From Vicinamibacteria bacterium (GTDB lineage: Bacteria; Acidobacteriota; Vicinamibacteria; Marinacidobacterales; Marinacidobacteraceae), in contig CAXXLQ010000004.1 in NCBI GenBank assembly GCA_963668695.2, positions 2,944,001-3,008,000 of the forward strand: 64,000 nucleotides of DNA, in the 5' to 3' direction. The position numbers and the translations under genes were made by a program. Below are positions 1-64,000 of this stretch, piece after piece (within the stretch, counting starts at the first letter, position 1; every line of letters begins with the position of its first letter). The notes under the pieces are model-generated. The model saw only the letters and a program-made list of their open reading frames with translations, did no database searches and was not told the origin of the DNA.

Positions 1-2
1 CG

Positions 3-1001
3 GAGTCCCGACTGGACCGGGGTGGGGGAGCTTCGGACCGGTCCTTCGCGTTGGTGTTCAACGACGACGAAATGACACCCCGCTGGGCCTTCGGGAGGGT
101 AGTCTCGGTCCGTAGCGGACCGGGTGCGGGTGCTGGAAGCCTCGGCGGAGCGCTGCGAGCGGCGGGCTCGCGGCTCGCGGAGATGCCGGAAGGCGCGGCG
201 CCTCCCGCGGGCGCCGCGATGCGAATCGCGCCCCTGGAGGATCCTTGGCACTGGCACTTCAGGGCCAGCGTGGATGCGGACACCTTCCAGCCGGGAAGCG
301 GGGGCGGTCTCCTCGAGCGCGGTTTGCAGAGTGTGCTTGGCGGCGTGATCGAAGCGGTGGCTCCCGGCATTGGTCGAGGCGCAGTCGCGAGCCTGACCGA
401 ACAGGTGGTGGGAACGATGCTCCAGCAGTTGCTGAAGAAGCGAGGCTTGCCGCCAGGAACCCCCAGCGGCGGCGAGGAAAGCGAGGGGTATGGACTCTTC
501 GGCCTCGGACAACCCGGGCTCGTGCCGGTTACGCGGATTCGCTACTGGGTTCGGACGCCGGAGACGAACGCGGCCGATAGGCGGCGGGTGCTGATGCGGC
601 GAGTGGATGAGAACGCGCCGCAGCCCGTCGGGTTCGTCGAGGACCTGCAGGTCCGTTACGTCACGGGCCAAAACGGTGACGTACCGCTCGACACGCCGCC
701 GCGCTTTGTAGGAGATATGGCGTCGGCTGCCCGCCTTCGCGATCACGTCGTGCGTGCGGTGGATATTTCGGTCCGGGTTCGATCCATCGGGAGTCGTCCC
801 GCGGCCCGATTGGCCAATCAGGGTGCGGGAGAGGAGGCTGAGGCTGGCGGTCTGAGCCGGACGTACCGGCGCCGGGTAGCGCTGCGGGCGACGGCCGCGG
901 GCGTGGAGCGTCGCGCCTGGGAGGAACTCATGCAGTTGAACTCGCTGCCCACCGAGATTCCGAGGATCGGTCCGCTGCGTTTTCTTCCGTTACCGTGGTG
1001 A
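3..1001 (+). CDS. 5'-truncated hypothetical protein, C-terminus resembles PilW-type type IV pilus assembly proteins
   Basis: Frame is open from the window edge. Segments 'TRIRYWVR', 'VEDLQVRY', 'VRAVDISVRVRS' and 'RTYRRRVALR' resemble PilW C-terminal strands. Confidence 0.45.
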   Translation, partial: ESRLDRGGGASDRSFALVFNDDEMTPRWAFGRVVSVRSGPGAGAGSLGGALRAAGSRLAEMPEGAAPPAGAAMRIAPLEDPWHWHFRASVDADTFQPGSGGGLLERGLQSVLGGVIEAVAPGIGRGAVASLTEQVVGTMLQQLLKKRGLPPGTPSGGEESEGYGLFGLGQPGLVPVTRIRYWVRTPETNAADRRRVLMRRVDENAPQPVGFVEDLQVRYVTGQNGDVPLDTPPRFVGDMASAARLRDHVVRAVDISVRVRSIGSRPAARLANQGAGEEAEAGGLSRTYRRRVALRATAAGVERRAWEELMQLNSLPTEIPRIGPLRFLPLPW

Positions 1002-1026
1002 CGGGAACGGCCTTGGGCAGCGCCCC

Positions 1027-1770
1027 CTACGTCACCTCCCCGCGACGCGGGACACCTCGCCGCCCGGAATGAATCGCAACCGTCCCGAGCGCCAGGTGAC
1101 GGTAGGAAACGCCCGTGAAGCCGGCCTCCCGTAGGCTCGCAGCCAGGCCTCCCGCGTCCGGAAAGCTCAGGATCGAATCGCGAAGGTAGCCGTAGGGTTC
1201 CGCTCCCGCAACCGCCAGGCGAGCCAGGCCGGGTACCGCGAGCCGGAGCCACGCCGCGTGCCCGAGCCGAACCAGGCTTCCTTCGGGCCGGGAAAATTCC
1301 AGAATGACGAGCTTCGCGTCCGGCGCCAGCACCCGGTGAATCTCGGCGAGCCCTGTCTTCAGGTTCGGGAGATTGCGGATCCCGAACCCGACGACGGCTG
1401 CCTCGAAAACCCCGGACGCGAAGGGCAGTCTCATGGCGTCTCCGGCAGCCATCGGGAGAGTGGTTCCCGAGCGGGCAGCCTTGGCGTCCGCGATCTCCAG
1501 CATGGCGGGTGTCAGGTCACAGCCCACCGGGCGTAGTTCCCGCGGCAGCAGCAACGCGAGATCACCGGTTCCGCAGCAGAGATCGAGAATCCGCGACCCG
1601 GGTTCACAATCGAGTTCCCTGAGAGCGGCTCGCCGCCAACCCTGGTCCAGTCCCACGCTGAGGATCCGGTTCATCCGGTCGTACCCGGGCGCAACGGATT
1701 CAAACATCCGCCGAATTGCCCCGGGAGTCTCTCTCCGGACCTCGGGGCTCTGGTTACGCTGCGCCATCAC
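1027..1770 (-). CDS. menG: Ubiquinone/menaquinone biosynthesis C-methyltransferase (UbiE/MenG family)
   Basis: MFESVAPGYDRMNRILSVGLDQGWR; SAM motif ILDLCCGTGD; GFGIRN; ILEFSRP; YGYLRDSI. Confidence 0.9.
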   Translation of the reverse strand: MMAQRNQSPEVRRETPGAIRRMFESVAPGYDRMNRILSVGLDQGWRRAALRELDCEPGSRILDLCCGTGDLALLLPRELRPVGCDLTPAMLEIADAKAARSGTTLPMAAGDAMRLPFASGVFEAAVVGFGIRNLPNLKTGLAEIHRVLAPDAKLVILEFSRPEGSLVRLGHAAWLRLAVPGLARLAVAGAEPYGYLRDSILSFPDAGGLAASLREAGFTGVSYRHLALGTVAIHSGRRGVPRRGEVT

Positions 1771-1904
1771 TGAAAAGTGAGCCTGGCGATGCCGGCCAGC
1801 TTCTCACCGGAGGTCTGAACCGGCGTTCCCGCGCTCCGGATCGCGCTGGGCGGCGGGCGTCTGGCCGCGGGGGAGCGTTCGCTTGGACCCATGATGCAGT
1901 CGAG

Positions 1905-2101
1905 CAGCCTGTGCACAAAGTCACGCGGCCCAGTTCTCCCGGTGGGGGCTCGGCTGGCGATGCATCCCGGCTGAACCGCGCCTCTGCCAGGCGCTCTTCG
2001 TTGCGTTTCGGTCCAAATACACTCGGCATTCCTCCCTCACGCGCCTTGTCAGCCGGGCGCCTCACCAACCTCGGCGCTCACGTCACTTTATCCACAGGCC
2101 G
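1905..2101 (+). mobile_element. MITE-like hairpin element, family A; 20-nt cassette in slot A
   Basis: Ends CAGCCTGTGCACAAAGTCACG / CGTCACTTTATCCACAGGCCG; flanks CGAG/CTAG; core CGTTGCGTTTCGG...CCTCCCTCACGCGCCTTGTCAGCCGGG shared with other copies. Confidence 0.85.
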
Positions 2102-2175
2102 CTAGCCCCCGATTGCTTGTCGGCCCGCAGACGATAATGTTCGCCTTGGTGCCCCCGCTCTTTTTTCTCCCGCTC

Positions 2176-2853
2176 ATGATCGGCCCGCTCGGCATGCAGG
2201 AGATGCTGATCATCCTGGTGGTGGCGCTGATCGTCTTCGGTCCCCGGAAACTGCCACAGATCGGCAAGACGCTGGGAAAGAGCATTGCCGAGTTTCGGCG
2301 AACGAGCACCGAGCTGCGCAGCACCCTGGAGCGGGAAGTGCAGATGGAAGAGTTCCGGACGGCGCGCAGCGAGGTCTCCGGTCTCGGAAAGGAGGTGGCG
2401 GAGCTCGGGCGCGGGCTCGACCCGGACGCCGGCTCCGGTCCGTCCGCCGCAAAGCCGCCGTCCGCCGCAAAGCCGCCGTCCGCCGCAAAGCCGCCGTCCG
2501 CCGCAAAGCCGCCGTCCGCCGCAAAGCCGCCGTCCGCCGCAAAGCCGCCGTCCGCCGCAAAGCCGCCGTCCGCCGCAAAGCCGCCGTCCGCCGCAAAGCC
2601 GCCGTCCGCCGCAAAGCCGCCGTCCGCCGCAAAGCCGCCGTCCGCCGCAAAGCCGCCGGAAAGCGATGGAGGTGGCGCCGGTGATTCCGGAGAACCCTCT
2701 GCCACCCGGGAGAGGGAAACGCAAAACGGAACGGGCGACTCCTCAGCCTCCGGCCCCGAGACGGGAGTTGAGGAGGGTCCCGAAGGCGTCGCGGAAGGGG
2801 CGAGCGAAGCCGGAAGTGCGGAACGGGAGTCGGCAGACGACTCTGGCAAGTGA
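2176..2853 (+). CDS. tatA: Sec-independent translocase subunit, TatA/TatB family, with repeat-expanded tail
   Basis: MIGPLGMQEMLIILVVALIVFGPRKLPQIGKTLGKSIAEFRR (TM, FGP hinge, amphipathic helix); directly upstream of tatC; could be TatB. Confidence 0.85.
   Translation: MIGPLGMQEMLIILVVALIVFGPRKLPQIGKTLGKSIAEFRRTSTELRSTLEREVQMEEFRTARSEVSGLGKEVAELGRGLDPDAGSGPSAAKPPSAAKPPSAAKPPSAAKPPSAAKPPSAAKPPSAAKPPSAAKPPSAAKPPSAAKPPSAAKPPSAAKPPESDGGGAGDSGEPSATRERETQNGTGDSSASGPETGVEEGPEGVAEGASEAGSAERESADDSGK
2440..2655 (+). repeat. Perfect coding tandem repeat, 12 x 18 bp (CCGTCCGCCGCAAAGCCG = PSAAKP)
   Basis: 216 bp read directly as 12 identical units. Confidence 0.95.
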
Positions 2854-2889
2854 CGAGACGGGGCTGTTTCCTCGGCCCGGCGGAAGTTC

Positions 2890-3672
2890 GTGAGCGACTC
2901 TGACCGGACGGACCGCCCCGATGGGCCGGCCGACCGGATGACCTTCCTTGAACACCTGGACGAACTGCGGCGCCGTCTGATTCGGGCCGCGATCGCGATC
3001 CTGGTCGCGTTCGTGGGATGTTTCTTCTTCTACGAGGAGATTTTCGATTTCCTGATGCGGCCGCTGCGACGAGTCATCGAGCCGCTGGGGGGAGAGCTCA
3101 TCGCCACCACTCCGCCCGAGATCTTCCTCCTCGGGATCAAGATGAGCTTCCTGGTCGCCATCGTGGTTTCAACCCCGGCGTGGCTCGGGCAGGTCTGGGG
3201 TTTCGTCGCTCCTGGCCTCTACCGCCACGAACGCCATATCGCCTTCCCCTTCATCCTGGTGGGTTCCGCTTTCTTCATTTCCGGGGCGGCTTTTTGCCAC
3301 TATGTGCTCTTCCCCGCCGCTACCCAGTTCCTCGGGACGTTCGGAGGTGGCGGAGAGGACATCCAGATCCGGTATCGGGTCTCCGAGGTGTTCAGTTTCT
3401 ACGCGCGCCTCGTGCTGGCAACCGCGGTGGTGTTCCAGATTCCTACGCTGGCGCTGCTGCTCTCCCGTCTCGGGCTGATTTCGCCGAGCTTCTTGTGGCG
3501 GTACTTCAAGTACGCGGTGTTGATGAGTTTCGTGCTGGCGGCGCTTCTCACCCCGCCCGATCCCACCACGCAGATCATCCTGGCCGGGCCCATGATCGTG
3601 CTCTACACGCTGTCTATCGGGATCGCCTGGATCGGAAATCGCATGCACCGCCGAAAGAAGCCCGAGGAGTAG
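2890..3672 (+). CDS. tatC: Sec-independent translocase TatC
   Basis: MTFLEHLDELRRRL; WGFVAPGLYRHER; FQIP; AALLTPPDP. Confidence 0.95.
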   Translation: MSDSDRTDRPDGPADRMTFLEHLDELRRRLIRAAIAILVAFVGCFFFYEEIFDFLMRPLRRVIEPLGGELIATTPPEIFLLGIKMSFLVAIVVSTPAWLGQVWGFVAPGLYRHERHIAFPFILVGSAFFISGAAFCHYVLFPAATQFLGTFGGGGEDIQIRYRVSEVFSFYARLVLATAVVFQIPTLALLLSRLGLISPSFLWRYFKYAVLMSFVLAALLTPPDPTTQIILAGPMIVLYTLSIGIAWIGNRMHRRKKPEE

Positions 3673-3728
3673 GCCGGATTCCGGCGAGACCCGTGTGTCA
3701 CCATCCACCAGGCTGCTAGGATGACGCC

Positions 3729-5405
3729 ATGAGGCTCCGGGCGCGGGTCATCCCCCTGTTGATGCCGCTCCTCGTGGGCGCGGCGATCTCGGCCACCATT
3801 CTGGGTGTCCAGCCGGCGCGTGGAGTCCCGCCGTCGGACGGGCTGCGGATACTGCTCCAACGCCACGCGAACGTCATCCGGGAAATTGAAACGAAGTACG
3901 TCCGCGAGTTGGATCCCGAAACTCTTACCCGGGCGACGGTTTCGGGGATGCTTGTCCGGCTCGACCCCCACTCCAACCTGTTTGTCCCCCGCAACTACCG
4001 CCAGATGCGGGAGCGGCAACAGGGGGGTTATGTGGGACTCGGGATTCGGGTGCAGCACCAGAATGGGTTACTGACGGTCGTTTCCCCCTTTGAGGGGACT
4101 CCCGCATACCGGTTGGGGATTCGCGCCGGAGACGTGATCTCCCGAATCGAGGGCGTGGATGCAACGCAATACACGATGGACGAGGCGGTGACCCTGCTCC
4201 GGGGCCCCCGAGGGACGCCGGTCAGCATCACCATTACCCGTCCGGGTTACGACGCCCCGCTCGACTTCACCGTGATTCGGGACCGGATCCCGCTCAAGAG
4301 CGTGCCCTACTACTTCGTCCTCGATGAGCCCACCGGCTCCGAGAAGACGGGATATGTCCGGATCTCGGATTTCAACGAGAACACCGACAGCGAGTTGCGG
4401 GACGCCATCGTGGAGCTGCGCCTCGGCGGAGCGACCCGGCTGCTCGTGGACCTTCGTCACAACCCGGGCGGGCTCCTCAACCAGGCGGTCGCGGTCTCCA
4501 ACGTTTTCTTGAAACAGCACCAGGAAGTTGTTGCCATCCGGGGCCGTCATTCCGAGAACGACCAGGTTTTCTACGCGGAGGATCCCAGTCCCTACAGTGA
4601 TCTGCCGGTGATCGTGCTGGTTTCGCGAGAGAGCGCGTCGGCTTCTGAAATCGTGGCGGGTGCGGTCCAGGACCACGACCGCGGCCTCATCCTCGGCGAG
4701 AACACCTACGGCAAGGGGCTTGTCCAGTCGGTGTTTCAGTTGAAGTACGGCTACGCGCTCGGACTTACCTCTGCGGAGTACTTCACGCCAAGCGGCCGGC
4801 GTCTCCAGCGAGACTACGAATCGGGAGATTTCCTCGAGTACTTCCAGGGACGGGGAGAGCACGACTCCAACGACGAGGCGGGGACGATCGTGCTGACGGA
4901 GCTCGGTCGGGAGATCCGGGGCGGGGGTGGCGTCGCACCGGACATTGAAGTGCCCGCCCCGGAACTTCCGGAGGTGGTGGTGGAAGTCGAGCAACATGGA
5001 GCCTTCTTCCGGTTCGCCACCCGCTTCGTTCCGGCCGATGGCCGGGGCGCCGTGGACGGCGCGGGCACGCGGCCGGACGAGTTGGAAGCGCGGGGCGACC
5101 TGATCCGGGCGGTGGATCAGAGCTTCCGTGTCGACGAGACAACTGTTGAGGAGTTTTTCCTTTTCCTGTCTGAGGAGCGGATTCCGCACGACCGGGAGGG
5201 CCTTGACGAGCACCGCGATGCGGTGGCGCTGCGAATAGAAGGAGCGATTTTCAGTCTCCTTTGGGGCCCGGCGGCCTCGCGCGAGGCGACCATGGATCGC
5301 GACCCACAAATCGCGGCGGCACTTCAAGCGATGTCGCAGGCGGCTCTGCTTCTGAATGACCCCGAGGCCTACCTCGCCGGCGCCACCGGCGGGGAGGGCC
5401 GCTGA
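3729..5405 (+). CDS. S41A carboxyl-terminal processing protease with PDZ domain
   Basis: LDPHS, GLGI, PAYRLGIRAGD (PDZ); DLRHNPGGLL; SASASEIVAGAVQDHDR; GENTYGKGLVQ. Confidence 0.92.
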   Translation: MRLRARVIPLLMPLLVGAAISATILGVQPARGVPPSDGLRILLQRHANVIREIETKYVRELDPETLTRATVSGMLVRLDPHSNLFVPRNYRQMRERQQGGYVGLGIRVQHQNGLLTVVSPFEGTPAYRLGIRAGDVISRIEGVDATQYTMDEAVTLLRGPRGTPVSITITRPGYDAPLDFTVIRDRIPLKSVPYYFVLDEPTGSEKTGYVRISDFNENTDSELRDAIVELRLGGATRLLVDLRHNPGGLLNQAVAVSNVFLKQHQEVVAIRGRHSENDQVFYAEDPSPYSDLPVIVLVSRESASASEIVAGAVQDHDRGLILGENTYGKGLVQSVFQLKYGYALGLTSAEYFTPSGRRLQRDYESGDFLEYFQGRGEHDSNDEAGTIVLTELGREIRGGGGVAPDIEVPAPELPEVVVEVEQHGAFFRFATRFVPADGRGAVDGAGTRPDELEARGDLIRAVDQSFRVDETTVEEFFLFLSEERIPHDREGLDEHRDAVALRIEGAIFSLLWGPAASREATMDRDPQIAAALQAMSQAALLLNDPEAYLAGATGGEGR

Positions 5406-6701
5406 GTGATTCCTCGGCGCCCCTGGGGGGCTGGAGTCGGCCTGTGGCTCTTCGTCGGCGCGGCGACGTTGGGATTCGCGCAGTCGAGCGTCGAGGAACT
5501 GGCGGCTCGACTGGAGAGCAGTGATGCGAGGACTCGACGCGATGCGGCGCGAGAGCTCGGAGAAGATGGATCGTCAGAAGCGATCTCCGTTCTGAACGAG
5601 GCAGTCCGCGACATCGACCGCAACGTTCGACGCACGGTGCTCGATGCCCTGTTGTCCGTGAGGCGCCCCGATGCGGCGCCGGGACTGATCGCGTTCCTGG
5701 AGGACGAGCTTTCGGAAAATCGCCGGGACGCGATCGGTGGCCTCGTGGACATTCACAACCGGGAGGCGCCGCCCGGCCGGAGAGAACGGGCGATGGATTG
5801 GTTGCTCCGTCGGGAGCAGGCGTTCGTTCTCGATCCGCTGCGACCGGTGGAACCGCGTATCGTCGAGGCCTTGAGTGGACGGCTCACCGACGACGAGGAA
5901 GACAACCGCGAACTGGCCGCCGAGGCCCTGGGCGCCCTGAGGGCGGCTACCGCGGTGGGAGCTCTGGCCGCCGCCGCGTCGGAAGACCTCGAGGATGACG
6001 TGCGACGAGAAGCGATTCGCGCTCTCGGTGCGATCGGCACCGACGAAGCGGGGGAACGACTGCTCTCCATGGTGGAAGAACCGGAGCTTCGCGAGCAGGT
6101 GGTGCGCGCGCTGGGCCGCTTTGCCTACCGGCCGTCAGTCACCGCCCTGATCGGGGTGTACGACGCGGATCCCGAAAGCGATGTGGCCCGGGACGCCCTC
6201 GAAGCGTTGGCGCGGATCGGCGCCGAAGAGGCGCGCGGCACCTTCTACCATGAGCTGGGGAGCGATGACGCCCGGCGGCGCGAGTTCGCTGCCGAGGGTA
6301 TTGGGCGGATCGGAGATCCGGCGCTGGTGGACGGAATGATCCGGGACTTCCTGCGAGAAGAGGACCGGCGGGTGCAGCTTGCGTTCTGTTTCGCGCTCGT
6401 CCGGATGGGGCAGCCGCCGTTCGTGGACCGCATCATCCTTTCGCTTTCTGATTCGAGAGTGGGAGAAGTGGCCAGCCAGTACGCGCTGGAACTCGGCCGG
6501 GATTTCCTGCCCGACATGCTCCGTTATCTGGAGGATCCTGATCGGCAGGTACGGCTGGAACTCATTTCTCTGTTGGAACAACTCGGGGACGACAGCGCCA
6601 TTCCGTCGCTGCGGGCGACCACTCAGGATCCGGATTCGGAGGTGGCGGACCGCGCGCGTCTCGCCGTGAGGCGCCTGTCCGAGTCCGGAAACGGTCGGTA
6701 G
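5406..6701 (+). CDS. Exported HEAT-repeat protein
   Basis: Signal-like N-terminus; repeated 'VRREAIRALGAIG'-type HEAT/PBS units; abuts the S41 protease stop. Confidence 0.8.
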   Translation: MIPRRPWGAGVGLWLFVGAATLGFAQSSVEELAARLESSDARTRRDAARELGEDGSSEAISVLNEAVRDIDRNVRRTVLDALLSVRRPDAAPGLIAFLEDELSENRRDAIGGLVDIHNREAPPGRRERAMDWLLRREQAFVLDPLRPVEPRIVEALSGRLTDDEEDNRELAAEALGALRAATAVGALAAAASEDLEDDVRREAIRALGAIGTDEAGERLLSMVEEPELREQVVRALGRFAYRPSVTALIGVYDADPESDVARDALEALARIGAEEARGTFYHELGSDDARRREFAAEGIGRIGDPALVDGMIRDFLREEDRRVQLAFCFALVRMGQPPFVDRIILSLSDSRVGEVASQYALELGRDFLPDMLRYLEDPDRQVRLELISLLEQLGDDSAIPSLRATTQDPDSEVADRARLAVRRLSESGNGR

Positions 6702-6707
6702 AGCGGA

Positions 6708-8237
6708 GTGATGCCAAGCGCAAGCGGAGGCGCCAGCGACCGAACACCGCGCACCACGGTCTTCACCCGCTTGAACAACGGGTGGAAGGGTGAGACGATC
6801 CCGAACGTGCGTAGCGGCTTCCTTTCCCGCTGTGCGCCGGATTCCCGGATCCGGCGCTCCTTTCTGACCGGCCTGCTGCTTGTTGGCGCGAGCGGCGCGG
6901 GGCCGTTCCTCCAGCTTGCCGGAGCGGAACTCCCGTCGCGGAGATCCGTTTGGCCGGAGGTCCAGCGCGACGGCAAGTCTCTCGTGATTGGCCGTTTCAT
7001 CGGAAAGTTCGAGAGTCCCGACTTCCGTTCGCGCCGGATCGTTCTGCGGCATCGCGACACCGGACGGAACGAAACCCTGTCGGTGGACGATGGACTTGGC
7101 CTGATCAGTGAACTCGTGCCGCCGGGGGTCTATGACGTGGAGGCCATCGAGGCCGTCTACTTCCCCAACATCCGTCCGCTGAACGTCCGGAAGTTCCGCC
7201 CGATCCGGCAACGTTTCACGGTGTCCCCCAGAGAGCACGAGCGCGGGGAGACCTTGATCTCGGTACCGGCGGACCGCCCGGTCTATATCGGGACCATCCG
7301 CGCCGGCGCCGAGCGCCAGGGGATGGTCTACGAGGGGCAAAAGCTCCGGGTTCTGGACGACTTCGATGTGGCAATGGAGCGGCTCGCGGTTGCCTATCCG
7401 GCGCTCGCGATAAGCCTGAGCGAGCGAGCGGTGGTTCCCCAGCGGCACTTCATGCTTCGCCCCACCGAGCCGGAACCTCCACTCGAAATGATCGTGGGGA
7501 TGGAGGATCCCATCCGGCAGGCGCGCCGCTACATCGAGGACGGCAAGTTCGGACAGGCGATCAACTGGCTCTCGACCTTCATGCCGGTTTCCGACGCGCA
7601 GCGGAACGATGTTCGGCTGTTGATCGGAGAATCCCACCTGGGAGCCAGGAATATGGACCTCGCCATCGAGGAGTTCGGCGCGGTATTGCTGCAGGATCCA
7701 ACGAACCGCAGGGCGCTGCGGTTGCTCGCCCGTTCGCACTCGCTCAACGGGGACCTCGAAGACACCGAGAGCCTCTATCGGGCTCTACTCGATATTCGGC
7801 CGCGGGATGCGGAAGCCCACCTGCAGCTCGGTTACCTCTACGCCTTGCGTGCCGACGATGTGGGCGCCGAAGCGGCGTTCGAGGTCGCGTTCGAGACGGA
7901 TTTCGACTACCTGATGCACGATCTCGCGCCGTTCCTGATGGCGGTTCGGGAGCGTTCCAACAATCCGGAGATCCTCTATGAGCCTCCGCTACTGCGCAGC
8001 ACTCCGGTACCCTTGGCCGGTTCCGGTGGTTCGCGGCGCTCCGCGGAAAGAGACGGCATCATGGTGCTTATCGATCATCGCGGCCGGGTCAAGTCCGCGC
8101 ACTTCGCTCCCGAGAGTTCGAGTCGGGTCCACCAGATGATGATGTCCCTGGTCCGGGGGCGCTACAGCCCCGCCACGCTGAACGGCGTGGCCGTCCCGTC
8201 CATCATGGCCCTCGGCAACTTCGGCGCGGAACGCTAG
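6708..8237 (+). CDS. TPR-containing protein with C-terminal TonB_C-like domain (start uncertain)
   Basis: TPR-like helices ('DPTNRRALRLLA', 'RPRDAEAHLQLGYLY'); C-terminal 'VLIDHRGRV...YSPATLNGVAV'. Confidence 0.6.
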   Translation: MMPSASGGASDRTPRTTVFTRLNNGWKGETIPNVRSGFLSRCAPDSRIRRSFLTGLLLVGASGAGPFLQLAGAELPSRRSVWPEVQRDGKSLVIGRFIGKFESPDFRSRRIVLRHRDTGRNETLSVDDGLGLISELVPPGVYDVEAIEAVYFPNIRPLNVRKFRPIRQRFTVSPREHERGETLISVPADRPVYIGTIRAGAERQGMVYEGQKLRVLDDFDVAMERLAVAYPALAISLSERAVVPQRHFMLRPTEPEPPLEMIVGMEDPIRQARRYIEDGKFGQAINWLSTFMPVSDAQRNDVRLLIGESHLGARNMDLAIEEFGAVLLQDPTNRRALRLLARSHSLNGDLEDTESLYRALLDIRPRDAEAHLQLGYLYALRADDVGAEAAFEVAFETDFDYLMHDLAPFLMAVRERSNNPEILYEPPLLRSTPVPLAGSGGSRRSAERDGIMVLIDHRGRVKSAHFAPESSSRVHQMMMSLVRGRYSPATLNGVAVPSIMALGNFGAER

Positions 8238-8399
8238 CCGGACCTGACAACCTGCTGGCGGTGCTGTCGCTGAGCGCCGCGAAATTCGCGGTGGCCGCGG
8301 AACTGTAGGCGCCAGACACCCTCTGGGTTGCTTGGCGTCCGCAGCACCCATCCCTCGGGGCCAGCCCGAACGCCGATGAGGGATTCGCTGATCCGCTGC

Positions 8400-9912
8400 G
8401 GCCGTGCGCAAGCCCTTCCAGGTGCTGTAGCACATGGCTACCAGCACCAGCGCGATCGGGAAGCCGGTGGCGAGTGCCGCGGCCTGCAGCGCCACGAGCC
8501 CGCCGCCGAGCAGCAGGGTGATGGCCACGATCCCTTCGAACGCGCACCAGAAGACGCGCTGGGCGATCGGCGCATCGAGCTTTCCGCCGGCGGTGATGGT
8601 GTCGATGACGAGCGAGCCGGAATCGGAAGAGGTAACGAAGAAGACGATCACCAACACGATGCCGATGACCGACGTCAGGCCGGCGAGCGGCAGCATCTCC
8701 AACATCCTGAACAGGGCCATTTCCGGCTGCTGCGCCTGCACCGCCGCGACCTCGCCCGCCTCGAGATGGTGCGATAGCGCCGTTGCTCCGAAGGCGTTCA
8801 TCCAGAGCGCGGAGAGCAGCACCGGGGCGACCAGCATGCAGCCGAATGAACGCGCGCACGGTACGCCCGCGCGAGACGCGGGCGATGAACATGCCGACGA
8901 AGGGCGACCACGAGAGCCACCACGCCCAGAAGAAGGTGGTCCACCCGTGCAGGAAATCGGAGTCGCCGCGCCCCAGCCAGTTGCTGAGCGGTCCGATCGC
9001 CGCGACATAGTGACCGAGGCTGGCAACGAACCCAAGGAACAGGTGGAGGGTGGGCCCGACCGCCAGGACGAACACGAGCAGCAGCAGGGCCAGGAGCAGG
9101 TTGGCCTGACTCAGGCGCTTGACGCCCCGGTCCATGCCCGCGACCACCGACGCCAGTGCCATCCCCGTAGTGCCCGCGATCAACAGCACCTTGGTCGTGT
9201 CGGTGGCCGGAACCCCGAACGGATGAGCCAGCCCTGCCGCCGTCTGCTCGGCTCCCAGCCCCAGCGACGTCGCCACAACCCGAAGAGGGTGGCGAACACC
9301 GCGAGGATGTCGATGACGTGGCCGAACCGGCCCCACACTGCTTCACCGAGGACCGGGTAGAAGGCAGACCGCAGCGTCAGCGGCAGCCCGAGGTTGTAGG
9401 CGGCGAACGCCAGCGCGAGGCGACGACCGCGAACATCGCCCACGGATGCACGCCCCAGTGGAAGATGGCGGAGGCGACGGCGAGCTGATACGCGGCGGCG
9501 GTATCGGCCGGATCGACGCCGAGCGGCGGATTCCGGAAGTGGTCGACCGGCTCGGCAACTCCGAAGAACATCAGGCCGATACCGATGCCGGCCGCGAACA
9601 GCATGGCGAACCACGACCAGGCGGAGTAGTCGGGTCTGGCGTTCGGACCGCCGAGGCGGACGCGGCCGAGCGGCGTCACCCGCAGCAGCAGCAGAAGCGG
9701 ACGAAGATGTTGCCGGCACCCAGGAACACCCAGTCGAACGTCGAGGTGAGCCAGGCGTAGAGCGAGTCGAAGATGCCGGCGGTGGCGTCCCGGAACGCCA
9801 GCACCCCGGCGACGAACGCGATGATGGTGAGGCTGGAGACGACGAAGACCGGGTTGTGGACGTCGAGGCCGAGGAACTGGACGTTGTCCTGCCCGAGCTG
9901 GTAGTCGGTCAC
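8400..9912 (-). pseudogene. BCCT family (betaine/choline/carnitine) transporter, frameshifted
   Basis: BCCT motifs (WFAMLFAAGIGIGLMFFGVAEP; FHWGVHPW; WTTFFWAWWLSWSPFVGMFIARVSRGRT; FFVTSSDSGS) are spread over five successive ORF segments, implying about 4 frameshifts; end approximate. Confidence 0.85.
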
Positions 9913-10043
9913 GGCCGCCCGTTACCTGAGGGGTGAGGTGTGCGGGCCGGACCGCTCACGGGGCGTTTCTCCCGGTTGCGGCCTCGGCTCTCACCTCATT
10001 TCATCCAGACGAGGCCAACCTCGGTGGGGCCCGCCGACGCGGT

Positions 10044-10811
10044 CTAGGGCGTCCCGGCAGGCAAGGACAGGACCCGGTCCACTTCGGCCTCGAGCACCGC
10101 GAAAGGCTGATCCGTGCTGGGCGCCGGGTGCAGGAGTCCGTCCCGGTCGATGAGGAAGTTCGCGGGATATCGCGCCGTCTGCGTGAAGATGTCCGGCACT
10201 ACGCCGTCCTCGAGTGCCTCCGGCACCAGCAACGGGTAGTCCACCGACAGTACGTCGCTGCGAAAGCCCTGCTGGATGGCTTCTTCCTCGGTCGAAATTC
10301 CGTACACCAGGAGGCCGTCGTTCGCGCGTTCGCGGGCCAACCGGTCCAGCTCGGGCATTTCGGCGCGGCAGGGCGGGCACCAGGTCGCCCAGATGTTCAC
10401 GAGCACCACCGATCCGCGATGATCCAAGAGCCGGTGGACCCGGCCGTCGAGATCCTGCGCCACGAACTCGGGCGCGGGCACCCCTGAGAGCGCCAGGTTG
10501 GCGGCCTGCCGGGCGCGCCGAACGGCCCCTCCGATCGGTGCACTGACGAGGCCAAGCGAAAGGAGGGCTACCGACGCTCCTACCCATCCGCTCCCACGGA
10601 GTCCACCGGCCCGGTAGCTGTGAAGCGCGCGCCGGAGCGCGAACGCGGGGGGAAGCAGCATGACGAGCGCCACCGCTCCGAGGCGAAACAGGTAGTCCTC
10701 ATCCGGATTCGAACTCAGCCGGGTGAGCCCGAGGTACGCGCCGGCGCCAAAGGCCGCCGAGAGGAGGGGCGAGAGGACGCCGGGCCAGAAGGGAGAACGG
10801 GAGGCGGTCAT
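10044..10811 (-). CDS. Membrane-anchored TlpA/ResA-family thiol:disulfide oxidoreductase
   Basis: VLVNIWATWCPPCRAEMPEL; YPANFLIDRDG; three N-terminal hydrophobic segments. Confidence 0.88.
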   Translation of the reverse strand: MTASRSPFWPGVLSPLLSAAFGAGAYLGLTRLSSNPDEDYLFRLGAVALVMLLPPAFALRRALHSYRAGGLRGSGWVGASVALLSLGLVSAPIGGAVRRARQAANLALSGVPAPEFVAQDLDGRVHRLLDHRGSVVLVNIWATWCPPCRAEMPELDRLARERANDGLLVYGISTEEEAIQQGFRSDVLSVDYPLLVPEALEDGVVPDIFTQTARYPANFLIDRDGLLHPAPSTDQPFAVLEAEVDRVLSLPAGTP

Positions 10812-11088
10812 CGAAGAAGCCTAGCCCGGACTTTTCCTACCGACGATTTCACGAGAGACGCTGGTTGCCGTAACTTGTTGACAATCTCATTGGTTGCGCA
10901 TGAGACTCAGACCCCGGCCGAGCTGACGGCGCGCACGTCCGGGAACGCCGGCCAGTTCTCCCGGTGGGGGCCTTCAGACCGGCAGCGCCCGCCGAGAGGC
11001 GGGCGAAAGGCGCGACGCGGGCGGTGTGGTTGCGACGCCCGACTTGCCGCCGTGCGGCATGCGGAGTATGAGAAATGCGGCCTAGCCC

Positions 11089-12544
11089 CGATACTGTTCA
11101 CTTAGTGTATTTGGTTCGTTATGCTTGCCCCCGGCTCGGCCGGGAGGTTGCCTATGGCGAGAACGGTTGCGGAGCTTCCGAAAGGGAGCCGGATCACCGA
11201 CTACATCAGCCTCGGGGTGCTGAACGAGCGGATCCCGCGGGCGGCAGTGGACGAGGCGCTGCGGGCTACGGGGCGGCAGAGTGCCCGTCAGCGGGACCTG
11301 CCGGCGCACGTGGTGGTGTATTACGTGATCGCCTTGGCGCTGTACATGCAGTCGTCGTATCGAGAGGTTCTGCGGTGCCTGGTGGAAGGGCTGCGGTGGC
11401 TGGGCGATCCGTCAGCACGCCCACGGGTGGCGGGGAAGTCGGGGATTTCGCAGGCGCGCAAGAGGCTGGGCGCCGAACCGCTGCAAGCCCTGCATGACGC
11501 CGTGGTGCGGCCGGTGGGGCAGCCATCGGAACCGGGATGCGGCTATCGGCAGTGGCACGTGGTCAGCGTGGACGGCAGCACTTTGGATGTCGCGGACGAG
11601 TCTCCCAACGCGGCGGCCTTCGGACGCCCCGGCGCGAGTCGCGGCGCCAGTGCCTTCCCCCAGATCCGATTCGTGTCGTTGGTCGAGAACGGAACCCATG
11701 TTCTGTTTGCGAGCCGGATGGCGGGTTGCAACGTGAGCGAACAGCGCCTGGTCGAGGACGTGATGCCTTCCTTGAAGGCGGGCATGTTGTGTCTGGCGGA
11801 CCGCAACTTCTTCAGCTACGGCCGGTGGAATCAGGCCCGCACCGCGGGGGCGGATCTGTTGTGGCGCATCAAGAAGAACCTGCGCCTGCCACGGGAAACC
11901 CCGTTGGGCGACGGCTCCTATGTGAGCCGGATCTACGCCTCCGACAAAGACCGACGCCACGGGCGAGACGCGGTTCGGGTGCGGGTGATCGACTATCAAC
12001 TGTCCGGCGTGGGCGACGCCGAACCGCTGTACCGGCTGCTGACCACGGTGCTGGATGCGGATCGCGCCCCGGCCCCGGAACTCGCCACCCTCTACCACGA
12101 GCGCTGGGAGATCGAAACCGCGCTGGACGAACTCAAGACCCACCTCCGAGGCCCCCGGATCGTCCTCCGCAGCAAAACTCCCGAACTCGTCCGCCAGGAG
12201 TTCTGGGGCCTGATGTTGGCCCACTTCGCCATCCGCTCCCTCATGCACGACGCCGCCCGGCAGAGCGGAGACGACCCAGACCGACTCTCCTACCTCCATG
12301 CGGTTCGTGCGATCCGTCGCAACATCATCACCCACAGCGCCATTCCCCCCTCAGCGTCAGGACAGCCGCCGCCAACATCTCCTTGACGAACTCCTCGACG
12401 AACGGGTGGTGTCCCGTCGCAACCGGTGCACGCCCCGCGGTGGCAAGCGCAAGATGAGCGGTTATCCGCTGCGCCCCAGGCACGCTCCCTCCTGCCGCAT
12501 GGACGGCCCGCCAACCGTCCGAATCGTCTAAGTGAACAGTATTG
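11089..12544 (+). mobile_element. IS4-family insertion sequence
   Basis: 17-bp terminal inverted repeats CGATACTGTTCACTTAG / CTAAGTGAACAGTATTG (1 mismatch), extendable to CTAG at 11082 and 12548; encloses a transposase. Confidence 0.92.
11154..12386 (+). CDS. IS4-family DDE transposase
   Basis: GGGAGG RBS before ATG 11154; VDGST (D), LADRNF (D), YHERWEIETALDELK (YREK signature with E). Confidence 0.93.
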   Translation: MARTVAELPKGSRITDYISLGVLNERIPRAAVDEALRATGRQSARQRDLPAHVVVYYVIALALYMQSSYREVLRCLVEGLRWLGDPSARPRVAGKSGISQARKRLGAEPLQALHDAVVRPVGQPSEPGCGYRQWHVVSVDGSTLDVADESPNAAAFGRPGASRGASAFPQIRFVSLVENGTHVLFASRMAGCNVSEQRLVEDVMPSLKAGMLCLADRNFFSYGRWNQARTAGADLLWRIKKNLRLPRETPLGDGSYVSRIYASDKDRRHGRDAVRVRVIDYQLSGVGDAEPLYRLLTTVLDADRAPAPELATLYHERWEIETALDELKTHLRGPRIVLRSKTPELVRQEFWGLMLAHFAIRSLMHDAARQSGDDPDRLSYLHAVRAIRRNIITHSAIPPSASGQPPPTSP

Positions 12545-12547
12545 GGG

Positions 12548-13582
12548 CTAGCCGCCGGCGGCGAGACGTTGAGTGAGGCCCTCGTCAACGTAGCGGCGCC
12601 GGATGCCGGGGATGAGATAGCGGGAAAAGAGTGTCTCCGCGTCGTGTGCCGGATTGAAGTGGAAATCCCGGCGGGCGGCTGAATCGTCCACGGCGGCTGG
12701 CCAACTCGCGACGATGCGGGCGCGAGTTGCGTCGAGTTCGAACAGGACCTCGAGTTCCGGAAAATCCTGGGCGACCCGCGCGATGATTTCCGTCGCCGAG
12801 AGGCTCGCGCCCCCGAGGTTATAGGCGGTTCTGGTCAGCGCCCCCTTCTCCCGGCCGGCGAGGCGCAAGACTCCTTCCACCGCGTCGGGCATGGCGCAAA
12901 AGGGCAGGCGGGCCTCGGGCTCGACGAAGCACGCGTACGGCTCGCCCCGCGCGGCGGCGTGGATGAGTTCCGGAGCCCAGTCGCTCGTCCCACCTTGGGG
13001 CAGGGTGTTCGCAGAAATGAGCCCGGGGAGCCGAACCGCTCGAAAGTCCAGACCGCTGCCCAGATGTTCCACGGTAGCCCCCAGCCGCTCGACATAGAGT
13101 TTCTGGGCCCCGTAGAGGGTGCTCGGGTCGAGGTGGTCGTCTTCGCGGACAGGCGCGGCGGCGTCCTTGGCTTCCTGGGATGCGAGTCCGTAGACCGCGA
13201 TCGAGCTGGGGAACACGAACCGGACCGGGTTCTCCGGAGTCGCAACGTCCGAGGCCATGGCAATGAGGCGGGCGGTTCCGTCGGCGTTGACCACGTGCGC
13301 GAGCAGCGGGACCGATTCAGCGCGGGTCGAGAGGATCGCCGCGAGATGGAAGATCAAGGTGGGGCGGTAGCGCGCCAGCAACGCTTTCCAGAGCGCCGGA
13401 TCGAGGATATCTCCCTGGAAATGCTCCTGGGGGCAGTCGCCGGCGCCCATGTCAGGCAGCGGCTGGAGATCCACCGTTACCACGCGCTCGGGGTGGCCCG
13501 CGAGCAGACGGGAGAGGAGGGCGTTGCCGATCTCTCCCGCCGCCCCGGTGATCAGGGTGACCGGAACCCGCCCGTCGCTCAC
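12548..13582 (-). CDS. Extended SDR / NAD-dependent epimerase-dehydratase, L-threonine 3-dehydrogenase-like
   Basis: LITGAAGEIG; FHLAAILS; PSSIAVYG; YGAQK; DFRAVRLPGLIS...GGTSD. Confidence 0.8.
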   Translation of the reverse strand: MSDGRVPVTLITGAAGEIGNALLSRLLAGHPERVVTVDLQPLPDMGAGDCPQEHFQGDILDPALWKALLARYRPTLIFHLAAILSTRAESVPLLAHVVNADGTARLIAMASDVATPENPVRFVFPSSIAVYGLASQEAKDAAAPVREDDHLDPSTLYGAQKLYVERLGATVEHLGSGLDFRAVRLPGLISANTLPQGGTSDWAPELIHAAARGEPYACFVEPEARLPFCAMPDAVEGVLRLAGREKGALTRTAYNLGGASLSATEIIARVAQDFPELEVLFELDATRARIVASWPAAVDDSAARRDFHFNPAHDAETLFSRYLIPGIRRRYVDEGLTQRLAAGG

Positions 13583-14286
13583 TTTGCAGAATCTCCGGCG
13601 CCGGGTTGGTCCTCAAGCACCCGTCGCAGAAAGAACCCGAGGTCGTGAATCTCCGCCTCTGACACGTGGTGCGCCATCGGATAGTCGTGGAACTCCACCG
13701 GCCAACCGGCGTTCGTCAACACCCGGCGGCTCACCGCGGCGAAATGGAGCGGGATCATCGGATCGAAAGAGCCGTGGGCCTGAAAGATGGGGACGGGTGG
13801 GTCCCGCGGCGCGACCACCGCTTCGAAGTCCGGGACGTAGGTGGAAAGCGCCACCACCCCGGCCACTTCGACGGGCGGTTCACCTCCGGGGCCGGGGCAG
13901 ACCGTCGCGTGGAGCACCACCGCCCCGCCCTGCGAGAAACCTGCCAGCAGGAGGCGTTCCGGCGGGATCCCCCGCTCGCGCTCCCGTTCGAGGAGCGCTC
14001 TGACTCCGGCCACGGATTCAGCGAGGTGCTGCCGGTTCGCGCTGCCCTCCCGCGTCAACGATGCGATGTCGAACCAGGCCCGCATCGAGGCGCCGCCGTT
14101 GATGGTTACCGGACGGAAGGGAGCTTCGGGAAACAGGAAGCGGACCCCGAGCGACTCCGGGAGGCGAAGGGCCGGAACGATGGGCTCGAAATCGTGCCCG
14201 TCGGCGCCGAGCCCGTGCAGCCAGATGATGGTGGTCCGATGCGCGCCCGCGGGCGCTACCTCCACGACGTTCCATGACGGTTCCAC
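13579..14286 (-). CDS. Carboxylesterase/phospholipase (alpha/beta hydrolase, EstB-like)
   Basis: IWLHGLGADGHDF; RPVTINGG..MRAWFDI; GFSQGG; HGSFDPMI; YPMAH. Confidence 0.92.
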   Translation of the reverse strand: MEPSWNVVEVAPAGAHRTTIIWLHGLGADGHDFEPIVPALRLPESLGVRFLFPEAPFRPVTINGGASMRAWFDIASLTREGSANRQHLAESVAGVRALLERERERGIPPERLLLAGFSQGGAVVLHATVCPGPGGEPPVEVAGVVALSTYVPDFEAVVAPRDPPVPIFQAHGSFDPMIPLHFAAVSRRVLTNAGWPVEFHDYPMAHHVSEAEIHDLGFFLRRVLEDQPGAGDSAK

Positions 14287-14342
14287 CGTTCTCGGGGGGC
14301 CGGCGCCGGTCTCCTGGCCGGGTCGGCTTCCCGGGACAGGGG

Positions 14343-17300
14343 TCAGAACTGTTCCTCCAGCACGGTTTCAAGCGTGTCCAGATAGTGGGCGGTGTCATCC
14401 GAAGAGAAGGCGAGCGGTGGCTTGAGCTTGACGACGTTGGCATCCGGGCCGTCGGTACTGTTCAGGATTCGGAACTCGCGGAGGCGGTTCACGAGCCGTC
14501 GCGCCTCCCGCGGGGCGGGTTCGCGACTCGCCGGATCCCGCACCATTTCAAATCCCAGAAACAGCCCGCGCCCCCGAACCTGACCGAGAATAGGGTAGCG
14601 GTTCTGGAGCGCTTTCAGCCCTTCAAGAAGTTGTCCGCCGACCGTGTCGGCGTGCTCGGCCAGTCGTTCATCCCGGATCACGTCGAGCACTGCGAGACCC
14701 GCGGCGCGGGAGACCGGATTTCCGCCAAAGGTGTTGAAGTACTCCATCCCGTTCTCGAAGGAACGGGCGAGTTCGCGAGTGGTGACCACCGCCCCGAGGG
14801 GATGTCCGTTCCCGGCCGGTTTTCCGAGAGTGACGATGTCCGGGCAAACGGATTCCTCTCCGTCCTGAACCGCGATAAACGCCCAAAAGGCCGGTCCCAC
14901 CCGCCCGAACCCGGTCTGGACCTCGTCCGCCACGATGACTCCGCCGGTGTTGCGCACCGCCCGGTAGAGGGCCTTGAGGTAGCCGGGCGGCGGCACGATC
15001 TGGCCGCCACAACTCAGGATGGCCTCCCCGATCAGGGTGGCGGGTCCTGCCTGCCGGACCCGAGATTCGGCATCGGCGATCAGTGACGCAGCGAATTGTG
15101 GCTCTTGGTCCCGGAAACGGCCTCGGAAGCCGTCGGGCATGGGCAACCGGTGCAGCCAGGAGGGTCCGGGCCGCCCTCCCCTGCCATCGAGTTTGTAGGG
15201 GCTCACCTCGATGAGGGAGGTGAGGTTGCCGTGGTATCCACCGTCGAAGACGAGGGTTTCCTGCCGTCCCAGGTGGGTCCGGGCAATGCGGAGCGCCAGG
15301 TCGTTCGCCTCGCTTCCTGAATTCGTGAGGAATACCACCTCGAGAGGTGCGGGCAGGGTGGCGGCGAGGCGTTCCGCGTAGTCCGTGAGTTGGCGATAGA
15401 GATAGCGGGTGTTCGTGTTCAGGAGCTGTGCCTGAGCACGGATTGCCTCGACTACCCGGGGGTGCGCGTGTCCCACGTGACAGACGTTGTTGACCATGTC
15501 GAGGAAATCCCGGCCCGCCTGGTCGTAGAGCTTGGCGCCGCGGCCGCGCACCACCTGGATCGGCGTGTCGTAGGCGATGCTGAGCGCGTGGCTGAACCGC
15601 CTGGTGCGCGCTTCCAGGAGACGACCTTCGGTGTTTTCGAGCGTCCCCGCGGCAACGGCCGCGGAGGGATCCAGGCCCAGGAAGGGCGATGGATCGGGGC
15701 TGAGGGCGGAGAGCACCGCAAGATCGCGGCCGTTGCTCATCCTGGGCGGATCGCCACCGAGGTCGGAGAGGAGTACCTGGAAATGCAGATGGGGCGGCCA
15801 GCCCTCGTTTGGTGCATTCGCCAGCGCGCCCAACATCGCTCCTCGGCGGACGCAGTCTCCCGGACCGAGGTGCGAAAGCGAGCCCCGGTCGAGGTGCCGG
15901 TATGAGGTCCAGAAGGTTTCTTTCCCGGCTTCGTGTTTCAGACCGAGCGTGAGCCCCCCTCCGAACGAGCCGCAGTTGTCCGTGGTCCAGGCGACTTCTC
16001 CATCCAGCACGGCTCTGACGGGCGTTCCCGGGTCGGCGAACACCTCGATTCCGAGCGAAAGCGTGGCCGGTTCGTCCTTCCGGCACCCGGGACGTTCGGC
16101 GGGCGCGATCTCGGGGAATCGTGGTTCGAGATGGCGACCAATCGCCCTCTTTCCCCCATCGGTCGCGGCCGTGACCGTCTGATGCAGGATCTCGAGCGCG
16201 GCGGCTGGATCAAGCGTCGGGCATTCGGGGGAGAGGTCCAGAATGCAGACGTGGGGTGCCGGAGCAATTGGGGGTGCGGCGCGCTCGGCGGCGCGTCGAA
16301 CGGCAGCGGCTTTTGTCGCCGCGCGGGGCAGGGGGGCGTGACCGGCGGCCATCCGGAAGCGTCCATCGGTGACGTCCGGCGCCTCGTCGTCGAGTGCCTG
16401 GAGGAACGCCCAGACACCGGTCTCGCTGACCAGGAGATACTCCTCGGCGGCGGCCTCCGGCACGTGCGCGCGGCGGAGCGCCGCCACTCCGGCGCTCACC
16501 AGCGCCCGCGTCGCGATGGCGGTGCGGAAGAGGTCGGCTTCCTCCTCACTCACCGCAAGTTCCCTGGCGAATCCGGCCAGGACCCGGGCGGCGGCCGGGA
16601 GCGGCTCGGCCGTGGCGGCTGCCACATACAGCGCGCCGGTCGCTGCCTCGATGATGGACGGTCCGCGGAGGGCGTCCCCGAAGTCGAGCAGCGCGAAGTG
16701 CTCCGGCTCGGCCGACTCGGCCTCGCCCGCGACCAGGAGCAAGTTGTCATCGTTTGCGTCGTTGTGGAGCGCCGCGGCTGGAAGGGCCAGGAGCCGGGGC
16801 AGGTCTCCCAGCACCGAGTCGGCGACTCGCCGGTAGAGTCGGCCCGGGCCGCGTTCACCCAGTACTTCCGAAGCTGACGCGATGACGCTCGCGGCGTGGA
16901 CCGGCGCCCAGGGAATGTCCTGGAGGTCGAGCCCGGGGTGATCGAAGCCATTCAGGGCGGATTGCAGGCGGCCCAGTAGCCGGCCGACGGACTCGAGGAG
17001 GGCGTGGGGACGGCGACGGAAAGTCGAGAGAGGTACGCCCTCGGCGTACCGAAAGAGGCGAACGTGGTGATCGCCGCTTTCGAAGGGGTACGTCGCCAGG
17101 GTGCGGCCGGCGGGGTCGGCGAGCGCCTCCGGCAGGCGCAGGTTCGCATCGCGCTCGCGGGCATACCCGATAAGGCGTTCTTGCAGCTCGAGCCGGCGTC
17201 GATCCTCGGCCCCGCCGGAAATCTTGAGAACGAACCGCGCGCCGCGGTTGTCCTGCAACAGGAAATTACGGTCCCGCTCTCCGGGAAGCGGGGTGGCCCG

Positions 17301-17420
17301 GGTCTTGATTCCCCACAGTTCGCTCGCGACTGCCGCGGCCTGCTCGGCGTTTGCCTGAGGGCGCGCGGCCAGCGGATCGATGGCGAAGGGCACCTGGCCG
17401 TCGGGCACGGTTTTCGGCAT
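14343..17420 (-). CDS. Fusion: APH-type kinase + M23-like domain + class III PLP aminotransferase/phospho-lyase (hydroxylysine kinase / phosphohydroxylysine phospho-lyase-like)
   Basis: Kinase [22 protein letters not shown]; middle GWPPHLHFQ; [46 protein letters not shown]; ATG 17420 overlaps the ALDH stop (ATGA). Confidence 0.85.
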
Positions 17421-18793
17421 CAGCGGAGCAGGAGCCGTAGCAGTCCCAACTTGCCCCGGTAGGGCGGATAACGCACCGGCGGATCCAGCCACGTCGCGGC
17501 GTTCAGCACCGCCCGCGGCTGGGATAGGAGTTCGAAGCCGTGGCGGCCGTGATACCGGCCGTGCCCGCTTCTTCCAACGCCTCCGAAGGGCAGAGCGGGG
17601 TTAGCACAATGGACCACTGCGTCGTTGGTGACGAGGGCCCCCGAGCGAAGCGCGGCGGCGGCGCGCCGAATCGGCTCTTGCCGGCGGGAAAAGACATAGA
17701 GCGCCAGCGGGTCGGGGTGCGCCTTGATCTCGCGGAGCGCCTCTTCGAGATCCTTGTAGGGCAGAAGCGGCAGGATTGGCCCGAAGATTTCCTCCCGCTG
17801 GGCCGCGTGGCCCTCGGGCCATGGACCGGTAACCGTGGGGCCGAAATAGAGTCGCTCGGCGTCCCGGTCCCCACCCTTCAGGAGGGGAAGTCCGGTCAGC
17901 AACTCCTCAAGGCGCCGGAAGTGATCCCGGTGCACGATCCGGCCGTAGTCGGGACTCTCGGCAGGCGCCCCGCCGTAGAAGCGGTCCAGGTTTTCGCCGA
18001 GCATCCGGACAAAGGCGTCGAAGCGCTCTTCCGGAACGAGAACGAAGTCAGGCGCTACGCAGGTTTGTCCCGCGTTCAGAAACTTCGCCCACGCGAGGCG
18101 CCGCGCCGCGAGGCGGAGGTTGGCGCTGCGGTCGACGAGTGCCGGACACTTCCCGCCCAGTTCGAGGGTGACGGGAGTGAGCGACCGCCCCGCCGCTTCG
18201 GCGACCTGCGCCCCGGCCCGGCGGCTCCCGGTGAACAGGATGTGGTCGAAATCGTGGCTGAGGAGAGCCTGGGCAGTTTCCGGCCCTCCCTCGACCACTT
18301 CCACGAGCCCGCGCGGCAGTGCGGCAGGCACCAGCTCGGCCAGCTTCCGGGCAGTCGCCGGGGCGTGCTCGGACGGCTTGATCACCACCGCATTCCCGGC
18401 CGCGATGGCCGCCACCGCGGGCGCCAGGGTCAGTTGCAGCGGGTAGTTCCAGGGCGCAATGACGAGGACGACGCCGAGCGGAGTCGGTTCAATCCGGCTG
18501 AGTGCCGGCATGACCGCGAGCGGCGTCGCTACCCGGCGCGGGCGCATCCAGCGCCGCAAATGACGCCTTGCGTAGCGGATTTCCGCGAGCACCAGACCGG
18601 TCTGCGTGGCCCAGGTCTCAAACGCCGGCGCCCCGAGATCGTCCCGGAGCGCGTCTTCCCAGACGTGCTGGTGCTCCCGCAGGACCGCTGCCAGCTTCCC
18701 GAGCGCGGCGCGTCGGAACGTCCCGGGTCTGGTCTCACCCGACTCCACGAGCCGTCGGGCCCGCTCCAGGGGCTCTCGCACGTCTTGGTTCAC
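17420..18793 (-). CDS. Aldehyde dehydrogenase (ALDH3-like)
   Basis: IAPWNYP; KPSE; FTGS; LELGGKCP; [10 protein letters not shown]; EEIFGP; PFGGVGRSG; GTG start inferred. Confidence 0.92.
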
Positions 18794-18917
18794 ACGCCGC
18801 GAGTATACGGAGCCGAGGCGCTTGGAAGGCGTGGAGCTTCGGGCGCGATCGGCGCCTGCCAAATCCTCCTCATGCCCCGCGCCGGGTAGACTTCCGGACG
18901 CCGTATTCCCCCCCGCC

Positions 18918-19559
18918 ATGCGCTTCCTGGAACCCTCGCTTCCGTCTCCGGACAACGCGCGCTCGGGTCGGGTCGAGCCGATACCGGTTCTTGAGAAGCA
19001 CTTCGTACTGAAGACCCCACTCACGCCGCCCTGGCCGGAAGGAATGGAAGAGGCCTTCTTCGGGATGGGGTGTTTCTGGGGTGCCGAGCGACTCTTCTGG
19101 ACGGCCGCCGGGGTCTACACGACCGCCGTCGGCTACTCCGGCGGGCTGACGCCCAATCCCAACTACCGCGAGGTCTGCACCGGTCGAACCGGACATGCGG
19201 AAGTCGTCCGCGTGGTCTTCGACCCCGAGCAAGTGTCGTACGGCGCGCTCCTGCAGATCTTCTGGCAAAACCATGACCCGACGCAGGGAATGCGGCAGGG
19301 GAACGACGTCGGGACGCAGTACCGGTCGGCGATCTACGCGGCTCGAGGCAATCAGCGTGGCGCGGCGCTCGAGACCCGGGACGGCTATGCCGAGCGGCTG
19401 CAAGCGGCGGGATACGGTTCCGTCACCACGGAGATCTCGGGCGCCCCGGTTTTCTACTACGCCGAGGACTACCACCAGCAGTATCTGGCGAAGAACCCGA
19501 GCGGCTATTGCGGCATCGGCGGCACCGGAGTGCCCTGTCCGACCGGCCTCTCAAGCTGA
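18918..19559 (+). CDS. msrA: Peptide methionine sulfoxide reductase A
   Basis: GMGCFWGAE; [14 protein letters not shown]; [19 protein letters not shown]; AEDYHQQYL. Confidence 0.97.
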
Positions 19560-19566
19560 GACCAAG

Positions 19567-19938
19567 GTGGCCGATAACGGTCCCAAATCCGCAGCCGAAA
19601 AAGCGGCGACGCTCGGTCTGCGGCAGGTGGAACGCCATATCTTCTTGTGCGCCGACGCGGACAAGCCCAAGTGCTGTGAGCTGCCGGTCGGCTGTGCAAG
19701 CTGGCTCTACCTCAAGCGTCGTCTCGATGAACTCGGCCTCGCCAATGGTCCGACGGGGGGCCGAATCGCGCGCAGCAAGGCCAACTGCCTCCGCGTGTGC
19801 GCCGAGGGCCCTATCGCCGTCGTCTATCCGGAGGGTGTGTGGTACTCCGGGATGACTCCCGAAGCACTCGAAGAGGTCATCCAGGGGCACCTGATCGGGG
19901 GAACCCCGGTGGAGAAATACCGCATCCCGAACAGTTGA
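19567..19938 (+). CDS. Thioredoxin-like [2Fe-2S] ferredoxin
   Basis: RHIFLC...KPKCC; KANCLRVCAEGPIAVVYPEGVWY. Confidence 0.88.
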   Translation: MADNGPKSAAEKAATLGLRQVERHIFLCADADKPKCCELPVGCASWLYLKRRLDELGLANGPTGGRIARSKANCLRVCAEGPIAVVYPEGVWYSGMTPEALEEVIQGHLIGGTPVEKYRIPNS

Positions 19939-19959
19939 GTACCGCTGGCGCTCCGGCGC

Positions 19960-20358
19960 TCAGGAGGCCGTCGCGCCGAAGAGTTGGAAGCCGGCGGCCA
20001 CGAAATCCGGTTCGAGCGTCAGCGCCTCGGTGATTCCGCGGTGCCGCATGACGGCGAAGCTCACCTGATCCACGAAGCTGGTCGTGGCGCCGTCCGAGAG
20101 CGCCGCTAGCGCCTCTCGATGGAGATTTGCCCCCACCCATTCGATTTCAAGTTCCGCCGCATCCCGGGAGAACTCGAGAGCCGCCTGGAGGCTAAGCCGC
20201 CGTTGCAACAGTGCCATCGTTTCCACCAGTACGTAGCTGTGGGTAACGAGCGGACGGCGGCTCCGGAGGGCTAGATCGAACCGGTGGCGGGCGACGCCAT
20301 GGAATTCGTCATGACGGTCGGCGAGCGCGTAGATGAGAGAGGTGTCCAGGAAGATCAT
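19960..20358 (-). CDS. vapC: PIN-domain toxin (VapC family)
   Basis: MIFLDTS; VLVET; SFVDQVSFAVMR; TLEPDF; ATGA overlap with the antitoxin. Confidence 0.88.
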   Translation of the reverse strand: MIFLDTSLIYALADRHDEFHGVARHRFDLALRSRRPLVTHSYVLVETMALLQRRLSLQAALEFSRDAAELEIEWVGANLHREALAALSDGATTSFVDQVSFAVMRHRGITEALTLEPDFVAAGFQLFGATAS

Positions 20359-20618
20359 GGCCTCCGGAACCGCGCGGGGATCGCTTCGTCCAGAAACTCA
20401 TCGTGCCGCACGGACACCGGGCCCTCGAGGGGCGGTTCGCTGCTTCCCGCACCGATGAATCCGAAGTCATCGAGGGTGCGCGGAGGAGGTTGGGGTGTCC
20501 CAAAAGACCCTGCAAGGGCATCGCGGACAACGGATGCCATGGAAGCTTGCTCCGCGAAGGCACGCCGCCGCAGGGCATCGTAGAGAGCTTCGTCCAACTG
20601 AATCTGCAGCCGCTTCAT
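20355..20618 (-). CDS. vapB: Ribbon-helix-helix (CopG-like) antitoxin
   Basis: MKRLQIQLDEALYDALRRRA...SMASVVRDAL; C-terminal SVRHDEFL; directly upstream of the PIN gene. Confidence 0.82.
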   Translation of the reverse strand: MKRLQIQLDEALYDALRRRAFAEQASMASVVRDALAGSFGTPQPPPRTLDDFGFIGAGSSEPPLEGPVSVRHDEFLDEAIPARFRRP

Positions 20619-20628
20619 GACTGAAGAT

Positions 20629-20644
20629 AGCATGACGTCATGCT
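20629..20644. promoter_or_regulatory. Perfect 16-bp palindrome AGCATGACGTCATGCT, probable vapBC operator
   Basis: 10 bp upstream of the antitoxin ATG; RHH antitoxins typically autorepress via such palindromes. Confidence 0.65.
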
Positions 20645-20686
20645 GTAACAGGGTTGATTTTCCGGGCTCGCGGCGTGCCGGGGCGC

Positions 20687-23600
20687 TTACCCAAGATGGC
20701 GGCGGAGCAGGCGTTCCGCCTCAGTGATGGATATTCCCCGTCTGCGGGCATAGTCCTCGAGTTGATCCCGGCCGATCGTGCCGACCGAGAAGTAGCGGGA
20801 CTCCGGGCTCCCGAAATAGAGGCCAGCCACCGAGGCGCCGGGCCGGATGGCGAAGTTCTCGGTGAGTCCGACGCCGATGGCGTCTTCGGCACGCAGCAGG
20901 CGGAAGATCTCGCCCAAAATGCCGAGATCCGGGGTGGCCGGGTATCCGGGGGCAGGGCGGATTCCGCGGTAGCGCCCCCGGATCAGGTCCTGGGGCGTCA
21001 GGTCTTCGGATTGTCCGTATCCCAGATCGCAGCGGGCACGCTGGTGAAGCCACTCCGCGAGAGCCTCGGCGAGACGGTCGCCGAGCGATCGCAGCAGGAG
21101 TGCGTCGTAGTCGTCGCCACGCCGTTCGGCCTCCGCCACCAGTTCCTCGAGACCGCCACCGGCGGTGACGGCAAAGGCTCCGAGTACGTCCGGACCGGCG
21201 GCGGGAGGCCGGCCGGCTACCGCGGGGTCGAGAAAGTCGGCGGCCGCGAGCCGCGCCCCGGGACGATCCTCCTGCTGGCGCAGGGTCGGTATCCGGGCCA
21301 CCGGCGGTTCGTCCAGCCGTCCGGGACGCCAGATCAGGATGTCGTCGCCCTCACTCCCCGCGGGGAAGAACCCATAGACGGCCTCACCCCTCAGTGCTTG
21401 CTGTCTGGCCAACTCCTCCAGCCGGCGGAGGGCGTTTTCGTGGAGCTCGCGAGCTTCGACGCTGCTGTTTCCACGCTCCACGATCGCGGGAAACGTGCCG
21501 CGGAACTCCCAGGCGTGGAAGAACGGCGTCCAGTCCACATACGGAATCAGGTCGGCGATCGGAACGTCGGGAAGGACCCGCCGGCCCCAGAACACCGGTT
21601 CGACCGGTTCCGTCCGGCGAGAGTCGGGAGCGCGGCGGCGGGCGACGGCGAGCTTGAGGAGCCCCGGCCCACGGCGCATGGGACGGCTCCGTTCGTACTC
21701 CTGCTGCCGGCGGTTTTCGTCCACGAAGGCGGCCGACTCCGCCCCGAGCAGAGCCCGAACCACCCCCGAGGTGCGCGAGGCGTCGGCCACGTGAATGACG
21801 GGGCCCGAACGCGCGGGGGCGATCCGGAGGGCGGTGTGGCGAGGCGAAGTGGTGGCGCCCCCGATCAGCAGGGGCAGAGAAACCCCCTGCCGTTCCATCT
21901 CGGCGGCGAAGCGTTCCATCTCATCCAGGGATGGGGTGATGAGGCCGGACAGGCCGATCAGATCGGCGCTCTGTTCCCGGGCCGTGTCGAGAATCCGGTC
22001 GGCGGGCACCATGACCCCCAGGTCCTCCACCCGGTAGCCGTTGCAGGCGAGGACGATGCCGACGATGCTCTTGCCGATGTCGTGGACGTCCCCCTTCACC
22101 GTGGCCAGCACAATGCTCTCCCGTGGTCGGCTGGTCTCCTCTGAATCCATGTACGGCTCAAGGACAGAAACGGCTCTTTTCATTACCCGCGCGCTCTTGA
22201 CGACCTGCGGCAGGAACATCCTTCCGTCGCCGAAGCGGTCGCCCACCACCCGCATCCCGTCCATGAGGGGCCCTTCGATTACCGCAAGCGCCGAGGACAG
22301 GTGGCGGCGGGCCTCGTCGGCGTCCCGTTCGATGAAGTCGAGAACGCCGTTCACCACCGCGTGGGCGAGCCGCTCCCCGACGGGCTTTTCGCGCCAGGAG
22401 TCATCGGCGGCGGAGGTCCTTCGTCCCGCCCGGGCTTCGTCGGCAATCGCGAGGAGCCTCTCGGTCGCATCCTCCCGGCGCGCCAGGACTACGTCTTCAA
22501 CCCGCTCGCGGAGCGTCTCCTCGATCTCGTCATAGACCGGCAGCCGGCCGGCATTCACGATCCCCATGTCGAGCCCGGCGGCGATGGCGTGGTGCAGGAA
22601 GACGGCGTTCATCGCCTGCCGCACGCCTTCGTTGCCGCGAAAGGCGAACGACAGATTGGAGATGCCCCCGGAGACGAGGGATCCCGGGCAGGCCGCCCGG
22701 ATGCGTGGAATCGCCTCGATGAACTCGACGGCGTAGCGATCGTGTTCGGCCATCCCCGTCGCCACGGCGAGGACGTTCGGGTCGAAGATGATGTCTTCTG
22801 GAGGGACGCCGGCCTTGTCCTTCAGCAGCCGATAGGCTCGGCCGCAGATGGCGGTCTTGCGCTCCGCATCCACCGCCTGACCCTCCTCGTCGAAGGCCAT
22901 CACGATGATGGCGGCTCCGAAGCGGCGGATCCGTCGGGCCGCGGCCAGGAAGGCCTCTTCCCCGTCCTTGAGTGACAACGAGTTGACCACGCCCTTCCCG
23001 GGAAGGCAGCGCAGCCCGGCTTCGATCACCTCGATGCGGGAACTGTCCACGATGATGGGGAGTCGGGCAATGTCGGGTTCCATGGCGATCAGCCGCACGA
23101 ACCGGCTCATCGCTGCCTCCGAATCGAGGAGGCCCTCATCCATGTTGACGTCCAGCAGGTTCGCGCCGCCCTCGACCTGGTCGCGGGCGACGGACACCGC
23201 GGCCTCGAACCGATCCTCGCGGATCAGGCGTGCGAAGCGACGGGAGCCGGTCACGTTCGTACGCTCACCCACCACCAGGAACGCCGACTCCGGGCGGACC
23301 AGCGGCTCGGTGCCGGCCAAACGGATTCTCGGGGGAGCGTCCGGGAGCTCTCGGGGCCGGGCGCCCCTGACGGTCCGGCGGACCGAGCGGATGTGCTCCG
23401 GAGTGGTGCCGCAGCACCCGCCGACGAAGTTGACGAGGCCGTCCGCGGCAAGGGCGCCAAGGGCCGCGGCGGTGATTTCCGGCGCCTCGTCGTAGCCTCC
23501 GAGTTCGTTCGGAAGGCCGGCGTTCGGAACGGCGCCCACCGGAACCGGAGCCAGGCGGGAAAGTGTTTCGACGATGGGACGCATCGCTTCGGCGCCGATC

Positions 23601-24349
23601 GAGCAGTTCACCCCGGCGGCGGTCACCTCGGCGTGGGCAACGGACACCCAGAAGGCTTCGGAATCCTGACCCGTCAGGTTACGTCCTCCCCGGTCCACCG
23701 AAGTGAAGGAAACGAGGAGCCCCGGCTCTCCGGGCGCCTCGGCAATGGCCTCCCGGGCGGCGTCGAGGGCCGCCTTGGCGTTCAGGGTGTCGAAGCAGGT
23801 TTCGACGAGGAGGAGGTCGGCGCCTCCCGCCAGCAGTCCGGCCGCCTGTTCGCGGTACGCCGCCCTGAGTTCGTCCCAGGAGATTGCGCGGAAGGCCGGG
23901 TCCGAGACGTTGGGAGAAACGCTCAGGGTCCGGTTGGTCGGTCCCATGGAGCCGAGCACGAAACATGGCCGTCCGGCGCCGTCAGCGGAGCGGCGCGCCG
24001 CTTCAGCGCCCGCGCGGTTGATCTCGAAGGCGCGGCCTTCAAGTCCGTAGTCCAGGAGCGAAACGGCGTTTGCGTTGAAGGTGTTCGTGGTGAGGGCGTC
24101 CGCTCCGGCGTCGAGGTACTGCTGGTGCACCTTCTCCACCAGCGCGGGCCGGGTCAGGGAGAGCACGTCGTGGAGCCCCTGGAGCGGTTTCGGATGGTCG
24201 CGGAGCAAATCGCCTCGAAAGCCGGATTCGTCCAACCTTTCGGCCTGGAGCATCGTCCCGATAGCGCCATCGAACACCAGGATGCGCTCGGAAATCGCCC
24301 GCAGAAACCCGGCCCGGCCCAGCCACGATGCCGGCGTCGACGCGTGCAT
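20687..24349 (-). CDS. metH: Cobalamin-dependent methionine synthase
   Basis: DGAIGTMLQ; GGCCGTTPEHI; VGERTNVTGS; MFLPQVVKSARVMK; ATVKGDVHDIGK; SGLITPSL; RPAPGYP. Confidence 0.97.
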   Translation of the reverse strand: MHASTPASWLGRAGFLRAISERILVFDGAIGTMLQAERLDESGFRGDLLRDHPKPLQGLHDVLSLTRPALVEKVHQQYLDAGADALTTNTFNANAVSLLDYGLEGRAFEINRAGAEAARRSADGAGRPCFVLGSMGPTNRTLSVSPNVSDPAFRAISWDELRAAYREQAAGLLAGGADLLLVETCFDTLNAKAALDAAREAIAEAPGEPGLLVSFTSVDRGGRNLTGQDSEAFWVSVAHAEVTAAGVNCSIGAEAMRPIVETLSRLAPVPVGAVPNAGLPNELGGYDEAPEITAAALGALAADGLVNFVGGCCGTTPEHIRSVRRTVRGARPRELPDAPPRIRLAGTEPLVRPESAFLVVGERTNVTGSRRFARLIREDRFEAAVSVARDQVEGGANLLDVNMDEGLLDSEAAMSRFVRLIAMEPDIARLPIIVDSSRIEVIEAGLRCLPGKGVVNSLSLKDGEEAFLAAARRIRRFGAAIIVMAFDEEGQAVDAERKTAICGRAYRLLKDKAGVPPEDIIFDPNVLAVATGMAEHDRYAVEFIEAIPRIRAACPGSLVSGGISNLSFAFRGNEGVRQAMNAVFLHHAIAAGLDMGIVNAGRLPVYDEIEETLRERVEDVVLARREDATERLLAIADEARAGRRTSAADDSWREKPVGERLAHAVVNGVLDFIERDADEARRHLSSALAVIEGPLMDGMRVVGDRFGDGRMFLPQVVKSARVMKRAVSVLEPYMDSEETSRPRESIVLATVKGDVHDIGKSIVGIVLACNGYRVEDLGVMVPADRILDTAREQSADLIGLSGLITPSLDEMERFAAEMERQGVSLPLLIGGATTSPRHTALRIAPARSGPVIHVADASRTSGVVRALLGAESAAFVDENRRQQEYERSRPMRRGPGLLKLAVARRRAPDSRRTEPVEPVFWGRRVLPDVPIADLIPYVDWTPFFHAWEFRGTFPAIVERGNSSVEARELHENALRRLEELARQQALRGEAVYGFFPAGSEGDDILIWRPGRLDEPPVARIPTLRQQEDRPGARLAAADFLDPAVAGRPPAAGPDVLGAFAVTAGGGLEELVAEAERRGDDYDALLLRSLGDRLAEALAEWLHQRARCDLGYGQSEDLTPQDLIRGRYRGIRPAPGYPATPDLGILGEIFRLLRAEDAIGVGLTENFAIRPGASVAGLYFGSPESRYFSVGTIGRDQLEDYARRRGISITEAERLLRRHLG

Positions 24350-24367
24350 GACGAAGCGGAAGTCTAG

Positions 24368-24443
24368 GAGCCCGTGGACAAGTCACGCGGCCCGGTTCTC
24401 CCGGTGGGGCTCTCGCCGCTCACTTGACTTCATCCACCGGCTC
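24368..24443 (+). mobile_element. Minimal 76-bp derivative of family A MITE (termini plus a variant cassette)
   Basis: GAGCCCGTGGACAAGTCACG...TGACTTCATCCACCGGCTC flanked by CTAG/CTGG; contains CCGGTTCTCCCGGTGGGGC. Confidence 0.65.
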
Positions 24444-24546
24444 CTGGGCGCGGCACGGGTGGATTGCCGATGTGCGGACGGGCATCTCCTGCGGCCATCG
24501 TCTCCCGGGTACCATCACGCGCCCAGATCAATCGGGGGGTCCGCAG

Positions 24547-25767
24547 ATGCCGCTTCATGTCCAGGTCGCCATAGGGGCCGCGGCCGGAGTCCTCGTCGGG
24601 ATCCTGTTCGGAGAGCAGGCCGCGGTCCTCCAACCGCTTGCGGACCTGTTCGTGCGGCTCCTGCGGATGATCATCGCTCCGCTGATCTTCGTCACCCTGG
24701 CGCTCGCGCTGACGCGGACCGGAGGCCGGGGCACGGGCAGGATCGGCGTCCGGGCGATCGCCTACAACCTGAGCACGCTGGCCGTCGCGCTGGCGATCGG
24801 CATCGGCATCGCCGTCTGGCTCGGGCCGGGACGGGGGGTGGACATTTCGGCCCTCGGAGGCGCCGACCAGGCCACGGGCCCAACTGCCGGAGAGGCCCGG
24901 TCCATCGTGGACATTCTGGTCGGCATCGTTCCGACGAACGTCGTGGGAGCTTTCGCCGAAGCCGAGGTCCTGCAGGTCCTCTTCCTGGCGATCTTGTTCG
25001 GGGTAGCCGTAAACGCGCTCGGCAGCGAACGCGTGAAGCCGCTCATCGACGTGCTGCAGGCAGTGAACGATGTCCTCTACCGGGTCGTCCACTGGGTCGT
25101 CCTGCTGGCGCCGGCCGGGGTGTTTGCGATTCTGGCCGCAGTGGTGGGCCAGTCCGGGCTCGACATTCTGGGGACGCTCGCCTGGTATGTCACCGTCTGC
25201 CTCATCGCCACGCTCGTGCACGTGGGCGGAGTGCACGCCATGCTGCTCCGGCTTTGGGCTCGCCAGCCGCTCCGGAAGCTCTTGCGAGCGTTGCGCGAGC
25301 CGCTGCCCATTGCCTTCGCGTCCGTCTCGACCGCTGCGGCGCTTCCGGTCTCCATGGCGGCGGTGCCCCGCGAGACGGGAATCTCCGAGAAGGTGGCGGG
25401 GTTTGTGCTGCCTTTCGGCGCCGCGGCCGGCAGGGATTCCAGCGGGATCTATCAGGTGGTGTCGGTCGTCGCGATAGCCCAACTCGTGGGCCGTCCGCTC
25501 GACGCGGGCGAGCTGGGAATCCTTTGGGTAACGGCGATTCTGAGTTCGCTCGCGACCTCCGCGGTTCCCGCCGCCAGCTTCGTGAATCTCACCATCCTGC
25601 TGGGAGCGCTGGGCCTTCCGGTGACGCTGGCGGCGCTGGTGCTGGCGGTCGAGCGTCCGCTCGACCATCTCAGAACGAGTGGCAACCTGATCGGCCAGAT
25701 CTCGAACGCGATCTTCACGGGCGCCACCAGCGGGGAAATCGCCGTCCGGGGGGCGAAGCAGGATTAA
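24547..25767 (+). CDS. Dicarboxylate/amino acid:cation symporter (DAACS/SDF family)
   Basis: LFVRLLRMIIAPLIF; IVPTN; LQVLFLAILFG; AFASVSTAAALP; FVLPFGA; LDHLRTSGNLIG. Confidence 0.88.
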   Translation: MPLHVQVAIGAAAGVLVGILFGEQAAVLQPLADLFVRLLRMIIAPLIFVTLALALTRTGGRGTGRIGVRAIAYNLSTLAVALAIGIGIAVWLGPGRGVDISALGGADQATGPTAGEARSIVDILVGIVPTNVVGAFAEAEVLQVLFLAILFGVAVNALGSERVKPLIDVLQAVNDVLYRVVHWVVLLAPAGVFAILAAVVGQSGLDILGTLAWYVTVCLIATLVHVGGVHAMLLRLWARQPLRKLLRALREPLPIAFASVSTAAALPVSMAAVPRETGISEKVAGFVLPFGAAAGRDSSGIYQVVSVVAIAQLVGRPLDAGELGILWVTAILSSLATSAVPAASFVNLTILLGALGLPVTLAALVLAVERPLDHLRTSGNLIGQISNAIFTGATSGEIAVRGAKQD

Positions 25768-26183
25768 CAGCCTGTGGTGAAACCCAGGCGGCGTTCGGCC
25801 GGCGATCCATCCCGGCCAAACAACCGGTAGTGAAACCCACGCGGCGTTCGGCCGGCGATCCATCCCGGCTGAACCGCGCCGCTTCGCGCCGCTCATCGTT
25901 GCGTTTCGGTCGCAAAACACCCGGGCCAGTTCTCCCGGTGGGGGCTCCTCCCTCACGCGCCTTGTCAGCCGGGCGCCTGACCGGCCTCGGCGCTCACGTG
26001 GGTTCCACCACCGGCTGTTCACCGCGCCGCTTCGCGCCGCTCATCGTTGCGTTTCGGTCGCAATACACCCGGGCCAGTTCTCCCGGTGGGGGCTCCTCCC
26101 TCACGCGCCTTGTCAGCCGGACCCCCACCGGGAGAACTGGGCCTCACCGGCCTCGGCGCTCACCCGGGTTCCACCACAGGCTG
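25768..26183 (+). mobile_element. Composite family A MITE (duplicated left end and duplicated core/right half; 3 cassettes)
   Basis: CAGCCTGTGGTGAAACCC...GGGTTCCACCACAGGCTG with perfect TTAA direct repeats at 25764-25767 and 26184-26187. Confidence 0.88.
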
Positions 26184-26186
26184 TTA

Positions 26187-27191
26187 ATGAAGGTCGGCTG
26201 GCTGGCTGCCTCCGGTCTGGTTCTCGGTTCCTGCGGTGGGAGCGGCGGCCCCCCGACCGCCCCGCCCACGGTGCCCTCCACGCCTCCGGCTTCCGCCAGC
26301 GTACGGGGGGTCCTTACGAAGACCGTGGAAGGCGGCCCCGTCGTCGGCGCCACGCTGAGCGCCAGCGGGATCACAGCGCGTTCGGGACCCGACGGATCGT
26401 TTGCTCTTGACCTGCCCGATGGGACGCATCGCCTTACGGTGTCCGGCCCCGGCATGGTCGAGCGCACCACCACAATCCGGGCGCCCTCGTCGGCCGTCGC
26501 GCTCGACGTGGTCCCCGACCCCGAAAACGGACCGTGGAACCTCGACTTCTACCGGGAGATCGCCCGCAACGGATCCGGGGGCGGAAAGCTTGAACCGCTC
26601 ACCCGTTGGGATTCCGAGCCGACCTTCTTCATCGATACCCGACCCGAGCCCACCACCAACGCGGAGATCCCGGAAGAGACGATCGAGTTCGTAAGGGAAG
26701 CGATCCGGGTCACCGTTCCCTTGCTCAGCGGAGGCCGGTACACGGCGGAACGCATCGTCGCAACGCGGGAGCCGCCCGAGGACATGACGCCCGGGACCGT
26801 CATCCTGCGTTGGAACGCCGCCGACGTCGCCAGGTTTGCGGACAATGCGGACGCATTCGCCAAACAGGTAGGAGGTTCGGAAAACGTGGTCGTATTCCGG
26901 CACATTCCCGAGACTTGGGCGGTCCACCACGAGATTGGCCACGTGATGGGCCTCTACCACCCACTGGACGGTCTGCGGCCGTCTCATATGTGGTATTCGG
27001 GCCACCTCGAGCCGCCGCACTTCACCAAGTGGGACATCTTCCACGCCCAGGTGCTCTACTCGCGCCCGGCGGGCAACGTGGACGTGGACGTGGATCCGGC
27101 CGGATTCGTCGTCGGCGGGCAGGCCGCTATGGTCAAACCGGCAGCCGGACCGGTGGTGTGTTCCTTTCCGGACCCAAAACCTCGACGCTGA
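26187..27191 (+). CDS. Lipoprotein with carboxypeptidase-regulatory-like domain and metzincin metalloprotease domain
   Basis: Lipobox LVLGSC; 'SGPDGSFAL' beta-sandwich; HEIGHVMGLYH followed by Met-turn-like SHMWY. Confidence 0.78.
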   Translation: MKVGWLAASGLVLGSCGGSGGPPTAPPTVPSTPPASASVRGVLTKTVEGGPVVGATLSASGITARSGPDGSFALDLPDGTHRLTVSGPGMVERTTTIRAPSSAVALDVVPDPENGPWNLDFYREIARNGSGGGKLEPLTRWDSEPTFFIDTRPEPTTNAEIPEETIEFVREAIRVTVPLLSGGRYTAERIVATREPPEDMTPGTVILRWNAADVARFADNADAFAKQVGGSENVVVFRHIPETWAVHHEIGHVMGLYHPLDGLRPSHMWYSGHLEPPHFTKWDIFHAQVLYSRPAGNVDVDVDPAGFVVGGQAAMVKPAAGPVVCSFPDPKPRR

Positions 27192-27209
27192 CCGAACTTT
27201 GCGCTCGGC

Positions 27210-28844
27210 TCAGCGCACGAGCAGGTTCCGGGCGCGGCGGTCCGCCGCCGGACTCTCGAGAGCGGACAGGAGCCACCCGCCGAAGTCCGGCCCGTAGCGG
27301 TTCGCGAATACGAGCGGGCTGAGCCTTCGCTCCTGCGGCGTGCCCCCGGGGAAGAGAACGTTTCGGGCGCGCAGGAAGCGCTGCCGGCGTTCTTCGTCCC
27401 GGCGCTTTGCGGCACGGACGCTCTTGGCTTCCAGATCCGTGACGATCGCGAGCACCTTCCCCCGGGCACGCCGGGCCGCCGCGGTCAGACTCTGGTCCAC
27501 CGCCCCGACGGTCCGCTCGATGTCTTCGAACGACGAGTTGAGAGCGTCCTTGGTGTCGGCGAAGGCCGCGACCGCAGCCGGGTCGGCAGCGCGCCGGTTG
27601 AGCGCGGCTTCGTCGCTGGCCGAAAGCTCATCGAAATCGATGCCGTCCCGATCCAGCACCCGCAGTTGCGACTGCGTCAGGATCGCAACCTGATGACGAG
27701 GGATGATCAGGGGTCGCGGGATCCGGTGGAGGTCGTAGAGGTCGCCCATCTGCGCGTGATAGGCGATTTCTGAGGGTCCGCCCACATACATCGCTGTCGG
27801 CAGCAGGAAATCCTGGACCAGCGGCCGCAGTAACACGGCCGCGCTCAGACGTTCCACGCAGCCTCCGAGAACCGCTTCTGGACGGCCCCCGGCGGAGTCC
27901 GTGCGGACCCGGGTCCGCACCCCGGTAGCCCCGGTGCAAAAGACCCCGTAGCCCTCCGCCGCGGCCTGTCCGTGAAACCCGATCTCCTCGATCTCGCGGG
28001 TTCGGGCCTCGATCTGGCGGCGGCCCTCGGCTTCGTGCCGGACCGCGGCCTCGAACACCGGAAAGGCGAGCCGCTTCAGGTCCGGCGCCGTCGGGTCCAT
28101 CACGACGAGCCCCGATCCCCGGGAGAGATGCAGCAGCAGGCGCCCGAACGCTTCGAGGAGGGAGCGGCCCGGCGCGTAGCTATCCTCGACCGCGGCGTAG
28201 AGGTCGGCCGAGTATTCCGTTTCGGGCAGGATCTGCCGGAGTTCTCGGTGCAGGTCGAGAACGGAGCCGTCGAGGATGCGGCGGAAGGCGGGTAAGCCGA
28301 GGTGTTCGTCTTCGGGCTGGTAGCGGAAACTGTGCGGGACCCCGGCGGCGTCCAGTACCCAGGCGCCCCGAATCTCTTCGAAGTTGTGATCGTCGCCCTC
28401 GATCCAGAAGACGGCGACGGCCGGCTGCCCGGTCTGAGCTTCCAGTTCACGCGCGGCCGCGACCGTGGACATGGCCTTGATGAGCGAATAGAGGGGACCG
28501 CCGAACAGTCCGGGTTGCTGGCCGGTGACGACTGCGAGGGTTTCGGGCCTGGCGAGCCGTTCCGCGGAAGCGAGTGCGCCGGCGTCGGCGCCCCAGGCCC
28601 GGTTGGTGGCGCCGATTACCTCAGCGGCGCGGGTCCGGGTGGGGTCGGCAGGTCGCGCGGTTCCGGCCCGCGCGAACGCGCCTGGCGTGAAGGGATCGGG
28701 AAGAAGCTCCCCAAAACGCCGCGGGTCGCGGGTCCAGGCGTCGAAGAAGGTGCCGGGGCGGACCCGAAGCGTGCGCAGCGGGCCGGCGGCGTCACCGGGA
28801 ACGGTCGGCGTGCTCCCCTTGAAAAGAGTTCCCGTAGCGTTCAT
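27210..28844 (-). CDS. bshC: Bacillithiol biosynthesis cysteine-adding enzyme
   Basis: VVTGQQPGLFGGPLYSLIKA; VFWIEGDDHNFEE; LLRPLVQDFLLPT.MYVGGPSEIAY; PQER. Confidence 0.92.
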   Translation of the reverse strand: MNATGTLFKGSTPTVPGDAAGPLRTLRVRPGTFFDAWTRDPRRFGELLPDPFTPGAFARAGTARPADPTRTRAAEVIGATNRAWGADAGALASAERLARPETLAVVTGQQPGLFGGPLYSLIKAMSTVAAARELEAQTGQPAVAVFWIEGDDHNFEEIRGAWVLDAAGVPHSFRYQPEDEHLGLPAFRRILDGSVLDLHRELRQILPETEYSADLYAAVEDSYAPGRSLLEAFGRLLLHLSRGSGLVVMDPTAPDLKRLAFPVFEAAVRHEAEGRRQIEARTREIEEIGFHGQAAAEGYGVFCTGATGVRTRVRTDSAGGRPEAVLGGCVERLSAAVLLRPLVQDFLLPTAMYVGGPSEIAYHAQMGDLYDLHRIPRPLIIPRHQVAILTQSQLRVLDRDGIDFDELSASDEAALNRRAADPAAVAAFADTKDALNSSFEDIERTVGAVDQSLTAAARRARGKVLAIVTDLEAKSVRAAKRRDEERRQRFLRARNVLFPGGTPQERRLSPLVFANRYGPDFGGWLLSALESPAADRRARNLLVR

Positions 28845-29440
28845 GGAGTTACCCGCCCGATCCGGCGCCAGGGGAAGACCCGGAAAACGGCTTCGCCGAT
28901 GATGGCGTCCCTGGACACCGTTCCCCAATGGCGGCTGTCGCTGCTCCCGCTCCGGTTGTCGCCGAGCACGAAGTAATCCCCGGCTTCGAGTGCCACCGAT
29001 ACCGCTCCCGGGCCATCCACCGCACGCGGGGCCTCGGCCCCGGAGGCGTTCGCCACCGGGGTCATGGCCTCCCGGAGCGCGCTCGCCGCGTCGGATCCCG
29101 GAAACACCTGAACATGATTGCCCGAAAACCGCACCGTATCTCCCGGCACCCCGATCACCCGCTTCACCATCACGGTGTCTTCGTCGGATGGATCATGAAA
29201 GAGGACGACATCGTCACGGGCGATGGAAGAGAGGCGGACGCCCAGCTTGTTCACCAGCACCCGCTCCCCGGAGCGGAGCGTAGGCGCCATGCTCGACCCC
29301 TGGATGCGGTACACCTGCGCACCGTACGCCAGCAAGACCCAGGCCGTGGCGCCGGCGATCGCCGCGGTACGGAGAAACCGCCACCGCGGCCGGAGGTTGC
29401 CCTTCGGCGCGATTCCGGAAGCCTCTGACATCCCGGTCAC
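28841..29440 (-). CDS. lepB: Signal peptidase I
   Basis: GSSMAPTL (Ser); VKRVIGVPGD (Lys); YFVLGDNRSGSSDSR. Confidence 0.93.
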   Translation of the reverse strand: MTGMSEASGIAPKGNLRPRWRFLRTAAIAGATAWVLLAYGAQVYRIQGSSMAPTLRSGERVLVNKLGVRLSSIARDDVVLFHDPSDEDTVMVKRVIGVPGDTVRFSGNHVQVFPGSDAASALREAMTPVANASGAEAPRAVDGPGAVSVALEAGDYFVLGDNRSGSSDSRHWGTVSRDAIIGEAVFRVFPWRRIGRVTP

Positions 29441-31347
29441 ATCCGTTCGGGAACGGGAATGCCAAGGAGCGCGAGCCCCTGTCGATGCTGGGTCAGAAAT
29501 GTCTCCACTGCGTAGGTTCGCAGCAACCGTTTGGTGGGATCCGGCTCACCGGCGATGCGGTAGCGCTCGTAGAAGCCATTGAAACGCTGCGCTCCTTCGA
29601 AGGCCCAGCGGGCGAGGACCTGCGGGTCTTCGCCGGCGGCGGCCGCCGCGGCCGTTTCCCGGAGTTCGAGCGCCCCCCGGAGAAGGATCCAGAGGTCGGC
29701 TGCTTCTTCGGGGTCCAGTTCGGCGAGGCGTTCGTTGAACCCCTCCGGCGGCAGGGGACACACGTCCGGCGCGGCACGCTCGAGCCGCGCGAGGATTTTC
29801 GCGGCCCGCACCGCCGCGTACTGCAGGTACGGCCCGGTGGCCCCTTCGAGGCTGAGGGCCTCCTTGAGATCAAAGACGATGAGCTGATTCTTGGTCACCC
29901 GCACCATCCGGTAGCGCAGCGCGCCGACCGCGATCGCCAGCGCCACGGACCTTTGCTCTTTCGCAGGAACGTCAGGATTCCGCGCTGCGACTTCTTCGGT
30001 CGCCCGTTCGAGGAGCGCGTCGAGGAAGTCATCGGCCTTGACTCCGACCCCCTTGCGGCCGGAAACCTCCACTGCACCGGCTCCCGGGGCGGCCACCAGA
30101 CCGAGCGCCTCCACCGTGGCCGGCGTCAGCGCCACTATTTCGTACGACAAATGGCGGGTTCGGGCCCGGTCGACTTCGGAGGTCAGCCGGGCCACGGCTT
30201 CCTGGACGACCTGTTGGGGGTAGGACTGCCGGGCGTCGATCACGTGATGGACGAGCGCCGCCGACCCGAAGCTCGGAGCGTCGGCATCGCCGGGCTCGGT
30301 GGTGCTGATCCAGGCGCGCCGGCCGTCGGGATACTCGTAGAACCGGCGCCAGCGGAAGTCGCGATCCAGGAGACCGAGCTGCCACAGCTGGTAGGCGATG
30401 TCCTTGCCCACGTACGTCACGGTGGCGTTGGAGCGAACGATGACCTTTTCGCCGTCCTGGGCCAGATCGGTATCCATCACCCAGCAGCCGCGGTTCTTGC
30501 CGGACTCGCTCAGGCGGATGGCGCCCCGGTCCCGCAGCAACTCGAAGGCGCGTTCCCAGAAGTGGAGGTGAAGGATCGACTTCTCACACGGCAAGAGGTC
30601 GTAGCGGACCCCGATCCGTTCCATGGTTTCGAGGTGCCGGTGCGCGATGGCGTCTGCCACGATGGCGCCCATCTCCGCCCAGGGCTCTTCGCCGTGCTCG
30701 AGGCCGTGGAGCGCCTCCTGGCGAGCGGCGCGCCCTTTCGGATCCTCCTCGACCCAGCGGGACACCTGGGTGTAGAGATCCCAGCACAGATAGTCGAAGC
30801 GTGGTTTTGCTACGAGGCGTCGCACCTCCTGCGCATCCAACCCCCGAAGTCGAAGGAATCCGAGGACTACATCCGCGACCTGTACTCCAGTGTCGTCGAT
30901 GTAGGTCTGAACCTCGATCCGGTGCCCCAGATACCTGAGGATGCGGGCAAAGGCGTCACCGAGGGTGGCGTTTCTCAGATGGCCGATGTGGGCCGCCTTG
31001 TTCGGGTTGATGCTGGTGTGTTCGACGACGTGGACCCCTGGGGGGGCCTGGGCGCCTGCTCCGGCAAGGGTGTGCCGGATCCACATTTCCCGGTTCAGAA
31101 AGACATTGACGTACCCGGGACCGGCCACTTCCACCCTCCGGACCTCGGGCCGCTCCGAGAGCGCCTCCGCGAGGGTCTCCGCGATCTCTCGGGGGGGACG
31201 CCGCAGGTGGCGCGCCAATCCGAACGCAGCGGGGAACGCGAGGTCCCCCTGATCCGGTGACGGGGGAATCTCGGACACCACCGGGAAGTCCGGCGCTCCC
31301 GCGTTGGCGGCGATTTCGCGGATGACTTCCTCAAGCGCGGCGAACAT
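29437..31347 (-). CDS. argS: Arginine--tRNA ligase
   Basis: VAGPGYVN; EHTSINPNKAAHIGHLRN; SGRKG; GPYLQYAAVR; LGIPVPERM. Confidence 0.95.
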   Translation of the reverse strand: MFAALEEVIREIAANAGAPDFPVVSEIPPSPDQGDLAFPAAFGLARHLRRPPREIAETLAEALSERPEVRRVEVAGPGYVNVFLNREMWIRHTLAGAGAQAPPGVHVVEHTSINPNKAAHIGHLRNATLGDAFARILRYLGHRIEVQTYIDDTGVQVADVVLGFLRLRGLDAQEVRRLVAKPRFDYLCWDLYTQVSRWVEEDPKGRAARQEALHGLEHGEEPWAEMGAIVADAIAHRHLETMERIGVRYDLLPCEKSILHLHFWERAFELLRDRGAIRLSESGKNRGCWVMDTDLAQDGEKVIVRSNATVTYVGKDIAYQLWQLGLLDRDFRWRRFYEYPDGRRAWISTTEPGDADAPSFGSAALVHHVIDARQSYPQQVVQEAVARLTSEVDRARTRHLSYEIVALTPATVEALGLVAAPGAGAVEVSGRKGVGVKADDFLDALLERATEEVAARNPDVPAKEQRSVALAIAVGALRYRMVRVTKNQLIVFDLKEALSLEGATGPYLQYAAVRAAKILARLERAAPDVCPLPPEGFNERLAELDPEEAADLWILLRGALELRETAAAAAAGEDPQVLARWAFEGAQRFNGFYERYRIAGEPDPTKRLLRTYAVETFLTQHRQGLALLGIPVPERM

Positions 31348-31390
31348 CGGCGCGGAGTCTAGTGGCTGGACCGGGCCGGCCCCGATCTAA

Positions 31391-31660
31391 CAACCTATGG
31401 TGAAACCCAGGCGGCCCAGTTCTCCCGGTGGGGGCTCGCCCGGCGATGCATCCCGGCTGAACCACTCCGCTTTGCTCCATTCTGCGTTGCGTTTCGGTCG
31501 AAATACACCCGGGCCAGTTCTCCCGGTGGGGGCTCCTCCCTCACGCGCCTTGTCAGCCGGGCCCCCACCGGGAGGACTGGCCCCACCGGGAGAACTGGGC
31601 CTCGCCCCCACCGGGAGGACTGGCCGGGCTCGGCGCTCACCCGGGTTCCACCACAGGCTG
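31391..31660 (+). mobile_element. Family A MITE carrying 5 cassettes (slots A, B, C tandem, D)
   Basis: CAACCTATGGTGAAACCC...GGGTTCCACCACAGGCTG; flanks CTAA/TTAG. Confidence 0.88.
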
Positions 31661-31688
31661 TTAGTGCCTGGTGTCGCGCCGGCGGAAG

Positions 31689-32663
31689 CTACTTGCGGCC
31701 TTCCGGACCGTTCGATGGTTCGTAAGGTCCGTAATAGCCTCGTCGGGCTCGGACTTCGACCTCGTCATGCCCCGGTGCGGTTACTTCCACCTCGATGCGC
31801 CGGTAGCGGCCCTCTCGCCGGGTATTCGAGGAGACATAACCGATCGTGTACTGGCTGTAGAGCTCGTTCAGGATGCGGTCGTAGAGTTCGTCGAGCTTCT
31901 CGAGAGAGGACGCGAACGCGTAGGAACCGCCGCTGGCCTCGGCGATCGCACGCAGGAAGCGGGCGTTTTGGAATACCTCGGCTTGCCTCGCGCGATCTCC
32001 GAACTGGATCGAATGAATCGTCGTTTCCCCGAGCTTTACGAGGTCCAGCGCTTCCGAGAACATGAGGGTGGAGCGGGAGTCGGCGCCGTCGCTGAACACC
32101 GCCAGCGTCTTCCTGCCGTCGTAGTCGTACACGCGGTCGAGGAACGTGGCGACCGCGTCGTAGAGCGCCGTCCACCCCTCGGCTTCGATCTCGTAGATCC
32201 GGTTCGAGATGGTGCGCTGGTCGTCGCTTGAGTACTCGGAAAGCCAGATGTTCTCGTCGAAGCTGATGACGAACAGATTTTCGGTCCTCGGGATGTTGGT
32301 GAGGAATTTGATGGCCGCCTCGTGCAGGAGCGACAAGTCCTCCTCCATGCTGCCCGATGAATCAAGAAGCAGGCCGATTACCTGTTTTTGCGAAAGCTCC
32401 TCCTTCTGATCCGGCGGGAGATCTACCCACGATTCCTCGAGTCCGGCGCCGAAGACGAGGATTTCCTGCTCCACGCCGTCCTCGAGGACGCGGAAGTTCT
32501 GGGCGCCGAGTCCCGTGATGAACTCTCCATCGTCCGTGGTGACCGCCACCGGTACCGAGACGAGATCCACCCCCGCTTCGAACCGGAAGATCTCCTGTTC
32601 CTGGGCAGGCGCGGCGGAGGCGAAGAGCGCCAGCCCCGCGCCGGCGAGAGGCATCCGGATCAT
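31689..32663 (-). CDS. Exported VWA-domain protein (acidobacterial VWFA-related type)
   Basis: Signal peptide; VDLVSVPVAVT...FRVLEDGVEQ; MIDAS DSSGS; TALYDAV; FSDG; QYTIGY...YRRIEV...RARRGY. Confidence 0.85.
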   Translation of the reverse strand: MIRMPLAGAGLALFASAAPAQEQEIFRFEAGVDLVSVPVAVTTDDGEFITGLGAQNFRVLEDGVEQEILVFGAGLEESWVDLPPDQKEELSQKQVIGLLLDSSGSMEEDLSLLHEAAIKFLTNIPRTENLFVISFDENIWLSEYSSDDQRTISNRIYEIEAEGWTALYDAVATFLDRVYDYDGRKTLAVFSDGADSRSTLMFSEALDLVKLGETTIHSIQFGDRARQAEVFQNARFLRAIAEASGGSYAFASSLEKLDELYDRILNELYSQYTIGYVSSNTRREGRYRRIEVEVTAPGHDEVEVRARRGYYGPYEPSNGPEGRK

Positions 32664-32808
32664 GCGCCGGATTCTCCCACTCGGTGCCGAGACGGCGCGA
32701 GCGCCGCCCTTGGCAGGCGGTCGCAAAAGGCAGCCGGCATCAGTCCGCGGCGCGGAGCGCTGCGTGGGGGGAGAGGGGGTGAGGAGGGGTTTCCCCAAGG
32801 GTCGTTAG

Positions 32809-33029
32809 CAGCCTGTGGTGAAACTCTGAAGGCATCCATTCGCGGCGCGCAGCGCCGCGGGGGTGGGGTGTGGGGAGGGGTTTCCCCTCCCCACGAAAGA
32901 CGGTGGAGTGAATCGCGCAGCGATTCGCCCCACCAACCTGTGGTGAAAGCGCCCCGCACGCACACAAACCCCCAGATTCGGCGCGCGGGACGTCCCGGGG
33001 CCCGTGCGGGGTGCTTTCACCACAGGCTG
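32809..33029 (+). mobile_element. MITE-like element, family B (same termini as family A, different interior)
   Basis: CAGCCTGTGGTGAAA...TTTCACCACAGGCTG; flanks TTAG/TCAG; internal hairpin GTGGGGAGGGGTTTCCCCTCCCCAC; related fragment at about 32745-32800. Confidence 0.78.
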
Positions 33030-34895
33030 TCAGATGAGTCCCGCCACGCTCCGAATGGCAAGGTCAAAGCGGTTGAAGGGCGGCATCACGTAGACGCCGG
33101 CGGCGCTCTCCCGCGCCGCGGCCACCATGTCCCGGGCGACCGAGACGCCGACCTCTCGCGCGCGCTGCCGGGACGGCGCCGCCGCCAATCTGTCCCGGAC
33201 CGATTGCGGGACGCTCATTCCCGGAACCTCGTTGTGGAGGAACTCGGCGTTTCTGGAACTCACCAGCGGAAGGACCCCCACGATCACGGGAACTCCGAAG
33301 TGGCGCACCTCGGCCAGGAATCTATCGAGCAGGCTGGATTCGTACACCGGCTGGGTGAGGCAGTACTGAGCGCCGGCCTCCACCTTCTTCTCGAACTTGC
33401 GCATCTCGGCATCCGGGTCGGCGGCCGCCGGGTTCGCACCGACCCCGATGTAGAAGGGAAGGGCGGCGCCGAGAGGGTTTCCGGCGAGGTCGAGGCCGTG
33501 GTTCAGGCCGCCGAGGATGCGGACGAGGCCTACCGAGTCCACGTCGAACACCGGCGTCGCGTGCGGGTAGTCCCCGAGCTTCGGCGGGTCGCCGGTGACG
33601 GCGAGCAGATTGCGGATGCCGAGAGCGTGAGCCCCCAACAGGTCCGCCTGGATTCCGATCAGGTTGCGGTCCCGGCACTGGTAGTGGAGGATCGTCTCCA
33701 CCTGACCGCTCCGCTCGAGAAGCGCCGCGAACGCGATGGCGCTCATGCGGGCGGTGGCCCTCGGTCCGTCCGCCACGTTCACGAAGCGGATGCCGGCATC
33801 GGCGAGTGCCCGCACCTTGTCGAGGAACTTGCCGGGATCGGCGCCGCGCGGGGGATCCATCTCCACCGAGACGGCGAATTCGCCGTCCAGCAGGTGGCGC
33901 GCGAGGCTCGAACGGTCGGCCACCTCGACCGCGGCAACCCCGGCAGGTTCCGTTTCCTCCGAGACTCTGGCGGCGGCCGGCAACGGCGCCTTGACGCGCG
34001 CCGCCCGGGAGGCGGCGGACGCCGCCCGGACCACGCCGGCAACGGCGCCGATATGTTCGGCGCCGGTGCCGCAACATCCGCCGATCAGCGACACCCCGAG
34101 CCGGAGATACCGCTTCGCATAGTGGGCCACGTAGTCGGGAGACGACGGATACAGGAAGCGCCCCTCGACCCGCTCCGGAATGCCGGCGTTCGGCTGGGCG
34201 ACGAGCGGGAGACTCACCGCGTCCCGCATGCGCTCGAGGGCCGTGAGCGTGGTGTCCGGCCCCACCCCGCAGTTCGAGCCGACAGCGTCAGCGCCTTCCC
34301 GGGCAAGCGACTTCGCCGCCTGGTCCGCCGAAACGCCAAAGAGAGTCGTCGCCTGTTCGGAAAACGTCATCAGCACGATGACCCCGATGTCGGGCGCCAA
34401 CTCTCGCGCGGCAGAAAGCGCGAGACGCGCCTCGGCAAGGCTGGTGAAGGTCTCGATCAGGACGGCGTCCACCCCGCTCTCGACGAGTGCGCTGATCTGT
34501 TCCCGGAATCCCGCGGCGAACTCCGGGGGCTTCTCCTCGTCGAGCGGACCGACGACTTCGCCGCTCGGTCCCACGGATCCGAGGACCAGCACTCCCGGCC
34601 GGACCGCGCGGCGCGCCACGGCAACTCCGGCGGCGTTGATGGCCGCAACTTCGGAGGCGAGACCGTGCCGGCCGAGCTTCCAGCGATTCGCCCCGAAGGT
34701 GTTGGTGCTGACCACCTCGGCACCGGCCCCGACGTGGGCGGCGTGGATCGCCCGGACCCGGTCCGGGTCGGAGCGATTGAGATCGTCGAACGACCGCCTC
34801 GCCGCGACCCCGCCGGTATAGAGCGCCGACCCGATCGCGCCGTCGCCGACCCGGGGCCGTTCCCGCAAGAAAGCGGTCAGTTCGGAACGCCGCAT
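33030..34895 (-). CDS. Bifunctional homocysteine S-methyltransferase / 5,10-methylenetetrahydrofolate reductase (YitJ-like)
   Basis: DGAIGS; TNTFGAN; GGCCGTG; SVEMDPPRG; CRDRNLIGIQADLLG; TGDPP; AEFLHNEVPG. Confidence 0.93.
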   Translation of the reverse strand: MRRSELTAFLRERPRVGDGAIGSALYTGGVAARRSFDDLNRSDPDRVRAIHAAHVGAGAEVVSTNTFGANRWKLGRHGLASEVAAINAAGVAVARRAVRPGVLVLGSVGPSGEVVGPLDEEKPPEFAAGFREQISALVESGVDAVLIETFTSLAEARLALSAARELAPDIGVIVLMTFSEQATTLFGVSADQAAKSLAREGADAVGSNCGVGPDTTLTALERMRDAVSLPLVAQPNAGIPERVEGRFLYPSSPDYVAHYAKRYLRLGVSLIGGCCGTGAEHIGAVAGVVRAASAASRAARVKAPLPAAARVSEETEPAGVAAVEVADRSSLARHLLDGEFAVSVEMDPPRGADPGKFLDKVRALADAGIRFVNVADGPRATARMSAIAFAALLERSGQVETILHYQCRDRNLIGIQADLLGAHALGIRNLLAVTGDPPKLGDYPHATPVFDVDSVGLVRILGGLNHGLDLAGNPLGAALPFYIGVGANPAAADPDAEMRKFEKKVEAGAQYCLTQPVYESSLLDRFLAEVRHFGVPVIVGVLPLVSSRNAEFLHNEVPGMSVPQSVRDRLAAAPSRQRAREVGVSVARDMVAAARESAAGVYVMPPFNRFDLAIRSVAGLI

Positions 34896-34936
34896 GAACC
34901 GCTCCAACTCGCGGTGTTCGCCACCGGCAGGGTTAG

Positions 34937-35187
34937 CAGCCGGTGGTGGAACCCGGGTGAGCGCCGAGGCCGGTGAGGCCCAGTTCTCCCGGTGGGGCCA
35001 GTTCTCCCGGTGGGGGCCCGGCTGACAAGGCGCGTGAGGGAGGAGCCCCCACCGGGAGAACTGGCCCGGGTGTATTTCGACCGAAACGCAACGACGAACG
35101 GCGCGAAGCGACGCGGTTCAGCCGGGATGGATCGCCGGCCGAGCCCCCACCGGGAGAACTGGGCCGGCTGGGTTTCACCACAGGCTG
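34937..35187 (-). mobile_element. Family A MITE, reverse orientation, 4 cassettes
   Basis: CAGCCGGTGGTGGAACCC...GGGTTTCACCACAGGCTG with perfect TTAG direct repeats. Confidence 0.88.
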
Positions 35188-35266
35188 TTAGGCTCAGCAG
35201 GAGGCTGCGAGAGTTCGACGGTGCGTCCCCCCGGCCGACGGGTTTCCGCTTCCTTCGGGTCGAAAG

Positions 35267-35484
35267 TAGTCTGTGGCGAGAGCCGGGCGGCATCGGCTCG
35301 CGGCGCGGAGCGCCGCGGGGGAGGGGTGTGGGGAGGGGTTTCCCCGCCCCACGAAAGACGATGGCGCGGATCGCGGAGCGATTCGCGGCATCAACCCGCG
35401 GGGAGAGCGTCCCGCACGCACAAACTCCGCGCGATCCGACGCGTCTGTCGTCGCGGGAACCGTGCGGGAGGCTCTCCCCACGGG
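35267..35484 (+). mobile_element. Diverged family B element
   Basis: Colinear similarity to 32809-33029 (CGCGGCGCG.AGCGCCGCGGGGG.GGGGTGTGGGGAGGGGTTTCCCC.CCCCACGAAAGACG...GCGATTCGC); boundaries approximate. Confidence 0.7.
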
Positions 35485-35796
35485 TCAGTAGCCGACCACC
35501 CAACGGTGATCTGCCACGAAGCGGAAACCCGAAGCCAGCGGACGGAGGCCGAGTTCGGCGACCAGCGAGCGGGAGAAGGCCCGCCCCAGGATGGCGTTCA
35601 CGTCCTCGCCGGTGCTCTTCGCCTGCTCTTCGGCGGCGGTGGAGGCGAGATCGGTGACGAGCATCGTGCCTTCAACGGTTTCGCTCCCGGAGACGGCCTT
35701 CACCGACCAGGGCTGATGCTTGTCGGTGTCGGTGCGTTCGGCGATTTCCACGGCGCCCGTCCAGCGGGCGCCACGGCCTTCAAAGCTGACCTGCAT
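35485..35796 (-). CDS. Small hypothetical protein (103 aa)
   Basis: MQVSFEGRGARWTGAVEIAE...DHRWVVGY; protein-like composition; fills the gap between two repeat elements. Confidence 0.6.
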   Translation of the reverse strand: MQVSFEGRGARWTGAVEIAERTDTDKHQPWSVKAVSGSETVEGTMLVTDLASTAAEEQAKSTGEDVNAILGRAFSRSLVAELGLRPLASGFRFVADHRWVVGY

Positions 35797-35814
35797 GGGG
35801 TGGAATTGTATTAG

Positions 35815-36265
35815 CAACCGGTGGGCAAAGTGGCGTGAGCGCCGAGGCCGGCGAGGCCCAGTTCTCCCGGTGGGGGTCCGGCTGACAAGGCGCGTGAGGA
35901 AGGAGCCCCCACCGGGAGAACTGGCCCGGGTGTATTTCGACTGAAGCGCAACGATGAGCGACGCGAAGCGGCGCGGTGAACAGCCGGTGGCGGAACCCGC
36001 GTGAGCGCCGAGGCCGGTGAGACGCCCGGCTGACAAGGCGCGTGAGGAAGGAGCCCCCACCGGGAGAACTGGCCCGGGTGTATTTCGACCGAAACGCAAC
36101 GATGAGCGGCGCGAAGCGACGCGGTCAGCCGGGATGGATCGCCGGCCGAGCCCCCACCGGGAGAACTGGGCCGCGTGGGTTTCATCACGGGCTGTTTGGC
36201 CGGGATGAATCGCCGGCCGAGCCCCCACCGGGAGAACTGGGCCGCGTGACTTTGTTCACAGGCCG
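35815..36265 (-). mobile_element. Composite family A MITE, reverse orientation, 5 cassettes
   Basis: CAACCGGTGGGCAAAGTGGCG...CGTGACTTTGTTCACAGGCCG; duplicated right half and left end as in 25768-26183. Confidence 0.85.
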
Positions 36266-36267
36266 CT

Positions 36268-37332
36268 CTAAGGAAGAGCGGGTGGTTCGAAGATCTGGGG
36301 ACCGCTTTGGCAGTCGAGGGACTCGAGGAACGCCACCAGGTCTGCGATCTGCTCATCGCTCAACTCGCGGTCCATGAGTTCGTCGGTGTCCAGATAGGGA
36401 TTGGCCAATCCGCCGCTCGCCATCAGGCGCACGGCTTCCTCGAGCGTCGCCACGCTTCCGTTGTGGAAATACGGAGCGCTTTTCGAAACGTCGCGGAGGG
36501 TGGGGGTCTTGAAGGCTCCCTGGCAGGGTTCGTCCAAGGTGGCGCCGCAGATGTCCTCCTCGGTCACCCGACCCCGGCCGAGATCGGGTTCCTCGGCGTC
36601 CATTCCGATGCCCGTGTTGTGGTAACTCAGGTCGGTGAACAGCACCCCGCTGTGGCAGGTCGCGCAACCGGCGCCGGCGGTGAAGAGTTCCGCCCCGCGC
36701 ATCCCCTGCTCCGACATGGCCGACGCGTCGCCCCGCCGCCAATCGTCATACGCGCTGTCCCCGCAGTAGAAGGCTTCGCGCTCGAAGGCGGAGATTGCCT
36801 GCACGACGTTGTCGGGAGTGGCCGGGCCGCCGAAGACGGCATCGAACTGTTCCGCATAGCCGGAGATGGCGTTCAACTCGGCAACTACGGCATCGGCGTC
36901 GGCGCCCATGTTCCCGCCGGTCCAGGCGGCGCGGGCCTGCGCTTCGAGCGAACCGCTGCGACCGTCCCAGTAGAACTGTGTGTGGTACGCGATGTTCCAC
37001 AGCGTCGGACTGGAACGAGTGAGGACCCGGCCGAGGGCTCCTTCGGCGACCACTTTTCCGTCGGTCAGGCCGTTCTCAACGAGGTGACAGCTATAGCAGG
37101 ACCGGCTCCCATCCGCCGAGAGGCGGGTGTCGAAGTAGAGCTGCTTCCCGAGGGCGACTTTTGCCGGCGTCTGGGGATTGTCGGCGGGGATTACGGGGCT
37201 CTCGAAATCCGCGGGCGGCCCGGGAACGAAGGGAGGAGGGGCAGCCTCCTCGGCAGGCTCCTCAGCCGCCGGGGTGCAGGCGAGGGCGGCAGCGATCGCC
37301 ATGAGAACGGTGAGAAGTGACAAGAGCCGCAT
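36268..37332 (-). CDS. Di-heme cytochrome c peroxidase (CCP/MauG family) lipoprotein
   Basis: Lipobox ALAC; LGKQLYFDTRLS; CYSCH; FYWDGR; CATCH; FKTPTLRDV...PYFHNG. Confidence 0.92.
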   Translation of the reverse strand: MRLLSLLTVLMAIAAALACTPAAEEPAEEAAPPPFVPGPPADFESPVIPADNPQTPAKVALGKQLYFDTRLSADGSRSCYSCHLVENGLTDGKVVAEGALGRVLTRSSPTLWNIAYHTQFYWDGRSGSLEAQARAAWTGGNMGADADAVVAELNAISGYAEQFDAVFGGPATPDNVVQAISAFEREAFYCGDSAYDDWRRGDASAMSEQGMRGAELFTAGAGCATCHSGVLFTDLSYHNTGIGMDAEEPDLGRGRVTEEDICGATLDEPCQGAFKTPTLRDVSKSAPYFHNGSVATLEEAVRLMASGGLANPYLDTDELMDRELSDEQIADLVAFLESLDCQSGPQIFEPPALP

Positions 37333-37604
37333 TGCAGTACCCCGCTTCGGAAACGTGGACTCGGGAAGCTCCGAATGCTACCAGTCGAGGCTGCCCGGGA
37401 CGCGCCGGAGAACGCCCCCGGGAGGGCGGCGCCACCGGGCTTTCAGGCGAAAGCAGCGGTCGGCATTCCGGCTGCCGCGCTCGCTCGCTCCCGGACCGCA
37501 GGGGGGGTCGCCTCTCCGCGGGAGGCGATGCCGGCCAGCGGCCGGCATTCCCTGGGGTCCACTTCCAAGCGGGCAAAAAACCGATGGCCTCGAACCCTGT
37601 TCGC

Positions 37605-37736
37605 TGCCGGCGATGTCGCTGCGCGCCGCTCATCGTTGCGTTTCGGTCGAAATACACCCGGTATTCCTCCCTCACGCGCCTTGTCGGCCAGGCGCCTCAC
37701 CGACCTCGGCGCTCACGCGGGTTTCACCACCGGCGG
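37605..37736 (+). mobile_element. Partial family A MITE (core and right end, no cassette)
   Basis: CGCTCATCGTTGCGTTTCGGTCGAAATACACCCGGTATTCCTCCCTCACGCGCCTTG...GGGTTTCACCACCGGCGG then CTAA; left boundary approximate. Confidence 0.75.
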
Positions 37737-37761
37737 CTAAGACGCGATAGGCTCCGGCGAC

Positions 37762-38589
37762 GTGTCTCGCCGAGGGGTTCTTGCCGCCGCTTTGGTTCTC
37801 GTGGGGGTCGCCGCGCTCGGGGGCACCCTACTGATCCGGGGTCCGCTCGCGGTGACGCAACCGACACCCGGGCAGCTCCGCGAGATGCTGGCGGATGCGA
37901 TCGGGGACGATCTCGGACGCCCTGTCTTCGGGAAACCGCCGGTCCATGATTTCTATTTCACCCGCGCCGCCTACACGAGCTACGGCTGGCGCGGATGGCA
38001 CGTGGACTACCCGAAGGCGGACCGGCAGTTCCTGATCGGGCTCCGGCGGCTCACGAACCTCGACTCCTATGAGAACGAGAACGGAGTCCTGCTGACGGAT
38101 CCGGACCTCGGGAAATACCCCTTCCTGTACACGGTCGAAGTTGGATACATGGCGATGACGGAGGAGGAGGTCCTGGCGCTACGGCGCTATTTGCACCTGG
38201 GGGGTTTCCTGGTTGTTGACGATTTCTGGGGTACCGCCGAGTGGGCGAATTTCGCGCACGAAATGGGGCGGGTCCTGCCCGGCCGGCCGATCGAAGACAT
38301 TCCCCTCGACCATCCCGTGTTCCGCTCCTTCTACGAGGTGGACGAAATCGTCCAGGTGCCGAATGTGGGCCAGGGGATGCGCGGCGGACCGACATGGGAG
38401 CGAGATGGCTACCAGCCCGTGGTGCGGGGCATCTTTGATGACCAGAGACGGCTGATGGTGCTCGTGAACTGGAACACCGACCTCGGGGACGCCTGGGAGT
38501 GGGCCGAGAACCCCTATTACCCGCTGCACTTCTCCACCTATGCCTACGAAATGGGAATCAACTTCATCATCTACGCGATGACTCACTGA
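37762..38589 (+). CDS. DUF4159-family protein (copy 1)
   Basis: WHVDYPKAD; YPFLY; LRRYLHLGGFLVVDDFWG; LDHPVF; NTDLGDAWE; MGINFIIYAMTH. Confidence 0.85.
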   Translation: MSRRGVLAAALVLVGVAALGGTLLIRGPLAVTQPTPGQLREMLADAIGDDLGRPVFGKPPVHDFYFTRAAYTSYGWRGWHVDYPKADRQFLIGLRRLTNLDSYENENGVLLTDPDLGKYPFLYTVEVGYMAMTEEEVLALRRYLHLGGFLVVDDFWGTAEWANFAHEMGRVLPGRPIEDIPLDHPVFRSFYEVDEIVQVPNVGQGMRGGPTWERDGYQPVVRGIFDDQRRLMVLVNWNTDLGDAWEWAENPYYPLHFSTYAYEMGINFIIYAMTH

Positions 38590-38610
38590 CTTCCGTTTAC
38601 AAACCTTTAG

Positions 38611-38789
38611 CAGCCTGTGAACAAAGTGACGCGGCGTTCGAGCGGCGATGCATCCCGGCTGAACCGCGTCGCTTCGCGTCGCTCATCGTTGCGCTTCGGT
38701 CGAAATACACTGGGTATTCCTTCCTTGCGCGCCTTGTCAGCCGGGCGCCTCACCGCTCTCGGCGCTCACGTCACTTCATCCACAGGCTA
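38611..38789 (+). mobile_element. Family A MITE, cassette-free
   Basis: CAGCCTGTGAACAAAGTGACG...CGTCACTTCATCCACAGGCTA; flanks TTAG/CTAG. Confidence 0.87.
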
Positions 38790-38792
38790 CTA

Positions 38793-41147
38793 GTGTTCCT
38801 CGCGGTATTTGAGTGGCTGCTGGGCAGCCCCCCGGTCGCCTTCGAGCGCGGCCAGGTGGAACTGCTCGTTCCGTGGGGTGTTTTCTGGATCGCCGCCGGA
38901 CTGGTCGGGGTGCTCGTTTTCTTCCTGCTCGGCTATCGGCGCCTGGGAAGACGGCTCGGGCGGATGGGCCGCGTCCTGCTCGGGGCAGCGCGCGCCGCCG
39001 CCATCGCACTCGTTCTCCTCTGCCTGCTTCGGCCGCAACTCGTGTTGTCTCTGGTGGTGCCGCAGGAAAACGTCGTGGGTGTGCTGCTGGACGATTCGCG
39101 GAGCATGCAGATCGCCGACGCCGAAGCAGGGCTTCAGCGGAGCGAAGCCCTGCTGGCGGCATTTCCCGACGCCGGGAGCGAGGACGAGGACCGGACGGCT
39201 CTCGGTTCCCTCCTGCGGGAGAAATTCGTAACCCGACTCTTTCGCTTTTCCGAGACCACCGAACGGGTCGAGAGGGCTTCGGAACTTCGATTCGCCGGGG
39301 CGCGGACCGACGTGCTCGGGAGTCTCGCCCGGGTAGCCGATGAACTCGCTTCGTTGCCGGTCGCGGGGGTCGTGCTGGTCAGCGACGGTGCGGACACAGT
39401 CGTCGGAGGCGCGGAGGACGAGCTCGACCAGACCCTGCTCGACCTGCGGACGCGGGGGATCCGCGTCTACCCGGTGGTCCTCGGTCGTCCCGAGTTCGAG
39501 ACCGATCTGGAACTCGGCGCGCCCGACGTCCCCCCAAGGGTCCTTCGTGGCTCGCTGCTGGAAATCCGGGTTCCGCTGCGGGCGCGCGGGCTTCAAGGGC
39601 GCACGGCACGGGTGGAGGCTCTCGACGAGGGTCGGATCATCGCCACGGAGACGGTCCGTTTTGCGAGCGACACGGTGGAAACCACGGTGACGATCCTGGC
39701 GCCCGCTGAGGAAGCGGGCGCGCGGCGGTTGCGCTTTCGCGTAGCCCCGTTCCCCGGCGAAGCGCTGACTCGAAACAACGAGCAGAGCGTGCTGGTCGAG
39801 GTGGACGATCGGCCGCTCAAACTGCTCTATTTCGAAGGACAGCCGCGTTGGGAACTGAAATTCCTGCGGCGGGCGGTCGCAGGCGATCCCGAACTTCACG
39901 TTTCCTGCCTGGTACGCACGGCCGAGGGAAAGTTCTACCGGGTGGACGTAACGAGCGCCGAAGAACTGGCGGGAGGATTCCCGGATACCCGCGAGGAACT
40001 CTTCGGCTATGCGGGAGTGATCCTCGGCAGCGTGGAGGCAAGCTTTTTCAGCCAGGACCAACTCAACATGCTTCGGGATTTTGTGAGCCAGCGAGGTGGT
40101 GGTCTTCTGACGCTGGGGGGAACGATGGCCTACGGCGAAGGGGGATACCGGGATACCCCACTCGCGGAGATCCTGCCCCTGACGCTCCCCGAGACGCCGA
40201 CCTCTTCCCCGAACCCGACGGACCCACCTGTCCCGGCGGCCTTCCGCGAATTGCGCGTTCTCCCCACGCGGGCCGGTTCCCTCCATCCGGTCGTGCGGCT
40301 TGATCCCGACCCCCTGGTCAATGAGGACCGCTACCGGAACCTTCCTCCGCTCTCGAGCGTCAACCGGTTCGCGGAGCCCAAGCCCGGGGCGGCGGTATTG
40401 CTCGAGGGTTTGGGTCCCGGGGAGGAACCCGAGCCGGTGCTGCTGATCCAGAGGTTCGGTCGTGGCCGCTCGGCGAGCTTGACGGTGCAGGATTTGTGGG
40501 TGTGGCAGATGGACGCGGCAATCCCCGTCGACGACCAGACACACGAAGTGCTGTCGCGGCGCCTGCTCCGTTGGCTGGCCGCGGATTCTCCGCGGCGGTT
40601 GGAGGTGTCCGCATCCCCGGCCAAATCGCTGGTCGGCGAACGGGTCACCCTGCGGGCCCGCGTTGAGGACGAACGGTTCCTCGCGGTGAACGATGCCGTT
40701 GTGGAGGCGGAAGTCACGGGACCGGACGGTGTCATTACCGCGGTACCGCTGCGCTGGACCGGGCAGGGGGACGGCGAGTATTCCGGCGTCTATGTCACTG
40801 AGGGAGCCGGAACGCATGAAGTGGAAGTACGCGCCGACGGGGCCGGTCTCGCGCAGGACTCCGAGTCGCCTCGAGCTGGAACCCTGTTCGAAGCCGGGAA
40901 CGTGGACGACGAGTTCTTCGACGCGGAAGCGGATCCGAATCTGCTCTCGCGGATCGCGGACGCGACCGGCGGCCGGGTGTTCAAGGCGGGGGAGGCCGAA
41001 CAACTGGTGCTGGACCTCAGTCTCGCGGATTCGGGAACCACGGTCGTCGTCCGCCGGGAGTTGTGGAATGTTCCGGCGGTGTTTTTGATGTTGTTCGGGC
41101 TGCTCGCCGCTGATTGGGGCGTCCGGCACGCCCGGGGCCTTCCGTGA
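38793..41147 (+). CDS. Membrane protein with VWA-like and glutamine-amidotransferase-like domains
   Basis: N-terminal TMs then LLRPQL; LLDDSRSM (MIDAS-like), LVSDG; EGQPRWELKFLRR; FVSQRGGGLLTLGG; C-terminal TM; GTG start inferred. Confidence 0.75.
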   Translation: MFLAVFEWLLGSPPVAFERGQVELLVPWGVFWIAAGLVGVLVFFLLGYRRLGRRLGRMGRVLLGAARAAAIALVLLCLLRPQLVLSLVVPQENVVGVLLDDSRSMQIADAEAGLQRSEALLAAFPDAGSEDEDRTALGSLLREKFVTRLFRFSETTERVERASELRFAGARTDVLGSLARVADELASLPVAGVVLVSDGADTVVGGAEDELDQTLLDLRTRGIRVYPVVLGRPEFETDLELGAPDVPPRVLRGSLLEIRVPLRARGLQGRTARVEALDEGRIIATETVRFASDTVETTVTILAPAEEAGARRLRFRVAPFPGEALTRNNEQSVLVEVDDRPLKLLYFEGQPRWELKFLRRAVAGDPELHVSCLVRTAEGKFYRVDVTSAEELAGGFPDTREELFGYAGVILGSVEASFFSQDQLNMLRDFVSQRGGGLLTLGGTMAYGEGGYRDTPLAEILPLTLPETPTSSPNPTDPPVPAAFRELRVLPTRAGSLHPVVRLDPDPLVNEDRYRNLPPLSSVNRFAEPKPGAAVLLEGLGPGEEPEPVLLIQRFGRGRSASLTVQDLWVWQMDAAIPVDDQTHEVLSRRLLRWLAADSPRRLEVSASPAKSLVGERVTLRARVEDERFLAVNDAVVEAEVTGPDGVITAVPLRWTGQGDGEYSGVYVTEGAGTHEVEVRADGAGLAQDSESPRAGTLFEAGNVDDEFFDAEADPNLLSRIADATGGRVFKAGEAEQLVLDLSLADSGTTVVVRRELWNVPAVFLMLFGLLAADWGVRHARGLP

Positions 41148-42235
41148 GCGACGGGCCCGCGCACCGCGTTCAGCGCCGAGGGACTGCGACGCCGTGCGAA
41201 GTCCACCGACGCTGGGGCGTGACTTTCCTTGGCATCATGTTGCTGATCGGAGCCGAGGCGGCGCCGGCGTCGCCGGCGCCGGGCGGTGAGGGTGCGCCCG
41301 CGATGCTGATCGTGGCCGGGGTGGGCGGAACCCCCGAGCATCGGGAACGTTTTTCGGGTTGGGCGCGGGATCTTTGCGCCGCCGTAATGGCGGGGCCGGC
41401 TCCGGGCCGGGTGCGAGTCCTGGTGGAGCGGTTGCCCGAGGCGGAGGACGCCGGGCACTGTGCGCCCGCCGGGAGGAGCACCCAGGAGGAACTCGCACGG
41501 GAAATTGCGTCGGCGAGCGGGGCAAGCGCCGGTGGCGCCGGACTCGTGCTGGTCCTGATCGGGCACGGGAGCGGGGGTCCGAATCCGCGGTTCCAACTTC
41601 CCGGGCCCGATCTTTCTCCGGAGCGCCTCGGGGAAATGCTGGAGAGCGCCGAGGCAGGGCCGGTGACCATCGCGCACCTCGGAAGCGCCGCCGGGGCCTT
41701 CGTTCCGGCCCTTTCCGGTCCGGGGCGGGTGCTGCTCACGGCGTCGCGCGCTCACGAGACGAACGAAACGCGTTTCGCCCGGCACTTCATCGCCTCTTTT
41801 TCCGGGGACGACGCCGACCAGAACCGGGACGGGCGTCTCTCCGCACTGGAGGCCTTTGACTTCGCCCGCCTCGGAGTGGAACGCGAATACGAACGCGAAG
41901 GTCTGCTCCAGAGCGAACACGCGCTCCTCGATGACAACGGAGACGGCGTCGGGAGCCTCGAACCCGAGATGGCCGCGGGGTCGGACGGCGTGCTCGCTGC
42001 CCGGCGTCCGCTGCTGTTTCGGACCGCGGAGGCGGTGGCGGAGAGCGGAGCGGACAGTCCCGAGATTCAGCGCCTCGTCGCCGAGCGGGACGCGCTCGCG
42101 GCCCGGGTGGACGCCCTCCGGGAGTTGAGGGACGGTATGGACGAGGAGACATACCTCACGGAACTCGAAGGGCTGCTCCTTCAGATCGCCGAACTCGCGG
42201 AACGGATCGGGGCGCTCCGGGGGGAGCCGGAGTGA
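41144..42235 (+). CDS. Exported caspase/C13-like fold protein with EF-hand-like loops and coiled-coil tail
   Basis: LVLIGHGS; HLGSAAGAF; RVLLTAS; DQNRDGRLSALE; LLDDNGDG; GTGA overlap with the previous gene. Confidence 0.55.
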   Translation: MSDGPAHRVQRRGTATPCEVHRRWGVTFLGIMLLIGAEAAPASPAPGGEGAPAMLIVAGVGGTPEHRERFSGWARDLCAAVMAGPAPGRVRVLVERLPEAEDAGHCAPAGRSTQEELAREIASASGASAGGAGLVLVLIGHGSGGPNPRFQLPGPDLSPERLGEMLESAEAGPVTIAHLGSAAGAFVPALSGPGRVLLTASRAHETNETRFARHFIASFSGDDADQNRDGRLSALEAFDFARLGVEREYEREGLLQSEHALLDDNGDGVGSLEPEMAAGSDGVLAARRPLLFRTAEAVAESGADSPEIQRLVAERDALAARVDALRELRDGMDEETYLTELEGLLLQIAELAERIGALRGEPE

Positions 42236-44976
42236 ACCGCCGGTCTCAGCGAAGAACCGCGCGGGACGCGGCGGCTGCCGTATTCCTGCTACTCCTCGCC
42301 TCTTTTCCCGCCGCCGGCGGACCTTCACCGGTTTTTGGAGGTCAGACGGAGCCGGACTCCGACCGCGGTGGGTGGCCTCCCGGTCCCGAGTCAGGGGCGG
42401 CGGCTCTCCGCTCCGGCCGCTACGCCGAGGCCGAGGCAGCCTACCGGGCTGCCCTGAGCGAAGCCGGCGCCCGCCTCGGGCTTGCAGAGACGCTGCGGCT
42501 CACCGGCAGGTATCGGGAGGCCCTTGAAGTTCTGGAGCCGGAGGCGGCGGACACCCCCCCTCCTGCCGCGGAACTTCTGGCGCGGGCGGAACTCCACGTC
42601 GAAATGGGCGAGGGTGAACCGGCGGAGGTTCTCCTGCGCCAGCGACTGGAAACGGGACACTCTTCCGGCGCGGGTCCACAGCTCGAGGCGGAAACGCTGC
42701 TCGCGCTGCTCGAACTTCGTCGCGGGAAGCGTGAAGCAGGCCTCGCCCGGCTCGATCGGGTCATTGACGTCTACAACGGATCCCCGGGAGTACCCTTCAG
42801 CACCCGCGAACTCAGCGCCGTGGGGAGAGCCGCTGCCGCGCTCGGCTTTCAGAACCCGGGGCTGTTTCGCGACGCGCTCCGGGTCTTCGATGAAGCGGTG
42901 CGGTTCGACCCCGGTGACCCGCTTCCAATTCTGCTGGCGGGAGAACTACTCCTCGACAAGTTCAACACCGCGGAGGCGGCCGAAAGCGTCGCGGCCGTGC
43001 TACGGGACAACCCCAGGCATCCGCAGGCGCTCTTGCTGATGGCCCGGATCCAGGAACGTCAGGGCGTTGCCATGGGGGAAGAAGGCGGGCAGGTGGACGC
43101 GCTCGCCGAGCTTCTTGCCGTCAATCCGAACTTTCCGCCAGCGCGGGCCCTCGAGGTCCAGCGGCTGCTTGAACAGGAACGCCACAACGAGGCCGAGAGC
43201 CGGGCGGTGGCCGCCTTCGAGGAGTTGCCGGAGTCCCCCGAGATCGTCGCTGCCCTGGCCGCAGTCCGCTTCCTTACCGGCGACGACGTGGCGCTTGCCG
43301 AGTTGGAAGCCCGCTACCAGGACAACTGGGCGGGTGACCCGCACCTCGATCTGGCCCTGGCATCCGCCGCCGAGCGGCGCCGCTGGTATCGGGACGCGGC
43401 CCGCCGGAGCCGAGCCGCGCTCGCGCGACGGCCCGACTCGCCCGCGGCGTTTCGGCTGCTGGGTTTGAATCTGCTCCGGCTCGGGGAAACCGGTAAGGGG
43501 CGGGAGGCGCTGGAGGAGGCGTTTTCGCGGGACCCGTTCGACGCTTTGGTCAAGAACACTTTAGACCTGCTGGATGAACTCGATGGCTTTGAGACAGTGA
43601 CTTCAGCACCCTTCGAGTTCGTCTTGCCGGCGGGAGAGGCGGAAGTCCTGGGCCCCTACATCGAGGAGGTGTCGCGGGAGGCGGTGGAGTCCTTCCGGCG
43701 CCGCTACGGCTACGAGCCGTCGGGAACGCTTCGGATCGAGATCTACGATCGTTCTGCAGACTTTTCGGTACGCACGGTGGGAATCACGGGGATCGGCGCC
43801 CACGGCGTCTGCTTCGGGAACGTGATCGCAATGGAGTCCCCGTCGGCGCGGGAGATCGGTTCTTACCACTGGGCCTCGACGCTGTGGCACGAACTGGCGC
43901 ACGCTGCGTCCATGGGTCTTACCGACAATCGGGTTCCCCGCTGGTTCACCGAAGGACTGAGCCTGCTGGAGGAGCGTTGGCGTTTCGGCGACGGTGCCGG
44001 GTTGGCGTTCTTCGCCGCTCTCCGGGACGGGCGGCTCCTCGACGTTCCCCACCTGAACGATGGCTTCATCCGGCCAACCTGGCCGGGACAGGTGGCGGTC
44101 TCATACTTTCATGCCTCCCTGGTGCTCGAACACATCGAGCGCGAATACGGGTTTGACGCCATCCTGGCGATGCTCAAGGGCTACCGGCAGGGGCTGAGCA
44201 CCGTCGAGGTCATCGAGCAAACCCTCGGGGTCAACCCGGAGTCGCTCGACGAAGCGGTCGACGCGCTGATCGACGCCCGTTTCGGTGCGACCGCCCGGGG
44301 ACTCTCGGAATCGGGCGCCGAAGCGGCCGAGCCCCCGGATGTCCCGCTGCCGGAGGGAGATCACGGGTTCGAGGGGCTGATGGCCCGCGCGGATGCCGCG
44401 CCGACGAACTTCGCACTCCAGATCCGGGCCGGGATTGCGCTCCAGGAGGCCGGCCGTGGTGAAGAGGCCGCCGAGCGCTTCGAACGCGCCGCCGAAATCG
44501 CCTCCGAGTACGGTGGGGCGGACGGACCCCATCGCTACCTCTCCCTGCTGCACGCGCAGGCGAATCGCCCCGAACAGGCCCGGCTGTCGCTCAAGCGACA
44601 CCTCGAACGGGTCCCGGCGGCGTACGATGACTGGCTCCGACTGGCAGCCATGTATTCCGCAACCGAGGAACCGCGAGAAGCCGGCGCAGCCCTGAGGTCC
44701 GCCATCGAGGCCTATCCCATGCTTCCCGAACCCCACGAACGTCTCGCGGAAGCCGCGGCGGCCCAGGGACTGAGCGATCTCGAAGTTCGGGAGCGCCAAG
44801 CGGCCCTGGCGAGCGGCTCGCCGGACCGTGCCGGTGCGCTCTATTCTCTGGCGCTGGCCCATTTTCGGGCCGGCGACCGCGATGCGGCCCGGCGCCGGGT
44901 GCTCGAGGCGCTGGAGATTGCCCCCACCTTCGATTCTGCCCTCCGGCTGCTGCTGGATCTGAGGAGGGAAGGCTGA
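42232..44976 (+). CDS. Exported TPR-repeat protein with central gluzincin (peptidase MA-like) domain
   Basis: Many TPR-like helices; LWHELAH...VPRWFTEG. Confidence 0.8.
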   Translation: MNRRSQRRTARDAAAAVFLLLLASFPAAGGPSPVFGGQTEPDSDRGGWPPGPESGAAALRSGRYAEAEAAYRAALSEAGARLGLAETLRLTGRYREALEVLEPEAADTPPPAAELLARAELHVEMGEGEPAEVLLRQRLETGHSSGAGPQLEAETLLALLELRRGKREAGLARLDRVIDVYNGSPGVPFSTRELSAVGRAAAALGFQNPGLFRDALRVFDEAVRFDPGDPLPILLAGELLLDKFNTAEAAESVAAVLRDNPRHPQALLLMARIQERQGVAMGEEGGQVDALAELLAVNPNFPPARALEVQRLLEQERHNEAESRAVAAFEELPESPEIVAALAAVRFLTGDDVALAELEARYQDNWAGDPHLDLALASAAERRRWYRDAARRSRAALARRPDSPAAFRLLGLNLLRLGETGKGREALEEAFSRDPFDALVKNTLDLLDELDGFETVTSAPFEFVLPAGEAEVLGPYIEEVSREAVESFRRRYGYEPSGTLRIEIYDRSADFSVRTVGITGIGAHGVCFGNVIAMESPSAREIGSYHWASTLWHELAHAASMGLTDNRVPRWFTEGLSLLEERWRFGDGAGLAFFAALRDGRLLDVPHLNDGFIRPTWPGQVAVSYFHASLVLEHIEREYGFDAILAMLKGYRQGLSTVEVIEQTLGVNPESLDEAVDALIDARFGATARGLSESGAEAAEPPDVPLPEGDHGFEGLMARADAAPTNFALQIRAGIALQEAGRGEEAAERFERAAEIASEYGGADGPHRYLSLLHAQANRPEQARLSLKRHLERVPAAYDDWLRLAAMYSATEEPREAGAALRSAIEAYPMLPEPHERLAEAAAAQGLSDLEVRERQAALASGSPDRAGALYSLALAHFRAGDRDAARRRVLEALEIAPTFDSALRLLLDLRREG

Positions 44977-45864
44977 GTGTCCTTTTCGACGGGCGGAGGC
45001 TGGAGAGCGGCCCGGCGGATCGGCGCCGCCGTGATCCTGTTGAGCGCGCTGGGCGCGGGTCTCTTCGCGGCGGGCCGGCGCTGGAGCGTGCCGGTGAAAC
45101 CGCGGGGGGACACCCCCGGCGCGGGGGATGGGTTCGAGCTCACCGCGACCTTCCGTCCCGACCCGAACGCGGTGGAACTCCCGCTCGACTACGACAACTT
45201 TCCCTATAGCGACCGTTTCACCTTTGCGCGGGTCCGTTTCGAGCCCCCGCGCTACCGCCGGGGCGGGTTCTATTGGGGGCTCGACCTGAAGTGGAACCAC
45301 GACTACCCGTGGGGTGAGCAGAACTTCACCCGGATCCTCGGGGAGTACACCTCTCTCACTCTCAACGAGGGCGGAGGCGATATCTATTCGCTGAATGAGG
45401 CAGGCCTCTTCCGGCGTCCGTTCGCGTATCTGTGCGAAGTCGGGTTCTGGGAACCGAGCGACCAGGAGGCGGAGAATCTGCGCGCCTGGCTGCTCAAGGG
45501 CGGATTCCTGGTCGTGGATGACTTCGTGCAGGCTCGCCAACTCGGCAACTTCCTCGACCAGATGCAGCGCGTTCTCCCCGGCTACGACGCAGTGGAGCTC
45601 GACGTCTCACACCCGGTCTTCGACTCCTTTTTCCACATCGAGACACTGGACTTCGAGCATGCCCTCCGTCCGGATCTCGTTCCCGTGTACTACGGATTCT
45701 TCGAGAACAACGACCCCGACCAGCGCCTGATGGTGATCGCCAACTACAACCACGACATCGGCGACTACTGGGAGTGGTCGGGCAATGACTTCTGGCCGGT
45801 CGCGCTGACCAACGAGGCGTTCAAGCTGGGCGTGAACTACGTCATTTACGGAATGATTCACTGA
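44977..45864 (+). CDS. DUF4159-family protein (copy 2)
   Basis: WNHDYP; LRAWLLKGGFLVVDDF; SHPVFDSFF; NHDIGDYWE; LGVNYVIYGMIH. Confidence 0.85.
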   Translation: MSFSTGGGWRAARRIGAAVILLSALGAGLFAAGRRWSVPVKPRGDTPGAGDGFELTATFRPDPNAVELPLDYDNFPYSDRFTFARVRFEPPRYRRGGFYWGLDLKWNHDYPWGEQNFTRILGEYTSLTLNEGGGDIYSLNEAGLFRRPFAYLCEVGFWEPSDQEAENLRAWLLKGGFLVVDDFVQARQLGNFLDQMQRVLPGYDAVELDVSHPVFDSFFHIETLDFEHALRPDLVPVYYGFFENNDPDQRLMVIANYNHDIGDYWEWSGNDFWPVALTNEAFKLGVNYVIYGMIH

Positions 45865-45894
45865 CCGCGGCACGCCGTTGAAACGGAGGACCTC

Positions 45895-46953
45895 TTGTCA
45901 AATCAGGACCTGAACCCGGGTGGCTTCGCCACCGCGGTGGCGGAGCCGCCCGCTGTTTCCGACGGCGAACTCGCCGACCGGATGCGGGAGGCGGCCGACC
46001 GCGTCACCGCCGAGATCCGGAAGCGGATCATCGGACAGGAGCAGGCGGTCGAGGAGGTACTGATCAGCCTCTTCGTCGGCGGCAACAGCATCATCACCGG
46101 CGTTCCCGGTCTCGCCAAGACCATGATCGTCCAGACCCTCTCGGAAGTCCTCGCCCTTCGCTTCCAGCGGATCCAGTTCACGCCCGACCTGATGCCGTCG
46201 GACATCACCGGAACCGACATCATTCAGGAGAACCCGGAGACCGGGAGGCGCAACCTGGTCTTCGTGCCCGGCCCGGTGTTCGCCAACATCGTGCTCGCGG
46301 ACGAAATCAACCGGACCTCGCCCAAGACCCAGTCCGCCCTGCTGGAGGCCATGCAGGAGCATCAGGTGACCGTCCAGGGCCGTACCTATCCGTTACCCGA
46401 GCCCTATTTCGTGTTCGCGACTCAGAACCCCATCGAACTGGAGGGCACCTATCCGCTTCCGGAAGCGCAGCTCGACCGCTTCCTCTTCAACATCATCATC
46501 GACTATCTGCCCGTCGATCAGGAGCGCGAGGTCGTTCGCTTAACGACCTCGGACCGTGTCGCAGAGCTGGAGAACGTCCTTTCGGGAGAGGAGCTCCTCG
46601 AGTTCCAGCGACTCGTCCGCCGGGTCCCGGTTTCGGAGCCGGTGCTCGCTTATGCCGTGGACCTGGCGCGGCGCAGCCGCCCCGGAGAAGCCGGAGCTCC
46701 GGACTTCGTGAACGAGCAGGTCCAGTACGGCGCCAGCGTTCGCGCCGCGCAGTACTCGGTGCTCGGTGGCAAGGCGCGCGCGCTCATGCACGGCCGGCAC
46801 CACGTGGCGATCGAAGACGTGCAGGCGCTGGCGCCGCCGATCTTCCGGCACCGGGTATTGCCGAACTTCCACGCGCAGTCGGAAAGGGTGGACTCGGAGG
46901 CCATCGTCCGGCGCCTGATCCAAGAAGTACCGGTGCCGGCGTCCCGGATGTAA
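45895..46953 (+). CDS. MoxR-family AAA+ ATPase
   Basis: GVPGLAKT; [15 protein letters not shown]; LADEINR; [22 protein letters not shown]. Confidence 0.95.
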
Positions 46954-46986
46954 GTACCTCTCCCGGCACTTCCATCCACTCCAGTC

Positions 46987-47937
46987 ATGCCGACCGCCAG
47001 CTCGCGGTTCATTGATCCCGCGGCCCTCGCCCGGATCCAGAACCTGTCGCTCGTTGCGAAGATGGTGGTGCAGGGATTCATCAGCGGTCTCCATCGTTCC
47101 ACGTTCCTGGGCCGTTCCATCGACTTCGCTGAACACCGGCCCTACATGCCCGGAGACGACATCCGGCGGCTCGACTGGCGACTCTTCGCCCGTTCCGACC
47201 GTTTTCACGTCAAGGAGTTCGAGGCCGATACAAACGCCAACTTCGTCGTCGCCGTCGATGTCTCACGCTCCATGGACTTTGGCTGGCGAGGCATCCGGAA
47301 GCTGGATTACGCCCGTTTCCTCGCCGGCAGCCTGACTGCGTTCTCCAGGTCCCAGCGGGACCGGGTGGGGGTGGCCATCTTCGATCACGAACTTCGGGAG
47401 TTCGTCCCTCCCTCGGCGAAGCATCTGGAAACGGTTCTCCAGCACCTCGCCCGGGCGGCTCCGCCGCCGGAACCGGACGCTCGGAGAAGAAAGGTGGCCG
47501 AATCCGATCTCGGACCTCCGCTCGCCCGCCTGGGAGCAGCGCTCGGACGGCGGGGGCTCGTTGCCGTGGTCTCGGACTTCTACGAACCCCCCGAACAGGT
47601 GCTCGCCGCGTTCGACCGGCTCCGCGTCACCGGGCACGACATCATGGCGTTCCATGTCCTCGACCCGGCGGAACTGGACCTTGATCTTGAGGGAGCCCCC
47701 GGCTTCGAGGAGTCCGGGACCAGGTTTCGCGATCTCGAATCGGGAGCCGTACTCGACCTCTCGCCCAGCCGCGCCCGCGACCGCTACCGGAATGCCATGT
47801 CCGAACACATCCGCGCACTCCGCCTGGGTTTCGCTCGCCACGGCGTGGACTACGTCCTGACCGATACGAAGACCCCCCTTGATTTCGCGTTGTTCCGCTA
47901 CCTGAGCGAGCGGGAAGGCCGCCGCCGCCGGCGTTAG
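46987..47937 (+). CDS. DUF58-family protein
   Basis: GLHRS...GRSIDFAEHRPYMPGDDIRRLDWR; VKEFE; DVSRSM; VSDF. Confidence 0.92.
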   Translation: MPTASSRFIDPAALARIQNLSLVAKMVVQGFISGLHRSTFLGRSIDFAEHRPYMPGDDIRRLDWRLFARSDRFHVKEFEADTNANFVVAVDVSRSMDFGWRGIRKLDYARFLAGSLTAFSRSQRDRVGVAIFDHELREFVPPSAKHLETVLQHLARAAPPPEPDARRRKVAESDLGPPLARLGAALGRRGLVAVVSDFYEPPEQVLAAFDRLRVTGHDIMAFHVLDPAELDLDLEGAPGFEESGTRFRDLESGAVLDLSPSRARDRYRNAMSEHIRALRLGFARHGVDYVLTDTKTPLDFALFRYLSEREGRRRRR

Positions 47938-47946
47938 AAGCAGCCC

Positions 47947-49992
47947 ATGAGTTTCCTGGCGCCGCTCTTCCTGCTCGGAGGGCTGCTTGTCGCAATCCCG
48001 GTTGTCCTGCATCTGACCCGCCGAAGACGCGAGCCGGTCCCCTTTCCCTCGTTCCTGCTGCTCCAGATGACGAGCGCGACCGCGCGCTTCAAGCGGCGCC
48101 GCTTTCGGAACATTCCGCTGTTGATCCTCCGCTGCCTCGCTCTGCTGCTGCTCGCGGCCGCGTTTGCCAAGCCGGTGCTGCGCGGGGGGGTGCTCGCCGC
48201 CACCGGAGGGACGCCGCTGGATTTGGCGGTCCTCGTGGATCGCTCGCTGAGCATGACGGTGGGAGATCGCATGGAGGCGGCGCGCGAGGCCGCCGGTGAG
48301 GAATTGGGCGGCCTGGGCCGGGACGATCGGGCCATCGTGCTGGGGTTTGACGGGCGGCCGGCGGCGTACACCGAACTCACGGGGGATACGGGGGTTCTGC
48401 GGCAGGCGGTGGCTGGACTCTCGGCTGGAGGCGGAGGGACGAGTTTCGTGTCCGCGCTGGGCCTTGCGGGCCGGCTCCTGCCCGCGACCTCGGGACGGCG
48501 CCGGGAAGTGGTGCTGATCTCCGATCTCCAGCGGAGCGGTTTCGAAGATGGCCGGCCGCAGCCCAGTCTGCCGCCCGGCGTTGAACTCCGGGTTCGACAC
48601 GTGGGCCGGACACCGCCGGCGAATGCCTGGATCGCCGAGGTGACGGTGGCGCCCGCCGGGCGGGAGCAACTCGTCGTGTCCGCCGAGATTCGCTTCGCCC
48701 CATCTTCCCAGCGGCCGGAATGGGACGGCGAAGTGGAGCTCCTGCTTTCGGGCAGGACGGTGGAACGGCAAAGTCTGACGGCCAGTGCCGACCGGTTGGC
48801 TACCGCAAGGTTTTCGCCGGTCCTGCGTCCGAGCGAACCCCTCGCGGCGGAGGTGCGGCTTCCGGAGGACGCCCTCGCGGGTGATGACCGTTTCCACTTC
48901 GTGATCCATCCGGAGGCCGCCATTCGGGTCGCCGATCTCGGAGGGAGTCCGCCTTCGGTGTACGTCCGGGAAGCGCTGGGGGTCGGCGTTGCTCCCGGTT
49001 TTCTTCTCGACCAAGCCCCCGTACGGGGAGAAGGGGCGGTGCGGGGCGCGCTGGAAGGAAGCCGGGTAGCGCTCGTCCGCGATCCCGGGCGCCTCGACGC
49101 GGGCGCCATGCGCGCGGTCGGAGAATTCGTGGAGCAGGGGGGAGGTCTGGTAATGGCGATGGGACCGCGGCGTCTCTCGCGAGCCGCCGCCACCGAACTC
49201 GAAACGTTCGCACCGGCGCTGCCGGGAGAATTCGTGGACCGCGATCCGGCCGGGAGACTCGCGGATTTCGCCGCCCGACATCCGGTCTTCGAGCCCTTTG
49301 GGGAGCGAGGCCCCGCGGGGCTCGGCAGCCTCGCCTTCTTCCGCTATCGGACCTTTTCCGGGGTCTCCCCGGACGCCGGAATCCTGGCGCGCTTTGACGA
49401 CGGAAAACCGGCAATCATCGAGTCGGTCCGGGGCGAGGGACGGATCCTTTTCTTCGCCTCCTCACTCGATGCGGAATGGACCGATCTCCCGCGCCGACCC
49501 GCGTTCGTGCCGTTCCTGCACCGGATGGTGGAGGTGGCGGCCGGCTACGAGCGGATCCCGATCGCCTACCGGGTGGGGGAAAGCGTGGATCCGGAAAGCG
49601 CTTTCCGCCTTTCCCCAGGCGCTTCCGGCGAGGCTGGCGAGATCCTCGCCGACTCCCCTTCCGGGGAGCGCACGATCCTGACCGGCACCGGCGCCCTCCG
49701 TCTGGAAGAGCCGGGGCTCTACCGCGCCAGACGCCCGGAAGCGGCGGCGTTTCGGCAGATCGGGGTGAATCCGCCTCTCGTGGAGTCCGACCTTCGCGCC
49801 CTCGATCCCACCGAGGTGCGGATGGCGGCAGCGGCTCGACCGGAGCCGGAGAGCGAAGTCGCCGCTACCCAGGCCACGCCGGAGTTGCCGGGACGCGCCG
49901 TCTGGTGGCTGCTGCTTGGCGGGCTCGTGCTCCTGCTGGCGAGCGAAGCCTGGGCCGCGAACCGCAGCGTGGCTCCGGCGCTGCCCGAATGA
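47947..49992 (+). CDS. BatA-type N-terminal double-TM + VWA domain protein
   Basis: MSFLAPLFLLGGLLVAIPVVLHL...PFPS...LLILRCLALLLLAAAFAKP; VDRSLSM; LISDLQ; C-terminal TM. Confidence 0.85.
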   Translation: MSFLAPLFLLGGLLVAIPVVLHLTRRRREPVPFPSFLLLQMTSATARFKRRRFRNIPLLILRCLALLLLAAAFAKPVLRGGVLAATGGTPLDLAVLVDRSLSMTVGDRMEAAREAAGEELGGLGRDDRAIVLGFDGRPAAYTELTGDTGVLRQAVAGLSAGGGGTSFVSALGLAGRLLPATSGRRREVVLISDLQRSGFEDGRPQPSLPPGVELRVRHVGRTPPANAWIAEVTVAPAGREQLVVSAEIRFAPSSQRPEWDGEVELLLSGRTVERQSLTASADRLATARFSPVLRPSEPLAAEVRLPEDALAGDDRFHFVIHPEAAIRVADLGGSPPSVYVREALGVGVAPGFLLDQAPVRGEGAVRGALEGSRVALVRDPGRLDAGAMRAVGEFVEQGGGLVMAMGPRRLSRAAATELETFAPALPGEFVDRDPAGRLADFAARHPVFEPFGERGPAGLGSLAFFRYRTFSGVSPDAGILARFDDGKPAIIESVRGEGRILFFASSLDAEWTDLPRRPAFVPFLHRMVEVAAGYERIPIAYRVGESVDPESAFRLSPGASGEAGEILADSPSGERTILTGTGALRLEEPGLYRARRPEAAAFRQIGVNPPLVESDLRALDPTEVRMAAAARPEPESEVAATQATPELPGRAVWWLLLGGLVLLLASEAWAANRSVAPALPE

Positions 49993-50065
49993 GACGGCTC
50001 CCGAGCGCACCCGACCGCGGTGCCTATACTGCGCAAGCGCCCTTTCCATCGCGAGCCCCCTTTCC

Positions 50066-53000
50066 ATGACACCCCTCGGGTTGCATTCGTCACCGCAGTC
50101 GTCCTACGAGGATCTCCTGCGGGTCATCCGGCGCGTGCGGACCCGGTGGCGGACCCGGCGTCTCATCCTCGGCGTCACCATGGTGGGTGTCGCGGCGGTG
50201 CTCGTCGTCGGTGTCTCCTCGGCCGCGATGGACGCGCTGCGTTACGCCCCGTGGGTGGTGAGGGGCTTGCAGGCGGCGGCATGGCTTGCCTTCGGGGTGG
50301 CCGTCTGGCGTTTCCTGGTCCGGCCGCTTCGTTTCCGGGTCACCGATCAGCAGGTGGCGCTCTACGTCGAGGAGCACGACCCCACGCTCCGCGAGGCGGT
50401 GATCAGTGGCGTGGAACTCGGCCAGCGAAGTCCAGCGGCAGGCGCCGACGGCGACGGGATTTCCACCGACCTCACCCGATTGGTGGTGGAGGAGGCGATA
50501 CGCCGGTTAGAGACGCTGAAGGAGGGTCGCCTCGTCGAGGCCTCCGGGCTCCGGCGGGCCGCCGGGGCGCTGGCCACCGTCGGTGGGGTGGCGATTGTGG
50601 CTTCGCTTCTCGCTCCTTCGGCGCTGCTTCGCGGAGCCGCCCTGCTCCTCACGCCCTGGGCCGACATCACCGACGCGAACCCGTACCGGATAAATGTGGA
50701 GCCGGGGGATGCGGCGGTGGCGCGCGACTCGGATCGCTGGATCGAGGCCCGGCTCGAAGGGTTCACCGCCGCGCGGGCGGACCTGCGGACCCGCGTCGCG
50801 GGAACGGCGGTTTGGGAATCGATCCCGATGGTGCCCGATCCCGAGGACGGCGCCTTTCGGCATCTCCTGCTCGGGATTCCGGACGCGACGGACTATTACG
50901 TCGACGCGGACGGGGTGCTCTCTCCGACGTTTCGGATCGAGGTCGAGGATGTCCCCTACGTGGCGCAGATCGGGCTTACCTACCGTTATCCGGACCACAC
51001 CGGCCTCAGCCCTCGGGAAGTCGAGGACGGAGGGGACATCGCCGCCGTGGCCGGCACCGTGGTGGAACTGGAAGTGATCCCCACGGTCCCGGCGGCGGCC
51101 GGCGTCCTGCGGCTGGAGCCGGGACCGGTGGAAATCGCCCTCGAGGCCGGGACGCCGGAGGAATCGCCATCCGGGGCGGGCTCGGAAGTGTTGACCGCGA
51201 CCCTCACGCTCGCCGAGACGGGGTCTTACCGGGTCGCGCTCGCCGGGCCGGACAAAAACCTGCGAACCGCGTCCCGGGACTACCTGATCGAAGTTCTCGA
51301 GGACATGCCGCCCATCGTGCGATTCGTGCGGCCGGGAAGGGACAGCCAGGCAAATCCGGTAGAAGAGGTATTCGTCGAAGTGCTGGCCGAAGACGACTAT
51401 GCGGTCCGGCGGCTCGAGATGCGGGTTTCCGTCAACGGAGGGGAAGAAACCCGCGAGGTGTTGGCGGCCGGAGGAACCCGGGAGGAGATCCAATCGGGAC
51501 ACACGCTGTTCCTCGAGGAACACGACCTCGTTCCGGGAGACCTCGTCTCCTACTATGCGGTGGCGCGGGACGGGGCCGGCGCGGAAGCCTCGACCGACAT
51601 GTTCTTCATCGCGGTCAAGCCGTTTGACCGAACCTTCCGGCAGGGGGACGCCATGCCTGGCGGAGGCGGAGGCGCCGGGGATGGGCTCGACGGCACCTTG
51701 AGCATGCGCCAGAAGCAGGTCGTGGTGGCCACCTTCAAGGTTCTCCGGGACCGCGAGGGAATGCCCGCCAGCGCGGTTACCGAAACCGTCGCCACCATCG
51801 GTCTGGCCCAGGGGCGCCTGCGGGAACAGGTCGAGACGCTCACCCGGCGCCTCCGGAACCGCGGAATTGGGGCGAGCCCGGAGTTTGCCGAAATCGTGGA
51901 CCACCTCGATGCGGGTCTCGTCGAGATGACGGTTGCCGAAGAGCTGCTGGTGTCCGGCGAGCCCGAAGACGCCCTCCCCCGCGAACAGAAGGCGCTGACC
52001 CACTTGCAGCGCGCGGACGCCGTGTTCCGTGACGTCCAGATCGCCTTTGGACAGGGTGGTGGCGGTGGTGGTGGTGGCGCCCCACCGGTACAGGCGGAGG
52101 ATCTGGCGAACCTCTTCGAACTGGAGATGGACAAACTCCGAAACCAGTACGAGACGGTGGAACAGCAACAGCGTTCCTCCGCGGACAACGAAGTGGATGA
52201 AGTACTCCAGCGGCTGGCGGAGTTGGCCCGCCGCCAGGAGCAGGAGAACGAACGCATTCGCCGCGGCGTCCGCCCATCCGGCGGCGGGGCCGGCTCGGCC
52301 CAGAACCAACTGGCCGCCGAAACCGAAGATGTCGCCCGGCGGCTTGAGCGTCTGGCTCGCGAACGTTCCCGTCCTGACCTCGCGGCGGTCTCGCGCAGGC
52401 TGCGGGATGCGGCGCAGGACATGCGGTCCGCCAGCGGGGGAAACAGTGGCGAGGGGCTCGAGAGCGCTCTGTCCGCCGCGAACGCCCTGCGCGGCGCGCG
52501 GCGCGACCTCGACGGACAGCGGCGCGCTCGTCTCGGGCGCGATGTGGACGCCGCGCTTGACGAGACGAGACGGCTCCGGACCGCACAAGACCGGATCCGC
52601 TCCGCTGTCCAGGATCTCGAAGGGGAGCGGTCCAGGGAGGCCATCGCCAATGTTTCGGGGCAGAAGCAGGAGCTGGCCGAGCGCGTCCAGCGATTGGAAC
52701 AGCGACTCGACGAGGTCAGTCGCGACTGGAGCCGGGATGAACCCGAGGCGTCGCGGGCCGTCGGGGACGCCGCGGACGGGATCCGGGACCGCAAGCTGAA
52801 GGAGAAGATCCATTACTCCCGCGGGGTCGCCGCGCAGCGGTCGCCGGAGTACGCGGATCAGTACGAATCGATGATCGCCGGCGATCTGGAAGCGCTGGAG
52901 CAGGACCTCTCGGCCGCCCGCGAAGCGGTGGAGGGATCGGATCGGGCGGGCCGGGACGATGTGCTCGACCGGGCGGCGAGTCTCGTCAGGGGCCTTGAGG

Positions 53001-53479
53001 CGATGCGGAACCGCCTCGCGGACCGGGGGGAACAGTCAGAATCCGCACCGGGCTCCGAGGAAGCGGGAGCCGCCGAAGGGCAGGGCGGGACCGTGGGGGG
53101 TACGGGGGGCGGCGCCGAGGGCCGGGAGGCCCGCCAGCTCCAGCGCGAGCTCGAACGCCGCGCGCAGGACGCGGAAGCTCTGCGCCGGGAGTTGACCGGT
53201 ATCGGGCCGAGCGGCAACGGCGGGGCCGAACGTCTCGGGCAGGTGGTTGCGGCGCTCCGCGGCCTGAACCCCGAACGGTTGACGGGAGATCCCCGAGGGA
53301 TGGAAATCCTGGAGGCCGAAGTGCTGGACACTCTCCGTCAGCTTGAGTTCGAACTGCGCCGCGCCCTTGCGGGAGGTTCGGGAGCGGATGTCCTTACCGG
53401 CTCGAGCGACCGCGCACCCGAGGGGTACCGCGAGATGGTCGAGGAGTACTTCCGGGCTCTCAGCCGCCAACCGGAATAA
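50066..53479 (+). CDS. Large membrane-anchored coiled-coil protein (DUF4175-like)
   Basis: Three N-terminal TMs; Ig-like region (YPDHTGL, DMPPIV, AEDDYAV, LVPGDLVSYY); long helical region; C-terminal PEGYREMVEEYFRAL. Confidence 0.72.
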   Translation: MTPLGLHSSPQSSYEDLLRVIRRVRTRWRTRRLILGVTMVGVAAVLVVGVSSAAMDALRYAPWVVRGLQAAAWLAFGVAVWRFLVRPLRFRVTDQQVALYVEEHDPTLREAVISGVELGQRSPAAGADGDGISTDLTRLVVEEAIRRLETLKEGRLVEASGLRRAAGALATVGGVAIVASLLAPSALLRGAALLLTPWADITDANPYRINVEPGDAAVARDSDRWIEARLEGFTAARADLRTRVAGTAVWESIPMVPDPEDGAFRHLLLGIPDATDYYVDADGVLSPTFRIEVEDVPYVAQIGLTYRYPDHTGLSPREVEDGGDIAAVAGTVVELEVIPTVPAAAGVLRLEPGPVEIALEAGTPEESPSGAGSEVLTATLTLAETGSYRVALAGPDKNLRTASRDYLIEVLEDMPPIVRFVRPGRDSQANPVEEVFVEVLAEDDYAVRRLEMRVSVNGGEETREVLAAGGTREEIQSGHTLFLEEHDLVPGDLVSYYAVARDGAGAEASTDMFFIAVKPFDRTFRQGDAMPGGGGGAGDGLDGTLSMRQKQVVVATFKVLRDREGMPASAVTETVATIGLAQGRLREQVETLTRRLRNRGIGASPEFAEIVDHLDAGLVEMTVAEELLVSGEPEDALPREQKALTHLQRADAVFRDVQIAFGQGGGGGGGGAPPVQAEDLANLFELEMDKLRNQYETVEQQQRSSADNEVDEVLQRLAELARRQEQENERIRRGVRPSGGGAGSAQNQLAAETEDVARRLERLARERSRPDLAAVSRRLRDAAQDMRSASGGNSGEGLESALSAANALRGARRDLDGQRRARLGRDVDAALDETRRLRTAQDRIRSAVQDLEGERSREAIANVSGQKQELAERVQRLEQRLDEVSRDWSRDEPEASRAVGDAADGIRDRKLKEKIHYSRGVAAQRSPEYADQYESMIAGDLEALEQDLSAAREAVEGSDRAGRDDVLDRAASLVRGLEAMRNRLADRGEQSESAPGSEEAGAAEGQGGTVGGTGGGAEGREARQLQRELERRAQDAEALRRELTGIGPSGNGGAERLGQVVAALRGLNPERLTGDPRGMEILEAEVLDTLRQLEFELRRALAGGSGADVLTGSSDRAPEGYREMVEEYFRALSRQPE

Positions 53480-53590
53480 CAGGGAACGCCGGCGTTCACA
53501 CCGGCACCGCTACGCGACAGCGCAGCGAGACCGCGTATCGCTGAGGGGGTAGAAGCGCGGGGACGGCTTGGAACGCCGACCTCCAGGTCG

Positions 53591-53612
53591 GCCCCGCCCC
53601 GCGGGGCGGGGC
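53591..53612. terminator. Perfect 22-bp GC palindrome between convergent genes, possible bidirectional terminator
   Basis: GCCCCGCCCCGCGGGGCGGGGC; no U-tract. Confidence 0.4.
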
Positions 53613-53644
53613 GAGACGCAGACTGCCGTTCCCGTTTGGCGGTG

Positions 53645-55102
53645 CTACCGCCGTGACGTCGGAAACACCACGACGCTCTCGTTTCCGTCGGCGCCGACCG
53701 TAGCTACTCCGAACAGGTAGTTGTCAATGACGAGGTTCTCGAACGTGAACTCCGTCACGTCCCCCACGAACCTCGCATCCGTCCATTGGGGCGCGGTGGT
53801 ATCTCGCCAATAGACGCGGTAACCCGCAAGATTCTCCGACGGCGCCGGATCCCACGACAGGACGGCGGACGCCCGGACCGCCCCGGCAATGCCGACGTTC
53901 GCCGGCGGCGCCGGGGCCCAGGCGAGCCCGGCAAGGGTGATCACGTTGACTCCGGTCAGCTTCGCGGCGTAGTCGAAGTTCACTCCTTCGATCACATCCC
54001 CGTACTCGATTCCGTCCTCGACCCGGATGTCCTGATGTTGGCGCCGGTAGTTCTCGTGCGTTTCCATGATGCGGACGCCGGGGAAGCCGGCGTCGTTGAA
54101 AGGACGATGGTGGCCGCCGCGTCCGAAGCGATCGAGCCGGTAGATCATCTTCGCCTCGAGATTCGGGATGTAGAGGTCGGTCATCCGGGCGACGTAGCGC
54201 GCGAGCTGCCGGGAAACCCCGTCGACCTCGCCCCCGGTGACGCGCCTCCGCCGCCGGGACTCGTCGCTCTCGGTAACCGGGGTCGGCTCCGAAAACACCC
54301 GGAAAACATCGTTGCGGATCACTCCGTCCACCCCCTCGATGTTCCCGATCATGTCGTTGTTCAGGACGGCTTCGATGTTCCAGCGCTGCTCCCGGGCGAC
54401 GCTGGCCATATACCGGCCGCCATAGAGCCCCTGCTCCTCTCCGGAGAGACCGGTCAGGATGATGGTGGCGGCAAAAGAGCCGGCGTGTTGGCTCAGCACC
54501 CGGGCGGCCTCGATCACGCCGGCCATCCCGCTCGCGTTGTCGTTGGCCCCGGGAGAATCGTCCGTGAAGTTGTTCGAGTCCGAGATGCGGCTGTCGATGT
54601 CGCCGGACATGATCACGTAGCGGTTCGGTTCGGTCGCTCCCCGAAGGGTCGCCAGCACGTTCACGACTTCGGTGTCCACCGGAATACGTGATCCCTCTTC
54701 TCCAGGGATCACGGTGCTCTGGTAGGAGACCTCAATGCAACCCCCGCACGCATCGGAGATCTGGGTGAGTTCCGCGTGAATCCAGCGCCGCGCGGCGCCG
54801 ATACCGCGGATCTCGCTCTCGGTATCGGAAAGTGTGTGCCGGGTTCCGAACCCCACCAGCGTGCGGATGTCGGCTTCGATCCGGTCCGCGGAAACGGCCT
54901 CGATGAGGTCGTACATCCGGGGATCCCGGGCGGGGGGTTCACCGGACTGGGCGAGGCCAGCCGCCGGCAGGGCCAAGCCAGCCGCCGGCAGGGCCAAGCC
55001 AGCCGCCGGCAGGGCCAAGCCAGCCGCCGGCAGGGCCAAGCCAGCCGCCGGCAGGGCCAGGGACAGCAGAAGGGGAAGGAACGGAAGAACGCGCAGTGAC
55101 AT
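53645..55102 (-). CDS. Secreted M28-family metallopeptidase with C-terminal FN3-like domain
   Basis: FGTRHTLS; GDIDSR; PGANDNASG; SGEEQGL; NNDMIG; DRFGRGGHH; HQD. Confidence 0.88.
   Translation of the reverse strand: MSLRVLPFLPLLLSLALPAAGLALPAAGLALPAAGLALPAAGLALPAAGLAQSGEPPARDPRMYDLIEAVSADRIEADIRTLVGFGTRHTLSDTESEIRGIGAARRWIHAELTQISDACGGCIEVSYQSTVIPGEEGSRIPVDTEVVNVLATLRGATEPNRYVIMSGDIDSRISDSNNFTDDSPGANDNASGMAGVIEAARVLSQHAGSFAATIILTGLSGEEQGLYGGRYMASVAREQRWNIEAVLNNDMIGNIEGVDGVIRNDVFRVFSEPTPVTESDESRRRRRVTGGEVDGVSRQLARYVARMTDLYIPNLEAKMIYRLDRFGRGGHHRPFNDAGFPGVRIMETHENYRRQHQDIRVEDGIEYGDVIEGVNFDYAAKLTGVNVITLAGLAWAPAPPANVGIAGAVRASAVLSWDPAPSENLAGYRVYWRDTTAPQWTDARFVGDVTEFTFENLVIDNYLFGVATVGADGNESVVVFPTSRR
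54956..55060 (-). repeat. Coding tandem repeat, 5 x 21 bp (LALPAAG), in the signal peptide region
   Basis: GCCAGCCGCCGGCAGGGCCAA x5 on the + strand; last unit has 1 mismatch. Confidence 0.93.
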
Positions 55103-55163
55103 GCGTCTGGTTGTATCACCTCCGGGGCTTCCGCCGTGCGTGCGAGGGGAGCCCTTCCCGCCG

Positions 55164-55676
55164 TCAGCCGGACGAGGTGTGGTCGTGCGAGATCTTCCAG
55201 CCGTCCCGAGTGCGCTCGAAAAGGAGAGTGAACAGGCCGGTGGGGGCGTCGTTTTCCCGAGCGAGGTTGTAGCGCCCGAACACGAACACATACTCGTCGG
55301 AGAGAATCCGAACGTCGAGGTCGGTAAAGGTCAGCACTCCCATGGCCGCCCGGTCTGGATAGGTCCGGCGGTAGCGGTCGAGCACATCCTCCGTGCCGTA
55401 GCGGACGCTTCCGCCCGAAACGAACCGCATGCTCGGAGAGTCCAGATAGTCGGCAACGAAGGTGACGAGGTCGCCCTCGTTCCAGGCAGCCGACTGCTGT
55501 TCCATGAGCGCGCGGATGTCCGCTTCGATGGCGGCCGCCGCCTCGGGGGTGACCACGTGACGCTCCTCGGGAGCGGCGTCGCCGGAACCCCCGCTGGAGC
55601 CCGGCGGGGCGGCACAGGCCCCGGCGAGGAGGATCGAGAGTCCAAGGGAGATCACATGGTTCCGCATCTTGAGCAT
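55164..55676 (-). CDS. NTF2/SnoaL-like (DUF4440/YybH) lipoprotein
   Basis: Lipobox LAGAC; AWNEGDL..F...Y; GLFTLLF....GWKISHDHTS. Confidence 0.85.
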   Translation of the reverse strand: MLKMRNHVISLGLSILLAGACAAPPGSSGGSGDAAPEERHVVTPEAAAAIEADIRALMEQQSAAWNEGDLVTFVADYLDSPSMRFVSGGSVRYGTEDVLDRYRRTYPDRAAMGVLTFTDLDVRILSDEYVFVFGRYNLARENDAPTGLFTLLFERTRDGWKISHDHTSSG

Positions 55677-55712
55677 GGTAGCGACCGGGGCGCGCGCTAC
55701 GATGGACCTGAG

Positions 55713-55882
55713 CAGCCTGCAATCAAGACCGCACGGTGTTCGAACGGTGATGCATCCCGGCTGAGTCGCTTCGCTCTGCGTTGCGATCCGGTCGGAATAC
55801 AGCGGGTATTCCACCCAAATCGCGCCTTGTCAGCCGGGCGCCTGACCGTTCTCGGCGCTCGCGCCGTCGTATCCACCGGCTG
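55713..55882 (+). mobile_element. Diverged family A MITE, cassette-free
   Basis: CAGCCTG...CATCCCGGCTGA...GAATAC..GTATTC...CGCGCCTTGTCAGCCGGGCGCC...TATCCACCGGCTG then CTAG. Confidence 0.8.
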
Positions 55883-55903
55883 CTAGCCAGGAGGCGAGAG
55901 CGA

Positions 55904-56995
55904 ATGGCGTTTTATGACAATCCCGGGGGCAACGGGCCCTGGTCGGGACTCGGCGGGGGAGGCCCCGGCATGCCCGATCTGGAGGGCTTCTTGAAGCGTT
56001 TCGGCGGAGGCGCCCGACGAACGGCCCTGCGGGTCGCGATCGGGGTCGTGGTGGTGATCCTGTTTTTCACCTCGGTCTACCAGATCCAACCGGACGAAGC
56101 GGGGATCGTCACCCGGTTCGGCCGCTACACGCGGGTGACCGATCCGGGGCTGCACTTCGTCGTGCCCTTCCTCGAGTCGGTGACCAAGGTCCCGGTAGAG
56201 CGCCAACTCAAGGAGGAGTTCGGGTTCCGGACGGTCGAGGCGGGAACTCGGACCACCTACGACGACCGGCTGTTTCTCGATGAGTCCCTCATGCTCACCG
56301 GCGACCTGAACGTCGCGGTCGTCGAGTGGATCGTCCAGTTCAAGGTTCAGGATCCCCGGGCGTACCTGTTCAATGTCCGTGAGATCCGCTCGACATTCCG
56401 CGACATGAGCGAAGCCGCGATGCGGGATTCGGTCGGGGATCACAGCGTGGATGAGGTTCTGACCGTAGGCCGGGAACAGATCGCCGCCCGGGCGAAGGAT
56501 CTCCTTCAGGAGATGAACAATCACTACGAAACCGGCATCAGCGTCCAGCAACTCGTCCTCCAGGACGTGAACCCGCCGGATTCGGTGAAGCCGTCATTCA
56601 ACGAGGTGAACGAGGCGATTCAGGAGAAGGAGCGGCTTACCAACGAAGCGCTTGCCGACTACAACCAGGCGATCCCTCGGGCTCGCGGTGACGCCGAGCG
56701 GGTCATCCAGGAGGCCGAGGGCTACGCGGCGGAGCGGGTGAACCGGGCTCGGGGCGAGGCGGCCCGCTTTGAGGCCATCTATGCCGAGTACCGGAACGCG
56801 CCGCGGGTGACCAGAGTCAGGATGTATCTGGAGACCCTGTCCGAAGTCATGCCGAAACTCGGGCAAAAGGTGATCCTCGGTGAGAGCGGCGCGAACATCC
56901 TGCCGCTCCTCAACCTGAACGGCGCGCGGCGGCTACCACCCGATCCGGGTGGACCGGGCTCGGGCCAGCAGCCCGAACGGGAGGAATCACGATGA
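55904..56995 (+). CDS. hflK: FtsH protease modulator HflK
   Basis: AGGAGG RBS; TM then SPFH domain; MLTGDLN; QDVNPP; IPRARG; YRNAPRVTRVRMYLET. Confidence 0.93.
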   Translation: MAFYDNPGGNGPWSGLGGGGPGMPDLEGFLKRFGGGARRTALRVAIGVVVVILFFTSVYQIQPDEAGIVTRFGRYTRVTDPGLHFVVPFLESVTKVPVERQLKEEFGFRTVEAGTRTTYDDRLFLDESLMLTGDLNVAVVEWIVQFKVQDPRAYLFNVREIRSTFRDMSEAAMRDSVGDHSVDEVLTVGREQIAARAKDLLQEMNNHYETGISVQQLVLQDVNPPDSVKPSFNEVNEAIQEKERLTNEALADYNQAIPRARGDAERVIQEAEGYAAERVNRARGEAARFEAIYAEYRNAPRVTRVRMYLETLSEVMPKLGQKVILGESGANILPLLNLNGARRLPPDPGGPGSGQQPEREESR

Positions 56996-57921
56996 AACGC
57001 ACGCTGCCGATCCTGGGGACTCTGGTGGGACTTATGCTCCTTTCCTCATCGACCTACACCATCCGTGAAACGGAACAGGCGATCATTACCCTGTTCGGCG
57101 ATCCGGTGGGCGATGCGATTGTGGAACCGGGCCTCCACTTCAAGCTCCCCTTCATTCATCGCGTAACCCGTTTCGACCAGCGCTGGCTGCCTTGGGACGG
57201 GGACGCCAACCAGATCACGACCCGCGACAAGAAGTTCATCTGGGTGGATACCTACGCACGCTGGCGGATCGCCGATCCGCTGCTGTTCTTCCAGTCGGTT
57301 CGCGACGAGCGCGGCGCCCAGAGCCGCCTCGACGACATCATCGACGGCGAAACCCGAAACGCGGTGGCGAGCTACGACCTGATCGAGATCGTGCGGATCA
57401 CGAACCGGAACTTTGAGATGACCGAGGACCTCATTTCCTTCGCCAACGAGGACGCCGTGCGGGAGATCGAGCTCGGGAGGAACGGGATCACCCGCAGCAT
57501 CCTGGAGAAGGCCTCGGAAGTCACCCCGAGCTTCGGCATCGAACTCGTGGATGTCCGCATCAAGCGGGTGAACTACGTGGAGGAAGTCCGGGCCAAGGTG
57601 TATGAGCGGATGATCTCGGAGCGCCAGCGGATCGCCGAACGCAGCCGTTCGGAGGGTCAGGGACGCGCCGCCGAGGTTCGCGGCCAGCGGGAGCGCGAAC
57701 TCAAGACCATCCAGTCGGAGGCTTTCCGCCAGGCTGAGGAGATTCGCGGCCGGGCCGATGCCGCGGCTTCCGCCATCTACGCGGGCGCCTACCAGCGCGA
57801 TGCCGACTTCTACCGGTTCATGAAATCCCTCGAGACCTATCGCACCGCCCTCGACGAAGGAGTCACCCTCGTCATCGGGAGCGACAGCGAATTCCTCGAT
57901 TTCCTCAGCCGGTCCCGCTGA
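56992..57921 (+). CDS. hflC: FtsH protease modulator HflC
   Basis: PGLHFKLPF; TRDKK; WRIADP; FGIELVDVRIKR; RMISER; RSEG; FYRFMKSLETY. Confidence 0.95.
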   Translation: MKRTLPILGTLVGLMLLSSSTYTIRETEQAIITLFGDPVGDAIVEPGLHFKLPFIHRVTRFDQRWLPWDGDANQITTRDKKFIWVDTYARWRIADPLLFFQSVRDERGAQSRLDDIIDGETRNAVASYDLIEIVRITNRNFEMTEDLISFANEDAVREIELGRNGITRSILEKASEVTPSFGIELVDVRIKRVNYVEEVRAKVYERMISERQRIAERSRSEGQGRAAEVRGQRERELKTIQSEAFRQAEEIRGRADAAASAIYAGAYQRDADFYRFMKSLETYRTALDEGVTLVIGSDSEFLDFLSRSR

Positions 57922-58137
57922 GGTCAGGCGGGCCCGCCGCGCGTTCCGAGACCTCCTGGGAACGCGCGGTCGGGGGCGAGCCATGTCCTCGACTCTCTGA
58001 CGCTCAGAAATCCGTTTCCGGCCGGCTCGTGCTTCGCCGGGCGGGATCGGGGGCCTCATCTCTTTCGCGTTGCTGCGCCCCGGTAGTTCCGGCATGATTC
58101 GGAGGCGCGGATTTCTTTCCCCCAAAGGTTGAGCCCC

Positions 58138-60723
58138 ATGTCCAAGACGACGCCGTTCCCATCCCGCCTCCGCTTCTGGCCGGGTGTTTTGCTGCTTGCC
58201 GCCGCGCTACTGAGCGCGCCGGCCTTCTCCCAGGATGGAACGCCCACCATCGAGGACAAGACCTCCGGGATGACTGCCATTTCCGGCTTCGTCCCGATCT
58301 ACTGGGATGACGCCACCGGCAAGCTGTATGCCGAGTTCGCCGAGATGGACGAAGAGTTCCTGTATTCGGTTTCGGCGGCTTCCGGCCTCGGCAGCAACCC
58401 GATCGGGCTGGACCGGGGGCAGATCAGCCGGCGCGCCGTGCTGAAGCCGATACGCGTTGGGCCGCGCATCCTGCTCATGGAGCCGAACTACCGCTATCGG
58501 GCCGTCAGCGACAACCCCGACGAGGTTCGCGCGGTGCAGGACGCCTTCGCCCCCTCGGTGCACTGGGGGTTCCAGGTGGCTGCCGAGACCGGGGAGCGTG
58601 TCCTGGTGGACATGACGGATTTCCTACTGCGCGATGCCCACGGTTCCGCGGCGCGGATCCAGCGCGCCGGGCAGGGGACCTACCGGCTGGATCGGGACCG
58701 CAGCGTTTTCCACCTGCCGAACACCAAGGGTTTCCCCGACAACACCGAACTGGAGACCATGCTGACCTTCACCACCGATCAACCCGGCCGCCTGGTCTCC
58801 GGCGTCGCCGCCAGCGGGGACGCGGTGACTCTCCGGCACCACCATTCGCTGGCCCGGCTGCCGGGACCCGGCTTCGAGATCCGGGTGGCGGACCCGCGCA
58901 TCGGGGTGAACGGCCCGACCTACATGGACTACGCGACTCCCATTGACCAGCGGATGACCGTCCGGCTCGCGGCCCGCCACCGCCTGGAGAAGCGGGATCC
59001 CTCGGCCGAACGGTCGGAACCGGTGGAACCGATCGTCTACTACCTCGACCGGGGAGCTCCGGAGCCGGTCCGCACCGCGCTGCTCGAAGGCGCGCGGTGG
59101 TGGAACGAGGCGTACGAGGCGGCAGGATTCATCAATGCGTTCCAGGTCGAGCTGCTGCCGGAGGGTGCGGACGCCCAGGACATCCGCTACAACATGATCC
59201 ACTGGACCCATCGCCGCACGCGCGGCTGGTCCTACGGCGGGGGTGTCCAGGATCCCCGTACCGGAGAAATCATCAAGGGCAACGTGAACCTGGGCAGCCT
59301 GCGGCTCCGCCAGGATCACCTGCATGGCATCGGTCTGGTGGCGCCCTATACCGGGGCGTCCGGGATGGCTCCCAGCGGCCTGCTCGACATGGGCCTGCCG
59401 CCGGATCCCGACGGGCCGCACTCCTGCGGTCTCTCGGCGGTGCCCGGCTTCTCCTATCTGGCGCAAGTGGGTGAGGGAGCCTCACCGGTGGACCTCGCCC
59501 TCGCGCGCGTGGCGCAGCTCTCCGCCCACGAGGTCGGCCACACCCTCGGTTTCCCGCACAACTACATGGCTTCGACCTATGGCGGCCGAGCGAGCGTCAT
59601 GGACTACCCGGCGCCGCTCGCCGTCCTCGAGGACGGCGTGGTCAAGCTGGATGACGCCTACGGGGTAGGGGTCGGTTCCTACGACATCCTCTCGGTCCGC
59701 TGGGCCTACGGCCACTTTCCCCCGGATGAGACCGCCGCCGCGCTCGACGCCATCATGCAGGAAGGGCTGATGTCGGAAACCCGCTTCATGGCCCACACCG
59801 ACAACTACATCGGCGCCGGCGCCCACCCGCTCGCCTCAGTGTGGGACAACGGCGGAGATCTCGTCCGGCATCTCGCGCGCGAGATCGACATTCGGCGGGC
59901 GGGTCTCGACGCCTTCGGAGAAAACGTCATCCGGCCCGGCGAACCCATGTCGCTGCTGGAGCCGGTACTGGTGCCGCTCTATCTGCACCACCGCTTCCAG
60001 ATGAAGGCGGCGATGAACACCATCGGCGGCCAAGAGTACTACTACGCGGTCCGCGGCGACGGACAGCGCCCGGTGGCGCCCATTCCGGGCGACCGCCAGC
60101 GGGAGGCGCTGGAAATCGTCCTCCGTACTCTCGACACAGACTTCCTGGCGCTGCCGGAACGGATCGTGGAGCTCATCCCGCCGCCGGCTTACCGCGAAGC
60201 AGGGGGCGAGAATTTCGGCGGAAACACCGGCCTCGTCTTTGACCCGCTCGCCGCGGCGGATACCTCGGCGGACTACACCGTGGAACTCCTGCTCCATCCG
60301 GAACGCATGGCCCGCCTCGTGAACAACCATGCCCTGGACCCCGAACAGCCCGGACTCGAGGAAGTTCTCGACCGGTTGGTCGACAAGACCTGGGGCGCCG
60401 GCGAGCCGGGGGACGGCTACCGGCGGGCGGTGCAAGACGCCGCCGAGCGGAGCGTGCTGAACGGGATGATGCGGGAGGCGATGAACCCCGACAACCCGGC
60501 GAGGGTGCGTGCGGTCCTCGAAGATCGCCTGATGGCGCTCGGCGGGACGCTCGCCGGCATGGATGACGGGACTCCCCACGAGGCGCTCGCGATGGCCGAC
60601 ATTCGTCGCTTCGCCGACCGCGACGAGAGCCTGGATCCGAACGCCAGCCGCCCGGCGCTGCCGCCGGGTTCGCCCATCGGGGGCGCGAACGCGTCCGGAA
60701 CACGCCGTATCCCGGGGCGCTGA
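58138..60723 (+). CDS. Secreted zinc-dependent metalloprotease (EcxA-like, DUF5117/DUF4953 type)
   Basis: Signal peptide; ADPRIG; PIVYYLD; DPRTGEIIKG; HEVGHTLGFPHNY; SVMDY. Confidence 0.88.
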   Translation: MSKTTPFPSRLRFWPGVLLLAAALLSAPAFSQDGTPTIEDKTSGMTAISGFVPIYWDDATGKLYAEFAEMDEEFLYSVSAASGLGSNPIGLDRGQISRRAVLKPIRVGPRILLMEPNYRYRAVSDNPDEVRAVQDAFAPSVHWGFQVAAETGERVLVDMTDFLLRDAHGSAARIQRAGQGTYRLDRDRSVFHLPNTKGFPDNTELETMLTFTTDQPGRLVSGVAASGDAVTLRHHHSLARLPGPGFEIRVADPRIGVNGPTYMDYATPIDQRMTVRLAARHRLEKRDPSAERSEPVEPIVYYLDRGAPEPVRTALLEGARWWNEAYEAAGFINAFQVELLPEGADAQDIRYNMIHWTHRRTRGWSYGGGVQDPRTGEIIKGNVNLGSLRLRQDHLHGIGLVAPYTGASGMAPSGLLDMGLPPDPDGPHSCGLSAVPGFSYLAQVGEGASPVDLALARVAQLSAHEVGHTLGFPHNYMASTYGGRASVMDYPAPLAVLEDGVVKLDDAYGVGVGSYDILSVRWAYGHFPPDETAAALDAIMQEGLMSETRFMAHTDNYIGAGAHPLASVWDNGGDLVRHLAREIDIRRAGLDAFGENVIRPGEPMSLLEPVLVPLYLHHRFQMKAAMNTIGGQEYYYAVRGDGQRPVAPIPGDRQREALEIVLRTLDTDFLALPERIVELIPPPAYREAGGENFGGNTGLVFDPLAAADTSADYTVELLLHPERMARLVNNHALDPEQPGLEEVLDRLVDKTWGAGEPGDGYRRAVQDAAERSVLNGMMREAMNPDNPARVRAVLEDRLMALGGTLAGMDDGTPHEALAMADIRRFADRDESLDPNASRPALPPGSPIGGANASGTRRIPGR

Positions 60724-60729
60724 TCCGCC

Positions 60730-60760
60730 AGGGCGGCGGGGCCGGTGCTCCGCCGCCCCT
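60730..60760. terminator. GC hairpin after the metalloprotease stop
   Basis: AGGGCGGCGGGGC-CGGT-GCTCCGCCGCCCCT between convergent genes. Confidence 0.5.
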
Positions 60761-60762
60761 AG

Positions 60763-60941
60763 CAGCCTGTGGACAAAGTCACGCCGCGTTCGACCGGCGA
60801 TCCATCCCGGCTGAACCGCGCCGCGATGCGTCGCTCATCGTTGCGCTTCGGTCGAAATACACTCGGTATTCCTCCCTCGCGCGCCTTGTCAGCCGGGCGC
60901 CTCACCGGTCTCTGCACTGACGTCACTTTATCCACAGGCTG
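60763..60941 (+). mobile_element. Family A MITE, cassette-free reference-like copy (179 bp)
   Basis: CAGCCTGTGGACAAAGTCACG / CGTCACTTTATCCACAGGCTG with perfect CTAG direct repeats. Confidence 0.9.
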
Positions 60942-62447
60942 CTAGTGGTGGGTCGGGATCGGTAGTGCGAGGACGGACGCACGGGCGCGGATCATCATGT
61001 GGACCGCGGGGTCCGGCCGGAAGAACGAGCCGGCGTGGCCCTGGTCGTATCCGAGTACCAAGAGGTCGCGCGGTCCGGTCAGGCGGGCAAGCTGGCGCGG
61101 CGGGTTGCCCTCCGCACGGATGATGGGAACCCGGACCCGGTAGAGATCCGCCATCCGCTCGATGGCGGAAAGCACCGAGGCGACGTCGCCGCCATCCTCA
61201 AGCCCCCGGCCTATGAACGAAGGTGGCGTCACCAGCACGGCGGCGAGCGGGATGCTGAATTGCCGGGCCAACCCGATGGCGGTATCCGCGGCGCGCAGAG
61301 TGGCCTCCACGTCGGTCACCGGGATGACGAGCCGTTCCCACGGGAAACTGCCGCCCGGAATCAGCACCGGGCAGGCGAACCGCGCCATGGTCGAAAGGAA
61401 CCGCGCCGCGTTCAGGCCGATGCGGGCCGCAAAGGAGGGCTCTCCGTGGTCAATCACCACGCAGCCCGCGTCCGGACGAGCGGCTGCGAACGGGTCATCG
61501 CCGGGGGGAATGCGGGTGACCTGGTCAGCCGGGACGTCGAAATCCGCCGGGGGTTCGACACCCTCCGGGGCCACGATCCGCAGGCGGCGGGCTCGGGAAG
61601 TACGGAAGAGATACTCGGCTTCCCGCCAAGCCACCTCGGGCAGGGGTCGCTCGGCGAAGACCACGATGTGGCTGCCGAACTGCAGCGGGAAGAGCGACTT
61701 CCCTTCACGGAGGAATTCGGCGGCGCCGGGCGCGACCTCCGGTTCTCCGGTGATGAGGAGCCGGTCTCCGGCCTCGATCACGGCGTCGCCGTCGGGAACG
61801 ACGAAGCGGTCCCCCCGGTAGATCCCGGCCACCAGCCACTTCCGGGCGCCCAGGTCCCGAAGCTTCACGTTCACCGCCGGGGACGTCGGCAGCACCTGGA
61901 TTTCCCGTATCTCCCCACGGCCAAGACCGAGCGAAGTAGCCACCTGGTGGGAGCGCTCGACCCGGTTCCGGATCTGGCTCGCGATCACTCCCGGGCGCGC
62001 GATGCTTTCGGCGCCCGTCGCGCGCAGCAGGCCGGCGCGGTGCGATTCGCGCAGGGTACCGATGGTGGAGGGGCGCGGCTCCAACTCCGCCGCCACCCGG
62101 CAGACCTCGATGTTGACCGTATCCTGATCGGCGGTGGCGATCACCCACTCCGCTCCGTCGCCGGCCGCGGCGCGCAGGGCCAGTGCGCTGGTGCCGTCGC
62201 GAAGCAAGGTCTCGAACGTCTGATCGGGCGCCTCCGAGCGGAGGCGTTCGAGCTTCGTCGGGTCGGTGTCGAGCACCACCACCCGCCGCTCGTCGGCGAG
62301 CTGACGGGCGAGCTCGCGTCCGGTCTGGCCGGCTCCGACGATGACGACTCGGGGGAGGTCGTGCGGCGGCGGGGCTTCGCTCTCCGAAGTGGCGTCCGGG
62401 AGGCGTTCAGGCATGGCGGCGTGGAGCCCGAGCCGGCCCGGACTCAC
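60942..62447 (-). CDS. TrkA_N/TrkA_C (RCK) protein fused to C-terminal universal-stress-protein-like region
   Basis: VVIVGAGQTG; DGTS...L; ATADQDTVN; IYRGDRFVVPDGDAVIEAGDRL; C-terminal RLVIPVTD...AEGNP...LLVLG...SVLALP; start uncertain. Confidence 0.75.
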   Translation of the reverse strand: MSPGRLGLHAAMPERLPDATSESEAPPPHDLPRVVIVGAGQTGRELARQLADERRVVVLDTDPTKLERLRSEAPDQTFETLLRDGTSALALRAAAGDGAEWVIATADQDTVNIEVCRVAAELEPRPSTIGTLRESHRAGLLRATGAESIARPGVIASQIRNRVERSHQVATSLGLGRGEIREIQVLPTSPAVNVKLRDLGARKWLVAGIYRGDRFVVPDGDAVIEAGDRLLITGEPEVAPGAAEFLREGKSLFPLQFGSHIVVFAERPLPEVAWREAEYLFRTSRARRLRIVAPEGVEPPADFDVPADQVTRIPPGDDPFAAARPDAGCVVIDHGEPSFAARIGLNAARFLSTMARFACPVLIPGGSFPWERLVIPVTDVEATLRAADTAIGLARQFSIPLAAVLVTPPSFIGRGLEDGGDVASVLSAIERMADLYRVRVPIIRAEGNPPRQLARLTGPRDLLVLGYDQGHAGSFFRPDPAVHMMIRARASVLALPIPTHH

Positions 62448-62531
62448 GCCCCGTAACCGGTGGGTATGGGCACAAGAGACGGGAGGGAGAAACCCCGTCC
62501 AGCCTCAGGCGAACTCGTGAGAGGAAAACTA

Positions 62532-63278
62532 CTACGGCTTTCGGGTGCCCGTGATTTCAGATACCGCGTCCGTGTCCCAAGGCGGGGTCAACACCCTCGC
62601 GATCGGCGCCTGGGGATCCGTCGGGCCGGTGGCGTCCATATAGGGCTCACCCTCGGCGGTCCCGGCGTCGTAGACCTCGGCTCTGAGGTCGAGCGTGTCC
62701 ACCCAGTTGCCGTCTTCGTCCACGGCGCACGCGCTGGCAAAGCTGATGAACCAGTCCGCGCTTGGCTTGAGCCCTTGGGCGTAGCTGAGACAGGGGGCAT
62801 CCTCGCTCAGGGTGATTTCCTGGACTCCGAGCACCGCGATGATCTCGTCGAAGGTGCTGGCCAGCACCGTGAAGCCCATGGCCTCGGCTTCCGCCACCAG
62901 CGCGGCGGAGTCGCCTGTCTCGGCCAGCATCTTCACTCCCTCCGAAGCCATGCCGCCCTCCTCCCAGAGGAGGGTGTCCCGCGGGTGAGCGATAAAAGCG
63001 ATCCGGTCGTCAGCCATCGCCCCTTCCGGGTAAAGCGCGGCGCCGAGGATAATGAAGAGGGGATTGGTGGAATAGTTCGGTGTGAATGTGATGCCGTAGG
63101 TGACCATCTCCGCCTCCTCCGGCTCCGGCGTCGGGGGCGGAGGGGTGGGGGCCGGAGCGGGCGCCGGGGCGGGAGCGGGGGCGGTGCCGCCCGAGTCGCC
63201 GCCGCAAGAGGCGAGCAGCAAGGCTGCGGCAAACACCGCGAGGGCCGACCGAAGTGTTTGCGAAGCGTCCGTCTTCAT
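62532..63278 (-). CDS. Spondin_N-domain lipoprotein
   Basis: GGAGG RBS; lipobox LASC; Pro/Ala linker; ASEGVKMLAETG; KPSADWF; YDAGT. Confidence 0.8.
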   Translation of the reverse strand: MKTDASQTLRSALAVFAAALLLASCGGDSGGTAPAPAPAPAPAPTPPPPTPEPEEAEMVTYGITFTPNYSTNPLFIILGAALYPEGAMADDRIAFIAHPRDTLLWEEGGMASEGVKMLAETGDSAALVAEAEAMGFTVLASTFDEIIAVLGVQEITLSEDAPCLSYAQGLKPSADWFISFASACAVDEDGNWVDTLDLRAEVYDAGTAEGEPYMDATGPTDPQAPIARVLTPPWDTDAVSEITGTRKP

Positions 63279-63416
63279 TGGGGTACCTCCTGATGGCGGC
63301 GCACAGGCCCAGCCCCAAATCCCGGGGAGGGTGGCGACCCGTAAGGAATCGTAATGCATCGACCGGGCGTTCCCCGGCCGCCGGAGTGCGGGCTGCGCCC
63401 AGGCTACGGCCCGGAC

Positions 63417-64000
63417 CTACTCGGCCTTGCGGGTGGCGCTCAACACCTGCACGACCGCGGGCGACACGAAGTAAGGCGCAGCATCGAGGAGCGCGATGGG
63501 TTCGCGAGGATCCGTCTCCCCTGACTTGTACTGAAAGTCCTCGCCTTCGGCGGTACCCGCGTCGTAGGCGATGAGCTCGGCGGAGATCGCCGGGAGCCAG
63601 TTCCCCTCCTCATCGGTCGCGCAGATGTTCGTGAAACCGATGAACCAGTCCGGGCTCGGAGCGATCATCTGGGCGTAGCTGAGGCAGGGGCGGTCGGAGT
63701 CCAACTCGATCGAGGGATCGGGACTCAGAAACACCTGGAGGAGTTCGGCGAAGGTCCGGGCGTGCACCACCATTTCGGCGGCTTCGGCCTCCTGGGCAAG
63801 GTCCTCCGAGGTGCCCGCCTCGGCCAACACCTTCATGCCATCCGAAGCGATGGCATCGAGTGCCCAGGGCGCCGCGTCGCGGGCGTGGGCCACCAGCACG
63901 AGGTCCGGATAGAAGTCGACGCCCTCGGGGAGAGTGCCGGGGATCCGGGGGCTGATTCGGACGTCCGGCAGGACAAACGTGTAGGACCGAGTTTCGGGTT
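63417..64000 (-). CDS. Spondin_N-domain protein, 5' end outside window
   Basis: ASDGMKVLAEAG; MIAPSPDWFIG; YDAGT; frame stays open to the window edge. Confidence 0.82.
   Translation of the reverse strand, partial: PETRSYTFVLPDVRISPRIPGTLPEGVDFYPDLVLVAHARDAAPWALDAIASDGMKVLAEAGTSEDLAQEAEAAEMVVHARTFAELLQVFLSPDPSIELDSDRPCLSYAQMIAPSPDWFIGFTNICATDEEGNWLPAISAELIAYDAGTAEGEDFQYKSGETDPREPIALLDAAPYFVSPAVVQVLSATRKAE

Follow-up and report, generated by a model that had tools for sequence, protein, structure and literature searches.

Small dispersed repeats (SDR1-8) of approximately 20-27 nt, non-coding and highly repeated, have reportedly been found in heterocyst-forming cyanobacteria, where they are said to occupy particular short target motifs and to lie inside mini-transposons and inside one another, and where the comparison of related genomes reportedly points to recent insertion. 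To our knowledge, no mechanism is known for their spread. In enterobacteria, BIMEs and ERIC elements are mosaic repeats, and ERIC copies occur with inserts at fixed internal sites. In later literature, mobile repeats of very small size that insert at specific sites are described for cyanobacteria with reference to Elhai et al. 2008 (Genome Res 18:1484, cited in PMC5861425), a work that is also cited in PMC3116915. PMC3116915 and PMC6006769 describe REP and REPIN sequences as short, extragenic, very abundant and hairpin-linked, and REPINs as inserting into or beside other REPINs.

The cassette considered here comes from the 4.1-Mb genome of a sponge-associated acidobacterium and is apparently among the smallest seemingly mobile DNA units seen in bacteria. 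In the window, that is, the whole 64,000-nt stretch that was analysed, an earlier note had recognized 20 copies of a fixed 20-nt cassette, of which 19 are recovered with two or fewer mismatches (11 of them exact; 100 shuffles gave no match). The remaining copy, at 24392, is degenerate (CCGGTTCTCCCGGTGGGGCT, 3 mismatches) and lies in a truncated MITE at approximately 24368-24443, where the remnant CCGGTTCTCCCGGTGGGG occupies 24392..24409 on the plus strand. The coordinates hold as first given, save that 31581 becomes 31579 for a 20-mer on the minus strand. While the cassette is indeed near-invariant, its invariant core comprises 18 nt, CCAGTYCTCCCGGTGGGG, and nucleotides 19-20 vary, being mostly GC with CC, GT and GG variants. 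Some 1,600 copies are present genome-wide (n = 1,601 for the 20-mer and n = 1,631 for the 18-mer at two or fewer mismatches, with 1,288 exact copies of the 18-mer), and positions 1-18 are conserved at approximately 97-99.8% per site, with the exception of a T/C variant at position 6.

Cyanobacterial SDRs are the closest described counterpart of this cassette, and given their existence the earlier view that no described element behaves in this way was too strong. The likeness to SDRs as reported lies in a small, dispersed, highly repeated and non-coding sequence that occupies target motifs within a MITE, and in the signs of recent gain when related genomes are compared; it extends to nesting in its own kind, because 4-5 of 20 cassettes in OZ246946-type loci of another genus sit at the cassette's own CCGG/T (the slash marking the insertion point); no self-nested copy was found in G000 (the source genome), G001 or G004. 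On the other hand, the cassette comes from another phylum, is apparently unrelated in sequence and shorter (18-20 nt), has long forms with both ends, is hosted by a RAYT-type REP besides a MITE and may further be set apart by the replacement of 1-3 nt. The hairpin/REP setting seen by the earlier note is borne out. With REPs and REPINs, the cassette has in common that it is short, extragenic, very abundant and hairpin-linked, and arrays of one of its hosts (Host 2) flank the RAYT gene in G001 and G010. However, the cassette has no real palindrome or hairpin of its own, pairing inside the unit being limited to CCC-GGT-GGG and hairpins forming only between two inverted copies; it is absent from the seven RAYT loci examined (L205-L211, 3-3.5 kb), and it is abundant in genomes where RAYT was not found. 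MITEs that arise from insertion sequences through internal deletion (IS630-linked RUP, Correia-type) are likewise non-autonomous, of high copy number and divided into size classes with common ends, here 150-370 nt versus 18-20 nt, but the cassette is ten-fold below the usual MITE size, and neither G000 nor the 800 kb examined in each of G001 and G004 yielded an autonomous parent. Its ends, 5'-CCAGT...TCTCCCGGTGGGG(GC)-3', are asymmetric, and neither terminal inverted repeats (CCAGT... and ...GGTGGGGGC are not mutually inverted) nor target-site duplications were detected, since filled and empty sites differ by the replacement of 1-3 nt or by a clean 18-nt gain, in line with the first comparison of filled and empty copies. 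BIMEs and ERIC also combine intergenic mosaic structure with optional modules inside at fixed positions, whereas the cassette is one invariant 18-mer common to unrelated families and across genera. Text searches of the literature returned no match to the 18-mer string and no mention of 'Marinacidobacterium', and a broad search on MITEs, nested elements and REPs retrieved nothing relevant to the cassette.

The earlier note had assigned all copies to one MITE family; this MITE, an IS630-type, TA-duplicating element, is a host, but the cassette's fixed slots are spread over no fewer than three unrelated families of repeats, including a REP-like element tied to a RAYT gene in sister genomes (Host 2) as well as a third, palindromic repeat (Host 3). 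In the window, a plus-strand cassette at 1930..1949 fills slot S28 (slot A) of the MITE at 1904-2102, and another at 10952..10971, also on the plus strand, lies in a Host 2 element at approximately 10941-11010, which reads GCCGG, the 20-mer and then CTTCAGACCGGC, with T in place of the cassette in empty copies. A composite MITE at 25767..26185 (plus strand) carries cassettes at 25926 (+, S108), 26074 (+, S108) and 26121 (-, S139) while both of its S28 slots are empty; its orthologue has another occupancy in G001 and is a single unit in G004, and the MITE is missing in G008. The fully loaded MITE at 31390..31661 (plus strand) holds cassettes at 31416 (+, S28), 31514 (+, S108) and 31604 (-, S146), together with a minus-strand tandem pair at 31561 and 31579 in S139. 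On the minus strand, the MITE at 34936..35188 bears a tandem pair (34980 and 34998) and cassettes at 35045 and 35143, all four of which are also present in the G001 orthologue, and the composite MITE at 35814..36266 bears cassettes at 35858, 35905, 36053, 36150 and 36221. Three plus-strand MITEs are without a cassette, namely those at 38610..38790 (where the MITE itself is missing in G001, G004 and one contig of run X1), 55712..55883 and 60762..60942, the last with an empty S28 that is filled in the orthologous copy of G001. Occupancy as first read for the copies starting at 1905, 25768 and 31391 and for the empty ones at 38611, 55713 and 60763 agrees with the sequence, as do the tandem arrays, whose period is exactly 18 nt. 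Two Host 2 units at 53481..53625 (plus strand) are also empty, and so is a Host 3 hairpin at 32902..32934 (plus strand), which is likewise empty in G004; the G001 orthologue carries A, the 18-mer and GG in place of GAT (32922-32924).

Genome-wide, the targets and junctions of the cassette are fixed, and the nucleotides that it replaces number 1-3, are mostly T-ended and lie 3' of GG or GC. The junction tables reproduce the replaced nucleotides first described for four MITE slots, A to D, and add further ones, so that cassettes are carried at S28, S62, S108, S139, S146, S149, S56 and others. At S28 (slot A), GT is replaced in all 122 filled copies and 207 are empty (329 oriented MITEs); at S108 (slot B), TAT becomes G, the 18-mer and GC; S139 (slot C) receives a clean 18-nt insertion, often double; and at S146 (slot D) a single nucleotide (T, C or G) is replaced. 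Once the 18-mers are deleted in silico, 242 of the 329 oriented MITEs shrink to 185-189 nt. In the Host 2 hairpin, GCCGG T C TTCA GACCGGC, it is the T that is replaced, and 75 of 244 motif matches are filled on the left. The flanks of the genome's cassettes fall into 128 clusters, 73 of them singletons. Cassettes inside long open frames lie near the frame ends and without exception in a MITE or REP context (102/102), no cassette was found in unique coding DNA genome-wide, and both flanks are unique in only approximately 8 of 107 rare-context copies. Since nearly all cassettes sit within repeats, hitch-hiking and conversion between copies can account for much of their spread. The distribution of DNA uptake sequences, whose copies run through unique DNA including genes, is not that of the cassette, and Rfam searches reached the gathering score for none of the families in the window, gave chance-level scores only at REP-like loci and had no hit at long-form loci. 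An orientation bias relative to replication, a trait of IS200/IS605-type (PATE-like) elements, was not found (slot odds ratios 0.55-1.08, none significant; totals by replichore orientation 422/428 and 372/343), with origin and terminus placed from GC skew only.

Occupancy of orthologous sites was compared among G000, G001 and G004 over 800 kb (251 sites, 75 regions). Where the host is present in all three (in this order; F, filled; E, empty), six sites are FFF, with three more degenerate ones, and the mixed patterns comprise two EFE, one FEE, one FFE and two EEF, with no EFF or FEF. Between G000 and G001, which are approximately 5% apart, 28 sites have the same occupancy and 8 differ (8/36). 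When polarized by an outgroup, the changes amount to three gains and no losses, a small number of events. The cassette thus turns over and is gained at orthologous sites, which upholds the repeated independent gain proposed in the earlier note, as do the 29 of 32 possible combinations of slot occupancy that exist among MITEs and a MITE tree (of low resolution, median support 0.76) on which each slot requires 25-71 changes of occupancy, near the values for shuffled labels. The same conclusion is favoured by approximately 40 slot classes in which filled junctions are uniform and empty ones varied (for example T/C/G, or GC/GG/AC). Some gained cassettes are accompanied by additional flank changes, which gives these cases the look of conversion and not of de novo insertion.

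It is suggested, with a probability of roughly 0.55, that the cassette represents an insertion unit of its own, which is non-autonomous and does not belong to the MITE's own make-up; its identity is separate from that of its hosts. Such a unit would lodge at short G-rich sites followed by T (CCGG/T, GGC/GT, CGG/TAT and GC/GAT) in hairpin-forming repeats, replacing 1-3 nt, after which it would move along with the host repeat and be reshuffled among repeat copies, probably via short-patch conversion, while a sequence-specific force, either re-templating or selection for a bound factor, would hold it near-constant. Every new slot would accordingly trace back to a true insertion event, carried out by a presumed dedicated enzyme. 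We know of no textbook transposition chemistry that matches the replacement of 1-3 nt. A bolder and rather speculative proposal is that novel machinery writes a fixed 18-20-nt string at CCGG/T-type hairpin sites with replacement of the T, as a kind of 'DNA stamp'. Such an activity would use an element-encoded template or end recognition only and would be active in marine Vicinamibacteria, with a product constant across genera.

Long forms of 150-370 nt, newly found here, bear both cassette ends at cassette slots and are rarer than the form of 18-20 nt, the smallest member and by far the most frequent one. A search of G000, and of 800 kb each in G001 and G004, revealed no autonomous long copy that carries an open reading frame; where 2-8 kb separated the ends of a candidate, an end had been spuriously paired with the next cassette, and a small reverse-strand frame in the long form was judged non-coding because its frames are not conserved. 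The right end of the long form was not found outside the genus, where cassettes do occur, and both directions between the long and the short form are therefore possible: the cassette may be a derivative of the long form, or the latter a cassette with something inserted.

With regard to the enzyme, a reverse transcriptase and a HUH/REP-type protein had been proposed. The first finds no backing, as RVT_1 has no match in the source genome and matches in 3 of 26 family genomes. The second is not supported as a resident enzyme: of the 13 other genomes of the genus that were sampled, 12 have a RAYT, but none could be detected in the cassette-rich G000, G004, G018 and G019 (completeness 92-94%), where the G001 RAYT protein as query gave no match even at E<=10. 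Y1_Tnp has no match in the source genome, and PF04986 (Y2 HUH) has none either, its control likewise being without a match anywhere. Single-strand nucleases of HUH type, as in REP/RAYT systems, are therefore only a lead, weakened by the absence of the gene from the source genome.

A possible, though on balance unlikely, alternative is that the cassette is a functional motif (a protein-binding, uptake or recombination signal) kept by selection or drive and spread by conversion and host amplification, with no insertion machinery. The cassette is strongly conserved: at shared filled sites its core has 8/450, 1/342 and 8/270 mismatches and the flanks diverge by 8.8%, 12.2% and 19.9%, a 5-40-fold difference that agrees with the selection, or other sequence-specific force, envisaged in the earlier note. 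The identical sequence across genera, the flank changes typical of conversion tracts at some gains and the failure to find a transposase candidate all fit a functional motif, as does the finding that the MITE hairpin is longer with paired inverted cassettes (-82.9 versus -48.3 kcal/mol); however, S28 and S146, which pair in the MITE fold, are not co-occupied (OR 0.91). Conversion, moreover, could not give rise to an initial copy in a new setting, whereas the cassette has reached at least three unrelated families and 128 flank clusters and nests in itself, with one kind of junction throughout, and the unique intergenic copies expected of such a motif are scarce, as seen from the rare-context copies.

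It is doubtful that the cassette is instead the crossover site of a site-specific recombinase (like dif or attC), at which modules are joined, deleted and swapped to give mosaics and long forms. This would suit the strong sequence conservation, the exact 18-nt period of tandem arrays and the chimeras in which the left flank is that of MITE slot S28, the right flank that of S149 or of a REP slot, and other material lies between the cassette halves; but no recombinase is linked to the cassette, and clean gains of a single 18-20-nt unit where the orthologous site is empty are not explained. The genome's single IS110 element, located inside a REP hairpin, has ends unrelated to the cassette.

It is very improbable that an ancestral MITE carried all cassettes and that empty slots are later precise deletions. 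The fixed length difference between filled and empty copies would be expected, but the polarized changes run in the opposite direction, empty slots hold varied nucleotides and filled ones uniform junctions, and the cassette also resides in hosts other than the MITE. Furthermore, counts of MITE cores and cassettes are uncoupled across genomes (608/1,497 in G000, 95/11 in G010, 31/244 in G018, 12/1 in G020 and 0/13 in G023). By cassette load, G000, G001, G004, G008 and G018 rank as high and G010 and G020 as low, and in G017, G022 and G024 the cassette was not found. Finally, an adapter, primer or assembly artefact is for practical purposes refuted by the presence of the cassette in 21 of 41 related genomes, independently assembled in single or many contigs, and in public records of several submitters (91 stretches), by the recovery of the surrounding stretch in sequencing runs of 7 studies, and by copies that are in register within repeats and conserved at orthologous sites (a match with 3 mismatches in the unpublished genome G033 was left out of all claims).

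If a dedicated activity inserts the cassette, few if any of the known mobile units of bacteria would be smaller, and the site-specific writing of a 20-nt tag would be of technical interest as well; if it is a selected binding site, it would mark an unknown genome-wide system of sponge symbionts. Closed genomes 5-15% apart, in which one repeat copy is filled here and empty there, provide natural experiments, as do the fixed targets, the long and short forms with common ends and the self-nesting lineage, which brings an old open question, by what route REPs, SDRs and other very short repeats multiply, within reach of tests. Cassettes also account for the 18-nt length steps among MITE copies and for the broken short-read assemblies of these symbionts, and contigs from public runs end at every MITE.

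Copies of the 20-mer CCAGTTCTCCCGGTGGGGGC number 19 in the window (C4:2944001-3008000) at no more than two mismatches, as against none in 100 shuffles, and the twentieth copy counted in the earlier note, at 24392, is a three-mismatch relic in a truncated MITE. The assembly of G000, the genome holding the window (4.10 Mb, 67.5% G+C, four contigs, 9.3% reported contamination), contains 1,601 copies at the same threshold, 962 of them exact, evenly spread and found also on contigs C1 and C3; most of the sequencing runs in which the stretch occurs carry the label sponge metagenome. Among G000 copies, conservation at positions 1-18 is about 97-99.8%, position 6 excepted (T/C, with C in 190 of 1,646 copies found at up to three mismatches), and positions 19-20 vary among GC, CC, GT and GG. 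Because of this difference, and because the tandem arrays, both of which were confirmed, likewise repeat every 18 nt, the real unit is 18 nt, and the near-invariance previously ascribed to a fixed 20-nt cassette holds for its first 18 positions only. The 18-mer has 1,631 copies in G000 at up to two mismatches (1,288 exact), and decayed copies are scarce (45 with three mismatches).

The cassette resides in at least three unrelated families of hairpin-forming repeat. The MITE, with ends RCAGCCTGTGG and TA at either side, has 416 copies with paired ends in G000, their lengths rising in steps of about 170, 190, 210, 230 and 250 nt; 108 copies lack the cassette, some carry up to nine, and excision of the 18-mers in silico shrinks 242 of 329 oriented copies to 185-189 nt. 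In MITE consensus coordinates, plus-strand cassettes lie at S28 (122) and S108 (132) and minus-strand cassettes at S62 (46), S139 (162 in 100 elements) and S146 (89), further slots being rarely used. The second host, a REP-like element, reads GGRRCGCCGG T CTTCAGACCGGC AYCGC, followed by a variable G+C hairpin and GAAAC; its loop motif has 244 matches in G000, in 75 of which the cassette replaces the T of the first hairpin, and a cassette can also occupy the mirrored site in the opposite arm. The sequence of the second hairpin varies among copies with pairing kept (window 53481-53625 and many G000 loci; for example GCGGCC-GCA-GGCCGC, GCCCGCC-GCA-GGCGGGC and GCGCGG-GA-GCGCG), which is compensatory variation. 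A third palindromic repeat also hosts the cassette. It is built of several perfect palindromes, GGGGAGGGGTTTCCCCTCCCC then GGTGGNGCGAATCGC-GCA-GCGATTCGCNCCACC, lies at window 32850-32990 and 35290-35450 with about 45 more copies in G000, and often adjoins MITE ends. In another genus (loci of OZ246946.1) the cassette is nested in itself in 4-5 of 20 copies, as CCAGTTCTCCCGG[18]GC GGGG, the cassette taking the place of the T in its own CCGG|T; no self-nested cassettes were found in G000, in 158 copies of the sister genome G001 or in 182 of the sister genome G004. Clustering of flanks yields 128 context classes, including 73 singletons; nearly all rare contexts still have one repeated flank, both flanks being unique in about 8 of 107, and no cassette was found inside unique coding DNA of G000. 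Cassettes in typical REP-like contexts also occur on a 6-kb contig filed under a Gammaproteobacteria MAG (L043, JAKZVH010000183.1), which is probably a mis-binned acidobacterial contig.

About 40 slot classes share one junction rule: nucleotides that are GT, AT, TT, T, TC or GC in empty copies give way to the 18-mer followed by GC (in fewer cases CC, GT or GG), just after a left flank terminating in GG or GC. In G000, all 122 filled S28 slots read GGC[18]GC TCG and all 207 empty ones GGC GT TCG; one gained copy in G001 retains GT. Empty copies of a single slot differ in nucleotides (T, C or G at S146), and filled junctions are uniform. Comparison of filled with empty junctions revealed neither inverted repeat nor duplication, in agreement with the earlier note, whose slot-by-slot occupancy of copies 1905, 25768, 31391, 38611, 55713 and 60763 also matches the sequence.

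Among 261 full-length MITEs, 29 of the 32 possible five-slot patterns are present, and slots whose cassettes would pair in the fold do not tend to be co-occupied (S28/S146, OR 0.91). Occupancy is independent of MITE orientation relative to replication. Mapped on a tree of MITE bodies (147 columns, median support 0.76), it needs 25-71 changes per slot, scarcely fewer than shuffled labels. The sister genomes are syntenic with G000 (identity of about 94-95% for G001, 87-94% for G004 and 85-93% for G008). Of G000, G001 and G004, only G001 carries a cassette in S28 of the first unit of the composite MITE at 25767-26185, and only G000 carries one in S108, the slot being empty in the other two genomes in each case; the cassette of the last unit is at S139 in G000 and at S146 in G001, and the MITE is missing from this place in G008. 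In an 800-kb survey, anchoring in all of G000, G001 and G004 succeeded for 104 of 305 cassette clusters, giving 75 regions and 251 sites, scored in that order as filled (F), empty (E) or host absent (A). Where the host is present in all three, there were six FFF sites (and three more with a degenerate copy), three terminal gains (two EFE, one FEE), three ambiguous sites (one FFE, two EEF) and no terminal losses (EFF or FEF). With the host in both G000 and G001, 28 sites are the same and eight differ. The hosts themselves also turn over, since most of the 251 sites lie in repeats missing at that place in other genomes (83 FAA, 48 AAF, 31 AFA). The third repeat gained a cassette in G001 at the site orthologous to window 32922-32924, and some gains are accompanied by extra flank changes, as expected from a conversion tract. 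The empty MITE copy at window 38610-38790 is absent from the orthologous site in G001, the closest relative, in G004 and in a contig of the public run X1, and present in the more distant G008, so the copy was either precisely lost or inserted independently into the same TA.

At orthologous filled sites, core mismatches amount to 8/450, 1/342 and 8/270 positions, and the flanks (40+40 nt) diverge by 8.8%, 12.2% and 19.9%. Conversion between paralogues alone would even out the flanks too, so the core is kept or rewritten by something sequence-specific. The main rival explanation, a selected motif spread by conversion only, accounts for this conservation but fails on the many unrelated contexts under one junction rule and on self-nesting. 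The best-fitting reading is that the cassette is an insertion unit in its own right, non-autonomous and defined by its ends, which would colonise hairpin-forming repeats where a G-rich site precedes a T, would then be carried and reshuffled along with its hosts, and would be held constant by a sequence-specific force. The nearest described case is the small dispersed repeats (SDRs) of heterocyst-forming cyanobacteria, very small, target-specific repeats with an unknown mechanism that lie inside mini-transposons and within one another. The cassette fails at least one defining feature tested for each of REP/REPIN, classical MITEs, IS200/IS605-type elements and uptake sequences, and literature searches returned no paper matching the 18-mer string or the genus name. 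SDRs are characterized as very small mobile repeats with specific insertion sites in work cited in PMC5861425.

Longer forms of the unit were also found. A longer conserved sequence, ...GACCCGATCATGNGGGTT TCTCCCGGTGGGG(GC), terminates in the last 13-15 nt of the cassette and has 28 copies, whose right flanks are the usual slot flanks, and a left module, CCAGTTGCTGTGAAAATGCAG..., starts with CCAGTT in 20 copies with usual slot flanks at left. For 16 of these left ends a TTCTCCCGGTGGGG end lies 88-573 nt away on the same strand (in some cases that of a full cassette in an embedded REP unit), and the complete long forms read measure about 150-370 nt end to end, often with a REP unit inside. Since long forms, likewise present in G001 and G004, bear both cassette ends, the cassette corresponds to their two ends joined. 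No copy with a gene was found in G000 or in the 800 kb searched in each of G001 and G004. Within the genus, 13 of the 15 other genomes have the right-end motif; it was not found in any of the nine genomes searched from the family's other genera, of which four contain cassettes.

Of the enzymes proposed in the earlier note, neither a reverse transcriptase nor a resident RAYT/HUH protein was recovered, G000 having no match to RVT_1 or Y1_Tnp. A gene for a RAYT (REP-associated tyrosine transposase, NCBIfam NF047646) occurs in 12 of the 13 other genomes of the genus that were sampled and was not found in G000, G004, G018 or G019. In G001 (L205, C17:2353500-2357000) and in the related genome G010 (L208, C1:750000-753500), where the match scores 94.7 bits (cut-off 80), it is flanked by arrays of the REP-like host, direct upstream and inverted downstream in G010, an arrangement reported for REPs and RAYTs in PMC3116915. 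The seven RAYT loci inspected contain no cassettes, and the counterpart of the G001 region in G000 is limited to the upstream gene. Downstream of RAYT in G010 (L208:1800-2700) lies a tandem array of at least ten 80-nt units, each with an inverted REP hairpin (GCCGGTGTGAACACCGGC). A single IS110-family (DEDD) transposase gene of 415 aa occurs in G000 (C4:482375-483622; L217:1477-2724); its element is inserted in the first hairpin of a REP-like unit, and a near-identical one lies in a REP unit of G004. As a source of the cassette it was rejected, its ends being unrelated.

The 20-mer was detected at up to one mismatch in 21 of 41 relatives, namely all 15 other genomes of the genus and five of nine in other genera of the family, and in none of 16 genomes of two other families. 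MITE-core and cassette counts are uncoupled across genomes: 608/1,497 in G000, 280/690 in G001, 395/721 in G004, 359/636 in G008, 95/11 in G010, 49/9 in G007, 12/1 in G020, 31/244 in G018 and 0/13 in G023. Many positions on G000 contig C1 have identical twins in C4:300000-440000 (for example C1 111793 = C4 335876 and C1 136844 = C4 311988); C1 is perhaps a duplicate, or an alternative version, of that chromosomal region.

Follow-up and report, generated by a model that had tools for sequence, protein, structure and literature searches.

A TA-duplicating foldback MITE of Vicinamibacteria with maintained pairing and strand-asymmetric mismatches

RUP of Streptococcus pneumoniae and the Correia elements of Neisseria (NEMIS/CREE) are bacterial MITEs that duplicate TA and have been linked to IS630-type transposition. 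TA duplication together with terminal inverted repeats points to a DDE enzyme of the IS630 type working on duplex DNA; DDE cut-and-paste is, to our knowledge, two-fold symmetric, and we know of no reason why it should involve a strand-specific fold. The orientation of IS200/IS605 elements, by comparison, is tied to the replication fork. The ERIC/IRU repeats of enterobacteria are imperfect palindromes of ~127 bp that lie in transcribed intergenic regions and take up inserts at fixed internal sites, with structural conservation reported at the RNA level; our literature search on compensatory changes in ERIC itself found no paper. In the Bacillus cereus group, bcr1 is described, in the accessible part of its literature, as a dispersed and transcribed repeat of ~155 bp that resembles a mobile element, and that part contains no statement of a strand-specific wobble excess or of copy-frequency dependence.

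We analysed a 64-kb stretch of DNA, referred to here as the window, from an uncultured marine Acidobacteria genome that hosts a very abundant small element of 185 nt basic length, too short for a transposase gene. The folding strand is called R; it is the complement of the strand on which an initial annotation of the same DNA had written the repeat, and is the window - strand for the five copies named there. The copies in the window are listed with the folding strand after the coordinates.

1902..2104, -: copy of 203 nt with one 18-nt module in the left arm (CM 147.9 bits)
25765..26186, -: nested double element, outer unit 25765-25821 + 26021-26186, inner full unit 25819-26019
31388..31663, -: 276-nt copy containing five modules of 18 nt; stem GCCCGG/CCGGGC (CM 85.6 bits over 31410-31604)
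34934..35190, + (folding strand = window +): copy of 257 nt in opposite orientation (CM 90.3 bits on + over 34974-35165)
35812..36267, +: the other nested double element, in opposite orientation, outer unit 35812-35977 + 36193-36267, inner unit 35979-36196 (CM 108.4 bits on + over 35978-36197)
37567..37739, -: copy that is truncated or has degenerated, its right two thirds recognisable (nhmmer positions 61-185 at 37615-37739; CM 68.3 bits)
38608..38792, -: full copy of 185 nt without inserts, stem GAGCGG/CCGCTC (CM 214.6 bits on -)
55710..55885, -: old copy in decay, 175 nt long, having lost 10 nt internally; stem GAACGG/CCGTTC (CM 150.1 bits)
60760..60944, - (folding strand = window -): full copy of 185 nt without inserts, nhmmer positions 1-185, TA on both sides (CM R1 217.8 bits on -, 56 bits on +)

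The five paired stem variants to which the initial annotation had drawn attention are all present at the places it gave. GACCGG/CCGGTC occurs together with AAAGT/ACTTT in the 60760-60944 copy, GGCCGG/CCGGCC with AACCC/GGGTT in the 25765-26186 composite, and GCCCGG/CCGGGC in the 31388-31663 copy, while GAGCGG/CCGCTC (38608, family D3) and GAACGG/CCGTTC (55711, family D5) are both in the repeat listing; the inner stem CCCGGCTGA/TCAGCCGGG and its core were found in every copy named. What had been called the 25768 copy was right in sequence but is not a simple copy: it forms the outer unit, in two parts, of a nested double element whose junction and orientation are repeated in 68/68 simple composites genome-wide.

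The family is a TA-duplicating, non-coding foldback MITE of Vicinamibacteria. An nhmmer search over the whole genome gave 884 non-overlapping matches, 434 of them full length, and 368 anchored copies have the ends R-CAGCC...GGCTG-Y as terminal inverted repeats, with a terminal pair that itself co-varies (AT 222, GC 153). Filled sites have TA on either side and empty sites, where the sequence is readable, a single TA; the duplication is 2 bp rather than 4, since at the example sites the base next to TA is part of the element. Insertions are polymorphic between species: among 134 copies of relatives with enough flank, both flanks could be placed in this genome for 49, and 24 of these correspond to element-free sites here, the gap being computed as exactly 2 nt in 12. 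The site of the 60760..60944 copy, in turn, is empty in genome G004, with one TA. The same outer ~20 nt, around different insides, are found in a second family (~38 copies that include the interior) and in a cargo element of 3 kb, indicating that the ends alone suffice for movement. The architecture recurs as a 164-nt version in five genomes of three other families. No match to the element was found in the plasmid collection searched, and a literature search for the name 'Marinacidobacterium' found no papers.

The genome contains three DDE_3 loci (four matches, two being halves of one gene), and DDE_3 occurs in 6/16 genomes of the genus, including the four richest in element candidates, although these genomes are related and the counts non-independent. 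Among 30 loci per search, the IS630 copies found in this genus start with TA-GTGTGG, TA-GTGTCG, TA-TACA or TA-GTAGAG, none with R-CAGCC, and those in five distant genomes have no ends matching the MITE. Pairs of end motifs outside known copies were considered as an autonomous parent, and none of the seven candidates longer than 600 bp holds a transposase; two of the seven are the 3-kb cargo segment, which carries F420 genes. Split copies that could have marked the ends of an IS proved to be nested double elements. A RAYT or IS200 partner was also rejected, as the genome has no Y1 gene (Y1_Tnp, PF01797, 0 matches in a genome 91.7% complete, with control genomes positive).

The conserved fold is predicted to be a three-branched hairpin of ~66 pairs around an unpaired core of conserved sequence. 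A mutual-information scan of the 434 genomic copies, blind to structure, returned 18 reciprocal-best column pairs, 12 of them on predicted helices. Aligning 94 copies, drawn from the window and from related genomes, with a covariance model gave an alignment, itself fitted to the structure, in which 96.7% of 6101 cells are standard pairs and both partners have changed in 39/66 pairs (428 cells). Shuffling this alignment 500 times never reached any of the five measures used, and shifting the partners by 1-3 columns left 32.8-41.7% paired and 25-82 double-change cells. The distant 164-nt version has 93.2% of cells paired and double changes in 36/63 pairs. Pairing is thus shown to be maintained via compensatory changes, and the covariation that the initial annotation had proposed on a few copies is strong in the 94-copy alignment. 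Inserts were shown to sit in or next to unpaired positions, with modules following columns 28, 62, 107 and 139 and the nested unit entering at 56/57, none of which is paired. The exception is the site after columns 144-147 (121 inserts), which hmmalign puts inside the 33-41/143-151 stem with ambiguous placement.

The mismatches tolerated within this fold are strongly asymmetric between the strands. On R we counted 1875 G.U cells against 142 A.C, and 400 G.G against 45 C.C, with G.U commoner on R than on the other strand in 41/44 informative pairs (sign test 1.6e-9); at pair 25-161 it is the majority state (388/434 copies). The multi-genome alignment (522 vs 42) and the distant 164-nt version (99 vs 26), both chosen and fitted with an R-strand model that favours G.U, likewise have more wobble on R than on its complement. 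G-U-tolerant changes, which the initial annotation had set beforehand as a test, are therefore present in large excess, on the complement of the strand it wrote; as written, they are A.C mismatches. The energies point the same way, with an RNA fold of -90.3 kcal/mol for the strand as written and -112.1 kcal/mol for its complement, and consensus folds of -19.2 and -73.4, respectively.

The asymmetry depends on copy frequency. Wobble states found in at most 4 copies are distributed as 28 on R and 38 on the other strand, whereas those found in at least 21 copies are 18 on R and one on the other. Mutation bias was rejected as the cause, since rare variants are symmetric and unpaired columns have no consistent transition bias. 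The same holds for in-situ selection tied to gene orientation, the asymmetry being unchanged across all contexts (4.0-4.5 G.U on R per copy and 0.2-0.4 of the mirror type, alike in five gene contexts), and for the replication strand, for which there is no replichore effect. As the bias is confined to high-copy variants and independent of neighbouring genes, it suggests that, among multiplying lineages, selection acts on how one particular strand folds.

Resident copies, by contrast with these amplified variants, appear free to decay. Divergence between orthologous copies is 11.3% at paired and 10.4% at unpaired sites, with stems and core changing as fast as the flanks; young copies carry 1.44 fold disruptions on average and old ones 2.59. 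The differences of the 55710..55885 copy from its orthologues in G001, G004 and G008 are mostly one-sided and uncompensated. Copies whose R strand is sense do not differ significantly from the others (1.60 vs 1.92 disruptions per copy, p = 0.33). From the frequency spectrum we infer that the constraint acts among lineages that multiply or establish, rather than by keeping individual resident copies intact.

How a copy is oriented to transcription clearly matters. With genes taken from a crude ORF call based on GC3, which covers 77% of the chromosome, R is antisense in 154/223 copies in co-directional gene gaps and in 76/97 in tight gaps. R is in the mRNA sense in only ~30% of co-directional copies, which is awkward for an RNA role in resident copies. 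Consensus scans of the 60760 copy gave 0 promoters and 0 terminators, and a transcript of the full hairpin cannot start within the element. In RNA-library contigs from one study (four libraries, runs X1-X4), which are strandless and may include DNA carry-over, the 55.9-60.7 kb gene block runs into both flanking copies, for which the mRNA sense is the poorly folding strand; these contigs show copies co-assembled with neighbour genes and carry no strand, ends or level, and the stretches they leave uncovered are uninformative.

Taken together, we think it probable that this is a TA-duplicating foldback MITE in which the fold of one single strand, R, is conserved and selected among multiplying lineages. 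Selection on a single-stranded fold, as RNA or single-stranded DNA, which had been suggested from the sequence alone, is supported. Only lineages whose R strand still folds would go on to multiply or establish, and resident copies would then drift and decay. The folded molecule would be an RNA, produced by transcription of a copy in the R sense; we lean towards RNA over single-stranded DNA, more weakly than towards the selection itself, since the wobble is RNA-like, the core branched and orientation to transcription important. It is rather unlikely, in our view, that multiplication of this MITE needs a strand-specific folded RNA or single DNA strand with the conserved three-way core. Were it so, an RNA cofactor or a single-strand intermediate would be the candidate extra step in an otherwise symmetric DDE reaction, and the core conserved across the class might be the part that is recognised; we know of no IS630/Tc1-type mechanism that contains a strand-specific folded nucleic acid step.

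A serious candidate, though on present evidence an unlikely one, is that the folded strand is single-stranded DNA and that excision, copying or integration passes through a strand-specific hairpin, so that only R-folding variants multiply. The asymmetry is intrinsic to the element, independent of local transcription and confined to amplified variants, and the youngest copies already carry an orientation bias (31 to 16), which would suit oriented insertion. G.T and G.G are the most stable DNA mismatches, and R also folds better under DNA parameters (-56.3 vs -46.7 kcal/mol). REPINs offer a precedent as hairpin elements with compensatory changes that, in the part of the report available, are thought to move single-stranded (PMC3116915). 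Against this, the genome has no match to a Y1/HUH transposase, and copy orientation is unlinked to replichore (104/103 and 95/118, Fisher p = 0.28), unlike in IS200/IS605. The TA duplication and terminal inverted repeats are signs of a duplex-acting DDE enzyme of the IS630 type. Cruciform extrusion could not yield a strand asymmetry either, because each mismatch would give one G.T and one A.C across the two hairpins.

Selection on the R-strand fold also has to be set against the idea that the co-variation reflects duplex recognition and subfamily history, with ends that match one transposase and a few founder subfamilies amplified. Strong linkage among pairs 14, 15, 19, 20 and 87-120 (Cramer V 0.62-0.95) sets apart two types of terminal repeat, and the outer ~20 nt recur in the second family and the 3-kb cargo element. 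The co-variation of the TIR interior reported by the initial annotation is accordingly real but largely a matter of two linked subfamilies (pairs 14, 15, 19 and 20), and is weaker evidence than the inner stems. These assort freely, with all four gametes in 37/45 pair combinations and 262 haplotypes among 434 copies, and the best covarying partner of each column is its pairing partner and not a linked neighbour. Covariation outside the terminal repeats, in a local hairpin (59-75, 62-72, 64-70) and at pair 87-120, is not predicted by such a history, nor are G.U and G.G on one strand only, and we regard it as improbable.

Arm-to-arm correction at the DNA level, by template switch or by mismatch repair in a hairpin whose fold has no function, had been offered as an alternative to selection. 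It would account for transversion-type double changes without a wobble intermediate, which make up 5/10 of the commonest dimorphic pairs (for example CG/GC at 35-149), and for three double changes between the 60760 copy and its G001 orthologue at ~94% background identity, which resemble conversion or replacement rather than stepwise mutation. However, correction predicts perfect pairs, yet ~4.3 G.U-on-R pairs persist per copy while the mirror mismatch types are nearly absent; this strand-specific excess of G.U and G.G argues against it, and the old orthologous copy decays uncorrected. We consider this explanation highly improbable.

Hardly more credible is the view that the copies individually serve the host as structured RNA modules or ribozymes, each maintained by selection at its particular site. 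In its favour, families across the class share conserved residues in the unpaired core, the G.U at alignment columns 90-249 is near-invariant (93/94 copies), copies sit behind genes (87/369 abut a called stop codon) and RNA-library contigs span from neighbour genes into copies, but orthologues diverge in stems and core like their flanks, old copies lose pairing, many sites are empty in close relatives and there is no terminator-like tail. The ribozyme or known structured RNA envisaged by the initial annotation found no counterpart, as Rfam 15 gave 0 matches at gathering score over the 64-kb window, and a permissive threshold on the 60760 copy gave only two chance-level miRNA models (E 3.7 and 4.9). 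A small ORF on R behind a GGGAGG motif, noticed by eye, was judged non-coding, the variable core positions in alignment A1 being non-synonymous.

MITEs are usually held to need their ends only, whereas here the whole fold of one strand would be filtered among multiplying copies. Should movement require the fold, a step so far unrecognised would exist in a very common type of bacterial transposition; should the fold act in transcripts, the expression of operons would be shaped by hundreds of orientation-dependent RNA hairpins, in a symbiont genome where they account for a few per cent of the sequence. Under either reading the family is a natural mutagenesis data set for a 185-nt structure. The approach, counting mirror mismatches and their dependence on copy frequency, is purely genomic and can be repeated on other families.

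Among described systems, RUP and Correia are alike in being small and non-coding, with TIRs, a duplicated TA and hundreds of intergenic copies, in forming a hairpin over the whole element and in having insertion sites that vary between close relatives. Unlike them, the element described here has no resident IS630 copy with matching ends, pairs over ~55 nt per arm with a branched core conserved across a bacterial class, and carries 18-nt modules and nested units. ERIC/IRU is likewise an imperfect palindrome with inserts at fixed internal sites, and differs in sequence, host and copy number. REPINs, in the accessible part of the RAYT literature, are also hairpin-forming and non-autonomous with hundreds of copies, but rely on a single-copy Y1 (RAYT) gene, whereas this genome has no Y1_Tnp match; from REPIN and IS200/IS605-type elements in general, ours differs in its duplicated TA, classical inverted termini and orientation unlinked to replichore. 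The element shares with bcr1 its dispersed, mobile-element-like character; bcr1, in the available portion of its description, is flanked by 5-bp direct repeats instead of TA and has been shown to be transcribed, while our element is known from genomic sequence and strandless RNA contigs. Compensatory changes have already been published for such repeats, as the available portions of the bcr1 and REPIN reports attest, and what is new here is the strand asymmetry of tolerated mismatches in a MITE family.

The source genome (4.10 Mb, 67.5% G+C; sequencing runs containing the window have either the label sponge metagenome or a coded organism name) was searched with a profile built from 69 copies, giving 885 matches, 884 of them non-overlapping, with 434 full-length copies. 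Nine copies or composites of the element lie in the window, and the element's termini read TA-R-CAGCC...GGCTG-Y-TA. The copy at 60760 is missing from a related genome (G004), which has a single TA at that site. Among 134 full copies with enough flank in loci of related genomes, both flanks could be placed in the source genome for 49; 24 of these correspond to element-free sites there, and for 12 of the 24 the computed gap is exactly 2 nt. Clean empty sites contain one TA, and as the base following it belongs to the element, the target duplication is 2 bp. The repeat family is a mobile, TA-duplicating MITE, present in each of the 15 further genomes of its genus and, across the bacterial family, in 21 of 24 genomes, and a covariance-model search of the class was positive in 69 of 121 sampled genomes and 40 of 65 genera. 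In two further relatives (loci L110 and L111 of G014 and G010), the site orthologous to window 55711-55885 keeps only ~15-20 nt similar to the right end of the element. Such a site may bear the trace of an excision or deletion and not be cleanly empty.

The initial annotation had claimed compensatory changes between copies, quoting stem, terminal-repeat and core sequences that are each present in the window where it placed them, and this covariation was confirmed. A structure-blind scan for mutual information across 434 copies gave 18 reciprocal-best column pairs, 12 of them on helices (eight in the long stem, three in a local hairpin, and one that closes the core). RNAalifold (12 copies, 10 genomes) returned a three-branched hairpin of 66 pairs with compensatory changes in 14, and a covariance model of this fold served to align 94 copies, drawn from the window and from 88 loci in related genomes. 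In that alignment 96.7% of 6101 cells are paired and 39 of the 66 pairs show double changes (428 cells); none of 500 shuffles attained any of the five measures, and sliding the partners by 1-3 columns left only 32.8-41.7% paired. A 164-nt version from five genomes in three other families has the same architecture, with 93.2% of cells paired and double changes in 36 of 63 pairs. The signal is partly subfamily history, as the terminal-repeat interior comes in two linked types. The inner stems assort freely, with 262 haplotypes among 434 copies and all four gametes in 37 of 45 pair combinations.

Full-length copies fall into size classes of ~185, 203, 221, 239, 257 and 275 nt. These lengths match an element with anything from none to five 18-nt modules inserted; the module, which occupies five fixed sites genome-wide, sets the size steps.

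Sites of the 18-nt module (profile columns 1-185) and related features of the window
After column 28, forward: 171 copies, unpaired place
After column 62, reverse: 47 copies, unpaired place
After column 107, forward: 171 copies, unpaired place
After column 139, reverse, single or double: 135 copies, unpaired place
After columns 144-147, reverse: 121 copies, inside a stem as aligned, placement ambiguous
Window 1930-1950, 25918-25940, 31413-31435, 31518-31535 and 31555-31625: 18-nt modules
Window 25765-26186 and 35812-36267: nested double elements

Most inserts are compatible with the fold, the exception being the ambiguous site at 144-147. The double subfamily consists of elements whose junction loop, at column 56/57, contains a second, full unit. 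There are at least 68 such composites genome-wide, and the 68 simple ones share one orientation and one set of junction letters, so the composite multiplied as a unit. Two tandem arrays were also seen in the window, one of ~13 units with an 18-nt period within an apparent ORF (2386-2709), unrelated in sequence to the MITE module, and one that repeats every 21 nt over five units (54928-55059).

The fold is strongly asymmetric between strands. For the reference copy the folding energy is -90.3 kcal/mol on the strand as written in the annotation and -112.1 kcal/mol on its complement (R, the window minus strand for the five copies named in the annotation); the corresponding consensus-fold values over 100 insert-free copies are -19.2 and -73.4. 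In the structure-blind alignment, wobble is commoner on R in 41 of 44 informative pairs. A strand-indifferent process would yield each mismatch type in equal number to its mirror; read on R, the long stem has 1875 G.U and 400 G.G cells, and the mirrors A.C and C.C number 142 and 45. Of the mismatches in a single-stranded helix, G.U and G.G cost the least stability, and A.C and C.C cost the most. R wobbles also exceed their mirrors in the multi-genome alignment (522 versus 42) and the distant 164-nt version (99 versus 26); the copies in both were picked by a model of the R strand, a choice that favours R. The feature common to successful copies is the branched hairpin of this one strand.

Wobble states carried by no more than four copies are balanced between the strands (28 on R, 38 on the other strand), and those in at least 21 copies divide 18 to 1 in favour of R. 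Unpaired columns showed no consistent transition bias. Mutation therefore supplies both kinds, and the variants found amplified are the R-compatible ones. The per-copy excess (4.0-4.5 for R versus 0.2-0.4) is unchanged across five neighbouring-gene contexts. The fold is not maintained in resident copies: in 15 orthologous comparisons, which include one duplicated locus and three others sharing one comparison site, differences fall at 11.3% of paired and 10.4% of unpaired sites; the old copy at 55711 differs from three orthologues by uncompensated changes; and fold disruptions per copy rise from 1.44 where a near-identical sibling exists to 2.59 in isolated copies. Some orthologous pairs are separated by several double changes, which we read as putative cases in which a different member of the family replaced or converted the copy. 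The filter on the fold would act while copies multiply or settle.

On a rough gene map drawn from GC3-rich ORFs, mRNA of 154 of the 223 copies between co-directional genes would read as the poorly folding strand, as would that of 76 of 97 where both flanking genes are long and close. The youngest copies already have this bias (31 of 47), and no replichore effect on copy orientation was detected (p = 0.28). Transcription matters, in an unexpected direction, with the R sense the minority in transcripts. In RNA contigs from four libraries of one study, which carry no strand information, the gene block at 55.9-60.7 kb has a depth of 29-38 versus 0-6 in most other bins, and its contigs extend into both flanking copies. 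This plus-strand block, framed by two MITE copies (window 55767-60792), looks like a highly expressed unit. Read by eye, the core on R (the complement of, e.g., window 60860-60880) has GGGAGG followed 8-9 nt on by GTG, which could be what is left of a ribosome-binding site and start codon in a parent element.

We favour RNA as the folded molecule, because ~9% of pairs wobble, some nearly fixed, the three-way core has conserved loops, orientation depends on transcription, and a search of the genome found no single-strand transposase. Single-stranded DNA competes seriously with this reading. In its favour, the asymmetry is intrinsic to the element, DNA folding parameters likewise favour R, the R sense is in the minority among transcripts, and a hairpin-spanning RNA could not initiate within the element. 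A symmetric DDE reaction accounts for neither the RNA nor the DNA reading. The initial annotation raised a possible uncharacterised structured RNA or ribozyme-like core; in Rfam, neither a ribozyme nor another known RNA family was found to match.

A partner transposase was sought and not found, the IS630-family genes examined in the source genome having other ends. Two other kinds of sequence share the MITE's ends.

Sequences with MITE-type ends
Window 32806-33033 and about 35257-35484: second repeat family, ~229 nt
Source contig C4, 57120-60064 and 3830938-3833972 (loci L114 and L113): two near-identical ~3-kb segments bounded by MITE inverted ends

The second family has the MITE's outer ~20 nt and a different interior, which 38 BLAST matches span. 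The ~3-kb segments, whose interior is unlike the MITE, encode an F420-0:gamma-glutamyl ligase and an F420-dependent NADP oxidoreductase-like protein and look like cargo moved by MITE-type ends. As both share only the outer 20 nt, the ends alone permit movement; the fold goes with a tenfold greater success of the MITE family than of the ~38-copy second family. IS630-family insertion sequences lie exactly at the TA adjoining MITE ends in two loci (L118:921-2074, about 667045-668198 of C4, and L121:1400-2544), so MITE borders are landing sites for other TA-targeting elements.

RUP and Correia elements are well-known TA-duplicating hairpin MITEs, and the present family shares both features with them. 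Compensatory changes among copies also occur in ERIC. They are in print for bcr1 (in a review, PMC3184786) and REPINs (PMC3116915), a further likeness to our family. Both TA-duplicating hairpin MITEs and compensatory changes between copies are already known, and no paper found in an open-access literature search names the genus of this lineage. Three features go beyond the published work found in that search: the asymmetry of mirror mismatches, the way this asymmetry depends on copy frequency, and the class-wide conservation of the core.
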